Shown: positions 1-64,000 of the stretch, in pieces
How positions within the stretch are numbered: position 1 is the first letter of the stretch
Layout of the letters: every line of letters begins with the position of its first letter
NCBI GenBank assembly: GCA_965153355.1
Contig: OZ231126.1
Span: forward strand, 18,848,001 to 18,912,000
DNA length: 64,000 nt
Reading direction: 5' to 3'
Source: Flaccisagitta enflata
Taxonomy: Eukaryota
The notes under the pieces: model-generated
Database searches by the model: none
Seen by the model: the letters and a program-made list of their open reading frames with translations, nothing else
Told to the model about the DNA's origin: nothing
Position numbers and translations under genes: made by a program

Positions 1-2
1 AT

Positions 3-1739
3 GCATATTACTCTGCTGTTGGGCCAGATACCAATAAAAGTGTTGGTGAATCCAGAAAGGATCCCTCATTCTTCCTATCTAAAAACAAAGAACGTGTAAC
101 CCATCAACTATTGACTTGTCGTTTTACTAGGCAGGATGTCATGAACGCTTGCCGGCTTCTTCATCCAAAGACCAGTTGTGATGCCTATGGGCTTTCTCAA
201 AAGGTTATTCTTGGTGATATGGACATTCTGGCGCCGATGTTTGTGCACTTGATCAACTGCTCTCTATCATCTGGTAAGTGTCCTGATATGAGTAAAATAG
301 CAAGAGTTATTCCTGTTTACAAAAACAAGGGAGAAAAATACCTTTTTACCAATTACAGGCCAATATCCTTGCTGCCAATTTTTTCAAAAATTATTGAGAA
401 ACTTGTATACAATAAGATATTTCATTTCCTGGTGCGGTACGGAATACTATTTAAATCACAATACGGGTTTAGAAAGGGGCACAACACCACACATGCCACT
501 CTAGATTTTCTCAAAACCATAGAAAATGCAATGAAGGAAAATGAACTTTCAATAGGAGTTTTTTGTGATCTCTCAAAAGCTTTTGATACTCTTGACCATG
601 AAATTTTACTCATGAAGCTTGATCACTATGGTATTAGAGGGAAATGGTTATCCTGGATACGATCTTACCTCACAAATAGGCAACAATATGTTGATATGGA
701 TGGTACCAAAAGCTCCTTGGCCCCAATTCTATACGGTGTACCACAGGGAAGCATCCTAGGTCCTCTTCTGTTTTTGATACACATTAATGACCTGCCTGCA
801 GCTTTGGACAAAGTGATTCCTGTTATGTTTGCTGATGATACTAACCTTGTCATAAAAGGAAAAAATATCAATGAACTTGTGACAACCCTAAATGCTGAAC
901 TTGACAGTTTGAGTGACTACTTTAAGGCCAATAAGCTTAAACTGAACGTTGATAAAACTAAACTTGTCTGCTTTAGAAAAAAAGGATAGATGATCTGTCT
1001 GAGGGATATGATCTGTCTGAGGATTCCTGACGTAATACTTGATGGCTCAATCTTAGAATGTGAAAAAGACACTACATTTCTAGGAATAACTCTAGATGAG
1101 CATCTCACATGGGAAAACCACTGTAACAAAGTCGCAAACAAAATGGCTAAAAACACAGGTGTGTTGAATCGAGTCAAAAAAAGTCTTCCTACTTGTTCAC
1201 TTCTCACTATTTATAACTCTCTTATCTTTTCTCACCTCTGCTATGGACTTGAAGTATGGGGAGCAACGTTTGAAAAGAACTTAAAAAGAATAGTTGGAAT
1301 ACAAAAAAAAGCTATACGAATAATATCTAAATCACATTGGCTCGCACACAGTGAACCCCGCATGAAAAAACTTAAACTACTAAAACTACCTGATCAGCAC
1401 AGGCACCAATGTATTAGCCTCATGTACAACATGACAAAAGGAATAGGGCCTGACATCTATGACTATCAACAGCATCTCTATGGAGAAAACTCAAATCACA
1501 ATCTTAGGTCAGCAAGCCAACATCCAAATAATGTTAAGCTTCCCCCTCTTTCATCAATTGGGAACAAACGTTCTTTCCCTTGTCTGGCACCCTCACTCTG
1601 GAATGACTTACCTGATAATATCAAGCAAATAGACTCAAAAAAACGTTTTAAAAAAGAAACTAAAGAGCTCTTGCTCCAAAATTACCTCAAAAAATGTGAA
1701 TGTACTAACCCCCTTTGCTCTGACAGGAAATTTCACTGA
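3..1739 (+). pseudogene. Non-LTR retrotransposon ORF2, reverse transcriptase and C-terminal region (CR1/L2 group, Crack/Daphne-like); continues beyond the window start; one in-frame stop
   Basis: Frame is open from the window start (AYYSAVGPD...). It carries RT motifs NYRPISLL, QYGFRKG, DLSKAFD, GVPQGSILGPLLF and FADDTNL, then C-terminal FLGITLD...YGLEVWG...HNLRS. A TAG at 987-989 separates ORFs 111-989 and 990-1739, which share one frame. Confidence 0.93.
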
Positions 1740-2010
1740 TTCTTTCTTTTTCTCCCTTCATCATCCATCGCCTCTCTCGTCCTTCTTCCTCTTTGTCTCA
1801 TGCTACGTCCTTTGTCCTATGTCATATTTCATATGTCCTTACAATGATTGCTCAGTCCTCATATGACCTACACCCTTTCTTCACTTCTTAGCCTCATCAG
1901 TCAATGCTATGGGCACTCTCCAAACCTGCCATGGGATAGGGTGGTTTATTAGTCCGACAACTATTGTCACAAAATAGATGGAGAATTGCTATAGCTCTAC
2001 TTCTGCTCTG

Positions 2011-2524
2011 GTACTGGAACCCGCCAGTGCCATTTACTAACTTCTAAACTTATCTATGTCAAATTAATACCATCAATGATTATTTTTTTTTTTTGCGTTG
2101 CACTAGATCTAGCTAGTGTCGTTTAATAACCTAAACATATTTATTCAAGGATATACCCCAAACAAGTTGTTTTGCGAAGCACTGGAACTTGCCAGTGTCG
2201 TTTACTAACCCTAAAACTGACAGCTCTAAAAGAAATACCAGTAACAAATCATTATGCGTTGCACTGGGCCTAGCCAGTGTCGTTCACTTTATTCTAAAAA
2301 TAGCCAACAATGACAAACTGTTATTAAGTAATCCTGCGAAGCACTGGAACTTGCCAGTGTCGTTTACTAACCCTAAACTGACAGCTCTAAAAGAAATACC
2401 AGTAACAAGTCATTATGCGTTGCACTGGGCCTAGCCAGTGTCGTTCACTTTATTCTAAAAATAGCCAACAATGATTAATGGTTATTAAGTAATCCTGCGA
2501 AGCACTGTAATTGGGCAGTGTCGT
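2011..2524 (+). repeat. ~80-bp periodic array of 7 stem-loops in the LINE 3' UTR, including a recent ~161-bp duplication
   Basis: Motif (T)GCG-WW-GCACTGG-N6-CCAGTGTCGT, or variants of it, with stems at ~2012, 2101, 2180, 2262, 2342, 2423 and 2503. Confidence 0.85.
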
Positions 2525-4172
2525 AAACCCCTTTGACAAAAAAAACTATTAATAAATAATTGCAATGAATTCAATCTGCTTTTTTTTTCCTACATCTCAT
2601 ATCTTAACTCTATGAAAGTATTCTTAAGTCCACTTGCAAATTTATAGTATCTCAGCCTATCAGTTGTAAGATAACTTATTTTAAAGCCTTAATCAAAAAA
2701 AGAGATTGATTTATGCAATTTTAAATTCAAACTGACAGACCATGCGTGGGTGCTAACTGGGGCACTCGTAAACTAAGTAAAAGACAAACCATACTTTTGG
2801 CTTGGGCGTGCATCAGAATTATCATTGAAGAAGAGACTAGAAACTGTTATATTGCAGTGGAGTAATTTGTCCTCCTATTTGTTTTTGTAGAGTTGGGTCC
2901 CATTCCCACTAGGTCGTCCCGTGGCTATGGGTCCATTTCCCCAGGTCCATTCCCTTTATTTTCTTTCAAATGGAATCTTATCACCTAAGACTACGTAAGC
3001 TCTTATCAATGCACGCTCATGCCTATCTGGTGGGGCATTGCATGTCAGGTTCCCTCCAGGCTGATCTGTCAGCCTGTAGCAGTCCTGTCGTCTTTGCCCC
3101 CATTTACATTACCAAGTTCCTGTGATCTAACAAATCTTCCTCCTCCACTCTCCTAGATTTGCTCTCCCAACAGCCTAGTTCACTCATCAACGCCATCCAT
3201 GAAGATATCCGTGTTTCCCATGCCTTCCTTACGCCTGTAATTTGCGGAACCTCGACCTGAAGGCTGTTGGGAGTTGGATAATGGGACGGAGGACCCCTTA
3301 CAAGACACTCAGATATCATCTCATATTGTCTTATTCAACAATTTTATCCGAACTGTTTCTTATCTGGTTTGCAGCTTTCAAGCTTCCAACAACAAAAGTG
3401 GATTTCCCTTTCGTTTTATAATCATGCCGTTATTCTAAAGTCGCTTTTATCCATTATGTTTTAACTGCACTGTATAGGGTTTTTGGCTTACTTGCAATCC
3501 ATCTGGAAAAATAACTGAAATCAATTGTACTCGCGTAGACTAGATACCCAGAGAAATACATGTATTTCATTTCATTTCATTATGAGAGAATGAAGAAAAT
3601 GAAGAACAGGGGCTGCAGAGAAGGATGAAAGCTTTTTAAATGATTCTCTCTTTGTACACATCACTCGCATTTCTTGAAGAGGTAATAATTCTGCCTCGAT
3701 ATCCTGGTATTTTGAAGTTTTTTTCTCAACACAATCCGTCGGTCCTTCGACCAGTTCTCGTTAGTGGTTATCATGATTTCGAATTCATCAGTTGTTGTTG
3801 TATAACATGTTCCAATCAAAAAGAGGATGTTTGTACAAAACTATCATAAGCACCGTGCAACAGCAACCCCAGCAAGTTCGATGCTAGGCTTACATCTTAC
3901 CGTAAAGTCTGATGTTAGCGTCATCGATTTTCGTTGTCTCCCACCCACGCCTTACGGACTAGACTATACAATTAGGTCACATGACAACGAGAACCCAAGC
4001 ACATGACCACGAGTCCACGACATGCTGAGCACGTGACTTAGGCCAAGATGTTAGATCACGTGACTCGATCTGCACGTGATCTAGAACGCGATGACATGAG
4101 AGGACACCATGATTCCATCTATGAGACAAGATTCCACTTTGTCAGCGGAAAATCCAGAAGAGAAAGAGAGAA

Positions 4173-4276
<104 letters not shown>

Positions 4277-4384
4277 TACTTATCTCTTTCAAAGAGGAAA
4301 TTATGATAGGATTTCAACTGTATCAATTTCATCCAAAATTGCTTTGTCATGATAGCGCAATTTGGGACTTCAGTCACTCCACCA

Positions 4385-4527
4385 TTTTTGGATACGTCAT
4401 CGCGTCTCTAATAGAGGGTCTGTCCGTCTGTCCGTCCGTCTGTCCGTCCGTCCGTCCGTCCGTCCGTCCGTTACGCCTCTTCTGAAATCATGCAGATGAC
4501 GCATCGAGTTGCCCGCCTGGGCTTGTT
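4385..4527 (+). mobile_element. DINE-1/HINE-like short element (family also at ~27291-27452)
   Basis: T-run, 5' palindrome gatacgtcatcgcgtc, (CCGT)n core, 3' gatgacgcatc inverted repeat, small hairpin and gcttgtt end. A near-identical copy starts at ~27291. Confidence 0.65.
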
Positions 4528-4553
4528 AAGTGATGTGCGCTTAGCTTCGAGTA

Positions 4554-4980
4554 CACGCTTTTCATTTTATAAGAACATGGATTTTTGAAGTCAGCCTCAG
4601 CGTTCTTATTTTTAGCCCTGTTTTGAGGCTCGAGCGTTCTTAATATGTTCTTATTTTTTAATTAGATAATTTTTCTATAATTATATATCTTTATCAATTT
4701 AATGGTTTGTTATTTTAAGCAATTGTCAAAATCAAAATATTTCTATTTAATAAAAAAGAATGTCAGATTATTATGTAATAAATAATGAATTATCATTTTA
4801 GAAGCCATTATCAAAACATCTATCATTTAGGGTATTTCATCTAATTTTACTAGTTTTTTGAAAAATTATATCATTATCTTCAAATCTGAGGCTCAGCATG
4901 TTCTTAAGATGTTCTTATTTTTTTTCCAAATCTGAGGCTGATGTTCTTATAAACAGTGTTCTTATAAAAAGAAAAGCGTG
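4554..4980. mobile_element. Non-autonomous Tc1/mariner-type MITE
   Basis: TIRs cacgcttttcattttataagaaca / tgttcttataaaaagaaaagcgtg, flanked by TA at 4552-53 and 4981-82. Confidence 0.8.
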
Positions 4981-5489
4981 TAGTTAGATTTTTAATCCTT
5001 TTGACGACCATGGTATGAAAAGTTTTAAAAACATTTGAGCGGAAAAACAATTCAGGATAAATAGTATAAAATTCATTTTTACAGTCGGGCTAGAGTGATT
5101 GAATTTTAACTTGTGCCTTTGGCCCACTGCAGTTAAAGTTTCATCGTACTTGCCCAATGCCCACCTAGAAGTATACCTCCCATAATTGTTATGCTATCTG
5201 TTTTTGCGCCTAAATGTTGACCATGCGTAAGTTGTAGATCTACTTTCCTTTAAAGTCTTAATGCAGAACGCGAACTTTGCAAATGAATGTTATTCTCGTG
5301 GCTCGCGACAAACATTGCTTGTTCTTGTTCTTGTTCTTGTTCTTAACAATAAAGAAGATACTCGAAAAAAGGGTCATTCAAATTAATGACACGAGCCAAG
5401 ATAATACAAGAGCAACTTAGGACAACTATATAGATGAAAACAATCAAGAGGGAAGGAGTACACTGCTAGTTCGGCTTGAACGATGGTTA

Positions 5490-5890
5490 TCTCTGTCCTC
5501 TGTCCTCTGTCCTCTGTCCTCTGTCCTCTGTCCTCTGAACAATTCAAACAAACCACTTGTGCATCCTTTACTTATCGAAGCCACTTAACATCCACTTGTA
5601 CCACGACTACCAAACAGTCTCGAGCCTTACCTCCACATCCCTCTTTGCGCGCCACCCTCGCCTGCTTTGTTTTGGCCAACCTAGAGCCAACTTTATTCGA
5701 GCTCAGAATTAGAAACCACGGGGGTTCAATCTATTTGAGTTCCAATTAGGAGTAAGTCCTTCAGATTGTAGCACGAATTTTATTTGGGACTTGTTTTTTC
5801 CATTTGCCACGGTCCAAGTACGCAGTCGCCAACGACGTCATTGTTGGTGCTGACCCTGTTGGGGACTCAGGTTGACTGTTGTTCACTGAT
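5490..5890 (-). mobile_element. Possible 3' remnant of a LINE (RTE-like) with a (CAGAGGA)n tail
   Basis: Minus strand reads ...LATAYLDRGKWKKQV..., resembling the RTE C-terminal 'A.DR..W' motif, followed by UTR-like sequence and a 7-mer tandem tail at 5490-5537. Confidence 0.3.
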
Positions 5891-5921
5891 ATTTGATTTG
5901 TTTAAAAAGTTTTCTGTCAGG

Positions 5922-6334
<413 letters not shown>

Positions 6335-7640
6335 GAGGATTTTATTCATGGTGGGGAGAAAAGGCTTAGTGAGAAACGAAAGTGGGAAGGAAAGATTAGA
6401 ATCGATAATATAAGGAAGGAAAAAGAGCTTAGAGGGGGCGCGGAAGTCTGGCCTGGTAACCACTTCGGGGGTGGGTCTGTGGAGAAAGCCTAGCAGCATT
6501 CAATAGTAAAACTCGAAAATTCATCATTTCTTTAGTTAAAGCTAGTATGAGACATTTTGGGCCATGGGTTATAGGCATCATGCAGGCGAAAAGGTTGTTA
6601 CTTGACATCAAATCAGCCAATGAAGGCGATGGGGGGGGGGGGGGAAAGATATAGAAGAAGCAGAAACTTTTGCTTTGGTCAAAATTGTAGGTCATCGACC
6701 CCTTTGAGGCCGCTGCTTACAGACGATGGGACTTCTGAAGTAGGCACAAAAACAAGAACGAAATTTCAGGGAAAAAAACGTCAAGTTGTTTCAAAGATGA
6801 TAGATATGGGAGGTCGAAGAGAGGCATATCAATCCGCTTTCCCCAATGGGATTAAGATTCTTACGCCTTTTTTTCAGAGTTTTTTTTTCTGAGCCTTGTT
6901 TTGTTTGTTTTCCTTTTGTTAGTTAAATTTTTGCTAAAAATTCTTTTGAATTTTCCATCTGGGTTGAAAAAAAAAAAGAGAGAAATGTTGAGAGCGTCTG
7001 AAATTGCGATTGCCCCTCTCAACTCTACTCGAAGATGCTCATTCATGTTTTTTGATGTTAAGGGAATTGGCAATTTTGTCAAGTTCCTTTACACTCGACC
7101 TCGTTACTGTTGCCGTCTTGGTTTATCTTTGTGAGTTTTGCATTTTGGCTTCATAGCTGAGAAAGGAGATTAGCAGATAATCATTATGGTTGTATAAGAG
7201 GCCGTGCACGTTCGTCCGACACTTTCTGACTTTGGGAAAGAAAGACTTTTCCTTTTCTTGTTTGAAACTCTTTCTACTTCTTCGCCCATGATACTCCTTC
7301 CTTATTAATTGAAACTTTTTGCTTCTTTCTTACTTATTCCACTTCCTTCCTTATTTGAAATTCTTTCCTTTTATTTTTAAAACGATATCTTAAGCATTGC
7401 AACGATTATGAAAATGAAATAATTGGATACATTTGACTATGGGTTGTTCAGTTTCATATGCACTGTACTACCCATAGCCAAATACAGCTTAAAAGTCTTG
7501 TTCCGTTCTTAAATTTTCCACTCCCACTATTCGTGTTTGAAACTGATTCTTCCTAACTAAACCACTTTTTTTTCCTTTCTCCTTTTCTTTTCTCATTTTC
7601 TTCCTAACGCCTCAAGAGACGCCAAGGAACCATTTCCCTT

Positions 7641-7701
<61 letters not shown>

Positions 7702-8068
7702 GCACACAGGTTTTTCACGCCGCTTTGTTTCAAGTTCTGCGCATATCTCGTGTTTAAGCACGTCTGCATGCACGCGCACGTGCGAGCTTCAATTCTAGAT
7801 CCCATTTTCTCAAGAAACGCGCATGCACACGCCGGCATATTTACGACTCAATGCGCATTCTTTCTCTTTTTTTAACGTAAGACAGAGTAGGCTGGCACAC
7901 GCGCGATAGTCATGCTCATGTTCACACGCAATTTCATGCAAGAAACGGAAGGCCACGATGCGTGACGGAGCGCGCATGCACTCACTGGATGGATATGTGC
8001 GTACGCAGTCGCGTTCTGTCTCTGTCGCTGTCTCTCTTTTCATGTCCCTCTGTCGGTCTGTTTTCTGA

Positions 8069-8175
<107 letters not shown>

Positions 8176-8747
8176 CGCTCGCGCGCATGTTTGGTTATAC
8201 ATCCTAAAATTTCAAAAAAATAGTAAGCAACGAGGTGAAAAATTTTGCCGCAATTCCATGTAGGATCAGGTGAAAATGGTGAGAAAAAAATATGGATATA
8301 TGGTTCAATGAAAAGAATTGCAGAGATGAAAATGATAACAGTAGTTCCCCCTCTTCATTTCGCGTACATGCTACTGCATGACTCGCTTTTGACTGAATAA
8401 ATGAGGGAAATGTACTTACAGACGCAAGCAGTCAAGTAACGGTACTTACGGATACCCTCCGGAACAAGAAGGGGCGCGGTCGTTATGCTGGCACCCTTAT
8501 TTTTACAGAACTATGGGTATCGCGCGTAACACGATGAGGGGCGGCACCAAAAGCATAAAACCGGAGGTGGGGGGGGGGCTGTGGGACAATCGAAATAAAG
8601 ACATGCATTTCATTTCAAGGAGAGACTCATGGTTCTGGGAGACAACAAATCTACATCCTCGACACAAACCGTCGCAGAATGCACGAGGTTACGCCTCTAA
8701 TCGTATGCATTTCGTGCAAATTCGCTGGGGAAAAGAATGAGCTGAGC

Positions 8748-8826
<79 letters not shown>

Positions 8827-9842
8827 GAGAGAGAGAAAGATTGAGAGACAGAGAGACAGACAGACAGAAAGACAGACAGAAAGACAGACAGAAAGACAAA
8901 AAGACAGAAAGACAGAAAGACAGAAAGACAGAGAGTCAGTTACAGACAGTGACTATTGACAAAGACACACAGACACACAGATTGAGACAAAGACAGAGAA
9001 AGAGACAGATTCGAACAGCTAAACTGACTGACAAAGTAAGTGCCACAGTCAGAGATAGAGACAGAAAGAGATTTGGAAAGATGGGCAGAAGAACAGAGTC
9101 AGTGTCAGAATCAGACACAAATCAGAGACAGAAAGAGAAGAAGAATGGGTTCACTTTCAAATCAGTTCTGTTAAAGGCCCTTGGTTTGTTAAATGTCTTT
9201 TTGTGTCTTTTTTTTTTAACTCTGTCCCAACTCTCTGTCTCTCTATCTCTTTGATGCGCATATCCATGCGCTTGGAATCTAGGCTAAACTCCAGAACGGC
9301 GCGGCAGCTACTTCATTATATTAGCCATTAATGTCATTTTCCCCAAATCGACAATGACGACAAGTGCGACGATAATGACGAGGACAACGACGGCGGCGAC
9401 GACGATGACGACGAAGGGTAGACGATGACGACGATGACGACGATGAAGGGACGATTAAAACGACGACGACGATATCGATGACAACGATATCGACGAAGAA
9501 TGGCTTGTTCTTATGTACGGCGGAAAAAATTTTATGTGTTTGTCCCCAGAAATTGGCGTCATAACCAAGAGTGTGATAACGCGATATTTCGTCATTAAAA
9601 TTGGCGTGAAAGGAAAACAAAAAAGAACAAATGGCAAAAGTGGGAAACCGAAAGAGAGGGAGAAAAACAATCGTTTTGAGGCCGCCACGCTCATTAAAGT
9701 TTCCAGCCGAAGTATTTGAATTCGAGCCAGAATTAATGTTTTTCTGATTATTATTTGCGCGATAGAACACCCCATTTTCCCGACTCTATGTATCGGTGAA
9801 TTGGTCTTCAGTATTTCTTTAAACATAATTCCTTGTCTAGTT

Positions 9843-9975
9843 TTTTTTAAGGTGCGATAAAGCACCTCTATAACTGGCTGTGTCCGTTGGTTGGTCGGTC
9901 GGTTGGTTGGTTGGTTGGTAACGCATTCGTTCGACGATCCACACGTCGTACCTTATTGGCCTACTTTGCCTTGTT
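9843..9975 (+). mobile_element. DINE-1/HINE-like element (related reversed copies at ~39583-39698 and ~56227-56355)
   Basis: 5' aggtgcgataaagcacct palindrome, (GGTT/GGTC)n core, 3' gtcgtacctt inverted repeat, then gccttgtt. Confidence 0.6.
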
Positions 9976-11832
9976 CTTCCTCTTTTTTCTTTTGATGGGG
10001 AGGGTCTGATCTGCATGGCGACATTTGGCCCATCACTGCACCATCGCGACATCATACGTACCTGATGCTGTATCAAAAGTCAAATGCGGCCTTGCTCATA
10101 AGTAATCACCAGCATCAGTGAAAAGGGTAAAGTTTGAAAATAGTTATTCACGACCATAACTCGTGGACACAAACGTGTTTATTATTCGATTCCGACTGCC
10201 TAGGGTTTTATCGATAAAAACTCATTCTTCTCCCAATTACTTATAAAATCCTCGTTTTATTAGTTTTTGAGAGTTTCGAAATGATTACCGTTAAGCACGA
10301 AACACACAGCAAAATCCTAGTCTGCTTCATTTGTAGTTGAAAAGAGAGAAGCCTGCCTTAATCGAGAAATGTTTTAGTAGAAGTTCTTTTGATCTGATCT
10401 ACGCAGTTGAATAGGCGATGTAGGCGTGATGTTGTCCATGGTCATTGTAGGTTTGAGTTCTAATGGAATACTGGGCTAAGTTTCAGTTTCATATTTCAAT
10501 TCAAGCTTATAACTTTGAGCGAGAATGATAATATAGCTTACGATGAAAAAAGAGAGAAAATGCAAAGAAAAACCGCCTAGGGAGCGGATCCTCTTATATT
10601 TTCCTCCATTGGCTTAGTGATAAAGTCAAAAAGGGATTAGACTGGTCTGTGGTAAATCCACATTGTGATGGCCCCCAGGCTGACGACAACAGAGACTAAT
10701 TCTTTTTTTTTTCCAAAAAATGGCTAAAATTATAATTGCTGAGTAAGACAATTTCAAAAAAGCGGTCACAGCACTTCCTTTTACAGTGAATCACAGTTGC
10801 AACGAATAGCAAGTTTTTTTTAAATTTCATTCATTGTTTGCTTTTAAAATGTTGTCAATGCCACAACCCGGGGGAAAAATTGATTCACTATTTCTCATAC
10901 AAGAGTTCTTTATCATTTGATTATACATTGTATTTTTGGCTCACTTGTCTGCTAACTCGTCTGAGACTAAGCGGGCATTTTTATTTGTGTCATCTGCGAT
11001 GGCCTCAAAAATCAACCCACTGAGAAAGAAGTGCTCAAAAACACGCCAAGACAAATTTCCCCCTTTTAACTTCAAAAAGAGGGTTAAAAAGAAGAAGAAG
11101 GGAAAATTGGTCTTAGTCTCATTAAAAAGCCCGGAAAGAACAAATTGGTTGAAAAGTTTTTAAACCCAAATTTGACTCCAACTGCTTCCACTTTTTCTGT
11201 TTTAAAACCAAACAAAGCGAAAGTCTGGGGTAGAGGAAAACTTGAAAAAGAATGAGAAAGAAAGAACGAATTTTAGAAAGAAAGAAAGAAAGAAAGAATG
11301 AAAGAGAGAAAAAAAGCAAGAAAGAAAGGGAATAAAAAGAAAGGAAGAAGGAAAAAAAAAGAAAAACTAAGAATAAAGGAAAAAAAAAGAAGGGATGATA
11401 GATTTCGAACGAAAAAAAAATTCATCCCGTTTCACATAACTGAATCTAATCATTTGATTAAACAAATTGTTTTTTTAAACGATCTATCATACATCTTTTT
11501 TTATCCTGTGAGTAGAGTTTACCTTTCTGCATCAGCTTCTGGTACCTAATTGCAGATCTAGCTATTGAAACTCAAAAACGTTTTTAGCATCAAAATGAGT
11601 TTTGAAAAAAGTTCTTTTCTTTTTTTTATGAAGAAAAAAATATTTCAGTAAAATTCATATTTAAAATTAAATGAAATTATAAGACATCATGAAATAGTGA
11701 ATGAAAAAAAAAATGAAAAAGAAAATAGGTGAAAAAAAGAGAAAAATAAATAATAGTCAGAGTAGGTATAAACGAAATCTCTTTAAGTGATAGTGACTGG
11801 CTAAGGCATAGGACAGAGAGAGAGAAAGAGCA

Positions 11833-11863
<31 letters not shown>

Positions 11864-13109
11864 AAAAAAAACAATAGAGAAAAAAAACAAAGAAAAAAAG
11901 AAAGAAACAAAGGCAAAGGCAAAGGCAAAGAAACAAAAAGAGAGTAAATTAGAGAAAAAAACTAACTGATAGAGAAAGACATGCTAAAGAAAAAACATCA
12001 ACAAAGACTACATTTTCTTTATAAATATAGTGCTTATTCAAAGTTTGATCCTTAACTACTAAAAAACATCCAGTTTCAATCTCTAAATCCTTAGTATCAC
12101 ATAGAAATGCAGTTGGAAAATTCAAACTAGAAATAAAATTTCATCATAAAACTTTAATAAACTTTGGGTTTTCCTTAAAAATCTTTAAAAAACCTAATAG
12201 CAGATATTTAAAAAAAACCTTCTTTAAATAAAAACGCATTTGCAGATTTTACAAATTATCTGTCTGCAAAACGTGACGCCTTCAACCTTGTTGAAACCCC
12301 AAACTCTACCTGTGAGATTCTTCCCCCCCCCCCAATTTCAGAGTTTCAAAACGACCCTTTGTCCAAATTTCTTGCCCCACTCCTCAACGAAGAGGCAGTG
12401 GGGGGGGGGGGTAAAAAAGGGACGAGTCTATGCCAAGGCAGTGACTAAGATGAAAAGCCCCAGCCCAAGCGACACTTGGAGTCGGGGACTATGTACGCCA
12501 GGCGATACCACGTACTTGGTCAATGTCGTAATGTTTATGTGAATGTTTTGTTATGTTATCTTATGTTATGTTTTGTTATGTGAAAGATATGTAATGTTAT
12601 GTAAATCCATGATTGCTACTGGAGCAATCTCTTAAAATTGGATCGGAATTGGAACTTATCACAACAGGCCTCTTGATTGTTCTTTATTGCCGACAAGCAA
12701 AACTTTCCCCCTCTCACTGCCGACTTAACTTGTGGGGGTTAGTGAATGAGAGGAGAGGTTGCCTCCTACTAAATTCCACTAACACAGCATAGTAGGTTGA
12801 CTTGGGTCTGGCAACCGCCCACAAAGTTCTGCCACGCCACCACCGGCATTTACCTCCACTGTCAATGGATTGATGAGTAGAGGGGAGCTAGACATTCCAA
12901 AATTTGAAGGATTTCTAAATTATTTCTATCATCAATATCCACTTTATGGCGGGTTAGTAGTTGCTACATGAAACACATGACAAAGTTTTACATGCGATTA
13001 TGATTTTCTTTTTTTTTTAGTTCTTATTATGAAGGAATAAGTTCTTATTGTATTTTTGATTCAAACTGACAGTCTTCCGAAACAACTAAGTTACACAAGA
13101 GCAGTCATC

Positions 13110-13253
13110 ATAAAACTACAATATGCAAATGATATCAATGCTGACTGTAATCACCATTACAGGATATTTTCCATTTCGATCTTCTCCTTCTTCTCATTCT
13201 TTTCTTTCTTCTTCTTTCTTCTTCTTCTTCTTCTTCTTCTTCTTCTTCTTCTT

Positions 13254-13284
<31 letters not shown>

Positions 13285-13400
13285 ATCTTCTTCTTCTCCT
13301 CCTCCTTCTACTTCTTCCTCTTCCATCTTCGGGACCTGCCGACATCTCCCTTTCCCTGCCGAGAAGCGGCGCTGCTCGCTGCTCCAAAATCAAGAGGCTT
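13110..13400. repeat. Dispersed repeat with a (TTC)n core; second copy at ~39090-39305
   Basis: Shared caatatgcaaat...(ttc)n...cgggacctgccga...agcggcgctgctcgctgctcca..atcaagaggc at both loci. Confidence 0.7.
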
Positions 13401-13757
13401 GTATCACAATCGTCATTTCCAAAAAATTGCTGCATATTAGATTGTCACGTATTTCTCGGTATTCTGAAGCATTTCGCGAAATTCCGTTTTATTCTTAATG
13501 TATGTCCCTAAAATGATATTGTGTTCCCCACCCAATAAACACCAATTCCATGTATCGAATAGTTGTAAAAAAGTCGTCGAGTCTAAATCCTATTACACTC
13601 ACAAATGAAGTGCCACTCTGCACGAGGATCCATCCGGTGCCAAGAAATTCACTGAGCAATCACTAAAGCGTCCCATTAACAATTGTCCAGACGGATCAGA
13701 CTGGTGCGAGTAACTTGAGAAGTGAACAAATTTCAGGTAGTCTTTATTTACATGATA

Positions 13758-14359
13758 CAGTGGGGTTCGTGGAATAACAGCCTAAACTGGAGGTAGGTAT
13801 TTAAGTGTCTTAATTTCATTTGACAAACTTGATAATTAAAATATAAGTTGTTCACTCAATGCTTTTGTCCCTGAGTTTTTCGGTTGCTATGGAAACCAAA
13901 ATTATTTTTTCAAACATTTATAACCACTAAAATATCAATATTTTGAGAAATATTATCAGGGAACATTGCTCAAAATTAAATTTGCTACAATTTTCCTACA
14001 GTATGTTCTGTAAGAATATTGCTTGTTTGGCTGTTGCTAGGGGGCATTACACCTAGCAACCGCTAAGTAATGCACCCTAGCAACGGCTAAACGAGCAATA
14101 ATCTTACAGGACATACTGTGGGAAAGCTGTAGCAAATTTAATTTTGAGCAATGTTCCCTGATAATATTTCTTAAAATATCAATATTCTAGTTGTTATGAA
14201 TGTTTAAAAAAAAAATTTTGGTTTCCATAGCAACCAAAAAACTCAGGGACAAAAGCATCGAGTGAACAACTTATATTTCAAATATCCAGTTTGTCAAATA
14301 AAATTAAGACACTTAAATACCTTCCTCCAGTTTAGGCTGTTATTCCACGAACCCCACTG
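13758..14359. mobile_element. Foldback (palindromic) Tc1/mariner-type MITE, family B
   Basis: TA|cagtggggttcgtggaataacagcc ... ggctgttattccacgaaccccactg|TA. The two ~290-bp arms are inverted copies. The inner core is shared with the 17229 family. Confidence 0.9.
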
Positions 14360-14711
14360 TAGAAAAAAATTTTTTTCTAATTTGAAAGAAATGAATTGTG
14401 GAAGATGGCAGCTTGCATGCGTGAGATCCTCTGTGGACGGGGAGGGAACTAAGTCACACTCAAAATGTTTAAAAAGAGTTTGTCTCTAGTTGACGCAAAA
14501 TGTACGCTATTTTTAGTCGCTGAATAGCGACTGCAAACTCGTCCGCGTCGATATTGTAACCCCGCGTTACTTGTTCTTCTCTGTCTCTTACCCCGCTCAA
14601 GTTCTCATTCTTCTATTTTCTTTTTGATTTCTTCTCTAGATACCTATCTTAAATGTGCGCGATTCTTAGAAAAAAGCAAATAGTCCCAGGGGCCATTATT
14701 CTCTCTCTCTA

Positions 14712-14820
<109 letters not shown>

Positions 14821-15101
14821 ATATGTATACTCTTTGCAGTCTCTAGCCTGTGGCGGTGAGTCAGTCTCTTCTACTTTTCCCCAACTCAGTCACCTGACAC
14901 TCGGGAAGAACTCTTAAGAGCTCTCGTCTTCTCTCTTTGTTGCCCAGTTTGAGTTTCTTTCTCTCAGGGAAAGTAAATGTTTTCTTTGCCATTTTTCCTC
15001 TCCCCCTCCTTGTCTGCGTCCCTCTCATTCTCTTTCTGTCTGTCTCTGTCTGTCTGTTTGTCTCTGTCTGTCTGTCTGTCTGTCTTTCTGTCTCTCTCTC
15101 T

Positions 15102-15275
<174 letters not shown>

Positions 15276-15464
15276 CTCCCGTTTGTCTCCAAATTTTGAG
15301 TACGACTTCCTTTTGTTCAACTTTGAAATGTCTTCCAAGGCTTCAAATGACTAAAAGACTTTTCACGCTTAGTCTAATCTAAATCATCTACAGTCAAACC
15401 TCGCGCATGATCGTTGAAGCTGACACTTAAGATAGTCAGTCTGAAACAGTTTGACAATCTAATA

Positions 15465-16528
<1,064 letters not shown>

Positions 16529-16802
16529 TATTTGACTTACCGGGCATTAGGGATGTGGAAGCGGTTGACCGCTTCGAATTTCCCACCAGGCACAATATAG
16601 AAGAAACCGAGATTGAGAAAAAAAACTGTCTGCAATAACCCTACATCAAGACGAGTTTTGATGAAAACCCGACAGCAAAGCCAATCGATAAAACAAACAA
16701 CCGCGCGAGTGGGTTATCTAAAGCATGTGGTCGTATTGTTGTTGGTTTTTGTCGGAAATTGACAAAATAAGTATTTGCGTTAAAAGCTTCGTTGTCGATA
16801 AT

Positions 16803-16816
16803 TTCTCCATAGCAAC
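16803..16816 (+). promoter_or_regulatory. RFX X-box-like motif upstream of lectin copy 1 (equivalents at 19650, 26643 degenerate, 43985, 48518, 54926)
   Basis: ttctccatagcaac, tttaccatggtaac, tcctccgtgccaac, tttaccatggcaac, cttgccatggcaac, atcgccatgacaac. Five of these lie ~75-100 bp before the ATG. Confidence 0.6.
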
Positions 16817-16899
16817 TGCACTGAATTTAAAAACCATCATACACTGTCTCTTTCGAGGCAAAGTATTCAAATCATATTCCCTTCTAGATTAAAGCCATC

Positions 16900-19012
16900 A
16901 TGGTTTTTTTGGTCTACAATTTATCGATCATCTTGGGGATGATCTGCTCCCCAACGGATGCCGTTGCCTCTTCATACTGGGGTAATGATAACAATATCAT
17001 GTCATGATATGTTACCGGGTGAAAGTAACTGATTTGATATGCCAAAGTTCGAACCGTGCCAACTGCATGAATCTTAACGCGAACACGCAATTTTTATGTT
17101 TACCTCCCCGTGAAGCAAACGGTATCTAATAAATTATTTGTTGCTCGTCATACTCCCAATTTTCCGAACACCATCGTTTTTATTTGTGCAAAAGGGAAAA
17201 TATAAACCATGGTTATCTCCGCTTTGTACAGTAGATCTCGTCTAGACTTGAGATAACGGGGGCAAGCATTGTAGAAAAACAAATGAAGCCAAGGGAGTGA
17301 TATTTGAACCATAGACTTATAAAGGGATGCTTTATTGCCCATGATAGCTGGTTGCCATGGAAACACATTTCCATGTATTCACGCAAAAGTATCAATATTT
17401 TGAGAAATTTTTTGAGGGAACATTTTTTAAAATTAAATTTGCTACAACTTTCCCACAGTATGTTCTGTAAGAATGTCGCTCGTTTAGCGGTTGCTAAGGG
17501 TTGTCACACATAGATACGCTCCCTAGCAACGGCCAAACGAGCAACATTCTTACAGAACATACTGTGGGAAAGTTGTAGCAAATTTGATTTTAAGCAATGT
17601 TCCCTAAAAAAATCTCTCAAAATATTCATATTTGAGCGAGAATACATGGAAATGTGTTTCCATGGCAACCAGCTATCATGGGGAATTAAGCATCCTTTGA
17701 TTAATCTATGATCCAAATATTACTCCCCTGGCTTTATTTGTCTTTCCACAGTGCTTGCCCCCGTTATCTCAAGTCTAGACGGGATCTACTGTATCTAGAT
17801 AACTACAAGCAAGCAAAGGATGGAAATTTCTGCCACTTTCATGGAACTGAATTGAATTGGGAAGAAGCGAGAAACAACTGCAAACTGGAGTTGAAAGGAG
17901 CAAAACTCGCCCTTATTGACAATGAAGCCTCCCCCCAAGTTCCACTGTGATCTTAAGAACAAAGAGATCGTACCACTCCTAAACGACAACGAGATGTAAA
18001 TTGAAGGAGGTACATGTCTGTTCATAGAATATTCCTGCTAAAGACAACATGGGATACGTTGTTCCTGAAGCATAGATTTTTTTTTGTTTTTTTTTTTTGT
18101 TTTGCTTGACGTTTCTTGGCGAAAATTAAAAAGAGGGACCTCAGATGAGTGGTCATACACACATTACCAGTTTTCCTATCTCAATATAAGTCTCTGGCTA
18201 GGCGCATCCGACGTAGACAGTGAAGGGGAATGGTACTGGATCGATGAAACAATCGGAACACAAAACTTCTTCTATTAAATGGGACGAAATGCAACCATGT
18301 TATAGAAACACCGAAAGTTGTCTGTTGCTGATTGGCCCAAATGCTCGTTTACGCGACGCACCGTGTGGATGGATAAAAAGTTTCTTGTGTCAACGTTGGT
18401 AGATAAGTGAGCAAGTGAGCATTGCTCATCTTAGCATTCTTTTGTATTTCGCCAACGTTAACAACGAATCAACGATTGTTATCCCCCGTTTTGTATTTTT
18501 CTTAGCCAGTCCAAAGTGCAAAAGTTTTGTTTTGAATTTTAGCCTTAAGATGACAAATTGGAGAAATTTGCTCTCCGCTTTTCGATTAAGCTCTCCAAAG
18601 TTACGTCTTTCAGTCCGTCGTATGTGTTGTCCACGTCCGTAGGCTTTTTTATGACTGCTCCAAACCACTACAGAACCGTGCGGGGGCAACGGCAAAATGG
18701 GCGTATTTGAGAAACATGAAGTGGACCAGCAGCAATTGGAAACAAATGAATTCCTGAGGTACAAAAAAATCATCATTCCAGGCTCTAGAAAATGCTGAGG
18801 CTTTATGAAACTATGATGTCAAAGATGAATCAATTGCAAAACGAATATCCATGACCAATTCTGTTTTCAGAGCGGCCTTCAGCTTTTTGCATTCTGATGG
18901 GCGCATAACTGATGAGAATTGCGACAAAATGGATGTGAAATCTGCCACTTCAGAAGATGGCGTCATCTTCACATTGATTTCTGGGAGTGGAGGAAATCAA
19001 CCGCACACATGA
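16900..19012 (+). pseudogene. Secreted C-type lectin family, copy 1 (frameshifted pseudogene)
   Basis: Exons 16900-16981 (signal peptide MVFLVYNLSIILGMICSPTDAVASSYW), 17799-17995, 18191-18406, 18674-18758, 18871-19012. There is a frameshift/stop near 17940-17950, a frameshift near 18250-18275 and a TAG at 18400-18402. A MITE sits in the intron-1 acceptor region. Confidence 0.85.
17229..17791. mobile_element. Foldback Tc1/mariner-type MITE, family A
   Basis: TA|cagtagatctcgtctagacttgagataacgggg ... ccgttatctcaagtctagacgggatctactg|TA. The whole element is an imperfect palindrome centred at ~17510. Confidence 0.92.
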
Positions 19013-19747
19013 TTGGCTTGTGCAGCATTTTTATCATAGAGGAAAATCGATAGGGGACAAAACCAAGCCAGCAAATGCAATGTCGCTATCACTGATAGTG
19101 TCAGTCCATTACCGTAAATGTTATTTTAAGTCGCAGACACGCAACTCTCGAACTTGCTGTGTCGGTCCGTCGGTTTGTCCGTTTGTCAGTCCATCCGTCC
19201 ATCTGTCAGTTACTTTTTCGAAATGTGAGCGTCTTCTGCTATACTACCTCTGCACACCCATCCACGACTGGACTGGATGCCCATGTGGCGTGCATACGGC
19301 CTTGTTCTTGTTTCACAATCATCAAGATATGATTGGCTAATGAAATACATTTACCGCTTTTTATATCGTCTCTCCGATTTATTTTATAATCAAATTACAA
19401 GAAATGATAACGTTCTTAATAGAGCCTTTATCAAGCATTGCATTCTGCCCCTCGACCTTGCTAGTCAGTTCCTAATACCAGGTATCATCTCCATAAACCA
19501 CCTGCGACCAGGAGAACCGGCCTTCCGGCAAGAAAAAAAGTCTCATATCAGTTTATCATGTTTGTTTTGTAGATGGTAGGCAAAATTGCTGTTGGTTGGC
19601 GCAAATGGCTACACAAACATGAAGCTCTGTGGTCGATTGTTCGACTTATTTTACCATGGTAACTGTACCGCCAGAAAATGTATGAACATTCTAGTTTTTG
19701 AGGCAGAACAAACCAAAACATTTTGTTTTCTCTTGAATGAAGGCATC

Positions 19748-21122
19748 ATGATTCTGGTGCTCTGCAAATCAGGGATCATTTTGATGGTTTTCTGCATCTT
19801 CACCAATGCCGGTGCCTCTTCTCACTGGGGTAATTTCAAAAATATCATAATGTGTCGTAGACTGATATATGGGTTCAGGATACGAGAATATTCAGACCGT
19901 TCAAAATCTTAAAACTGCAAGGGATATTATCTCTATCATTAACATGATGGTTAGTAGATTACAAACAGGAATAACCGGGGGTAAAATACTTTATCGAATG
20001 CGATTGGGCAGACGCAGAGGCAGAAATAGGCGTTTTAAGTTCTCAACTCGAACGATGAACTGATCGATGGACATACGGGGGGAGAATCGGAGGGACAGAC
20101 AGACAAATGGACAGTTCTGGAGTTGGACGAACAGACAGATGGATGGACAAAGCCTCCCCTAGAGTCACTTAGCTCGCAACTTTAGATGAAATAACTTGAT
20201 TGTTTCTTCTGAAAGAAACTATGTCGCTTTTGCTTCAGCATCTGGTCAAAATACTCATAGTTTTTTTTGTTGTTTTCTTTTTTAAAAGATAAGTACAAAC
20301 AAGCAAAGGATGGGAACTTTTACAGTTTCCATACAACTGAGAAGAATTGGACTGATGCAAGATCCATTTGTAAGCAAGAGAGGAAAGGAGCAAGATTAGC
20401 CATCATCGATAACGAAATCTCGTTTCAAGCTATGAATGATCTTGAATTCATTAATCTCGACATAGGACATTGGTAAGTAGAAGTAGAAAGTGATCCGCAC
20501 ACAAAATAGATTTCATTTTGGACATCGGTCTCAATGCCAAATTCAGATCGATACCATCAGATAGATATGAATTTTATAATACTACTCAACTAAAAAAAAG
20601 CCGCACTCTATTATGGGTTGATGAAAAGGACAAAACAAATTATCTGAACTTTTTTCTTTTACAGTGAGTAAACAGATTTAAAAAATTTCTTTCATTCTAG
20701 ACCAATCCCACGTCTGTATCTCAAATTGTTTAGGAGCTAGAGCTTGTCAAATTGATCTCCTGATTTGTAACAAGGCCGGATACACGGCCACCAGTTGCGG
20801 ACGGGTGGGCAGGGGCGGAAATGCGCGTTTTCCCACTTTTCGACTCGATCACCCCAACGGACCGACCAACCGACCGACCGACCAACCGACCGACCGACGG
20901 ACAAAGCCTCTTATAGAGTTGCAACTAAAAATGCATATTTTTAATGGGGTTTCAAAACTGATAATGGCTATTTTTTTTTACTCTTTCTTATGACATTTCT
21001 AAATGAATAAAGCTAGAATTACTAAAAACTGCTAATTCTCTTTATGTTTGTTTGTCACTGTCTGTCTGTTTATTTTTTCTTTTGAATTTCTTTTTTTTTT
21101 TTTCAATTTCTCTCTTTCTCTC

Positions 21123-21220
<98 letters not shown>

Positions 21221-22973
21221 GTAGTGCAATGAGAGTGTAACAAAATTGTATTTACAGGGAATACCGCACCAACCGGGACAAAAGAAAACGACATATTTTC
21301 TCTTCTGAAAATGACAAATTTGATTTGAAAACAGATTCTGGTAGATATCTTAAACCGATTTTATATCATTAAGAAAAATCATAACTGAATAGTACACTGA
21401 AAGCACACGAAAAAATGAAAAAAAAAGCCAAAATTTGACAAACTTCTTGTAATTTTTTCCAAAAATGCGCTGAGTACTTCAATCGTTCACTTCTTTTGTT
21501 AACTATTGCAACAAAGATTGGATTAAAAAACTTGGATTTGTCTTAAATTGAATGGGGAATCAATATAGTTTTATGAAAAAGCTTTAAAAACTGATATCTG
21601 GGTTTCTTTCGTTGAAATTTTTCACTCAATTGAAGAAAAAAAAATCAAAAATCCAACTTTTTCATCAGGAAACTCGGTTAAATTTTCGAAAATTATTAAA
21701 AATAGGCAGTTTAAATGGTAGAGTATGAAACGACATCAAATTATCTATCATTCAAGACCAATCCCAGCATAGTGGCTCGATTTGTCTAGATTTGGCAAGA
21801 GTATGAAGAAATGTTGTTAAAACATCACAATCGCAAATTTTTGCAATTTCAGATTTCATGATTTACATAAGAAGTGATACTAAGGCCAAAGTATTGGTCT
21901 CACCATGACAAAGTTTATAGATAACAAAATCGGTTCTAAAGCTCTCTCTGGAACTGTTGTCAGAATTGATCCACCATTTTTAGATGCAGAGATATGTTGT
22001 TTTCTTTCGTCCCGGTAGGCGGGGTATTCCCTGTATAATTCGTCAACCCGTCTCAATTTAAGCCTTTTGGGAGCATCCGACGAAGACAGTGAAGGGACAT
22101 GGTACTGGATCGATGAAAAGGACGCAAAACATAATGCATCTTATATGCAATGGAACGAAATCGGAGAAAAAAAACAACCAGATGGCGGAGATACACAAAA
22201 CTGTCTGTTGCTCAGAAGGAGTTACTCGACAAAACTTTGGTTTCATGATGGACATTGCAAGAATTCATGGAAAGTCTTGTGTCAACGGCTGCAGAAAAGT
22301 GAGTCCTGACTGGAAAACGATAGAACCCCCTTTCAGCGTGGGTCCCATATACTTTATTGGGGTTTGAGCTCCGAGGCTAGAATTTGACTTTGTAGGAGGG
22401 GTTGCGGAAGTCGGAGAAGAAAAGATTTTCCATAGAGTATTTTCAGCCCCATACCATTTTTGACAGCGGCTGCGGCCCCAAAGGACATGATGTCCTGTGG
22501 AATACCCTCTGTAGAATACAGGGCGACTTCCATTCGTTCGTTTGTCTGTTTGTTTATTGGCCAGTCCCTCCTCTTTAATCAGCCCTCACAGGCTCCAAAT
22601 TAGCCCTCTTAAGTCTGAAATCAGCCCTTCAATCATCTTCAGAACCGTGCGGGGGCAATGGCAAAATCAAAATGGGCTTATTTGAGAAACTTGGAATTGA
22701 CCAGCAGCAATTGGAAACAATTAAACTCCTAAGGTACAACGAATCGTCATTACGGGCTCTGGGAAATACTGAGGCAGTATAAAACTACAATGCCAGGGAT
22801 GAATCAAGTGAATTTCCATTCCTAATTTCAGAGCGGCCTTCAGATTTTTCCATTCCCATGGGAGCATGGCCAATGAGAATTGCGACAAAATGGAAATGAA
22901 ATCTGCTACTTCAGAGGATAGTGTCATCTACACGTTGATTTCTGAGAGTAGAGGAAACCAACCGCTCAAATGA
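19748..22973 (+). CDS. Secreted C-type lectin (QPD motif) with novel C-terminal domain, copy 2, ~244 aa
   Basis: GT-AG exons 19748-19829, 20289-20472, 22063-22298, 22643-22733 and 22832-22973 join in frame (735 nt). Signal peptide, NWTDARSIC...GARLAII, LLGASD..EGTWYW, QPD, NCL, FHDGHC, VLCQ, then PCGGNGK...ENCDK. Confidence 0.88.
20581..21030. mobile_element. Truncated copy of the 61181 MITE family, with a nested reversed HINE-like element (~20769-20928)
   Basis: TA|ctactcaactaaaaaaaagccgcac matches the 61181 terminus, and internal sequence resembles 61570-61720. Confidence 0.55.
21255..22033. mobile_element. Non-autonomous TIR element with TA target duplication, in intron 2 of copy 2
   Basis: ~55-bp imperfect TIRs: cagggaataccgcaccaaccgggacaaaagaaaacgacatat / atatgttgttttctttcgtcccggtaggcggggtattccctg, with TA on both sides. 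Confidence 0.85.
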
Positions 22974-23152
22974 TTTACCTGTTTTTGAAAATCAGTTTTT
23001 TTATGAAGCAAAATTTGATCGGGGATGGATGTCGCTGGCACCCTGAATCTTGTTTCTCACATCTCACTACGAAAAAATATGTAGTCTAAGTGGTTTGTAA
23101 AACATATTGAATGTGTCTCAGGTTTATTTAACAATTACAAGTAATGATAATG

Positions 23153-24958
23153 TTTTTAGTCGCGTGCACGCGACTCTACAACTCGCTCCGTCGGTCCGTC
23201 CGTCGGTCGGTCCGTCCGTCGGTCCGTCCGTAACACTTTGCTTTTTTTCGTCTTTTTGGGTCGTCTGGAGTTATTTTGAGTCTTTTTTTTTGTTGTTTTT
23301 GGGAATTATTGGTTGCTTTTAGTCATTTTTGGTTATTTTTGGTTATTTTTGGTCAGTTTTGGTCATTTTGGTCATTTTGGTTATTTTGGTCATTTTGATC
23401 ATTTTGGTCATTTTTGGTCGTTTTTGGTCATTTATAATTATTTTTGGTCATTTTTGGTCATTCTTAGTCATTTTTGGTCATTTTTGGTCATTTTTGGTCA
23501 TTTTAGTCATTTTTGACCATTTTTGGTCATTTTTGGTCATTTTTGGTCATTTTTGGTCATTTTTTGGTCATTTTTGGTCATTTTTGGTCATTTTGGTCAT
23601 TTTGGTTACTTTGGTCATTTTGGTTATTTTGGTCATTTTGGTCATTTTGGTCATTTTGGTCATTTTGGTCATTTTTGGTCATTTTTGGTCATTTTTGGTC
23701 ATTTTTGGTCATTTTTGGTCATTTTTGGTCATTTTGATCATTTTGATCATTTTTGTTCATTTTTGTTCATTTTTGTTCATTTTTGGTCAATTTTGGTTAT
23801 TTTTGGTCATTTTGGTCATTTTGGTCATTTTTGATCATTTTTGGTCATTTTTGGTCATTTTTGGTCGTTTTCGGTCGTTTTTGGTCATTTTGGTCATTTT
23901 TGGTCATCTTTGGTCATCTTTGGTCATCTTTGGTCATAAAGTCTGCTGGTTAAAGTCTGCTGGGTAAAGTCTGATGGTTAAAGTCTGCTGGTTTAAATCT
24001 GCTGGTTTAAATCTGCTGGTTTAAGTCTGCTGGAAAATCTAATGGGTTAAGTCTGCTGGTTAAAGTCTGCTGGTTTAAATCTGCTGGTTTAAGTCTGCTG
24101 GTTTAAGTCTGCTGGTTTAAATCTAATGGTTTAAGTCTGCTGGTCTAATGGTTTAAGTCTGCTGGTTTAAGTCTGCTGGTTAAAATGATATTAAAGATAA
24201 GTCTGGTTTAAGTCTGGTTTAAGTCTGGTTGAAGTCTGGTTTAAGCATAGTTTAAGGCTGGTTAAGTCTGGATTAAGTCTGGTTTAAGACTGGTTCATGT
24301 CTGATTTATGTCTGGTTTAGGTCTGGGTTAGGTCTGGTTTAGGACTGGTGTATGTCTGTTTTTGTCTGGTTTATGTTTGATTTAGGTCTGATTTAGGTCT
24401 GGTTTTGGTCTGGTTTGAGTCTGGTTTGAGTCTGGTTTGAGTCTGGTTTGAGTCTGGTTTGAGTCTGGTTTGATTCTGGTTTCAGCCTGGTTTGAGCCTG
24501 GTTTGAGCCTAGTTTTAGCCTGGTTTGAGCCTGGTTTGAGCCTGGTTTGAGCCTGGTTTGAGCCTGGTTTAAGTCTGGTTTAAGTCTGGTTTGAGTCTGG
24601 TTTGAGTCTGGTTTGAGTCTGGTTTGAGTCTGGTTTGAGTCTGGTTTGAGTCTGGATTGAGTCTGGTTTGAGTCTGGTTTGAGTCTGGCTTAAATCTGGT
24701 TTATGTCTGGTTTATGTCTGGTTTATGTCTGGTTTATGTCTGATTTATGTCTGTTTTTGGTCTGGTTTAATTCCGGTTTGAGTCTCGTTTGAGTCTGGTT
24801 TGAGTCTGGTTTGAGTCTCGTTTGAGTCTGGTTTGAGTCTGGTTTGGGTCTGTTTTGGGTTGTGTTTAAGTTTGATTTTCGATAAAAAGATACATTAAGG
24901 AGTCAGGTCAGTTCAGTTATTTTTGTCCTGCACGCGACTTATAGGTGTTGGCCTTGTT
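23153..24958 (+). mobile_element. DINE-1/HINE-like element expanded by internal satellite arrays
   Basis: 5' agtcgcgtgcacgcgact palindrome, (CCGT/CGGT)n, then arrays (TTTTGGTCA)n ~23310-23935, (GTCTGCTGGTTTAA)n ~23940-24180 and (GTCTGGTTTGA)n ~24200-24850, then 3' cacgcgact and ggccttgtt. Confidence 0.75.
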
Positions 24959-25267
24959 TTCTTATTATCATCGTGCATCGCATTCTGCGTTTCCTCCCCC
25001 TTAGCCTTGCAAGTTAGCTATGTTATTTTGTTTGAAAAGGAAATATGTAGCACGTCCTATTAATATAATTGCAGGTCAGTTTGGGTATGTGCTGTTTTTC
25101 GCCAATTGTTTATCAAATTCTACTAACCACCATAACTGATAACATTGATTGAGGTAACAAAACACATACTATTAAACAGTTTTATAAACAACGCTTTGAC
25201 GGATGTAAGAGTAACGGAAATTGGCCATTGAATCATACCAATCTTAAGTGCTTTACATACATTTAGT

Positions 25268-25860
25268 TTTGGGTGGCGGCCTCAGAGAGGCCAAAGGCCA
25301 ATGACCTATGATTCCTCACATGGCGATTTTGGTGTCCCCCATCCCTTCCCTAAGCCTCAAACTAGGCCTTCCAGACCTTAAATCAAGTTACAAATCAGGC
25401 CGTTCAAACTTAAAATCAGGGCTTTCAGACCTAAAATCAGGCTTCTCAGACCCAAATTCAGGCCTCTCAATTTCAAAACTGGTTTCTTTGACCCAAAATC
25501 TGGCCTATCAGACCCTTAATTGGACACCTCAGAACCCAAAATCAGACCTTTCAGGCCACATTTCAGGATTCTCAGATCCTAAATCTCATCTTTCAGCCCC
25601 CAAATCAGGCCTCCCCAGCCCCAAATCAAGCGTCACACACCCCAAACCATACGTCTCAGACCCAAAATCAAGCATCTCAGCCCCCCCAAACCAACTTCTT
25701 AGATTCCATATTTTTCCAAATTCCCCCAGGCCCAAATCACTTCTCTCTGGCCTCAGATGCCTTAGTTCATCCAGAAAAGAATCAGAAGTCATTGGCCCCT
25801 CCTAGAACATTGCCCCACTTAGTATCGAGTACCGCTGACCATGTAACGCTTTTGCGACTA
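25268..25860 (+). repeat. Dispersed element with a degenerate 21-bp tandem array (related fragment at ~22460-22630)
   Basis: Units like ggcctctcagacccaaaatca repeated at ~25360-25760. The ORF 25308-25805 is a by-product of the repeat. Confidence 0.7.
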
Positions 25861-26729
25861 CATTGAGTGATCGAAATGCGCTATATGCGTGGATGAAATA
25901 TAATCCTTTGGGAACCATTTTTGCATCGACGCGTCTTGTCGCGTAAAGCCAAATGAAATGGCCTAATGGAAAAACTAGGATTGAGGAAACAATCGCGCGT
26001 GCGAATAAACTGAAGAAAGTGTCATGTAATGTTTGTAAGCAGATAGCATCCTAGCGATAAATGTGAGGACACCTGCAACTGAAAATATTGTTTAGTCTAC
26101 TTAAAAGGTCTCACTTCTAAAAATGAAATACTGAAAAAACTAAATTAGTCACATTTAGAAAACTGTTGATATTTTTTTTCATGGTACATAACAGGTTATC
26201 ACATTGCTTTATTCCTTATTTGAGAGAAGATGAAGAAGCAAATAATCTTTGAAAGTGGGAATTTTTTTTTTAGTGATTTTTATCAGAGTTTGAATAGAAA
26301 TCAGGAAAAAAATACTTTGATATATTAAATCTTACATTTTTGATATCATAAATAGCATCTATCGTGAATGACACCAGATAAAGGAGTGCTCACAAATCAA
26401 AAAGGGGCGCTTATTGGAGGGTTAGATGACAATATCTTTTTTCAATATCAAAAGCACCCGCGGCGCTAATAAAAAAACAGTATTTCCTTTTCTCCCTAGG
26501 ATATAACCTACATTTTTACTAGTGACCTGTTATCTGGAGCAACAATTTTCCAAAGATTTTTGTTTTCGGGTTGTCCTCATATTTATCGGCAAGGAAGTAG
26601 AGACGAAACCGATGTTCGTGTTTAAACTTTGTTATCGATTATTCCTCCGTGCCAACAACTGCAACAGAATTTACTCTCGCATATTAAGCAGAGTATCGTG
26701 AATTATTTTCCACAAAAAAAGAAGTTATC

Positions 26730-29700
26730 ATGATAATGATAGCTTACAGATTGTCGATCATCTTGGGACTGATTTGCATCTCAACAGATGCCATGGCCGA
26801 CTCGAACTGGGGTAATTATGTCGCGTGGTGCTTCCGACTGATGGTTTATTTTTTGCGTTTTACATCGATCGTACGAAATAATTTAGGAAAAAATGACATC
26901 TGAGCTGAGTTTATAACTCTATGCTTTGTGAAAGCTGGTCCATGAAAATAGTTCTATTGCAAATACAGAGAGCTCATTTATCTATCTCTTTTGCATACTC
27001 TTACAAACAAGCTGACGATAAAAACTTTTATCATTTCCATTCATCTGAGAAGAATTGGGAGGCTGCGAGGTCGACCTGCAAACAGGAGCAGAGAGGCGCA
27101 AGACTCGCCATCATCGACAAGAGTATTTCCCTGCGAGCTATAAATGACAACAATTTCTTACCTCTCAGTAACAATGACATGTAAGTAATGGAAAAGGGTC
27201 ATCTGCGCAGGATTTTTTTCTACAATTCCAAACATGATTGTCACCTACCATTATTTGTTGTTTTACCATAGCGTCAATAGAACTGGCCGATTTTTAGATG
27301 CGTCATCGCATCTCTATAAGAGGGTCTGTCCGTCCGTCCGTCGGTCCGTCCGTCCGTCCGTCTGTCCGTCCGTCCGTCCGTCCGTCCGTCCGTCCGTTAC
27401 GCCTCTTCTAATATCAAGCAGATGACGCATCGAGTTGCCCAATCCGGCTTGTTAGCTTCATATTCCATACACAGAACCAAATGCAAGGTATTTTGAAGAG
27501 CCTCCAAAACATTGACAATTTCGCTCAGTTTTTAGTTGCGGACACGCAACTCTATCAGAGGCTTTGTTCGTCCGTCCATCCGTCCATTGGCCCGTCTATC
27601 TATGGTGATTTAGTGTGGAAAGCTCTAGAAACCCGGCGAGTTTTGATAACGTTATGTATTGGTGCAGGTGAATAAAATCCTTCTTTTTTTAATTTGAACT
27701 AAAGTGTATGGTTGGGAGCATCAGACGCTGAGATAGAAGGGGAATGGTACTGGATGGATGAAAACGATGCAAAACAAAATGCTTCTTCCATTCAATGGAA
27801 CAAAGATCGAAAACAACCAGATGGCGACAAGAGGGAAAATTGTCTGATGCTGAGAATGTTTGGTTCAAATGCTAAATTGCACGACGGAAATTGCGAAGAT
27901 AAACGAAAGTTCTTGTGTCAACGTCTACAAAGAGGTGACAACTGACCATTCTGTCAGGATTTGGCGTTGAAAAAAAAAAAAAAGAAACTGCCGCCCTAAC
28001 TAGTAAAAAACGCAACTATGCCTATGGTTTGTTTTGTTTCCTTGATATAAAGCAAGTTTTTAATTGAAAAAAAAAAAGTTTTCTTTAAGAATACAGTGGC
28101 AGTACTGATCAGGAAAGTCTTTTATGCTGGGCGTTATGTAAAATTACTCAAGGAAATGTTTTGTTTGTTTTTAGTCGCGGACACGCAACTCCTTACCTTG
28201 CCGTGTCGGTCGGTAGGTCGGTAGGTCCATTACAAGTTTCAAGGGATTATTACATTACGGCTCCTGCCCAATTGTCTGTGACTGTCGTGCCGTGTATCCG
28301 GCCTTCTTTTCATTTACTCCTCTCCATCGTACAATAAAAGTAAAATTCTTCGGCCAAATTGTCAGGCACCTTACATTCTGTCTACCACGCGTTTAAAAAA
28401 AAAGACGCAGCTGGTCATTTATTGATAGAACAGACAAAAAAGATTGTTAAAAAATTTTTCCATTGAAAGTAATTTAAAGATTTTCTTTCAATCTAGACCA
28501 GTCCCAGGTCTGTATCTCAAACCGTTTAAAAGTTACAGCCAGTCAAAGACAACTAGTATTTTAAGCACTTGACAAAATTAAAAAATCATTTAAAAAATCG
28601 TTTATTTGTTTCTTTTTCTTAGGAAAATACTTAAGAAAAACTTTCAACCATTTTTCAGTCAAAGTAATTTTGAAGATTTTCAAATTTTCTTTCATTCTAG
28701 ACCAATCCCAAGTCTGCATCTCAAACGGTTTAAAAGTTATAGCTCATCAAAGAGAAACACTGATTATCTTGAATTCTTCTTCTCTTATGGAATTGTGAAA
28801 ACGTTTTTTGTCTATTTTTTCTCTATTTTTACTACGCCCAAACGCCTCAAGATTAACAACTTTTTCTTTTTCATTCTCAAAGCTTAAGAACTGGGCTTTT
28901 TAATAGTGCAAAACATTCAACTTGAAATCAAAGATTAAATAGCTAAAATAGTCATTTAAAAGTGCGTCTTTTTAGTCGCGGACACGCTACTCTACACCTT
29001 GCCGTGTCGCTCCGTCGGTCCGTAACATTTTTGAAATGTGAGTGGTTTTTGCAATACTGCTCCTGCCCAACCGTCCGCGACTGGATTGCCGTGTATCCGG
29101 CCTTGTTTTTTTTTATTCGCGTGGTATCAATACATCAATGATCTATGTGCCCAAAGAAAAGTAACTACTTTTAATTTTTTGAACACCCGTTGTCCGCGCT
29201 TACTATCGCTATCTTTGCCGGTGGCAGGAGTAGTTCAGAAACGTGAATAGACGGTCTGAAAAATGTTTTATTTGTAAACAATTAGTAAACGTTTTGTAAA
29301 CAAACGGAAATTTATATAAACAAACGTGAGCTTATCTAAACAAACAAACAAAAACAAACATGAGGCTATGAATGTTTTATACCTGAAAAACTTCTACAAT
29401 TGTCCAGCTTTTACAGTAATCGCGGAAATGTTTAATCGTAATGAAAATAGTAATGATTTTAATCTGAAAGAGAAAGAGAGATATTGATTAGTAAATGTTT
29501 TCTTCCTTTACCGTTGACGCAAAAAGAAAAAAAAAGAATTCACGCGTGTATACATCTTAACCATCGTCCATACATTCTAAAGAAAGAAATATGAATATTT
29601 GCGTAATTTTTTGCCAATTTGCCGCTTTGAGAAATAGACGCGATTCAAATGCGCTCAAGGTGAGTAAAACGAGCAAGTTTCAAAAAGAGGAAACAAATGA

Positions 29701-32700
29701 TCAAGGCATGTACGCGGAAGCGGCCACACCCCCCACTTTGACCACCCAGGGTCAAACGAGGACAAGGACAAGGACACAAACCTCCATCCCATAAGCCCAA
29801 GGACATACGCTTGCACTAACCAAAACAAAAGGCGTAACGGGCAAAGAAAAAAGGGGCTAACTTCCATACAAAATGAAAAAGCTAGTTAGGAATGAAAAGG
29901 TAAACGCCAAATGGAAGAGCCACTTATGAATGAATAAAGTATTCAGTTATGAAAGCGCTACATCGAAAATGCCCTTCTTCAAAATGAAAGAGCTTTCTCA
30001 AAAATGAAAGAGCTAATTTCGGAATGAATAAATTAATCAAAAATGAAATAGTTGCGTCAACTGATTCATTTTTCGTGAATTGAAAAACTAATACGCGATG
30101 GAAAATTAAAGGGAAAAAAGATTCTCTCTTTCCACTGATTATGAACGGAAAAAATTTGCTGGACAGATACTCGTAAGGATAAGGAATGACGTGAATGCTT
30201 GGGAGGCGAAATAAGTAGAACAGATACCCATTTACGCAAAAACATTACTTCAAAGAGAATAAGTGATGTTAATTAAAGGCGAAATAAGTATAAGAGATAC
30301 TAATTTGCGCAAAAATATAAACAAAAAAAAAACAGTAATAATGAACGACGTAGTGAAAAAAAAGCTTTCCCTTACGCAAAACATTACTATCGAACTTTTC
30401 CCCTCCAATCCCCCCCCCCCCACGTGTACATTCTCGTAAATTATCGAAGCAAAAGTCCCATGGAGAGGCGCAGTTTGACGACGAAGAGGAAGACGTGGGT
30501 GAGGCGAAAGATAGAAACTAAAATCTGAGTTGAGAGATGGACGTCGTACCTATCACAAGAGCGGCGTCGTATCTATCACAAGAGCTCCGACTTTTTATCA
30601 CAAGAGCTCCGACAATTTATCACAAGAGCTCTGACGTTCTATCACAAGAGCCAATTTATTTTCTGTCTTTCACTAATTCTTTTTCAAAACTCGAGGATTA
30701 TTTCACGTTGGTGAATTTGAAATGAACACCTAAATAGTCAGTAGAGAGAATAACTCTAATCTATCGAGAAGGAACTAAAAAAGAGGGAGAGTAAGAAAGA
30801 GACAATGAATCAATATCTAACACGTGAAAACGTCGTCTTGTTGTCGATGAGAACGGAGAGAGAACCGCGAATTTAGTTTTATTTTTACTTGGTAATGCTC
30901 GTCGGTTTGGCGGATTTGCTTCCACCGGGCGCCAACTGTTCGTCGACGGCTTCAAGGAGGACGAGGCTATTTACGTGTCTTTCCAATTCTTTTTTCTTTT
31001 TCGTACCGAGGCGTACACGACGGACGTTGCCTTCACGATCGGGGAATGTTTCGATGATGCGCGCGAGATTCCACTCGTCCCTCGGCGCATTTTCGGCGAT
31101 GAGAACAACGTCGCCAACGGCCACGTTGCGACGTTTACCGGTCCATTTCCGGCGTTGTTGCAATGACGTCACGTATTCGCGGCGCCACCGCCGCCAGAAG
31201 GCGTCAACGAGATTGCGAACGTGCCGCCAGGATTGGATGAGGATGCGTGGCGGTAATTCCGACGACGGCGGCAATATTTGAATCGATTCTGTTGCCACCA
31301 CGCCAGGATGTAGAAACGAGTTTGGAGTGAGAGCCTCGAAGTCGTCGGGGTCCATTGACACTGACGTAATTGGGCGTGAATTGAGGATGCCCTCAGCAAC
31401 GACGACGAGCGTGTGGAAGGCGTCGGCGCCGACCTCGTGTTTGTCGAGAAGGGCGTAAAAAACTTTCTTGAACGATTTTACCAACCTTTCCCACATTCCA
31501 CCAGTGTGAGGGGCGGAAGGGGGGGAGAAGGTCCATTGAATGCCTTTTGCCGCAAAATCACCGTTTATTCTTTCTCTCCACTTTTCCACTTCTTCTCTTA
31601 TTTCTCTTTCACCGGCTCGGAAATTCGTTCCGTTGTCACTCACTAAATGACGGAGGCCGGGATGACGGGCGTGGAAGCGGGAGAGAGCGTTGATGAATGA
31701 ATGGACGTCAAGGCCATCAGTTACTTCACAATGGATGGCTCTTGTTGCGGCGCAGACAAAGAGACAGACGTATCTCTTATGATGGGCTCTGCCTCTTGAT
31801 TTTATTAAGAACGGGCCGCAAAAATCGACTCCTGTTGAGGCAAACGTATGAGAGGCCGAGACGCGATATCCCGGAAGTGGCGCCATTTGTTGTTGCATAA
31901 CTGCGCCTTCATCGCGACGACAACGGAGACATTTTCTGAGGGCGCTGCGGACCGCGGCGCCATCCTGAGTGATCCAGACAGACTGACGGAGATTCGCGCG
32001 CGTGTGTTGAATTCCCACGTGACCAAAGAGATGATGATAGTGAAGAATGAGCAGCGGCGTTATCAGATGGTCGCGTGGGAGGATGATTGGATGATTGGAT
32101 GTAATCTTGCCATCAGTACGTCGGTGAATCCTGCCGCCGACGCGGAGAAGAGGAAGATTTTCATTTTCATCATCAAGATAAGGAGAGAGAGAAGAAATCT
32201 TTGACTGCTTTGCCACTTTTCCTTCCCTCTTGAGAGACGCAAATTCTGCCGCAAATCTCTCCTTTTGGAAAGCAGAAAAGATGATTTTATTCACATGGCG
32301 ATAATCAGAGGCAGAAAGAGGACGGCAGATCTCTTGTTTTATCGCGGCTGTCGTTGCTTTTTCCGACTTTTTCTTCAAGTAAAGGCTGAAACGACGAAGG
32401 ATGTTGATTCTTTGAACTAACTTGTTCCATGATGAACAATACTGAGCCAGTTTAAGAACAAAAGGATTCGGATTAGCATTGAGTGTAGAGGCGGCGATCG
32501 TTGCTTCGACATTCTCCTCTTTCTCCTCCTCCTCCTCTTCCTCATCATCCTCATCGATTCCGAAGGGGCAAACTGGCCATTGTTCGGGCGGGAGAAGGAG
32601 AAACGATGGCCCGTTTTGGAATATGTTCCAATTCTCTTCGTCATTGGACTTAATTCCACGTGACCCTATATCAGCAGGGTTAATTTCACCAGGAACGAAT

Positions 32701-35700
32701 CGAACTTGAGTGGGGGAAATCACGTCGAGGATTTTGGCCACTCGATTTCTCACAAACGTTTCGAGTTTGAGGCGAGGATTGACGATTTGCCTGATGACTG
32801 TAGAAGAGTCGGTCCAAAAGGTGAAACTTTCCATCGGTTCTTTGAAGGCTTCACTAATCGTCAATGCCATGTCTCTTGCTTTGACGACGCCGACCAATTC
32901 AGCGCGGGGAGTCGAACCGTGTAGACAACTAGTCTTTTCATTCCCAGGGATGACATGAGATTTTGCCGTCACCAGACGAACGTGGGTGACGTTCAGATCA
33001 TCAACGAATCTAACATAACAAGACGCTGAGATGCCCACCTTACTGGCGTCGGAGAAGAAGAGGAACCGTCTTTTTGCATTTTTGGCCAGTGAGTGACAGC
33101 CAATCCATCTTGGAACTTTCCGATTGACCAATGTGGGGACGGAGAGAAACCAATCGTTGAAAACTGTCATTTCACCTATGGGAATTGGATCATCCCAACC
33201 AAGTTTGAGCTGGCCGAATCTTTGTAGCTCACGTTTTGCAATGAGGGTGAATGGCGACTTCAAGCCAAGTGGGTCATAAATTGAATGGACCAATCCTAAG
33301 ACTTGGCGGCGGGTTGTGGGCGGATTTTTCAAGTACTTTTCCGCGACTTCGGTTGAAAACACATCTTCTTCAACCTCGTATCTCATTCCTAAAGCATGGT
33401 CGATCAATTTGGCATCTTCTTCTCTGGATGCGCGGAACTTCTTGACAGATTTAGCCACTTTTTCTTTGGGAATAGCATCCATGATTTTCTTGCTATTGGA
33501 CAGCCATTTGGAAATATGAAAGCCGCCGCGGCTGCAAATCTGGGTCACTTCTTCCATCAACTTTAAGCCTTCTTCTTCTTCCTCAATGCTCTCGACAAAA
33601 TCATCGACATACATATCTTCCAATAGGGCAAGAATTGCTTCAGGAGAGAAATCAGCAGCATTGTCCCGAGCACATTGTTGGAGAGCAAATGTTGCAACAG
33701 AGCTCGATGGTTTGGCGCCGAATAAATGCGCGGCCATTCTCAAAATTTTGATGATTGACCCTGGGTCACCCTCCCAAAAGAGGAACCTGAACGCATTCCT
33801 GTGCTTCTCTGGTAGCTTGACGCGCATAAAGAAATCGCCGATATCACCCATAAGCGTCCAAGGATGCTGCCTAAAGCGCAGCAAAAGATGCAGCAGCGGC
33901 GCAGCCAAATCTGGGCCTTTATAGAAAAAGTCGTTGAGGCACCTCTTGAGAGTCCTGGCTGCACAATCGTGGGTGATTCTGCGCTTCTCAGGCTTCCTTT
34001 TGTCTTGAGTGGGGTGGAGTGGGATATAGAAACAAGGCTGATCGTCGGGAACATTATTCACATCCTTGGGATACTCCCCTACCTCCTCAGCATATCCCTT
34101 CTCCACCAGAAGATTAACATGGGTCTTAACCATCTCCCACTCGGCAGGGTTGTTGGCTAATTTATCACCCAAGCGAATCAATCGGCGGTAGGCAGTGGCG
34201 GCAGTGGGAATTTCTTTCATTTCCTCCACCACTTCTTCATGAGGTTTGTTGAACACCGCATCAACTTGGTATTGACCATCAACCAGTTTGACAGAATCTT
34301 GCATGATCTTGAGAGCTTTCATGTCTTCAATTGAATGCTTTTCAGATTGTTGCCGCTGATGAGACTTTGCTGTTGGGGTTGAAGGCTCCCCCAAACAGCC
34401 CTCGTCTTGCTGCTGTAGAGTAGTTTTTTGTTTTGGGAGGATTGGGCCTCCAAAAACGTCTTCAAAACTCTCCATCTTCTCTGACTCAAAGACAAGATTC
34501 ATTTTCTTATTGAGTCGCGCATTATCAAAAGTTGTGAAGGCCACAGAAAACTTATTGGCCCTGGCTTCATGACAAGTTGGGCCAGCTATCGACCACCCCC
34601 AATAAGAACAGTACGCCGAAGGCTTGTCTTCTGTACTTCTTCTGACAGACCCATCTTCAGGCAACATGGTGAAAGCTAAATCGGATCCAAGCAACAGCTC
34701 CACTTCCTTGGGCATGGGAGACAGTTCATGGATTTTGACATCTGTCAAGTGTGGGTAACAGCTCACATCTGCCTGTCTTGGGACTGAATCAATGTCCATG
34801 GGGATACGATCAACAACTACAGCATTTGCAGCAACAGAGTAATCTGAGAAGAGAGACTTGAGTTCAACAGAACAGAATTCACTCTGTACCCTTTCAGCAC
34901 TCTTCAAAACTGTGTTGAACTCAATGTTGCATGGCTCACAATCTATGTCCATTTCTGAGGCTGTTCTTTTGATGATACAACTGCTGTCTGAGCCCTTATC
35001 AAGCATGGCAAGGACGTCACGTGATTCACCACTCTTGGGGTTGAAAATCTTGAGAGCAACAACTGGACGGAAGACTTTCTTGGAGCTATTTTTGGCAGAA
35101 GCATTGAAGACTTGGCTCTCTTGGACTTGAATTGCCTCATTTGTCTCTGCAGCAACTTCAGTCTTGATTGCTGCAACAGAAGAAGTCGATTCTTTTCCCT
35201 TTGCTGCATCTTCAATGCTTTTCTTAAACTTCTCCTTCTCTCCTTCGTCTTTCCGTTCTGCTACAAACTCTCGAAACTTTTCTTTCCCGTCTTTGTCCAA
35301 GCAGATGAGACTGTGGTGATAATTGACCCCGCAACTGCATGTAACTTGCATTGGACACCCCTTTGAACTGTGGGTACGTGAATTGCAACACTTGAAGCAA
35401 ACCCGTTGGTCATAACAAAACTTGCGTCTTTCTAAAGCGGGCATTTTCTTGAATTCAATGCAGTCATATAAATTGTGCATTTGGTTGCATTTGGCACACG
35501 GTGCTCGCCCTTTCCGCTTTTGCGTGTCTTCATTTCCTTTGACTGAAGAGGAAGAGGAAGAGTCACCAATTTCACCGGCGGCGATGGAAGCCTTTTCCGT
35601 CTTGACTTTTTAGAGATGAGGAATTACTGATGGCTGTTGGCATGCTGCAGATGGGAGATGGTAAGCAGGCGTTGAGTAAGAGGATGCTACAGATGGTCGT

Positions 35701-38700
35701 TGAAATACTGCAGCTGGAAGAGTAGATGCTGCAGATGGACGTTGAAATGCTGCAGCAGGAAGAGTAGATGCTGCAGATGGACGTTGAAACGCTGCAGCTG
35801 GAAGAGTAGATGCCGCAGGTGACTGATAGAAAGTTACAGATGATTGCTGATGTGCCGCAGATGTTGTAGGCTGAGGATAGAGAGCCACTTGTGGGAGAGA
35901 AGGTGCAGCAGACGGATGAATAGCTGCAGATGGATTGGATGCCGACTGAGCTGTAACAACTGTCATTGTTGAACCGAGGGATGGGAAAACTCCAGATGTT
36001 GAAAATGGCGGACTAATCTTGAAATCCCCCGTCTGCTGAAAGGCTGGAAGGTGAGGGTTCGGATGGAAAGGAGGAGGAGGAGGAGGAGGAAGGGCAGAAT
36101 GTGGTAGAGTTAATTCGATTGAAGTCGCTTGTCTATGGACGGTAGGAAGAGATAATACGTTTTGCGACGTTGAATCTTGAGGATTTTGAGAAACTTGGCT
36201 TGGATTGAGGGCTTTATCTTTCTTTTCCCCTTTCCCGATGGTTTCCATTCCTCCTTTCACCGCCGACTCGATAACGCTTATTTCATCATCATTAGCCGCC
36301 TCTACTTCCGACTTCTTTACTTCAAACTCGCACTCATTGAGTTCTTTCTTCCTCCTTATTTCTTCCATTTCCCTCTTCTTTTCATCCATTTCTTTCTGCT
36401 TCTCCTCTTCCTCACGCTCCAGCTCATGCTTTTCCTTTAACGCCTCTCTTTTAAGTTTCTCTGTCGCCGCTTTCCTACGTCTTCTCGATGAGGACGTCGT
36501 TGACGAGACATTTGAGGCAGAATCTTCAGGTAAAACATCGTCTTCGTTACGCTTGCGAGAAGAGAGAGAGGATCCGTTGATTTTAGCGCCGGTATCCAAT
36601 GGTTGTTGCTGTTGCTGATGAGGATGTTGTGTTGAAGCGTCGATGTTGTCGCTGCGTTCAACTCCACCACCAACAACGTCTTTATCACCGCCGCCACCGC
36701 CGCCACCACCCCCATCGCCGCCTCCTCCACCGCCGGCACTTACAACGCCGGCGCCACCTTCCACCCCGATGCCAGTCTTCTTCGTAATGACGTAATCGGC
36801 GACGGTGAATGATGACTTCCGCGATCGCGGAACTGGTGTTGGAGAAAGGGGACGAGGGACTGGAAGCGTTGGCGTTTGTCCTTTTTTGCGAATGAATTGG
36901 CGACTTTCACCCAGAAGAGTCCAAATTGGGTCGACAAAGGCGTTGAAATAGTAACGTGTCTCTGCGTTCCACAACGCCGTTTGTTTAGCAGCGTCGGCTT
37001 CGATGCATTTGTCTGTCGCCAGTTGGTGATGTGAAACAAGACGCTGTAGATTTTCATCCGCTGCGTCGCTTTTTGCAAGTTGGAGAGACTCGTATAATTG
37101 ATCGTAGAAATACGGCAATTCGAGATGCTCGACGAGCCTTTTGACGTCTTCTTTGTTGATGTCCATCTTGACCGACGTCCGTGCGAAGCGATGACGTCAG
37201 GAATTGTAGAAGCTTGTCCGCGCTTACTATCGCTATCTTTGCCGGTGGCAGGAGTAGTTCAGAAACGTGAATAGACGGTCTGAAAAATGTTTTATTTGTA
37301 AACAATTAGTAAACGTTTTTTAAACAAACGGAAATTTATACAAACAAACGTGAGCTTATCTAAACAAACAAACAAAAACAAACATGAGGCTATGAATGTT
37401 TTATACCTGAAAAACTTATACAATTGTCCAGCTTTTACAGTAATCGCGGAAATGTTTAATCGTAATGAAAATAGTAATGATTTTAATCTGAAAGAGAAAG
37501 AGAGATATTGATTAGTAAATGTTTTCTTCCTTTACCGTTGACGCAAAAAGAAAAAAAAAGAATTCACGCGTGTATACATCTTAACCATCGTCCATACATT
37601 CTAAAAAAAGAAATATGAATATTTGCGTAATTTTTTGCCAATTTGCCGCTTTGAGAAATAGACGCGATTCAAATGCGCTCAAGGTGAGTAAAACGAGCAA
37701 GTTTCAAAAAGAGGGAACAAATGATCAAGGCATGTACGCGGAAGCGGCCACACCCGTCATTTGAGAAAAATGTGAGCAAAAAAAGAGAAAAAAATCAGTT
37801 TCATTAATATAATAAGAAAAAAAAACAAGCAATTAAATGCACCTAATGAAAAAAAATTGGATCAGTAAAATATCAAGAAAAAAAAAACAAAAAAAAAAAA
37901 TCCTAAAAAACTAAGTCGGGTCTGTAGGCAAAACTGAATTTCAGGTTTGGCCTCAAAACCAAGCCTCGGCCCTCTCACGGCCAGACCCGCAAGGCCTTAC
38001 TCGGGATGGAATTTGACCATCGAGGCTAGCTCCAAGGCTGGCATTTACGTAAGTCCGTTGGAGGGTTTGAAGAAGAAGAAAGATTCTCTGCTTCGATCAT
38101 GGAATTCAGTTATAAATAGCTAAATCTCGTCTTTGATCAACTGACTATTTTCAGGGCCATGTGGTGGGAATGGCAAAATCAAATTGGGCTTGTTTGAGCA
38201 ACATGGAGATGACCAGCGGCAATTGGAATCTTATGAAATCTTACGGTGAAACATATTGTCAACTAGGGGTTAAGGAAAGCAAGGCCGGATATACGGCTAC
38301 CCAAGTCGCGTGCGGGTGGGCAGGGGCCATATTTGAGGTCTTATTATCATCAGGCGTCTTGGTTCTTCTTTTCTGCCGAGAAGCAAAATTCTTTCCTTTA
38401 ACACTGCCGACTAGAAAAGTGAAGTACCCACCCCCCATCCCCATTGCACTATGATAGTCACTTGTCAATGTCAGGCGCTTACTATTCTGGTAGCCATATC
38501 ATAAAATGGCCCGTCTGATTTTGAAACAGTTTACCACGCAGGGTAAGATTTTTCTTTGTGCTCAAATCATTTATAACTCAAACTCAAAATTTGTACTGTT
38601 TTAATTCAAGGTTATTTCCATAGAAACAAGGCTGGATACATAGCAGGACAGTCACAGACGGTTGGGCAGGGGCGAAAATGCAGAAATGTGATAATGTTAC

Positions 38701-39955
38701 GTGACAGACCAACCGACCGACCAACACGGCAAAGTGTAGAGTCGCGTGTCCTCAATTGAGAGGACTTATAAGTACCATGCTTCAGCTGGACTCAAGAGTC
38801 CCATCGCCAGAGGTGCACCTGAGTCCAATAAGTCTCAGCTACTACGACACCGGAAAATTTCATGACAACAAATTCCGTTGGTGAGAAATGTTTTTAGATA
38901 CAAAATCATCAGTATAAATCTGATGTAGGGGGCTACAAAAAAACACAGAACGACGTTGATAACAAACTAATGTTAAAAAAATTTCCTTCTTTTATTTAAC
39001 AATGAATTAGGATTTACTGCAAGATATGGTTCTAAATCAAGTTGACTGTGGATTAGACCAGCAAAATTGATATGGAGCAAAAATCGTGATACTGCAATAT
39101 GCAAATTATCCTAAAGCAGACTTCAATTGCTTTTCTTCCATCATCCTTTATCCCTTTCTCATTTCGTCCTCTTCTTCTCCCTATTCCTCTTCCTGTTCTT
39201 CTCTATCTTCTTCTTTTTCTTCTTCTTCTTCTTGCGGGACCTGCCGATATCTTCTTTACCCTGCCGACAAGCGGCGCTGCTCGCTGCTCCAGAATCAAGA
39301 GGCCTGATTATCATTTGGACAGGAGCTGTAAGGCCAAAGACCGCAAAAAAAAAAAAAAAAAAAAACGAAAAAAAGTAATGTGTGAGCGACGGACGGGCCG
39401 ACGGTTAAGCAACAAGGCCGGATACACGGCCAATACCAGTCGCGGACGGGTGGGCAGGGGCGTAAATGCGCGTTTTCACAATTTCTCAACTCGATCACCC
39501 CTACGGACCGACCGACCGACCAACCGACCGACCGACCGACGGACAAAGCCTATTATAGAGTCGCTAGTCCGCGACTAAAAAAAAGGCCAAGTAGGTTCAA
39601 TAAGGTGCGACGTGTGGATCGTCAAAGGAATGCGTTACCGACCGACCAACCAACCAACGGACACAGCCAGTTATAGAGGTGCTTTGTCGCACCTAAAAAG
39701 CACAATGAATCTTTGGCGCGCGATATTTTTTTAGATTACGATCATTCTTTTGATGATCCATTCATAGCATTACTCGATTGCTCGTTTGATAGGCTACGTT
39801 TTCATTTCCGTTTCAGAGCGGCATATGACCATTTCCAATCCGATGGTAAAGAAGCCAATGAAAATTGCGACAAAATGGAAGAACAATCTGCCACTTCAGG
39901 GGATGACGTCATCTTCACAGTTTCCTCTGGTAGTGGAAGTGGTGGGAATCATTAA
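26730..39955 (+). CDS. Secreted C-type lectin (QPD motif), copy 3, ~241 aa if spliced like its paralogs; possibly inactivated
   Basis: Exons 26730-26811, 26997-27180, 27705-27934, 38155-38245 and 39817-39955 are in frame (726 nt). The intron-1 acceptor reads CAT instead of CAG (26994-96), and the BEL element lies in intron 3. Confidence 0.75.
29191..29728 (-). repeat. 3' LTR of the BEL element
   Basis: Direct repeat of 37215-37752. On the - strand, TATAAAA lies near 29375-29381 and AATAAA near 29267-29272. Confidence 0.95.
30885..35609 (-). CDS. pol: BEL/Pao polyprotein: Gag zinc knuckles, aspartic protease, RT, RNase H, integrase
   Basis: Three knuckles (CAKCNQMHNLYDC, CFKCCNSRTHSSKGC, CSCGVNYHHSLIC); protease AMLDKGSD; RT YVDD; Pao-type RNase H FSDAS...ELVG...WTDS; integrase H..GH...C..C, GVDFCGP, SDNGTNF, GGMWERLV; C-terminal FWRRWRREY. 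Confidence 0.95.
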   Translation of the reverse strand, partial: KVKTEKASIAAGEIGDSSSSSSVKGNEDTQKRKGRAPCAKCNQMHNLYDCIEFKKMPALERRKFCYDQRVCFKCCNSRTHSSKGCPMQVTCSCGVNYHHSLICLDKDGKEKFREFVAERKDEGEKEKFKKSIEDAAKGKESTSSVAAIKTEVAAETNEAIQVQESQVFNASAKNSSKKVFRPVVALKIFNPKSGESRDVLAMLDKGSDSSCIIKRTASEMDIDCEPCNIEFNTVLKSAERVQSEFCSVELKSLFSDYSVAANAVVVDRIPMDIDSVPRQADVSCYPHLTDVKIHELSPMPKEVELLLGSDLAFTMLPEDGSVRRSTEDKPSAYCSYWGWSIAGPTCHEARANKFSVAFTTFDNARLNKKMNLVFESEKMESFEDVFGGPILPKQKTTLQQQDEGCLGEPSTPTAKSHQRQQSEKHSIEDMKALKIMQDSVKLVDGQYQVDAVFNKPHEEVVEEMKEIPTAATAYRRLIRLGDKLANNPAEWEMVKTHVNLLVEKGYAEEVGEYPKDVNNVPDDQPCFYIPLHPTQDKRKPEKRRITHDCAARTLKRCLNDFFYKGPDLAAPLLHLLLRFRQHPWTLMGDIGDFFMRVKLPEKHRNAFRFLFWEGDPGSIIKILRMAAHLFGAKPSSSVATFALQQCARDNAADFSPEAILALLEDMYVDDFVESIEEEEEGLKLMEEVTQICSRGGFHISKWLSNSKKIMDAIPKEKVAKSVKKFRASREEDAKLIDHALGMRYEVEEDVFSTEVAEKYLKNPPTTRRQVLGLVHSIYDPLGLKSPFTLIAKRELQRFGQLKLGWDDPIPIGEMTVFNDWFLSVPTLVNRKVPRWIGCHSLAKNAKRRFLFFSDASKVGISASCYVRFVDDLNVTHVRLVTAKSHVIPGNEKTSCLHGSTPRAELVGVVKARDMALTISEAFKEPMESFTFWTDSSTVIRQIVNPRLKLETFVRNRVAKILDVISPTQVRFVPGEINPADIGSRGIKSNDEENWNIFQNGPSFLLLPPEQWPVCPFGIDEDDEEEEEEEKEENVEATIAASTLNANPNPFVLKLAQYCSSWNKLVQRINILRRFSLYLKKKSEKATTAAIKQEICRPLSASDYRHVNKIIFSAFQKERFAAEFASLKREGKVAKQSKISSLSPYLDDENENLPLLRVGGRIHRRTDGKITSNHPIILPRDHLITPLLILHYHHLFGHVGIQHTRANLRQSVWITQDGAAVRSALRKCLRCRRDEGAVMQQQMAPLPGYRVSASHTFASTGVDFCGPFLIKSRGRAHHKRYVCLFVCAATRAIHCEVTDGLDVHSFINALSRFHARHPGLRHLVSDNGTNFRAGEREIREEVEKWRERINGDFAAKGIQWTFSPPSAPHTGGMWERLVKSFKKVFYALLDKHEVGADAFHTLVVVAEGILNSRPITSVSMDPDDFEALTPNSFLHPGVVATESIQILPPSSELPPRILIQSWRHVRNLVDAFWRRWRREYVTSLQQRRKWTGKRRNVAVGDVVLIAENAPRDEWNLARIIETFPDREGNVRRVRLGTKKKKELERHVNSLVLLEAVDEQLAPGGSKSAKPTSITK
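35610..37166 (-). CDS. gag: BEL Gag N-terminal region (coiled-coil/low-complexity), ending at an in-frame stop
   Basis: 518-aa ORF starting just inside the 5' LTR. It has the BEL-typical PEDSASNVSS..SSRR plus a coiled coil, and is in the same frame as pol but ends in TAA at 35612-35610. Confidence 0.85.
   Translation of the reverse strand: MDINKEDVKRLVEHLELPYFYDQLYESLQLAKSDAADENLQRLVSHHQLATDKCIEADAAKQTALWNAETRYYFNAFVDPIWTLLGESRQFIRKKGQTPTLPVPRPLSPTPVPRSRKSSFTVADYVITKKTGIGVEGGAGVVSAGGGGGGDGGGGGGGGGDKDVVGGGVERSDNIDASTQHPHQQQQQPLDTGAKINGSSLSSRKRNEDDVLPEDSASNVSSTTSSSRRRRKAATEKLKREALKEKHELEREEEEKQKEMDEKKREMEEIRRKKELNECEFEVKKSEVEAANDDEISVIESAVKGGMETIGKGEKKDKALNPSQVSQNPQDSTSQNVLSLPTVHRQATSIELTLPHSALPPPPPPPFHPNPHLPAFQQTGDFKISPPFSTSGVFPSLGSTMTVVTAQSASNPSAAIHPSAAPSLPQVALYPQPTTSAAHQQSSVTFYQSPAASTLPAAAFQRPSAASTLPAAAFQRPSAASTLPAAVFQRPSVASSYSTPAYHLPSAACQQPSVIPHL
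37215..37752 (-). repeat. 5' LTR of the BEL element
   Basis: Direct repeat of 29191-29728. Confidence 0.95.
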
Positions 39956-41035
39956 CCAACAATTGGTCCAACATAGATGGCTTATACCATCTTTTTTTAG
40001 TTGCAAACACGCAATTCTATAAGAGGCTTTGTCCGTCTGTCTGTCTGCCTGTTGGTCTGTGATGATCTAGTCGATTAGTTTGGATAAGTGTGGAAATTTA
40101 TGATGCCGCAGTCATAATTGTCCGTGTGTGTGAGTGAGCTTGGGGTGGGGATGGCATAAATGAGGTTGTATGCCCCTGCCCAATCGTCCGCAACAATATT
40201 TTGACCCCGCGTCACTTGTTCATGGGGGAAACGGTGTGTCCCCATTATTGCGAATTTTGATTCTCTTATTTCTCAAACTAAGAGGTATAAAATCTAAGTG
40301 GCTTGAAATAAACACCAAAAGCATCTTTTGATCGTCTCCTAGATTTGTTTTTATTATCAAAAGCACTTTCATGTGTATCATGTGTTAAAAACTTTACCTC
40401 GACCTCGCTAGTCAGTTCATGAAACCGGTCAGCTAGCAGTATCCCTAATCTCAAATCTCCTTCGACCACCTGCGAAGAGAAGAGGGTTGGCCTTCCGGTG
40501 GTCCTATGTCCCAAGTTCTCCGCCCTGGCCCTTGCTCCTCGCGATGCTCAACCTTACTCCCGCGATGCCTTAGCGATGGCTCCCTGCGGTGCCACCGGTG
40601 AGGTTCTTTTTAGTTGCGGACACGCAACTCTATAAGAGGCTTTGTCCGTCTGTCCGTTGGTCGGTCGGTCGGTCGATTGGTCGGTCCGTCACGCTCGAGT
40701 TGAAAAGTGGGAAAACGCACATTTTTTCCGCCCCTGCCCACCCGTCCGCAACTGGTGGCCGTGTATCCGGCCTTGTTAGTAGCGTTTTGCGCGAAACTGT
40801 ACACGAAATTTCAGCCCGTCGGTTGGTCAATTTGCTTTGTAAGGAGAAAAACATCATTTTACAAGTCTTCCAGTGTCAGAGAGAGATAAAAAGAATGAGA
40901 AACTGTGGAATAGTGATAAAGATTAACAAAAACTGCTTGAAAAATAGTTTGGAATTATCAAAAGTGGATTGGTACAAACAACGTTAAAAACGTTTGTTTA
41001 AAACCATTTTAGTCTCGCACTCGGTGCTGGCCTTG

Positions 41036-42308
41036 TTTTTAGTCGCGTGCACGCGACTCTACACTTTGCCGTGTCGGTCGGTAGGTCGGTCGGTAGGTCC
41101 GTCGGTCCGTCACATTTTTGAAATTATGACTTTTTAAGGTTTTTTAAGGTAATATAAGGTACTATAGGGTATTTTAGGGTACTTTAGGGTACTTTAGGGT
41201 ACTTAAGTTATTCTAGGTACTTCGGGTACTTTATACTTTCAGGTATTTTTGGGTACTTATAGGTACTTTTGATGATTTTTGATTAATTTTGGGTACTTTA
41301 GGGTGCTTTAGGGTACTTTAGGGTACTTAAGTTATTCTAGGTACTTAAGGTACTTTAGGGTACTTTCAGGTATTTTTGGGTACTTAAAGGTACTTTTGAT
41401 GATTTTTGATTAATTTTGGGTATTTTAGGGTATTTTCGGGTATATTTGGGTATTTTTGGGTATTTTTAGGTATTTTTGGATATTTTATGGTATTTTTGTG
41501 TATTTTTGTGTATTTTTGAGCATTTTTGGGTATTTTTGACACAAGAAATGGTTACTTTAGATATTTTTAGGTATTTTTTGGTATTTTTTTTAATGTAATG
41601 ATGTATTGATATTTTAAAAACATTTTGGGACACTATTGAACATTGCGGAACATTTTGGAGCATTGTGGAACATTTTGGAGCATTATGGAACATTGTGGAA
41701 CATTTTGGAACATTGTGGAGCATTGTGGAAATTGCGTTGTGGAAATTGCGTTGTGGAAACTGTGTTGTGGAAATTGCGTTGTGGAATGTAAGATAGGAAA
41801 GAAAGGAGGGAGGAAGGAAGAAAGGAAACAGCAGTATGTATGTATGTATGTAAGTATGTAAGTATGTATGTAAGTGTGTAAGGAAGTAAGTAAGTATGTA
41901 AGTATGTAAGTAAGTATGTATGTAAGTATGTAAGTATGTAAGTATGTAGTATGTATGTGAGTATGGAAGTAATTATGTAAGTACGTATGTATGTAAGTAT
42001 GTAAGTATGTAAGTATGTATGTAATTATGTACGTAAGTATGTAAGTAAGTATGTAAGTATGTAGTATGTAGTTTGTTAAGTATGAACTTATGTAAGTATG
42101 TAAGTATTTAAGTATGTATGTATGTAAGTATGTATGTATGTATGTATGTAAGTATGTATGTATGTATGTATGTAAGTATGTAAGTATGTAAGTATGTAAG
42201 TACGTAAGTATGTAAGTATGTAAGTAAGTATGTAAGTATGTAAGTATGTATGTAAGTATGTAAATATGTAAGTATGTAAGAAGGTAAGTATGTAAGTATG
42301 TATGTATG

Positions 42309-42339
<31 letters not shown>

Positions 42340-42392
42340 CTATGTAAGTATGTAAGTAAGCAAGTATGTATGTATGTAAGTAAGTACGTATG

Positions 42393-42423
<31 letters not shown>

Positions 42424-42834
42424 GTATGTATGTATGTATGTATGTACGTATGTTTGTAAGTATGTATGTTAGTATGTAAGTATGCAAGTATGTAAGTAAG
42501 TAAGTAAGTATGTAAGTATGTAAGTATGTAAGTAAGTAAATATGTAAGTATGTATGTAAGTATGTAAGTAAGTATGTAAGTATGTATGTAAGTATGTAAG
42601 TATGTATGTAAGTATGTAAGTAAATATGTAAGTAAATATGTAAGTATGTAAGTATGTAATTATGTAAGTATGTAAGTGTGTAAGTATGTATGTAAGTATG
42701 TAAGTATGTAAGTATGTAGTAAGTAAGTATGTAGTATGTTAAGTATGTAGTATGAAGTTACGTAGTTGTGTGTAGTATGAAGTTGTGTAGTTTTTTGTAA
42801 CTTAGCACGCGACTGTTGGCCTGTTGGGCTTGTT
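41036..42834 (+). mobile_element. DINE-1/HINE-like element expanded by internal satellite arrays
   Basis: 5' agtcgcgtgcacgcgact, (CGGT)n, then arrays (GGGTACTTTA)n, (CATTGTGGAA)n and (GTAT/GTAA)n at ~41835-42760, then 3' gcacgcgact, hairpin and gcttgtt. Confidence 0.75.
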
Positions 42835-43452
42835 TCTCCCTCCTCAACGTTTTTCTCCTCGTCGAAGGTTGACAAATGACGAGTCTAGGTCGAAGTTAGT
42901 CTCGAGTGCCGCATAAAGTAGAAAATGACCAGACGCGAGATGATCATTCAAAAGATAAAAGACAGCCCGACAGTGTAATGCGCACACCCCGTTGAAATTG
43001 ATTATCTCAGCTCATCTGTAGCTACAGTGATGAAATCACCATTTCAGCAGGGGCATTGAGCAACAATGTAAAAAAATGTCTTTTTAAACATTATCACCCA
43101 TCAACCAATAGCCACCCAACCAACACTAATTGAGTTCACATTCATGAGACTAATATCATTTGAAGGAAAAGGTATCAACAATATCAAGGTCGGATACATA
43201 TCTACCAAAGTCATGTGCAGGAGGGCTGGGGCAGGCTGACCAAGCGTTTGGGCAGGGGCAGTAACGCAAAAACTGCCTGTTACCGCCAATAAAGTTAATT
43301 GACTACAATTGTTTTGCAACTGGTAGATCCTCATCCCTCAGTGAGTCGGCGGTAATGCTTTTGATGACGGAAAGTACGAGTGACAGGAGCAAACTGGAGA
43401 TTATCCATTGACTTAGTGTCATCACTCGTCATTCCATGATGACCAGTAGTGG

Positions 43453-43523
<71 letters not shown>

Positions 43524-43547
43524 CAGACAGACACAGAACAGCACACA

Positions 43548-43609
<62 letters not shown>

Positions 43610-44095
43610 AACGCGCAGGCGCACGTGGAATTGATTGGATTGATTTGAGCAGAAAAGGTTTTAATAGTCTGAAGGAGCCTTCTATAGATCCGAATCCAGG
43701 GACATAGTGGCTGTAGCTTCCATACAACCATGCTCCCATACTACCAGAAATGTCTTGCAATAATGTCTCGCACTGATCGCAAGTTGCGATTTGATACCAT
43801 GGCAGTCCAAAGCCATTATTTTGCCCTCCTTTATTGAACATACGTATCGGAAACTTCATAAAAGAGGAGACAATAGCTAATGGAAAGATAATGGCTAAAC
43901 TGGAAAACGTCTTGTATTACCCACCAATGTTTTTTCAGTCGCAACCAAAATTGAGGCTCATATTTCAGCAGTGTTATGATTTGTTTTACCATGGCAACCT
44001 CAAATCTCCGCAACGGAGTGTATTGATTTTCCAATGCCCACTGCCCAGTCAAAATCTCATTCGTGGCGTTGTGGCTTTCATCACCGACGGAAGTA

Positions 44096-47000
44096 ATGAT
44101 CACGATATCACCAAGATTGGCGGTCATCTGCAGCGTGGTGTTGATTTACTGTTCAGCGTTTGTCGTCGCCATTGAACATTGGGGTAACAGCACCAACGAA
44201 TTTGCCTTAAAATTATACTGCTTTCGTGTGCTTGAATTCAAGATTTGCCCTTGCGGGAAAAAACAAGTGAACGGTATAGACTTCGCTAACATCACCCTAC
44301 TATCATGTTAAAGCAACTTCTTCCTCAAAGAGTTTTTCAGTTTTCAAATTATTCATATCAATCAACTGTAGAAACAAGATGTTTCACCTCATCAAAACTG
44401 CTATTCGCTAAACAACTGTAAATTTCTATACCTTATCCATGCAATATTTTTCTTATTGTTTCCCTACAAAGAAAATTTCAAACAAGCGGACGATGGAAAT
44501 TTTTATCATCTTCATGATTACAAGAGGAAATGGGAAGACGCAAGAACCATTTGCAAACAAGAGCAGAAAGGATCAAGACTCGCCATCATTGAAGATGAAA
44601 TTTCTCTTGAAGCTATGGAAAAAATTGTTGGCATTCCCGGCAAACAGTGAGAAACCGTTGTAATGAGGTCAAACAGGGCCAAGTCACGTGCGGGTGGGAA
44701 GGGGCAGTGATGTAAAAAGCTAACCAAGCATTTGGGCTGGGGCAGTGCTGCGAAAACCGCTCATGAATACAGTAGATCTCATCTATACTTGAGATAACAG
44801 GGGCAAGCACTGTACGAAAACAAATGAAGCCAGGGGAGTGATATTTTAAACAAAGATTAATAAGGGGGTGCTTTATTGCTCATGATAGCTGGTTGCCATG
44901 GAAACACATTTCCATGTATTCTCGCTAAAGTATCGATATTTTGAGTGATTTTTTTAGGGAACATTGCTTAAAATAAAATTTGCTACAACTTTCCCACAGT
45001 ATGTTCTGTAAGAATGTCGCTCGTTTAGCGGTTGCTAGGGGTTGTCACACATGGATACGCTCCCTAGCAACGGCCAAACAAGCAACATTCTTACAGAACA
45101 TACTGTGGGAAAGTTGTAGCAAATTTTATTTTAAACAATGTTCCCTAAAAAAATCTCTCAAAATATTGATACTTAAGCGAGAATACATAGAAATGTGTTT
45201 CCATGGCAACCAGCTATCATGGGGAATTAAGCATCCTTTGATTAGTTTAGGATCAAAATATCGCTCCCCTGCCTTCATTCGTCTTTCCACAATGCTTGCC
45301 CCCGTTATCTCAAGTCTAGACGAGATCTACTGTACCAAAAAAACAGTGTTATGAACCAACCAATAGACCAACGCGATGGATAGAGGGATGGATGGACGGA
45401 CCAACCGACTGACGGACATAACGGGTTAAAGAGCCGCGATGACGCTATTGAAAAAGACTTTTGAAAAGGCAACTTTATCAGTCACAAAGCAGCGCAGTGC
45501 AAAAAATGTCGAATTTTCCTATTTCGACTTTTCAAGGGTCTTCTTGGGAGCATCGGACATGGAGAGTGAAGGAAAATGGTACTGGATGGATGAAAATGAT
45601 GCAAAGCTGGATGGTTCCTCTATTCAATGGCGCGCTGATATGCCAAGAAGCGAGGAAAAGCAGGACTGTTTGGTGCTGAGTGAACAATCACAACTGATTA
45701 CAGGACAGTGCACTTGGAAGAGAATATTTTTGTGTCAGCGTCAGCAAAGCAGTAAGAAAAGTGCATATGACGCACTGAAATTTAAGTAAGAGGAATTTAC
45801 CCAGAGAACTAAGTTACCATTCATGTTACTATTTTTGCTTAGGTCAATGCTTGTGTTTATTTTTTTGTATTTCAAATTGTAAAATTACATGAGGAAACTC
45901 ATCTGTCACCGGCAAAGAACAAAAATGCAAAAAGATTGAAAAATATTCAAATCTGATGCGATTAAAAAGTGAATAAAATAGTGACAATCATTTCAATAAC
46001 TGCTCACTGAAAATTTTAAATTTGCATAAAAAATCCAAATATCATTAAAATAAGAACATAGCGCCCTCAGTTGATCTGTTAGGAATCGCGCTATGTTTTT
46101 GTTTTCTTGATATTTGGATTTTCTATGCAAATTTAAAATTTTCAATGAGCCATGGTCCCTTGACAAAATGAGTTTTTTGTTGAATTTGGCATATTTTTTC
46201 AGCTGTAAAATAAAGGATTGAAATTTAAAACTGGCATATGCAAGTCAATTCATGCAAAATATGGTTGTTCGTAGTTTTATGAAAATATTAAAACAAAAAT
46301 TTTCATTAAATTTCATTTTATAAATTTCATGACTTATCTAGCTCGGGTAGCAAATTCTATGGTAATTTTCAGTGCGTCATATCGATGATCAGTGTCGCAT
46401 TTTAAAGAAATAACTCACTTATACTAAACACTATAAAATTATACTTACATATATATAAGGTTGAAGAATGAAGATAGCGTCACAGGTTAGCATTATGTTT
46501 TCTGTCTTGTACTCAAACAAATCCGTTCTTACCCACCCATCCACGACTGAAGGGGAGTGTATAGTATACGGCCTTGTTTTTCATGGATGTGGAAAGAGAA
46601 ATACGGTGAGCAGACACATTCTAATTCATGAATGGCGTCGCTTGATAATGTGGTGGTTTTTAGGAGCCTCTTATACTCGCGCTTCTACTGATGCGATTAT
46701 TATTCCAGTACCCGTATCTTCAATTGATCAGCCTGCATATTTTCATCGATTACGCCTCTCAGGACCATGCGGTGGAAATGGCAAAATCAAAACCGGCTTG
46801 TTTGAGAAGAATGGAAACAACAATCGTCAATCGGAGACAGTTGATGTCTTCAGGTACAACAATAAGGTCAAGATGGCCAATATGTGCGCTCGTCATTTTT
46901 CAGAACATGACCAATGGACCGACTAACATGACCACATACCTTTTACGCATATGCAATTGATTATGCATGTTGTACAAAAACAAGCCTGATCGGGCAACGT

Positions 47001-47702
47001 CCTGAATGTTTCTCTGCGGGTATTGACTTTGACGCTAGACATATGAAATATATTAAGGCCCTCAATTTGAGGAACAGATTGACGGGCATACAGATAAAAA
47101 GACAGAGTATCAAAAAAGGCTCTCAAAATGCCCTAATGAAAGTTTGGTTTGCAGCTGAAAAGGGCCGAAAGCTACAATTTTTGAAGAGGTGTAATGGAAC
47201 TAATAATGGATGGACAAGTGGATGGACAAATGGATGGACAAATGGATGGACAAATGGACTCTCTCTCTTATGGAGAATAGAGATGCGAGGACGCTTCGAT
47301 CTAAAAAGTGATTGGTGTTTTGGCACCAAGAATCTATCTCAGCCATTACATCTCTTTTTAGTCGCTTGATAAGCGACTCTACACGCCGCTTTGTCCGTCT
47401 GTTGATTGATCCCCAATTTGCTTTTTCGGCGCTTTTGAGCTTTTTGTGCTCACTGCTTCTCCCCAAATGCCCTAGTGACCTTTTCTATCACTGCTATTGC
47501 CCACCCGCATGTGACTGGGGTAGTAATGTATCCAACCTTGTTCAAGCTAAGGGTACTCAACCAATTTCATTTCCCCATTTACAGAACGGCATATGATCAT
47601 CTTCGCTCTAATGGAAGCCTGCTGAACGAGAATTGCGACAAAATGAATGTGAAATCCACCAAATCGGAAAATGAAGTTGACTTCAGATTGATCATTTCTT
47701 AG
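44096..47702 (+). CDS. Secreted C-type lectin-like protein (non-canonical MPR motif), copy 4, ~228 aa
   Basis: GT-AG exons 44096-44183, 44472-44646, 45537-45751, 46763-46853 and 47585-47702 are in frame (687 nt). Four CTLD cysteines, VFLGASD..EGKWYW, C-terminal PCGGNGK...ENCDK. Confidence 0.88.
44770..45332. mobile_element. Foldback MITE family A, nested in a reversed HINE-like element in intron 2 of copy 4
   Basis: TA|cagtagatctc...gagatctactg|TA, highly similar to 17229-17791. Confidence 0.92.
45768..46379. mobile_element. Non-autonomous TIR/foldback element in intron 3 of copy 4
   Basis: TIRs tgacgcactgaaa / tttcagtgcgtca flanked by TA, plus an internal inverted repeat at ~46002-46150. 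Confidence 0.7.
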
Positions 47703-48620
47703 GAGGGCAAACGCTAATCAGAATTTAACAGCTCTTGATGGGTTTCAGCAGGGGAGAGGGAGGAGGGGACTTTGACATTAATTAAGTAATGAAAATGAAG
47801 AGGAACGACGAATGGGTGAAATAGAAGTCAAATTCCGTATGCGTTTGATTTGTACTTTCAATTTCTTTGATATATGCATCATGAGGTTCAGATCTCATGG
47901 TGGCTGGTTTTTTATCCTTGCTGTTGTCGGTGAGCAAGTCGAGTTAGGCGAAAAAGGGTTAAGCGAAAAAGAGTTAAGCGAAAAAGGGCCGTAAGATAGC
48001 GATAGGGGGTCCGTTTCTTCCTTTCCTCTGTACTACGCTGGTCAAGATCCCTTTCTAAAAGGAGGTTAAAGAAAATTAGTACTTTTTAGTCGCGTGCTAC
48101 GCGACTCTACACCCCGCTTTGTCGGTCCGTCGGTCCGTCCGTCGGTCCGTCCGTCCGTCGGTCCGTCCGTTGGTCCGTCCGTCCGTCGGTCCGGCACACT
48201 CTACTTTCTCGGCGTATGGGTTTTTTTGCTATACCGCTCCTGCCCAAATTCTCCACTGACCTCAAATATGGCCCCTGCCCACCCGCACGCGACTGGGGTA
48301 GCCGTGTATCTGGCCTTTTTTACGAGAAGGAAGATAGTAGCAGGATTTTCTGTTTCATGCCGAAAAAAGATGCAGGGAGGAGAAAATGACAGGCGAAAAA
48401 AGTGAAAACAGTTTTCATAGTATAATTTGCTTTTACCGCGGCAAAAGCAATCAATTATTCCACCAAAATTTCTTCTATCTCATAGCATTTTACATTCTAT
48501 CTTCTACAATCAATGTTCTTGCCATGGCAACAATTGCAACAATTCTTTTCTCAATTACTAAATGGCTCAGTCAGACTTGATTTTGTGACAGATTCCGCAG
48601 TTTCAATCTATTTCTTCATC

Positions 48621-52193
<3,573 letters not shown>

Positions 52194-52298
52194 TGATATG
52201 GGAAAGTAATCACTAGAATGAATGGAATTTTCTATTTTAAACACCTTTCTCTTGAGGCAAGAGAGGATAAGAGAGGATAAGAGAGGATAAGAGGATAA

Positions 52299-53275
52299 TA
52301 ACAATGGCAAAAAAAAACCGGACAGTTACTTCTTTTACTCATAAATCCTTTGAAAATTCACCCAGCGTGCTGAAATTTTTACTGAAGTTACCTTTTAGTA
52401 TCATTAAGCATCACTGAAAAAAATCAATGACCTGCTTCAAATAGTTTGAGAATTATAGATTTTTTAAAAGTGCTTGCCAGATGATCAGAAATTCAATCTG
52501 CACACATAAGAATTTACAAAAAAAGAATAAACAAACTTTAAAAAAACATACTAAATCTAGTCCGATTTTGATGAAATTTGAAGTGGAAGTAGACCACAGC
52601 GTAAGCAGGCTGTGGTAAAAATTTTACTACGAAACTCCATTTATTTTAGCAGAAACGGCAAGTTTTCCTAAACTTTTTTTACGGTTATAAGAATGAAGTA
52701 AATGAAGATGAAATCCAAAATATAAATTGATGCTAAAGCCGTAGTTTTTAACCAATTATCATACTTTTTTAACTGGTGACTTTTGTACATATGGTTCATC
52801 TCCAGTAAAATTTTGGTGAAGATTGAAGCATTTTTAGACCCCCAAATTGCAGAAATATTTCTACAGGTGGCTTAATATTTCTTATCCTGAGCAAGCTTAC
52901 AATCAAGCAATATCTACCCCACTAGACTTTATCTGAGTAGGAGCAAATTTTGCCTGGTATTAGTAAATAACACCATCAGACTACAGTTCAAAAATCATAA
53001 CAAAACTCCCAAAACCTTTTGCACAATGTCAGTTTTACTAAAAATGGAATTATTTTGATGAAGGATAAATGTCATCTCTGGCAGTCAAAAAAAGAGGTGA
53101 CTTCAGTAAAAACGTGATTACGGCTGAAGTATTCAACGGATTTTGATGAAATTTGAACCACACATAGTCCAAATCATGGTTATCATTCACTGTAAATTTT
53201 ATGCAAATTGGTCAACATCTTCATATGTTTTTGCTCTCTCAAAATTTGTCCGGTTTTTTTTTTTTGCCATTGTTA
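52299..53275. mobile_element. Non-autonomous TIR DNA transposon
   Basis: TIRs taacaatggcaaaaaaaaaccggaca / tgtccggttttttttttttgccattgtta. The TSD is ambiguous (TA or GGATAA). Confidence 0.75.
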
Positions 53276-55208
53276 GGATAAGAGAAAAGATCAAAAAGAT
53301 ATTACACATGCTGACTATGCATGATTACTCACCCATTTTCGAGTGCAAGAGATAATTCAAGAATACACTGTTCTATTGATACAGTTTTGTAGTTGATGTA
53401 GGTAATAGTTTTTGTATTCTTATGCAACTACACGGTGAATAGAAAATGCAATTGGCACTACTATTTCTATCTATGCTGCCGGTACATTTGGTGCTTTTGT
53501 AGCGTGGGAAAGACTAGTTTTAAGCAGGCCCAACATTGAAATCAATGAAAAGCTAAATTAGAAAAAAGTTACCTGTTGAAATACCAGTAATGGCGACTAT
53601 TGCCGACCGGTAAAATTCGTTAGGGTGGTTTTTGTTTTGTTTTTTGTTTTTTTGTTTTTTTTTTCAAATTCTTCTCTCTCCTCATTTCATTTTTTTTCTC
53701 TCCTCGTTTCATTTTTCTTTTCTCTCTCTCATTATCTTCACAGAAACATCACTATTGTTAGGAGGAGACAAGTGCTTGATAGAACAAGGTCGGATACACG
53801 GCTACCGAAGACGCGTGCGGGTGGACAGGGGCCATATTTCAGGTCACCAGACCATTTGGGCAGGAGCAGTGAGGTCAAAGAAATAAAATCATAAAAAGAA
53901 GTTAAGTGTGACCGACCGACCAACAAACGGACGGACAAAGTGGGTTGTAGAGTTGCGTGCACGCGACTAAAAAACGTTATTGATTACCCATCTAGTACGA
54001 CCTGCTTTGAACGTGCTTCCTTGAACTTGAAGAAGCCATACTGAACAAATTATTCGATGGAATAGAGGACAAAGGAAAACATTCAATCCAATCTGCTGAC
54101 ATTTTGTTAGAGAACCATTATCGGTTTGTTATCATTGTTGCATTGATTTCTTTGTCCACGCTAACCGCTGCCACGGAACTCAAATTTTTCGATTGCCAAA
54201 TGCTCAGTCATGATTCCCTTCATAGAAGGCGTTTAACTCATAAGTGTATGGCACGGAATATCAAAGGGCTGTCGGCAACCGCTTTCAAGTCCGACAGTGC
54301 TTCACGCTTGACAAGGTTTGCTACTTATTCAGTCTTTTTTACTCTTAAATCATATTCTCGTGTGAGAAGTGGCAGCCTAATTTGATAGAAAAACACACGT
54401 TTTTTCTCACTCTTCTCTAGAGTGTTTTGTTATGCTGCAGTTTTTCTTTTTCTTTTTTTTTTTTCTATCTTTTTTCATTTTTTGTCTTCTTTTTCTACTT
54501 GGCCTTGAGTCCGACAGGGATGTAAGTCCGACAAACAGTTGGCCGACGTCCCTCACATCCGTCCCTGTACACCCATAAGTTTACGTTTTTTCCTTTTTCT
54601 CGTGCTCTTGTCGGAGATGGCTTACAAATTTTTCCTTGGGCCCCCTGCGTCCGATTATTGAGCACACCAACCACTGAGAGAAATGACGATAAGAGGAAAC
54701 GCGGTCTCAAATAAACAGAAACGTGATACACGCGATCCGCCTCGTTTGTAAACTAAGGATGCGGAAGCAATCGATTCCATTGCTTCCGCTCCATTTTGCG
54801 GTTTCAAATACTAGTAGCTATCTCACCCACGATACTGGAACCACTTCCCAAATCCATGTAATACGTGGTCTATATCGACGTTCATGCCATCAAACTTCCT
54901 TCAAACTTCGGTGTTTTATCGATCAATCGCCATGACAACCAATGCGATGAAATTTAGTCGTTGCCAAATTCAAACACACTCTCGTCCGTGGCAAAGAACC
55001 TGGAATGATTTCTTTTTAAGGACAGAAATAGCTTCCATGAAATGCCTTTGAATCGGAATTAACTTTTTGCTACGCAGACAAACACACTATTGGCGAACGG
55101 TTTCAAATTTGAATGTAAGGAAAATCACATCGTTCTTAACAGCGTCATATTTTCGGTTTCTGAGCAACGCAAAACGTCAACTAAGTCCAAGTCAAAGAGA
55201 GAGAAATC

Positions 55209-57082
55209 ATGAAACCCATTCTGATACTCATCTCGTCGTTGACATGTTTGGTTGTCGGCGCCGTCTCAAATTGGGGTAAATTCAAACTCACGTTTGGAGC
55301 ACATTGACTTTTTTACATCAATTTAAAGCGCTTCCTTTATGGAAATTTATTCAACATCAAAAATATAACTTTCGATTGTTTTTGATGTTTTATAGACGAC
55401 TACACTCAAGCATCGGATGGCAACTTCTATCGTTCTCTTGAGATAAAGACAAATTGGACTGAGGCGAGAGAAAAGTGCCGCAACGATTGGAAAGGAGCAA
55501 GACTCGCTATCCTCAACAATCATCAATCATACAATGCTGTACGAGGATTATATCAGTCTACTCAAAGATGGTAAACGATTTTTTGCATATATAATAATGT
55601 AGTAATATTGTATCTTCAGAGATTCTTGAAAATCCCAGATTCCTTATGTTCTTTCATTGCCTAATCGACAATGACAAAGAAATAGATGATAGAATGTTTG
55701 CCTAAATCAAAACAATGCCGAGTAAGCCATTCGGATCATCAAATGTTTGAATAACCATCCCACCAACCGACAGTTGGACATACACAACCGGTTAGAGAGG
55801 TGATTTGGCTCACCTGAAAGAAAATATAACTCAAGAGATGACTGATAAATTTTCTTTGATCTTTCTGCATTATAGGTTTTGGCTTGGAGCATCGGACAGT
55901 GACTCTGAAGATGAATGGTATTGGATAAATGAAGATGATGAAAAGGAAAATGTTTCTTTCAAAGCATGGCTGCCTGATGAGCCCAACGGAAAGACGAACG
56001 AAAATTGTTTAATGATGACAAAAATAGGAGATTGGATTGATTTAACATGCAAGCATGACGGAGTACCTTTGTGTCAAGTCCTGCAGAAACGTGAGTAAGA
56101 CCGTACACTAATGGGTTGCCTGAATTAGATATCTGTGTTTCTTTTTCAATCCCATTTAAAAAAAAAGTGCAATGCATGATTGAGTTTTTTTAAAACGACA
56201 AAAAATTTTCAAACCAAAATGAAGAGAAACAAGGCCAAAAGCGCCGATAAGGTGCGACGTGTGGATCATCGGACGAATGAGTTACCAACAGACAGACAGA
56301 CCGACAAACAGACGGACAAAGCAAGTTATAGAGGTGCTTTGTCGCACCTAAAAATCAACGGGGATTGCATTGGCTACGTAGTGTGTATGCATTTTCGTAA
56401 ACAAACAGGGATTCAAAATTAATTTTTACTCATAAGTATGGCAGATATTTCTTGCCTTCATGGTTCCCCCGATTTGTGTGGTAACCAGAACAAGGGCCAA
56501 TAATTTGTTTTTTTTGTTTATCAGATATGATTGCTATCAAATAAATACCTCAGCCATGTTAATACGATCTTGGAAATGTCTAATTTGCGTCTTATTTCTT
56601 AACCAACTGCCACAGGTCCCTGCGTTCAAGGCGGGGATGTCGTTGCTGGTTTATTCAAGAAAAAAGACGCGAAAGTTGAGCGTCTGGAAGTGCGCGATAT
56701 TTTGACGTAAGTAATGCAACGTAACTTTGCTTGAATTTTTCTCACAACAAAACCACACTGTTTTTTTTTTTCAGAATTACTTGGTTTTGATGATGTATTT
56801 GTTTCGCTCATTAATTAAGATATAAGAGTCATTATTCATTAGACCGTGAATGTATACGAAGTCACGTCCACCATGTCCGTGGACGTGGTGAAATTTGGTC
56901 ATGAAATCCAGTACTGTAGGTCTTGAATAACTTTATACTTCCGTAATTGTTCCACCTTCAGCGCGGTTTTCGATTATTTTCAATCTGATGGGAACAAACA
57001 CAACGAGAATTGCAACAATCGCAAATTCAAAGTGAAATCCAAAAACGTCAACGCAGTTTTTAAAGCCATGGAGGCCAACTAG
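55209..57082 (+). CDS. Secreted C-type lectin (EPN/WID, mannose-type motif), copy 6, most divergent, ~222 aa
   Basis: GT-AG exons 55209-55275, 55396-55570, 55876-56090, 56616-56706 and 56962-57082 are in frame (669 nt). FWLGASD, WLPDEPNG..NENC, WIDLTC, PLCQ, then PCVQGG...ENCNN. Confidence 0.88.
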
Positions 57083-57892
57083 AGGCTATGAAAACAAGGC
57101 CAATACCTATAAGTCGCGTGCGAGACCTACAGATTGACTTAGAATGACTTAGAATGTTTCAGTATACTTTTAAATGACTTTGAATGACTTAAAGAAATAA
57201 AATTGATAAAAAAAGTAAATGTCTGATGGAACAAAAGACCGACGGACGGACAGACGGACAGACGGACAAAGCAGGGTGTAAAGTCGCGAGCACGCGACTA
57301 AAAAACAGTCCAGTAACCCACAGGGAAAGGCGTGATTTAACGGAATTGGGCAAGCTGGCCCGCGTTACCCACATGGCAGTCGCTCACCCTCAATCGCAAA
57401 CCAATCCAACCGACACAATTGAAATACTTACCAAAATTTGAATTTACAACCTTTGCAAAATGGATTAGAAGACGATTTTGAAAGGAGTTTTTTTTTCTTT
57501 CTAATGAAATAAAATTCATGATTGAATATTCACGATCATAGTTTTTACATTCATAGTACAGTGGAGCACCGCTAGTAGGGCACGTCCAGTTTTTGTCCAC
57601 CTGTAATGAATTCAGCCGTTTGTCCCATGAGAAATTTTGTAGGTTATTTCTTTATTGGCAGATTAACTATAAAGCATCATGAATGCTCAGTCCCTTGAAT
57701 TGCGCTCTAAAGAAAGCTCAACTGTACACGTTCTACTCTAATCAGCTCTCTTATGCCTCACTCAATAATCGTTGACATTTACCTGGGTGGTCGAGAGGCA
57801 ACCTTACCTGTCATTACCAAAATAATCGTAAAGAAATAAAAAGATATTTCGCTTTCAAGACAGATGCGAGACGGATGGATGCACAAGGAGAA

Positions 57893-57978
<86 letters not shown>

Positions 57979-59243
57979 GTCACCGGTACACGGGAGGTAG
58001 GACGTGGTTGTGGCCAGATTTGTCCCACGAGCCACGACATTTGCGATCGAAGCGGCAGGAATGATTCTGCAGCTGATACAGCCGCGTCAGTAACAGCAGT
58101 AACGATGAAGCAGTGGCGATGACGATAATTGATATCGTCGTATTCAGTCATTTCCTCCATCGGTCGTAAATCCCAACCACTTATCGCCGATCGCAGATTC
58201 TAAGTTCCAATTGCCGATCCCTCAATCGCTGATCAAACTCAGGTCATCAATCCTTTCAACTGACTGTCATCGCCGTTGTCATCGTCAATTGTCATTATCA
58301 TTGTTGGCAAGTATGGACATTGTCACTTCACTTTGAAGATGTTGGTGTCATGATTGTCATTGTCGCTTCATTTTCATCGTTGTTGCAGTTCGTCATCATT
58401 ATCGTTGTCATCATCATTGTTGTCAAGAATGGGTGTTGTCACTTCTTTTTGATTTTTTCATGTTTGTGAGAAAAAAAAAACACAAAAAAGAAAAAAAAAT
58501 AACACAAAAAAATTTTCATTGACGTTTAGAAAATACTAAATAGTAAATGAAGACTCGAATTGTGATTTTTTTTCTTTTCTTTTTTTTTTTTGATAGGTCA
58601 TCTTCACTTTCTTCTTTTCTTTTCTTTTTTCTCTTTTTTTTAGCTATGCAGTATCATATTTCATTGTCTCGACAAATATTTTAAATTTCCATTCTTTACA
58701 TAAATGCGTGTTAAAGATTGGGCGTCCGCGGTTGGCGAGCAGAAAAGCAATAAAAACGGCTCCTCATATCTGTAGACATGCCAATAAGTCCAATTTTGTC
58801 TTGATATTAATCTGTACTCAGTATGATTAATCGATTATATGAATATGATATGCGTGTTCAGAATGCATACAAGTAACGGACAATACATTAGTAACATCTG
58901 CCATATCTCAACGTGAGCCCTTTTAAGTGGCGAACACGCAACTCTATAGGATGCTTTGTCCGTCCGTTCGTTGATACGTAGAGGTGATCAAGTCGAAAAG
59001 TGGTAAATGAGTGTTTTGGATACTTTTTATGTATGTTTGTGGAAGGAGTGGGATTTGGGGTATGGACAGGGGTAGGATGCCCCTGCCCACCCGTTTGCAA
59101 CGAAATTGTGACCCCGCGTCACATGTTTAAGTTTGTCTGTTGTTGTCGTTCGATTGTATTTGATAGAAAACGAATTTGGAGGATTAAAGGCTTGTGAGGG
59201 ATTTGGGACGGTGTTTGGTTTGCTCCTTCATTTTCTTTACCTC

Positions 59244-59332
<89 letters not shown>

Positions 59333-59821
59333 TTCCTTTCTTCTGCCATTGTTTTCTTGTTCCTTTCACTGCTGATTTCACGATGAACCGGATTTAATAA
59401 TGATAGAGGACGCAAGAAACCTGATCCTGTATTTCGCTAATTCTCACAGGGCCGTGACCATCAATAATACAAGGTGCAGCAAGCGAGCTAATGAATTGAA
59501 TCTACTGATGTGATTTGTAACTAAACAACGTGAGCACGCTAACTATTGAGCAATTATAAATCATCCAACATCAGAATCCCCACCCCTATGCAAGCCTCAG
59601 ATATCATATAGTGGGGACTGTGATGATGATTATGAGTACAGTGACAATATTTGCAGACATAATCCTGATTAGTCTATACTCACACTCTGGATTACTGGAT
59701 CAGCGTTTTGCCAACATCTGTACCGCGCTCTTCTGATTTAACTAAAGCTTACCGGCTATGTAATAATACCGCAACATCTTCATCTTCCATAACTAAAGCT
59801 GATGTTCTGCGCGTATTTGTA

Positions 59822-60389
59822 CAGTAGATGTCGTCTAGAAATACGGGGGAATTCAGAAAAAGAAGACAAATAAACTAAAGAGTTTGATATATAGATTATA
59901 AACTAATAAAAAGATGCTTTATTGCCCATGGATATTGGTTACCATGGAAACACATTTCCATGTATTAACACAAAAGTATCAATATTTTGAAAAAATTTTT
60001 AGGGAACATTTTTCAAAATAAAAATTGCTACAACTTTCCCACAATATGTTCTGTAAGAATATTGCTCGTTTAGCGGTTGCATCACAGAGCTGTCACACAC
60101 AGTAACGCCCCCTAGCAACAGCTAAACGATTAACGTTCTTATGGAACATTATTGCATAATATGGGAAAGTTATAGCAAATTTCATTTTAAATAATGTTCC
60201 CTCAAAAAAATTTCTCAAAATATTGATACTTTAGCGTGAATGCATGGAAATGTGTTTCCATAGCAACCAACACCCATGGGCAATAAAGCATCCTTTAACT
60301 AAATTAGTCTCTAAATATCAGCCTTTTAAGTACATTTGTCTTTCTGTAATGAATTCCCCCGTATTTCCAAGTCTAGACGACATCTACTG
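59822..60389. mobile_element. Foldback MITE family A (diverged copy)
   Basis: TA|cagtagatgtcgtctaga ... tctagacgacatctactg|TA, with the same palindromic core. Confidence 0.88.
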
Positions 60390-60887
60390 TACCCAGCTTT
60401 AAAATCAAATAATAACGAATTCATGAGTAACACAAATCCGTCTGCAACGCCTAAAAATTTTGTTTTCCCAAAAATATTTTCACTGCAATGCCAATGAATT
60501 CTCAAATTATTCGTTTCTCATTTTCATCACCAACCTGCACTGTTATTTTGTAATTTTTCATTTCATTTTTTTCTTATCTTTAGAAGTATACTACGAACCC
60601 AATGATTCATTCAGTCATATAGCTCTCTCTCTCTCTCCCATCCTCGCCCAAGTCGGAGGGAGGTCATGTAACAACGAAAACAATAACAAAAAATAACATT
60701 ATTTGCAATTACCTTGAAGAAAACAATCTTGGTGATGGAGTTAGTCGTTAATGAGTATCCATGCTGTAAAAGGTATCAGAGAAGATAATACAATGCTTGT
60801 TACCTTGTTGAAATAAGTTTTAGGTCCTGTTCACATCTGGAAAATTTCAAAGGCCTGCCGGGTGGAGGTAATAAAAAAGAGCAAGAA

Positions 60888-60934
<47 letters not shown>

Positions 60935-61180
60935 TAATGGTACATAAGTGATAAAGTGTCGATTGATAACTTAAGTGGAAGTCGAACAGGTTGCCTCGGG
61001 TTGCTCAGGGTAGTTGATCTCTTGAGGCTGCAGTTGTTGTTGTTGTTACAAAAATTGTTGTTGTCATCAAAGATATAACGAGGCATGAAGACTGAACAAG
61101 GGTATGTTCGCGTTTGCATATGGTTATATGATATGATATGGTTTGTCCGTCGTTCATGTTTATATTTTTGCACCCAAATA

Positions 61181-61831
61181 CTACTCGACTAAAAAAAAAA
61201 GCCGCACCCTGTTTTGATTAGATAAAAAAGAAAAAAATCCAGGGGTGTATATAGCTGAGCGGCTTTTGATTTTATTCCCCCCCTGCCTTTGATTTTCTTC
61301 CCTGCAACGCGTCGCGACAAGTTACAAAATCTATGATTTTCTTCCCCACAAAGAAATTAAACAGTATATCATAGGTTTAAATAGTGTTAAAATGTGTTGT
61401 AGTAATCAGAGACTACCATTTGGAACTACCAAAAATGTTAAATTTTCAAAATTTTCTTTTTTTTTTCTTTTTTAGCTTTTGATTTTTTCCTCATCTCCAA
61501 ACCCTTTGATTTTATTCCCCCCCCCCCCCCGCCGGAGAATGCTCAACTTTATACACGCCTGAAAAAATCCAATTATTTTTTTTCTGTTGATATAATTTCA
61601 AAGATTTTTTTTTTCATGGTCTGATTTGTAAAAATGCTCATTTTTCATTGGGATTGCAAACTGATTATGGCAATATTTCTATTCTTTCTTCTTCCATTTC
61701 AAAACGAAAAAAGCTAGAATTGCCAGATTGAAGCCAAATGAAAGATCATTCTAAGATTTCAATTAGTTTTCTTCAAATTTAATATGACAATTTGCCTTTA
61801 AAAAGTGCGGCTTTTTTATTGAGTCGAGAAG
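61181..61831. mobile_element. TA-flanked MITE containing a nested hAT MITE
   Basis: TIRs ctactcgactaaaaaaaaaagccgcac / gtgcggcttttttattgagtcgagaag, with TA on both sides. Confidence 0.75.
61240..61561. mobile_element. hAT-type MITE
   Basis: TIRs caggggtgtata / tatacacgcctg, with 8-bp TSD AAAAAATC (61232-39 and 61562-69). Confidence 0.85.
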
Positions 61832-63449
61832 TATAATTTGCCCTCAAGAATTAGATTTCTTCCATTGCATTGCATTGCATTGCCCCCTTCACTTTCAAAA
61901 AAGTCAAAACCTAAAATCGCATCAGGTGGGCAGGGTGATAATAACATAGACCCAAAAGGCTGAAAATATAGAAAAATATGTTGCTTACTGACAGATCAAT
62001 GGGTCAACCGACATATAACAATAACAGCCTATTCATAAACATAAAACAAGCCAAGTGCAAAAAAACAGTGGAGGACATTTGGGCAGGGGCTATACTAAAA
62101 GGAATGATCATACCTGAAACACACTCATGATTGTCTTTATAAGCAATAGGCTAATGACCTGACCACACTGTGTTGCCTAGCTGTGATAGGTAGGAAAAAA
62201 TGCCACAGTATAGCGACCTATTTTGGGGTGTTATATACATCTAAGTGGATGTCACCATACATGAAACAAAAAATTCTGTTGGGATTTTTTCTAGAAAACG
62301 CCGTAAAAAGCCGTAAAATGCCGTAAAAATGACATTTTTTCAGTTATATGAACTCAAAATCAGTGAGTCTGGTCAGAAAATGGTCTAACAATGTTGATTT
62401 AGCACTGAGAGATATTTTTTCAAAAATTCAAGTCAAGCACACATCATTTTGTAGTATTCAAATGCCGTAAAAAGTCATAAAATGCTGTAAAAATGACGTT
62501 TTTCACTGTATAGTGTATTTTGTAGGCTCAAAAACATTGAGTTTAGTCAGAATATGGTCAAGCAATGTTTGTTTGGCACTGAGACACAAACCTTCAAAAA
62601 TTCAAGTCAAGCAGCCATCATTCAGTATCATTTTTTGCCGTAAATTGCCGTTAAAATTGCATTTTTAAGCATTTCTTGGGTGTCACTCCCTCGTAGCCCG
62701 AAATTCACTTGAAAATTGACAGAAAACAATCTTTGGGCCAAAGAGAAATATATATCAATATTTTTTAGCCTGAGGTGGTAATTTAGTTTACTATTATCCC
62801 GTAAAAGGCGGTAAAGTGCCGTAAAGATAACGTTTTAGGCAGCTTTTTTAGATATTTTTTTGCTGTAATAACTGCTCCACTTGTCATAAATTATCAAAAC
62901 AATGATGATTTAACACAGAGTTACATTCAAGCACATATTCAAGTCATTTTGGTGTCATTCAGTGTCACTTTCTGCCGTAAAATTGCCATTAAAACAGCAT
63001 TTTTGAGTGTTTTTTTAGGTCTTACTCTTTCAAATAGCACCTCATTTGCACAATAACTGCCTGAAAATGGATATGGGGGCTTGGGACATACTTATTTTAA
63101 AGTTTAAAGATAAAGTGTCATGATTAAGTCATGTTTGAAAGCAGAAAAGAGCTGTAAAATTCTGCGAAAATCGCAATTATGGTAGTTTTTAGGCTAATAT
63201 TTGCAATCATTAGCCTAATTCTATCAGGTTTACCTAGTTATGTTCTGGGTATCTATGTGTGCATGTGTACATGTGTGAACATGTGTGTGGGCACCTTTCC
63301 ATAAAGTAATATATCATACTGTTGCACCATCTTGCTGACAAAATAAAGAAAAGAATGTATTATGTAATAAGCTTTCAAGGTAAAAAAACATATACAAACA
63401 CACACATACACACACAAATATACATACACATGCACACACATATAGACAC

Positions 63450-63756
63450 TAGGGTGGTCACTAAATAGGGTCAAATTTCAAAAAATGATATACTCTAGTT
63501 TTTTGCATAAATGCACCAAAAAAGAAGGTTTTCCCACAAGTAGAGGTCTGAATTTGAAGATTAAATCATGGCGGCAAAACTATAGGCTTCCTATGGCAAT
63601 AAAAAAATCCCCATAGCAACCCTATAGTTTTGCCGACAAGGTTTCTTGTTTGATTTCACACCCCAGCTTGTGAGAAATCCTTCTTTTATTGGACATTTGT
63701 GCAAAGGGCTCAAGTATATCAATATATGAACTTTGACCCAATTCCGGACCACCCTA
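63450..63756. mobile_element. hAT-type MITE
   Basis: TIRs tagggtggtc...gggtcaaa / tttgaccc...gaccacccta, with 8-bp TSD ATAGACAC (63442-49 and 63757-64). Confidence 0.88.
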
Positions 63757-63776
63757 ATAGACACACACATACATAC

Positions 63777-63822
<46 letters not shown>

Positions 63823-64000
63823 TCACACACACATACACATGCACAAGCACATGTACACATGCAAAAAACATAATCAAGTTAACTATATGGTTGTAAATAA
63901 TACCCCAAGAACAGCCAAAATGCATGGTATAGTGTGGTATTCTAAGCATTTTACTGCTATTCCATCATGACACTTTACTTTAAAACTTTGAAAAAAGTAT

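Follow-up and report, generated by a model that had tools for sequence, protein, structure and literature searches.

Six tandem C-type lectin genes in the window, by which is meant the whole 64,000-nucleotide stretch of Flaccisagitta enflata DNA that was analysed, each carry upstream of the start codon a 14-mer that is most likely a selected cis-element and through which the six genes are likely to be co-regulated. It is proposed, with slightly less than even confidence, that an RFX-family factor is the best single candidate for the 14-mer within a conserved lectin promoter module. The boxes, numbered c1 to c6 after the lectin copies that they precede, are as follows, with distances to the ATG counted from the motif start and scores taken from an X-box matrix described below:

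16803..16816, plus strand: c1 box, TTCTCCATAGCAAC, X-box-like; ATG at 16900 (97 bp); 13.9 bits
19650..19663, plus strand: c2 box, TTTACCATGGTAAC; ATG at 19748 (98 bp); 13.5 bits
26643..26656, plus strand: c3 degenerate box, TCCTCCGTGCCAAC; ATG at 26730 (87 bp); -1.2 bits
43985..43998, plus strand: c4 box, TTTACCATGGCAAC; ATG at 44096 (111 bp); 15.9 bits
48518..48531, plus strand: c5 box, CTTGCCATGGCAAC; ATG at 48621 (103 bp); 16.3 bits
54926..54939, plus strand: c6 box, ATCGCCATGACAAC; ATG at 55209 (283 bp); 17.8 bits

The initial annotation had reported all six 14-mers, including the degenerate copies at 26643 and 54926, and a check of the sequence finds each of them in its place. Its distances to the ATG (~85-100 bp, and ~270 bp for c6) agree with those above when taken from the motif end, and the DLFYHGN peptide is, as it had stated, translated motif DNA in c2 and c4. 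The pattern YTNNCCATRGNAAC matches exactly at 16803, 19650, 43985 and 48518, always on the plus strand, which amounts to four matches against 0.20 expected and is attained in 0 of 100 shuffles. The six boxes all point the same way, and in every copy but c6 the distance to the ATG falls within 87-111 bp. As read from the sequence, the inner 12 bases of the box form a perfect palindrome in c2 and c5, which fits the expectation for a dimeric binder.

The lectin copies were delimited by tblastn and comprise three exons each:

16900..18396, plus strand: lectin copy 1, exon 3 frameshifted, foldback repeat adjoining the exon 2 acceptor
19748..22309, plus strand: lectin copy 2, three exons all open, QPD triplet
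26730..27945, plus strand: lectin copy 3, usual exon 2 acceptor AG missing, in-frame AG 27 nt upstream, QPD triplet
44096..45789, plus strand: lectin copy 4, open, foldback repeat in intron 2
48621..51636, plus strand: lectin copy 5, 2-kb intron 1, exon 3 frame continuing into a (GA)96 repeat
55209..56098, plus strand: lectin copy 6, most divergent copy, EPN triplet

Because of its frameshift and the repeat against its exon 2 acceptor copy 1 is probably a pseudogene, and the displaced acceptor makes the status of copy 3 uncertain. EPN and QPD are sugar-binding triplets of C-type lectins; by alignment c6 has EPN, c2 and c3 have QPD, c5 has QPT and c4 has MPR. In single-exon scans with the Pfam Lectin_C profile (PF00059) exon 3 of c4 reaches 28.6 bits against a cutoff of 22.6, and exon 3 of c5 alone stays under that cutoff with 20.4 bits. 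No relatives of exon 3 were found among longer proteins, and a profile built from five exon 3 peptides matched only two short unnamed proteins of 83 and 86 aa. The single locus returned by a metagenome scan matched weakly over 30 residues and did not contain the motif, and the protein, profile and metagenome searches yielded no orthologous lectin loci for promoter comparison. Sampled words of positions 43900-53899 occur at shares of 0.06-0.13 in five marine metatranscriptome runs, to which one raw polyA run is added; these shares are evidence of neither expression nor habitat.

A de novo motif search was given the six 350-bp upstream regions without bias and returned precisely the 14-mer in all six regions against a shuffled background (z about 8). 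At a width of 14 the information content was 13.65 against a null of 11.61 (sd 0.25, maximum 12.20 in 40 shuffles), a value attained by 0 of 40. In a motif-anchored promoter alignment the 14-mer is the best-conserved 14-column window, with a pairwise identity of 0.72, where the alignment averages 0.24 and the next-best blocks reach about 0.5, and it is thus conserved in both sequence and position across homologous promoters, all of them paralogs. It also stands above the four-fold coding sites of the paralogs, of which 0.49 are identical (111/225), the proteins themselves being 37-68% identical. Taken together, de novo recovery and an identity above both the promoter mean and the four-fold sites argue for a selected cis-element. 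The earlier claim that the flanks have diverged holds for the overall identity of 0.24 and fails close to the 14-mer, where a TCGAT box is kept in most copies.

Paralogs are not independent samples of the motif. Since the six promoters derive from one ancestor, the six occurrences are not six events, and it could be argued that the box is without function: it might persist from the common ancestor, have been copied between the tandem genes by short gene conversion, or stem from a local foldback repeat that is rich in the same core. The identity of the c2 and c4 boxes at 13 of 14 positions would suit this explanation. It is nevertheless considered very unlikely, as the box is far better conserved than either the upstream DNA or the four-fold sites, and conversion tracts of 14-30 bp at one spot in five genes would be improbable. 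Descent from the repeat is rejected on the extent of the homology, which is limited to the 10-14-bp core. The repeat and two further palindromes are located as follows:

17223..17794, no strand assigned: foldback repeat (MITE-like) within intron 1 of c1, both arms with GTTGCCATGGAAAC / GTTTCCATGGCAAC
44768-45334: foldback repeat copy in c4 intron 2
59816-60393: foldback repeat copy
about 13927-14190: partial variant of the foldback repeat
26529..26543, plus strand: extra canonical X-box-like palindrome, 15 bp, GTTATCTGGAGCAAC, 201 bp 5' of the c3 ATG
55156..55168, plus strand: extra X-box-like palindrome, 13 bp, GTTTCTGAGCAAC, 53 bp 5' of the c6 ATG

The four repeat copies, two of them inside lectin introns, contain eight near-perfect X-box-like palindromes that the initial annotation had overlooked; their arms score 17.0-23.6 bits on the nematode X-box matrix and were judged stronger than the promoter boxes. 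Near-perfect X-box palindromes are therefore common in the window for an unrelated reason, namely the repeat. The pattern GYTRYY N1-3 RRHRAC occurs at eight non-repeat positions in the window, two of which are the c3 -201 and c6 -53 sites. Among 22 other long ORFs of the window Pfam recognised only a BEL/Pao retroelement, besides a CDC45 match far below cutoff, and Rfam and tRNA scans of the window were empty. The nearest Atlas clusters to the retroelement pol are mostly arthropod, which is a weak lead as to taxon.

An X-box consists of two inverted 6-nt half-sites 1-3 nt apart, usually separated by AT, as described in the accessible part of 10.1101/2021.02.03.429678. The scoring matrix was built from 30 validated C. 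elegans X-boxes and is consequently a nematode matrix rather than one of the host organism, with a maximum of 23.6 bits. On it the boxes of c1, c2, c4, c5 and c6 score 13.5-17.8 bits, compared with a mean of 18.5 (sd 3.4; 5th percentile 12.4) for sites sampled from the matrix, and scores of at least 13 bits occur at only 1.23 positions per shuffled window. When position 1 is left out, c4 and c5 reach 20.9 and 21.3 of 21.6 bits and are near-optimal at 13 of 14 positions. The spacer between the half-sites is AT in five boxes and GT in c3, and CC occupies positions 5-6 in all six. With c6 at -283 and the other five between -87 and -111, the boxes are proximal; 30 of 31 validated C. elegans X-boxes lie between -60 and -285 from the ATG.

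The initial annotation had credited every copy with a strong 3' half-site. RGYAAC is found in c1 (AGCAAC), c2 (GGTAAC), c4 and c5 (both GGCAAC), and c6 (GACAAC) fits the looser RRNRAC, so that the statement stands for five of six boxes and fails for c3, whose GCCAAC misfits. It had also noted the missing leading G, which is indeed absent throughout, although c6 has a permitted purine there. Position 1 reads T, T, T, T, C and A in c1 to c6; the purine opening the 5' half-site is thus replaced by a pyrimidine in all but c6, whereas all 31 validated C. elegans sites have it (26 G, 5 A). Reading the boxes with a 1- or 3-nt spacer does not restore it. Only c6 passes RYYNYY N1-3 RRNRAC, none of the six passes GTNRCC N1-3 RGYAAC, and c6 is again the sole box to pass any of the published Drosophila consensus patterns, which demand R or G at position 1. 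The use of three bases at this position suggests that it is free of selection. The proposed likeness to the RFX X-box therefore survives in the near-optimal fit of c4 and c5 and in the typical distance to the ATG, and breaks down at position 1 in five of six boxes.

The conserved unit extends beyond the 14-mer, as the following elements lie directly 5' of it:

16795..16799, plus strand: TCGAT box of c1, 8 bp 5' of the 14-mer
19633-19637: TCGAT box of c2, 17 bp 5' of the 14-mer
26635-26639: TCGAT box of c3, 8 bp 5' of the 14-mer
48510-48514: TCAAT, the c5 counterpart of TCGAT, 8 bp 5' of the 14-mer
54919-54923: TCGAT box of c6, 7 bp 5' of the 14-mer

TCGAT is present in four of six promoters, whereas the background frequency is 0.0204 per 25-nt window (binomial probability 2.5e-6, with paralogy ignored), and a TGCAAC-like stretch is repeated 3' of the box in c1, c3, c5 and c6. 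As the TCGAT box lies within the conserved unit, RFX alone is insufficient as an explanation. It is possible, though rather unlikely, that the module is selected but read by another factor or complex, such as a multi-finger protein spanning the whole 30 bp or one that recognises both TCGAT and the palindrome CCATGG, and that the X-box likeness is partial convergence. The fixed spacing of TCGAT in four promoters (a fifth having TCAAT), the downstream stretch and the free variation of the supposed X-box position 1 would all be accommodated by such a reader, and TATCGATA and ATCGAT resemble DRE/DREF and CUT/ONECUT sites. Against it stand the almost optimal X-box fit of c4 and c5 and the fact that c4, an open copy, has TATGAT upstream of the 14-mer in place of the TCGAT box. 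Moreover, TTGCCATGGCAAC is not known to us as the target of any other factor family, which is counted against this alternative.

The core of the box also contains an ATG, which might instead lie in the 5' UTR and, given its strong context (ACCATGG or GCCATGG), serve as the start of a short uORF that dampens lectin translation. The four open copies c2, c4, c5 and c6 have this ATG with a purine at -3, followed at +4 by G in c2, c4 and c5 and by A in c6, and the impaired copies c1 (ATA) and c3 (GTG) lack it. The resulting frames, though, run for 9, 11, 18 and 39 codons and have no common peptide longer than M-[AVT]-T, and the conservation of CAAC after ATGG, of TT before CC and of TCGAT would be left unexplained. 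Three further ATGs in c2, one each in c4 and c5 and six in c6 intervene before the main ATG, which is unusual for a genuine 5' UTR, and AT is the ordinary spacer of X-boxes according to the available text of 10.1101/2021.02.03.429678. A translational role is accordingly regarded as highly improbable.

Under the preferred RFX reading, the module would be a unit of ~30 bp, in which a TCGAT box is followed after 2-3 bp by TTnnCC-AT-GGCAAC with the 14-mer as its core. It would derive from the ancestral lectin gene and have been held by purifying selection while the remaining upstream DNA diverged. Its most likely location is immediately 5' of the transcription start, outside the mRNA, where it would most likely bind a transcription factor and co-regulate the tandem genes. 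The candidate reader, an RFX-family winged-helix protein, would hold chiefly to the half-site nearer the gene, where RGYAAC is intact, and would contact the other half-site less tightly; as the latter lacks the usual purine at position 1, the box counts as a variant of the X-box and not as a canonical one. In favour of RFX are the de novo recovery, conservation, orientation, matrix scores, symmetry, distance to the ATG and the extra c3 and c6 sites; against it are position 1, the TCGAT box, the degenerate c3, the position of c6 at -283, the nematode origin of the matrix and the kinship of the paralogs.

The step from the X-box to ciliated cells, taken in the initial annotation, or to any other cell type is an inference. 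The accessible part of PMC5838959 also assigns roles to RFX factors in immune, gut, testis and neuronal programmes, and a single X-box 5' of a gene does not predict RFX dependence, according to the portion of PMC2375033 available. If RFX drives the lectin genes, secreted carbohydrate-binding proteins would be added to its target repertoire, a link for which our literature search found no published precedent, and a sensory or other RFX-positive cell type would be expected to release lectins into the water or onto a surface. A broader and unlikely scenario is that of a tandem, lineage-specific battery of secreted lectins, their sugar-binding triplets diversified (EPN, QPD, QPT), which is wired to RFX through a weak X-box variant plus TCGAT and marks secretion by ciliated sensory or other RFX-expressing cells. 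The foldback repeat would meanwhile spread near-perfect X-box palindromes in pairs within the same genome, lectin introns included, and so provide a movable stock of RFX sites. A mobile element with perfect X-boxes would offer a ready test of repeat-driven rewiring, and the pyrimidine at position 1 is a one-base deviation that may tune an X-box. Should another factor read the box, it would still be a clean, compact promoter module of a co-regulated lectin cluster.

Compared with the canonical RFX X-box (GTNRCC N1-3 RGYAAC), known from the ciliary targets of C. elegans DAF-19 and Drosophila dRfx, the lectin boxes are likewise 14-bp imperfect palindromes with an AT spacer. They keep the RGYAAC-type 3' half-site in five of six cases and CC at positions 5-6 in all, and lie <300 bp from the ATG with conservation across homologous promoters. 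Unlike canonical sites they have a pyrimidine at position 1 in five of six cases (0 of 31 validated sites), their targets are secreted lectins and not cilium components, and the conserved unit includes the TCGAT box. The latter resembles DRE (TATCGATA) and CUT-type ATCGAT sites, as a TCGAT core lies directly 5' of the 14-mer in four of six promoters, whereas c4 and c5 lack the CG. RFX5 is regarded as vertebrate-specific. Its half-site X-box (JASPAR RFX5 MA0510.1, cited in the available text of PMC5838959) combines a strong GCAAC with a weak partner, as do the lectin boxes, and this type of site is used by RFX factors outside ciliogenesis (PMC5838959, same text).

X-box variants that drive subset-specific, non-structural genes are described for C. 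elegans DAF-19M, with klp-6 and cwp-4 as examples, in the accessible part of 10.1101/2021.02.03.429678. Many of these have a 1-nt spacer where the lectin boxes have a 2-nt AT, and their RFX dependence was established by mutagenesis, while that of the lectin boxes is proposed from sequence. Like the lectin boxes they are non-ideal X-boxes, in which one half-site gives most of the activity, and they drive cell-type-specific genes from a proximal position, at -90 to -56 in cwp-4 (10.1101/2021.02.03.429678, same part).

The DNA of the window comes from an animal and contains a tandem array of six paralogs (c1 to c6, numbered in window order), all on one strand. Each is a small gene of three exons, exon 1 encoding a signal peptide and exons 2 and 3 a C-type lectin. 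tblastn with exons 2 and 3 of c4 as queries retrieves six hit sets in the window, and c4 exon 3 matches Pfam Lectin_C with 28.6 bits (cutoff 22.6); the protein and contig collections searched contain almost no relatives.

Lectin paralogs with promoter 14-mer, distance from motif start to ATG, and exon 3 with its sugar-binding triplet
c1, + strand: 14-mer 16803, 97 bp, start codon 16900
c2, + strand: 14-mer 19650, 98 bp, start codon 19748; exon 3 22064-22303, QPD
c3, + strand: 14-mer 26643, 87 bp, start codon 26730; exon 3 27706-27930, QPD
c4, + strand: 14-mer 43985, 111 bp, start codon 44096; exon 3 45538-45786, MPR
c5, + strand: 14-mer 48518, 103 bp, start codon 48621; exon 3 51106-51336, QPT
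c6, + strand: 14-mer 54926, 283 bp, start codon 55209; exon 3 55880-56086, EPN

The paralogs are old judging from their divergence, with a protein identity of 37-68% over exons 2-3 and a pooled identity of 0.49 (111/225) at four-fold degenerate sites, and the differing triplets suggest that carbohydrate specificity has diversified or been lost. Exon 1 ends in TGGG followed by GTAA in all six, with the intron in phase 1 (16970-17000, 19815-19835, 44180-44190 etc.), and several start codons are preceded at 10-25 nt by a short pyrimidine tract and AG, an arrangement compatible with a 5' UTR intron or spliced-leader acceptor. The reading is open in c2, c4, c5 and c6. c1 is probably a dead copy, with a frameshift in exon 3 and a foldback repeat ending only a few bases from the exon 2 acceptor. 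c3 may be impaired: the AG normally used as exon 2 acceptor is gone, with an in-frame AG present 27 nt upstream. The last exon of c5 is missing the usual stop, and its frame continues through a perfect (GA)96 microsatellite (51336-51636).

The initial annotation had proposed an X-box, the binding site of RFX factors, in the lectin promoters, and all six of its 14-mers were located at the positions claimed, including the degenerate ones of c3 and c6. Their orientation is uniform: all are on the coding strand, and the half containing GCAAC faces the gene. The pattern YTNNCCATRGNAAC matches only the four good copies in the window (4 versus 0.20 expected; 0 of 100 shuffles reach 4). Because this pattern was picked after the sites were known, the 350 bp upstream of each of the six copies were also searched without bias for the best ungapped block, with a single site in each sequence. 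At widths 10 and 14 this recovered exactly the same sites in all six; the width-14 information content is 13.65 versus 11.61 for the null (sd 0.25, maximum 12.20; 40 dinucleotide shuffles). In a MAFFT alignment spanning -150 to +125 and anchored on the motif, no other 14-column window is as conserved as the box: its mean pairwise identity is 0.72, while the alignment as a whole has 0.24 and the runner-up blocks reach about 0.5. This contradicts the possibility that the box is no more conserved than its flanks. The DLFYHGN peptide common to two spurious ORFs is indeed translated box DNA. A neutral relic or conversion tract is unlikely because box conservation contrasts with both flanks and silent sites. 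As the 14-mer is non-coding, more conserved than silent coding sites, and fixed in place and orientation, it is most simply explained as a selected cis-element, and we consider it likely to be a selected proximal promoter module.

The upstream regions are not wholly diverged otherwise, as the conserved unit extends beyond the 14-mer. A TCGAT box lies directly 5' of it, at -8 in c1 and c3, -7 in c6 and -17 in c2, which has 8-9 additional bases between TCGAT and the 14-mer; its counterparts are TCAAT at -8 in c5 and TATGAT in c4. Of all 25-nt windows along this DNA, 2.04% contain TCGAT, and its presence in four of the six promoters has a binomial probability of 2.5e-6, paralogy being ignored. 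In c1, c3, c5 and c6 a TGCAAC-like stretch comes after the box, and the c5 promoter has a further, decayed version of the module about 70-90 bp upstream of its box (48431-48480; TTTACCGCGGCAAA, then AATCAATTATTCCACC, which resembles TATCGATTATTCCTCC of c3). An unlikely alternative is that the box owes its conservation to an ATG within it that opens a short upstream frame. All four open copies have this ATG, with ACCATGG or GCCATGG as a strong context, and c1 and c3 lack it. However, the frames of 9, 11, 18 and 39 codons have no peptide in common, neither CAAC nor the leading TT nor the TCGAT box is accounted for, and in c2, c4, c5 and c6 additional ATGs lie 3' of the box and before the main start, which argues that this stretch is not mRNA.

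The 14-mers were compared to X-boxes, which comprise two inverted half-sites, using a count matrix tallied from 30 validated fourteen-base sites of C. elegans, a nematode and not the host.

X-box matrix scores (in brackets, without position 1)
c1 box: 13.9 bits (18.9)
c2 box: 13.5 bits (18.4)
c3 box: -1.2 bits (3.7)
c4 box: 15.9 bits (20.9)
c5 box: 16.3 bits (21.3)
c6 box: 17.8 bits (18.6)
matrix maximum: 23.6 bits (21.6)

Sites drawn from the matrix have a mean of 18.5 bits (sd 3.4; 5th percentile 12.4, 25th percentile 16.5), and 15 positions in the window score at least 13 bits versus 1.23 in shuffled windows. The X-box likeness proposed initially is borne out in part. The boxes are almost ideal X-boxes at 13 of 14 positions, the inner 12-mers of c2 and c5 are perfectly palindromic, and the distance from the ATG is the classical one, 30 of 31 validated C. 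elegans X-boxes lying at -60 to -285 (Chu et al. 2012, PMC3245922, Table 1). Position 1, the first base of the distal half-site, does not conform. A pyrimidine instead of G costs about 7 bits here, and among the 31 validated sites as tabulated there are 26 G, 5 A and no pyrimidine (Chu et al. 2012, PMC3245922), although the complete published lists may include sites with one. Laurencon et al. (2007, PMC2375033) give RYYNYY N1-3 RRNRAC as the loosest consensus, with five tighter ones besides, all with R or G as first base. Five of the six boxes fail all of these at position 1; c6 alone passes RYYNYY N1-3 RRNRAC and RYYVYY N1-3 RRHRAC, and none of the six passes GTNRCC N1-3 RGYAAC. Three different bases are found at position 1, as if it were unconstrained, and alternative registers with a 1- or 3-nt spacer restore no purine there. 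The TCGAT box and the free position 1 make reading of the module by a different factor or composite complex a rival to be taken seriously. Tentatively, the box is put forward as an X-box variant bound by a factor of the RFX type, the reading to which the other 13 positions point.

Further X-box-like words occur in the window.

Additional X-box-like sites
26529-26543: canonical-looking palindrome in the c3 promoter, GTTATCTGGAGCAAC, -201, G at position 1, 3-nt spacer
55156-55168: canonical-looking palindrome in the c6 promoter, GTTTCTGAGCAAC, -53, G at position 1, 1-nt spacer
63587-63620: outside lectin promoters, ATCCCCATAGCAAC within a short inverted repeat, 16.1 bits
38614-38627: outside lectin promoters, ATTTCCATAGAAAC, 15.3 bits

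The first two are among eight non-repeat matches to GYTRYY N1-3 RRHRAC in the whole window, a marginal enrichment in lectin promoters (about 0.06 by a rough Poisson estimate). A confounder overlooked in the initial annotation is a MITE-like foldback repeat that occurs four times; it measures about 570 bp, and its 273-nt arms are 88% complementary.

Foldback repeat occurrences
17223-17794: copy in c1 intron 1
44768-45334: copy in c4 intron 2
59816-60393: copy
about 13927-14190: partial variant

Every arm carries GGTTGCCATGGAAAC or a one-base variant, and these palindromes are near-perfect X-boxes (GTTGCCATGGAAAC / GTTTCCATGGCAAC). The eight sites score 17.0-23.6 bits (at least 20 on the better strand) and include the matrix maximum. 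In aligned arms the X-box is among the two best-conserved 14-column windows (0.94 versus a mean of 0.64), and the few substitutions it shows are confined to positions 9 and 11, both degenerate in the X-box consensus. X-box-like words are therefore frequent in the window for reasons possibly unrelated to lectin regulation, and shuffles underestimate their frequency. The promoter boxes themselves are not foldback fragments because homology ends at a 10-14-bp core. The palindrome may be a site for the transposase, or else a source of RFX sites that moves with the repeat; our literature search found nothing connecting X-boxes or RFX to transposable elements or MITEs.

Two other elements were noted.

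Other elements
30885-37196, - strand: BEL/Pao retrotransposon between c3 and c4
18559-18762, 22639-22747, 38148-38253, 46759-46814, 51783-51899: recurrent conserved block of about 100 bp

The retrotransposon has an open 1574-aa pol frame (Peptidase_A17, RVT_1, Integrase_H2C2, DUF5641) and a 528-aa upstream frame, and its closest Atlas clusters are mostly arthropod, a weak lead. The block lies 3' of c1, c2, c4 and c5 and once after the retroelement, is readable as ...PCGGNGKIK.GLFEK..., has no Pfam or Rfam matches, and may be a small exon, a 3' element or a short repeat.

The proposal that the lectins form a ciliated-cell battery is unlikely, its step from RFX to cilia being reasoned rather than observed. 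RFX proteins are also active in immune, gut, testis and neuronal programmes (PMC5838959), and the literature searched yielded no connection between X-boxes or RFX and C-type lectins. Should the weak arthropod lead from the retroelement hold for the host, cilia would by established anatomy be confined to sensory neurons and sperm, and the version of the proposal with ciliated epithelia would have to be dropped. Laurencon et al. (PMC2375033) state that dRfx dependence cannot be predicted from an X-box upstream of a single gene, and that prediction is improved by conservation between homologous promoters. The closest precedent for the box is the DAF-19M module, in which klp-6 and cwp-4 are examples of subset-specific, non-structural genes that X-box variants of non-ideal sequence can drive (preprint 10.1101/2021.02.03.429678).

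Follow-up and report, generated by a model that had tools for sequence, protein, structure and literature searches.

Gene cluster

Six paralogous genes, each of five exons, are located on the + strand between positions 16900 and 57082 of the window, the whole stretch of 64,000 nucleotides that was analysed. The genes, the modules encoded by their exons 4 and 5, and one mobile element are as follows.

16900..19012, + strand: g1, pseudogene; exons 16900-16981, 17799-17995, 18191-18406, 18674-18758, 18871-19012; module 18674..19012 (exons 4 and 5)
19748..22973, + strand: g2, open, 244 aa; exons 19748-19829, 20289-20472, 22063-22298, 22643-22733, 22832-22973; motifs QPD/FHD; module 22643..22973 (first Cys in exon 4, second in exon 5)
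26730..39955, + strand: g3, doubtful, 249 aa with the upstream acceptor; exons 26730-26811, 26973-27180, 27705-27934, 38155-38245, 39817-39955; motifs QPD/LHD; module 38155..39955 (exons 4 and 5)
29190..37764, - strand: Pao/BEL LTR retrotransposon in intron 3 of g3; LTRs 98.6% alike; Peptidase_A17, DUF5641 and Integrase_H2C2; 5-bp target duplication
44096..47702, + strand: g4, open, 228 aa; exons 44096-44183, 44472-44646, 45537-45751, 46763-46853, 47585-47702; MPR/LIT, without sugar-binding motif; module 46763..47702 (exons 4 and 5)
48621..52193, + strand: g5, open, 228 aa; exons 48621-48687, 50614-50800, 51105-51331, 51787-51877, 52079-52193; motifs QPT/LID; module 51787..52193 (exons 4 and 5)
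55209..57082, + strand: g6, open, 222 aa, most divergent of the six; exons 55209-55275, 55396-55570, 55876-56090, 56616-56706, 56962-57082; motifs EPN/WID; module 56616..57082 (exons 4 and 5)

The introns have a GT donor and an AG acceptor in all 24 cases. The preliminary description of six paralogs with five exons and intron phases 1,2,1,2 is borne out, the phases having been checked in all five open genes (g2-g6), and so is the length of exon 4, which is 91 nt in these five copies and 85 nt in g1. The module consensus with its two Cys residues is found as described. The open reading frames indeed never connect the module with the lectin exons: none of at least 80 aa in the window joins exons 3, 4 and 5. 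The predicted full products of the family are soluble secreted proteins about 220-250 aa long, consisting of a signal peptide, a CTLD and a module of 66-69 aa. In the five open window proteins the N-terminus is hydrophobic and a later membrane segment is absent (maximum 19-residue hydropathy 0.91).

All six copies are present in the window. Four of them are clean genes, the status of g3 is doubtful, and g1 has become a pseudogene. The gene g1 has frameshifts in exons 2 and 3, a premature stop in exon 3 and an exon 4 that is six nt short. Its exon-3 lesions are also present in a 94%-identical partial copy on another contig (C8:27.84 Mb) and are therefore not sequencing errors. In g3, the exon-2 acceptor is AT where the paralogs use AG; an upstream GAG at 26970-26972 could replace it without loss of frame, lengthening the protein by 8 aa. 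This gene's intron 3 is 10.2 kb long and houses the Pao/BEL element, which lies outside the lectin gene proper yet bears on whether g3 works.

The CTLD

The CTLD starts directly after the signal-peptide exon; an N-terminal collagen or coiled-coil region is absent, with no Gly-X-Y run. Exon 3 matches Pfam Lectin_C in all five genes scanned (E 6e-9 to 8e-4), above the cut-off of 22.6 bits in four of them and at 20.5 bits in g5. The match of exon 2 is weak (E 0.014-0.067, three of three scanned). Four canonical CTLD Cys residues are found in exons 2-3 of g2-g6, and the WIGL-type β2 motif is present, reading xLGAS. The roles of the EPN, QPD and WND motifs in the sugar/Ca2+ site are given in the part of PMC7618208 that deals with them. 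In 17 CTLDs WND does not occur, while EPN and QPD are found in four each; in none of them does EPN or QPD stand together with WND at Ca2+ site 2, and g4 and g5 have neither EPN nor QPD. Judged by these motifs, a complete calcium/sugar site is absent from every CTLD examined (n=17). The earlier term "lectin" is thus not supported, given the lack of WND.

The family across the genome

The family is not confined to the window. Exon 5 occurs in 24 copies spread over six of the nine contigs, and 21 of these are located downstream of CTLD exons. At 15 other loci the donor after exon 4 is GT in 14 and GC in one, and no intronless or read-through copy of the module was found among them. At C7:53.19 Mb the module is retained at a locus with three consecutive CTLD exons, the first two of which are without a module. 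The copy at C2:97.02 Mb has no CTLD within 67 kb upstream, and none of the 79 upstream ORFs left after low-complexity filtering, where its partner was sought, has a Pfam match. The family consists of about twenty secreted C-type lectin-like genes ending in one conserved two-cysteine domain and is probably lineage-restricted. It extends, genuinely if modestly, the long list of lectin designs peculiar to single invertebrate lineages.

Coding status and splicing of the module

The module is protein-coding and constrained. Its dN/dS is 0.31 pooled over 28 pairs and 0.32 over five disjoint pairs (Fisher p 7e-14), compared with 0.28-0.29 for the CTLD, and its substitutions fall mostly at third codon positions. 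Its splice sites are kept among paralogs on several contigs. The conserved splice geometry and the purifying selection support the proposal that exons 4-5 encode a genuine module which belongs to a secreted CTLD protein.

The five exons are almost certainly joined by splicing into one mRNA, as their geometry suggests. A lack of connection between exons 4-5 and the lectin exons, with transcripts stopping after exon 3 or the module forming a separate gene, is very improbable. Such an arrangement would agree with the absence of spliced reads in the two runs compared with positions 52040-57200, where X1 (marine metatranscriptome contigs, word share 0.08) aligned in short pieces without splicing, one of them crossing intron 1 of g6, and the RNA run X2 matched repeats only; this comparison is uninformative on splicing. 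A short CTLD-only form is also conceivable, as reading through the exon-3 donor leads to a stop after 2-12 codons in g2, g3, g4 and g6. However, this GT donor is at the identical codon position in all six genes, in a phase that fits the exon-4 acceptor; the interval from exon 3 to exon 4 contains no detected signal-peptide exon, and intron 3 is 267-1011 nt long in five genes, all of which argues against this arrangement.

It had been supposed that a constant module is paired with a variable recognition domain. This is not supported, in view of equal identity, the same dN/dS and pairwise identities that change in step. Among 13 non-redundant members, identity averages 0.42 in the module and 0.43 in the CTLD, the module is ahead in no more than 35 of 78 pairs, and the pairwise identities of the two correlate (Mantel rho 0.70, p 0.0006). 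The CTLD and the module diverge equally and together. Only four pairs of recent duplicates hint at the opposite, with conservation slightly higher in the module (0.85-1.00 vs 0.81-0.97 for the CTLD).

Sequence features and relatives of the module

The module begins 8 residues past the last CTLD Cys. Its two Cys residues, 45 residues apart, are invariant in 13/13 non-redundant members, and 16 of 17 modules contain exactly two Cys, which favours an internal bond. An amphipathic helix of about 12 residues is located at columns 27-38. Strand-type alternation is seen at columns 6-16 and 48-54, while the strand call from periodicity is ambiguous at columns 21-29 and 61-69. The invariant polar residues near the second Cys are N44 and N46 (13/13), E45, K49 and S38 (11/13) and D27 (10/13). 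The column table contains no conserved Trp or Tyr of the sugar-stacking type. Structure prediction, run on the two halves separately, gave pLDDT 62 and pTM 0.17 for exon 5 and pLDDT 56 and pTM 0.13 for exon 4, models too poor for a fold search.

The exons, searched singly as half-domains of 29-46 aa with low power for remote homology, retrieve nothing significant from Pfam, NCBIfam, PDB sequences or the ESM Atlas. In Pfam, 12/12 exon-4 and exon-5 peptides of the window genes are without a significant match (best E 0.15); NCBIfam matches 0/12, and two ESM Atlas searches with low recognition scores gave no usable match. No PAN-family match was obtained with 17 exon-5 and 14 exon-4 peptides (half-domains only), and no phage match was found. 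The exon-5 profile has one match among 7999 scored candidates and one in 1.84 billion protein representatives; in each case this is P0001, a fragment from genomic read-through that belongs to the family itself and is near-identical to the paralog at C1:13.68 Mb. The exon-4 region has no candidate among proteins of 84-268 aa. The CTLD exon-3 profile has 8 matches with no spliced family member among them, and the databases seem to hold none. No published description of the module was found in the mostly open-access literature searched. At the level of single-exon searches, the module therefore still corresponds to no recognised domain, as first proposed.

Several candidate relatives were rejected. 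A degenerate second CTLD has an hhalign probability of 0.4-0.8% against the family's own CTLD, exon 2 and exon 3 profiles; a stretch N-E-N-C is nevertheless common to module and CTLD. Both exon profiles weakly match pneumococcal choline-binding repeats over local stretches of 11 residues (best single-stretch E 20-250). These repeats are about 20 aa long with a Trp/Tyr cage, whereas the module is non-repeated and has no conserved Trp, and the match was ascribed to short-motif chance. Two JGI metagenome loci with a match of only 10 aa were also taken as chance.

Proposed function

The pattern of helix, strands and cysteines suggests that the module is probably one small α/β domain, roughly strand-(strand)-helix-strand-strand, with a disulfide between the two invariant Cys. 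Because it starts so close to the last CTLD Cys, it would pack rigidly against the CTLD rather than hang on a stalk. Given a disulfide-closed domain, it may about equally well serve or not serve as a protein-protein surface, its most likely role, for dimerisation or for docking onto a common partner or a mucus/matrix scaffold. Jointly with this, the CTLD, mostly without the canonical Ca2+/sugar site, would recognise microbial or self surfaces like secreted invertebrate recognition proteins. The whole chain, a spliced secreted two-domain protein with the disulfide-closed α/β module as its protein-protein surface, is proposed tentatively, at somewhat below even confidence. Three observations are at odds with parts of it: the helix is too short for a coiled-coil neck, the C7 locus keeps the module though its three CTLD exons would already make it multivalent, which argues against simple avidity, and the C2 copy has no CTLD near it.

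The module could instead be a second ligand-binding domain, for glycan, microbial wall or metal, supplementing or replacing the degenerate Ca2+ site of the CTLD. The polar cluster by the second Cys would suit the binding of a ligand or metal, WND is missing from the CTLDs, and the module is retained behind three CTLD exons and present without a nearby CTLD. A precedent is the role thought for PAN/CW in nematode CTLD proteins in the relevant part of PMC5297725. However, the module has no sugar-stacking Trp/Tyr and matches no lectin family, and the conserved Asn/Gly could be structural caps; we consider this role rather unlikely. It is less likely still that the module is only a structural extension completing or capping a CTLD subfamily. 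The very short linker, the divergence in step and the position of most exon-5 copies behind CTLD exons would agree with this, but all four canonical Cys are present in the CTLD, which ends normally at exon 3, the two domains are separated by intron 3 in phase 1, CTLD exons lacking a module exist on C7 as does a module without a nearby CTLD on C2, and common duplication dates would also produce divergence in step.

A strongly diverged known small α/β fold, new only as a sequence family, is a real possibility, though below the docking proposal, and would fit either docking or ligand binding. PAN/apple-like and β-grasp-like folds are the candidates that we presume. The half-domain queries are weak for remote homology, and spliced members are seemingly absent from the databases. 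On the other side, no member has a Pfam match below E 0.15, no ESM Atlas feature was matched (at low recognition scores), and PAN domains have about six Cys, compared with two here. It is also rather doubtful that the module has a new extracellular fold and acts independently in binding or docking, carried by proteins with one or three CTLDs and perhaps by a non-lectin partner at C2:97.02 Mb. If true, it would point to a secreted recognition system specific to the phylum, with the tail rather than the sugar site coupling recognition to an effector or a mucus/cuticle scaffold.

Comparison with known systems

What is new here is an uncatalogued family of small extracellular domains, clearly bordered and represented by some twenty natural variants, whose expression and structure determination would cost little. 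Its division between two short exons is the reason why gene predictors and domain scans overlook it. Should the fold prove new, or the domain bind a ligand of its own, the family would illustrate how a little-studied marine lineage rebuilt its secreted recognition proteins once the canonical sugar site had been lost from most of their CTLDs.

Collectins (group III) and tetranectin-type lectins also have an accessory region able to multimerise the CTLD. Their collagen or coiled-coil regions are N-terminal, while the present family has no Gly-X-Y run and no long heptad helix. The soluble single-CTLD proteins, vertebrate group VII and its invertebrate counterparts, are alike in the signal peptide, the single four-Cys CTLD, secretion, tandem duplicates and the frequent loss of sugar motifs; as outlined in the sections of PMC514892 on these groups, they are mostly a CTLD alone, whereas here a 66-69-aa two-Cys module is added at the C-terminus.

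Nematode CTLD proteins with CW (PAN) or CX likewise combine a CTLD with a small accessory domain, in the portion of PMC5297725 concerned. The closest parallel in kind is CX, nematode-specific and with no function assigned in that portion. However, these proteins belong to another lineage, the module exons match no Pfam family, and the Cys count is unlike that of PAN. The echinoderm proteins SM50, OwSM21 and OwSM24, as treated in part of PMC4336488, are duplicated families of secreted CTLDs with a C-terminal accessory region, so C-terminal extensions on secreted CTLDs have a precedent. Their tails are described there as fast-diverging low-complexity Pro/Gln/Asn repeats, while the module is non-repetitive, with a hydrophobic core pattern and constraint equal to that of the CTLD.

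Lineage-specific partner domains on invertebrate CTLD proteins are already known to be common. The bivalve-specific CTLD proteins resemble the present family in their lineage-specific expansion and new domain combinations, described as the invertebrate rule in the text concerned of PMC10140915. The partners named there are known domains, WSC, sushi, scavenger receptor, apextrin and Ig, and the module matches none of these in Pfam.

Gene family in the window

The DNA of the window is repeat-rich, with about 40% GC. Cross-comparison of its exons gave six paralogs on the + strand (g1 to g6). The exact borders confirmed what the preliminary description had reported: a shared five-exon layout, intron phases 1,2,1,2 and an exon 4 of 91 nt in five copies (g2-g6). 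Exon 4 of g1 has 85 nt. A GT donor and an AG acceptor are present in all 24 introns. Exon 1 encodes a hydrophobic, signal-peptide-like segment (an assignment based on hydropathy alone), exons 2-3 produce the Lectin_C match for a C-type lectin-like domain (hereafter CTLD), and exons 4-5 encode the C-terminal module. By hydropathy, no membrane segment or hydrophobic tail follows exon 1 in the five open proteins.

The family of six stands as six paralogs, but not as six working genes: four are clean, one is doubtful and one is dead. Open proteins are encoded by g2 (244 residues), g4 and g5 (228 each) and g6 (222). The 249-residue protein of g3 is obtained solely with an upstream GAG acceptor, because the acceptor position of its paralogs reads AT in g3. 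Two exons of g1 are frameshifted and a premature stop is present; g1 is a pseudogene. Its exon-3 lesions are also found in a partial copy on contig C8, 94% identical. Other elements of the window are as follows.

990-1739, +: stop-free frame of 249 residues, resembling by eye the final part of a LINE reverse transcriptase; no Pfam match at E 0.001
17227-17793, 44768-45334 and 59816-60392: palindromic MITE-like element of about 570 bp, with a relative at 13756-14361
23300-24900 and 41000-42760: lengthy tandem arrays of low-complexity sequence separating lectin genes, a source of spurious open frames
29190-37764: Pao/BEL LTR retrotransposon of 8.6 kb in intron 3 of g3; ORFs 35610-37196 and 30885-35609 on the - strand

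One MITE-like copy stops just 5' of the exon-2 acceptor of g1 and another lies within intron 2 of g4. The Pao/BEL element, with LTRs 98.6% alike, a 5-bp target duplication and no copy in the duplicate cluster described below, is young and apparently intact.

Copies across the genome

The genome (794 Mb in nine contigs, the window being C1:18,848,001-18,912,000) was searched for further copies, and selected regions were scanned with HMMs. At least 24 copies of exon 5 were found, a lower bound, on C1, C2, C3, C7, C8 and C9, and for 21 of these 24 an upstream CTLD exon lies on the same strand. Of the other three, those at C3:24.41 Mb and C3:91.02 Mb each represent a partial segmental copy of another locus. 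At 15 loci checked outside the window the donor 3' of exon 4 has an identical phase; 14 of them carry GT and one carries GC. The more unusual loci are listed here.

C1:13.685-13.688 Mb (L049): divergent paralog with a frameshifted exon 5; exon 4, missed by the profile, is possibly split into two small exons; partial copy at C3:91.017 Mb
C1:19.027-19.056 Mb (L039-L042): the g2-g6 cluster again, about 160 kb downstream, DNA identity 85-98%, its g3 copy without a matching exon 2
C2:97,021,950-97,022,265 (L054:2951-3265), -: divergent module with a 6-residue insertion and intact splice sites
C7:53.186-53.195 Mb (L055, L080): three consecutive single-exon CTLDs, then one module

The second g2-g6 cluster is either a true duplication or an uncollapsed haplotype. 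No CTLD was found in the 67 kb upstream of the C2 module, and none of 79 filtered upstream ORFs has a Pfam match; this module may be stand-alone or fused to a different partner. The C7 array is probably one gene, since its donors are of phase 1 and no module lies between the CTLD exons. Single-exon CTLDs of this subfamily occur there and at C8:26.04 Mb. The genome holds at least 150 Lectin_C matches (503 candidates, 150 of them scored), so the module-bearing proteins are one subfamily; many of these matches are single-exon CTLDs within long open frames that can reach about 1000 residues. ENA metagenome proteins include near-identical fragments of family members (P0001, P0009). Together with pieces of the region in a marine metatranscriptome, these fragments point to a marine invertebrate as the probable source.

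Sequence and structure of the module

The module is coding and constrained. Its Nei-Gojobori dN/dS is 0.31 over 28 pairs among eight close members (CTLD, 0.28) and 0.32 over five disjoint pairs (Fisher p 7e-14; CTLD, 0.29). Both cysteines, proposed earlier as invariant, are indeed kept in all 13 non-redundant members, as are G6, F13, N44 and N46. Exactly two cysteines, 45 residues apart, are found in 16 of 17 modules, and from this count they are best read as forming one internal disulfide. Column hydropathy has strand-type alternation at positions 6-16 and 48-54 and an amphipathic helix at 27-38; together with the conserved V-x-F-x-L-I end, this points to a compact alpha/beta domain some 68 residues long. 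Each half of the module, folded alone, gave no fold, a result of little weight with such short peptides and shallow alignments. In the five window proteins the first module cysteine comes 8 residues after the last CTLD cysteine, and for this reason the two domains probably pack together.

The earlier remark that the module was not recognised as a known domain holds at the sensitivity of half-domain queries. In Pfam nothing was found below E 0.15 (12 window peptides, 17 exon-5 and 14 exon-4 peptides), and none of 12 peptides matched NCBIfam. In the large protein sets exon 5 retrieved solely P0001, a genomic read-through fragment, and exon 4 nothing. Among PDB sequences only pneumococcal choline-binding repeats were matched, over short local stretches. 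The whole-sequence E of 0.0013 for exon 5 is a sum over eight repeats, the best single stretch having E 250, and this identity was rejected because the module has neither repeat nor Trp cage. A degenerate CTLD was likewise rejected (hhalign probability below 1% against the family's own CTLD). Every library search was run with half-domains (27-46 residues), and the databases apparently contain no spliced family member; absence of a homolog thus means none detectable at that sensitivity. As a domain family, this tail is uncatalogued.

The module and the lectin domain compared

The proposal of a constant module paired with a variable recognition domain was not upheld. With the recent duplicates d2, d4, d5 and d6 omitted, the module has a mean pairwise identity of 0.419 among the 13 non-redundant members and the CTLD one of 0.431, and the module is the more similar in 35 of 78 pairs. 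Slightly better conservation of the module is seen in the four recent pairs of duplicates. The identities of the two domains are correlated (rho 0.70, permutation p 0.0006), which can be explained by shared duplication dates alone. In both trees g6 falls with the C9 gene and the window genes pair with their respective duplicates; the majority of deeper branches are unresolved. Nothing indicates tail homogenisation or domain swapping.

Canonical sugar binding is described in PMC7618208 as requiring WND plus EPN or QPD, and WND is present in none of 17 CTLDs. The nearest to the canonical pair is EPN/WID of g6; g2 and g3 have QPD with xHD, while g4 and g5 have neither EPN nor QPD. These are lectin-like proteins, members of the CTLD superfamily for which canonical lectin status, and any sugar binding, is hypothetical.

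Possible function

Pieces of the window region are present in a marine metatranscriptome. Direct RNA support for splicing of the module was sought and not obtained. The pattern of constraint and splice sites argues that the exon 4-5 tail is a real feature of these CTLD genes, and a module not fused to the CTLD is very improbable. We tentatively propose that the module would serve a secreted recognition protein as a surface for docking or dimer formation. The three-CTLD locus on C7 and the C2 module without a nearby CTLD favour an independent role of the module over simple avidity. A second ligand site seems rather unlikely, and a mere structural extension improbable. Given half-domain queries, it is quite conceivable that the module is a remote version of a known fold, which would be compatible with a docking or dimer surface as well as with a second ligand site.

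Comparison with known systems

Among the papers listed by the literature searches, none was seen to describe the module. In the accessible parts of the chaetognath atlas (10.1101/2025.01.31.635879), C-type lectin domains appear solely as immune-cell markers. Lineage-specific CTLD architectures are described as the rule among invertebrates (PMC10140915, PMC514892). Nematode CTLDs, according to PMC5297725, are joined to CW/PAN domains and also to a lineage-specific CX domain without assigned function. Echinoderm spicule proteins carry low-complexity tails at the C-terminus (PMC4336488), and a C-terminal accessory region on a CTLD therefore has precedent.
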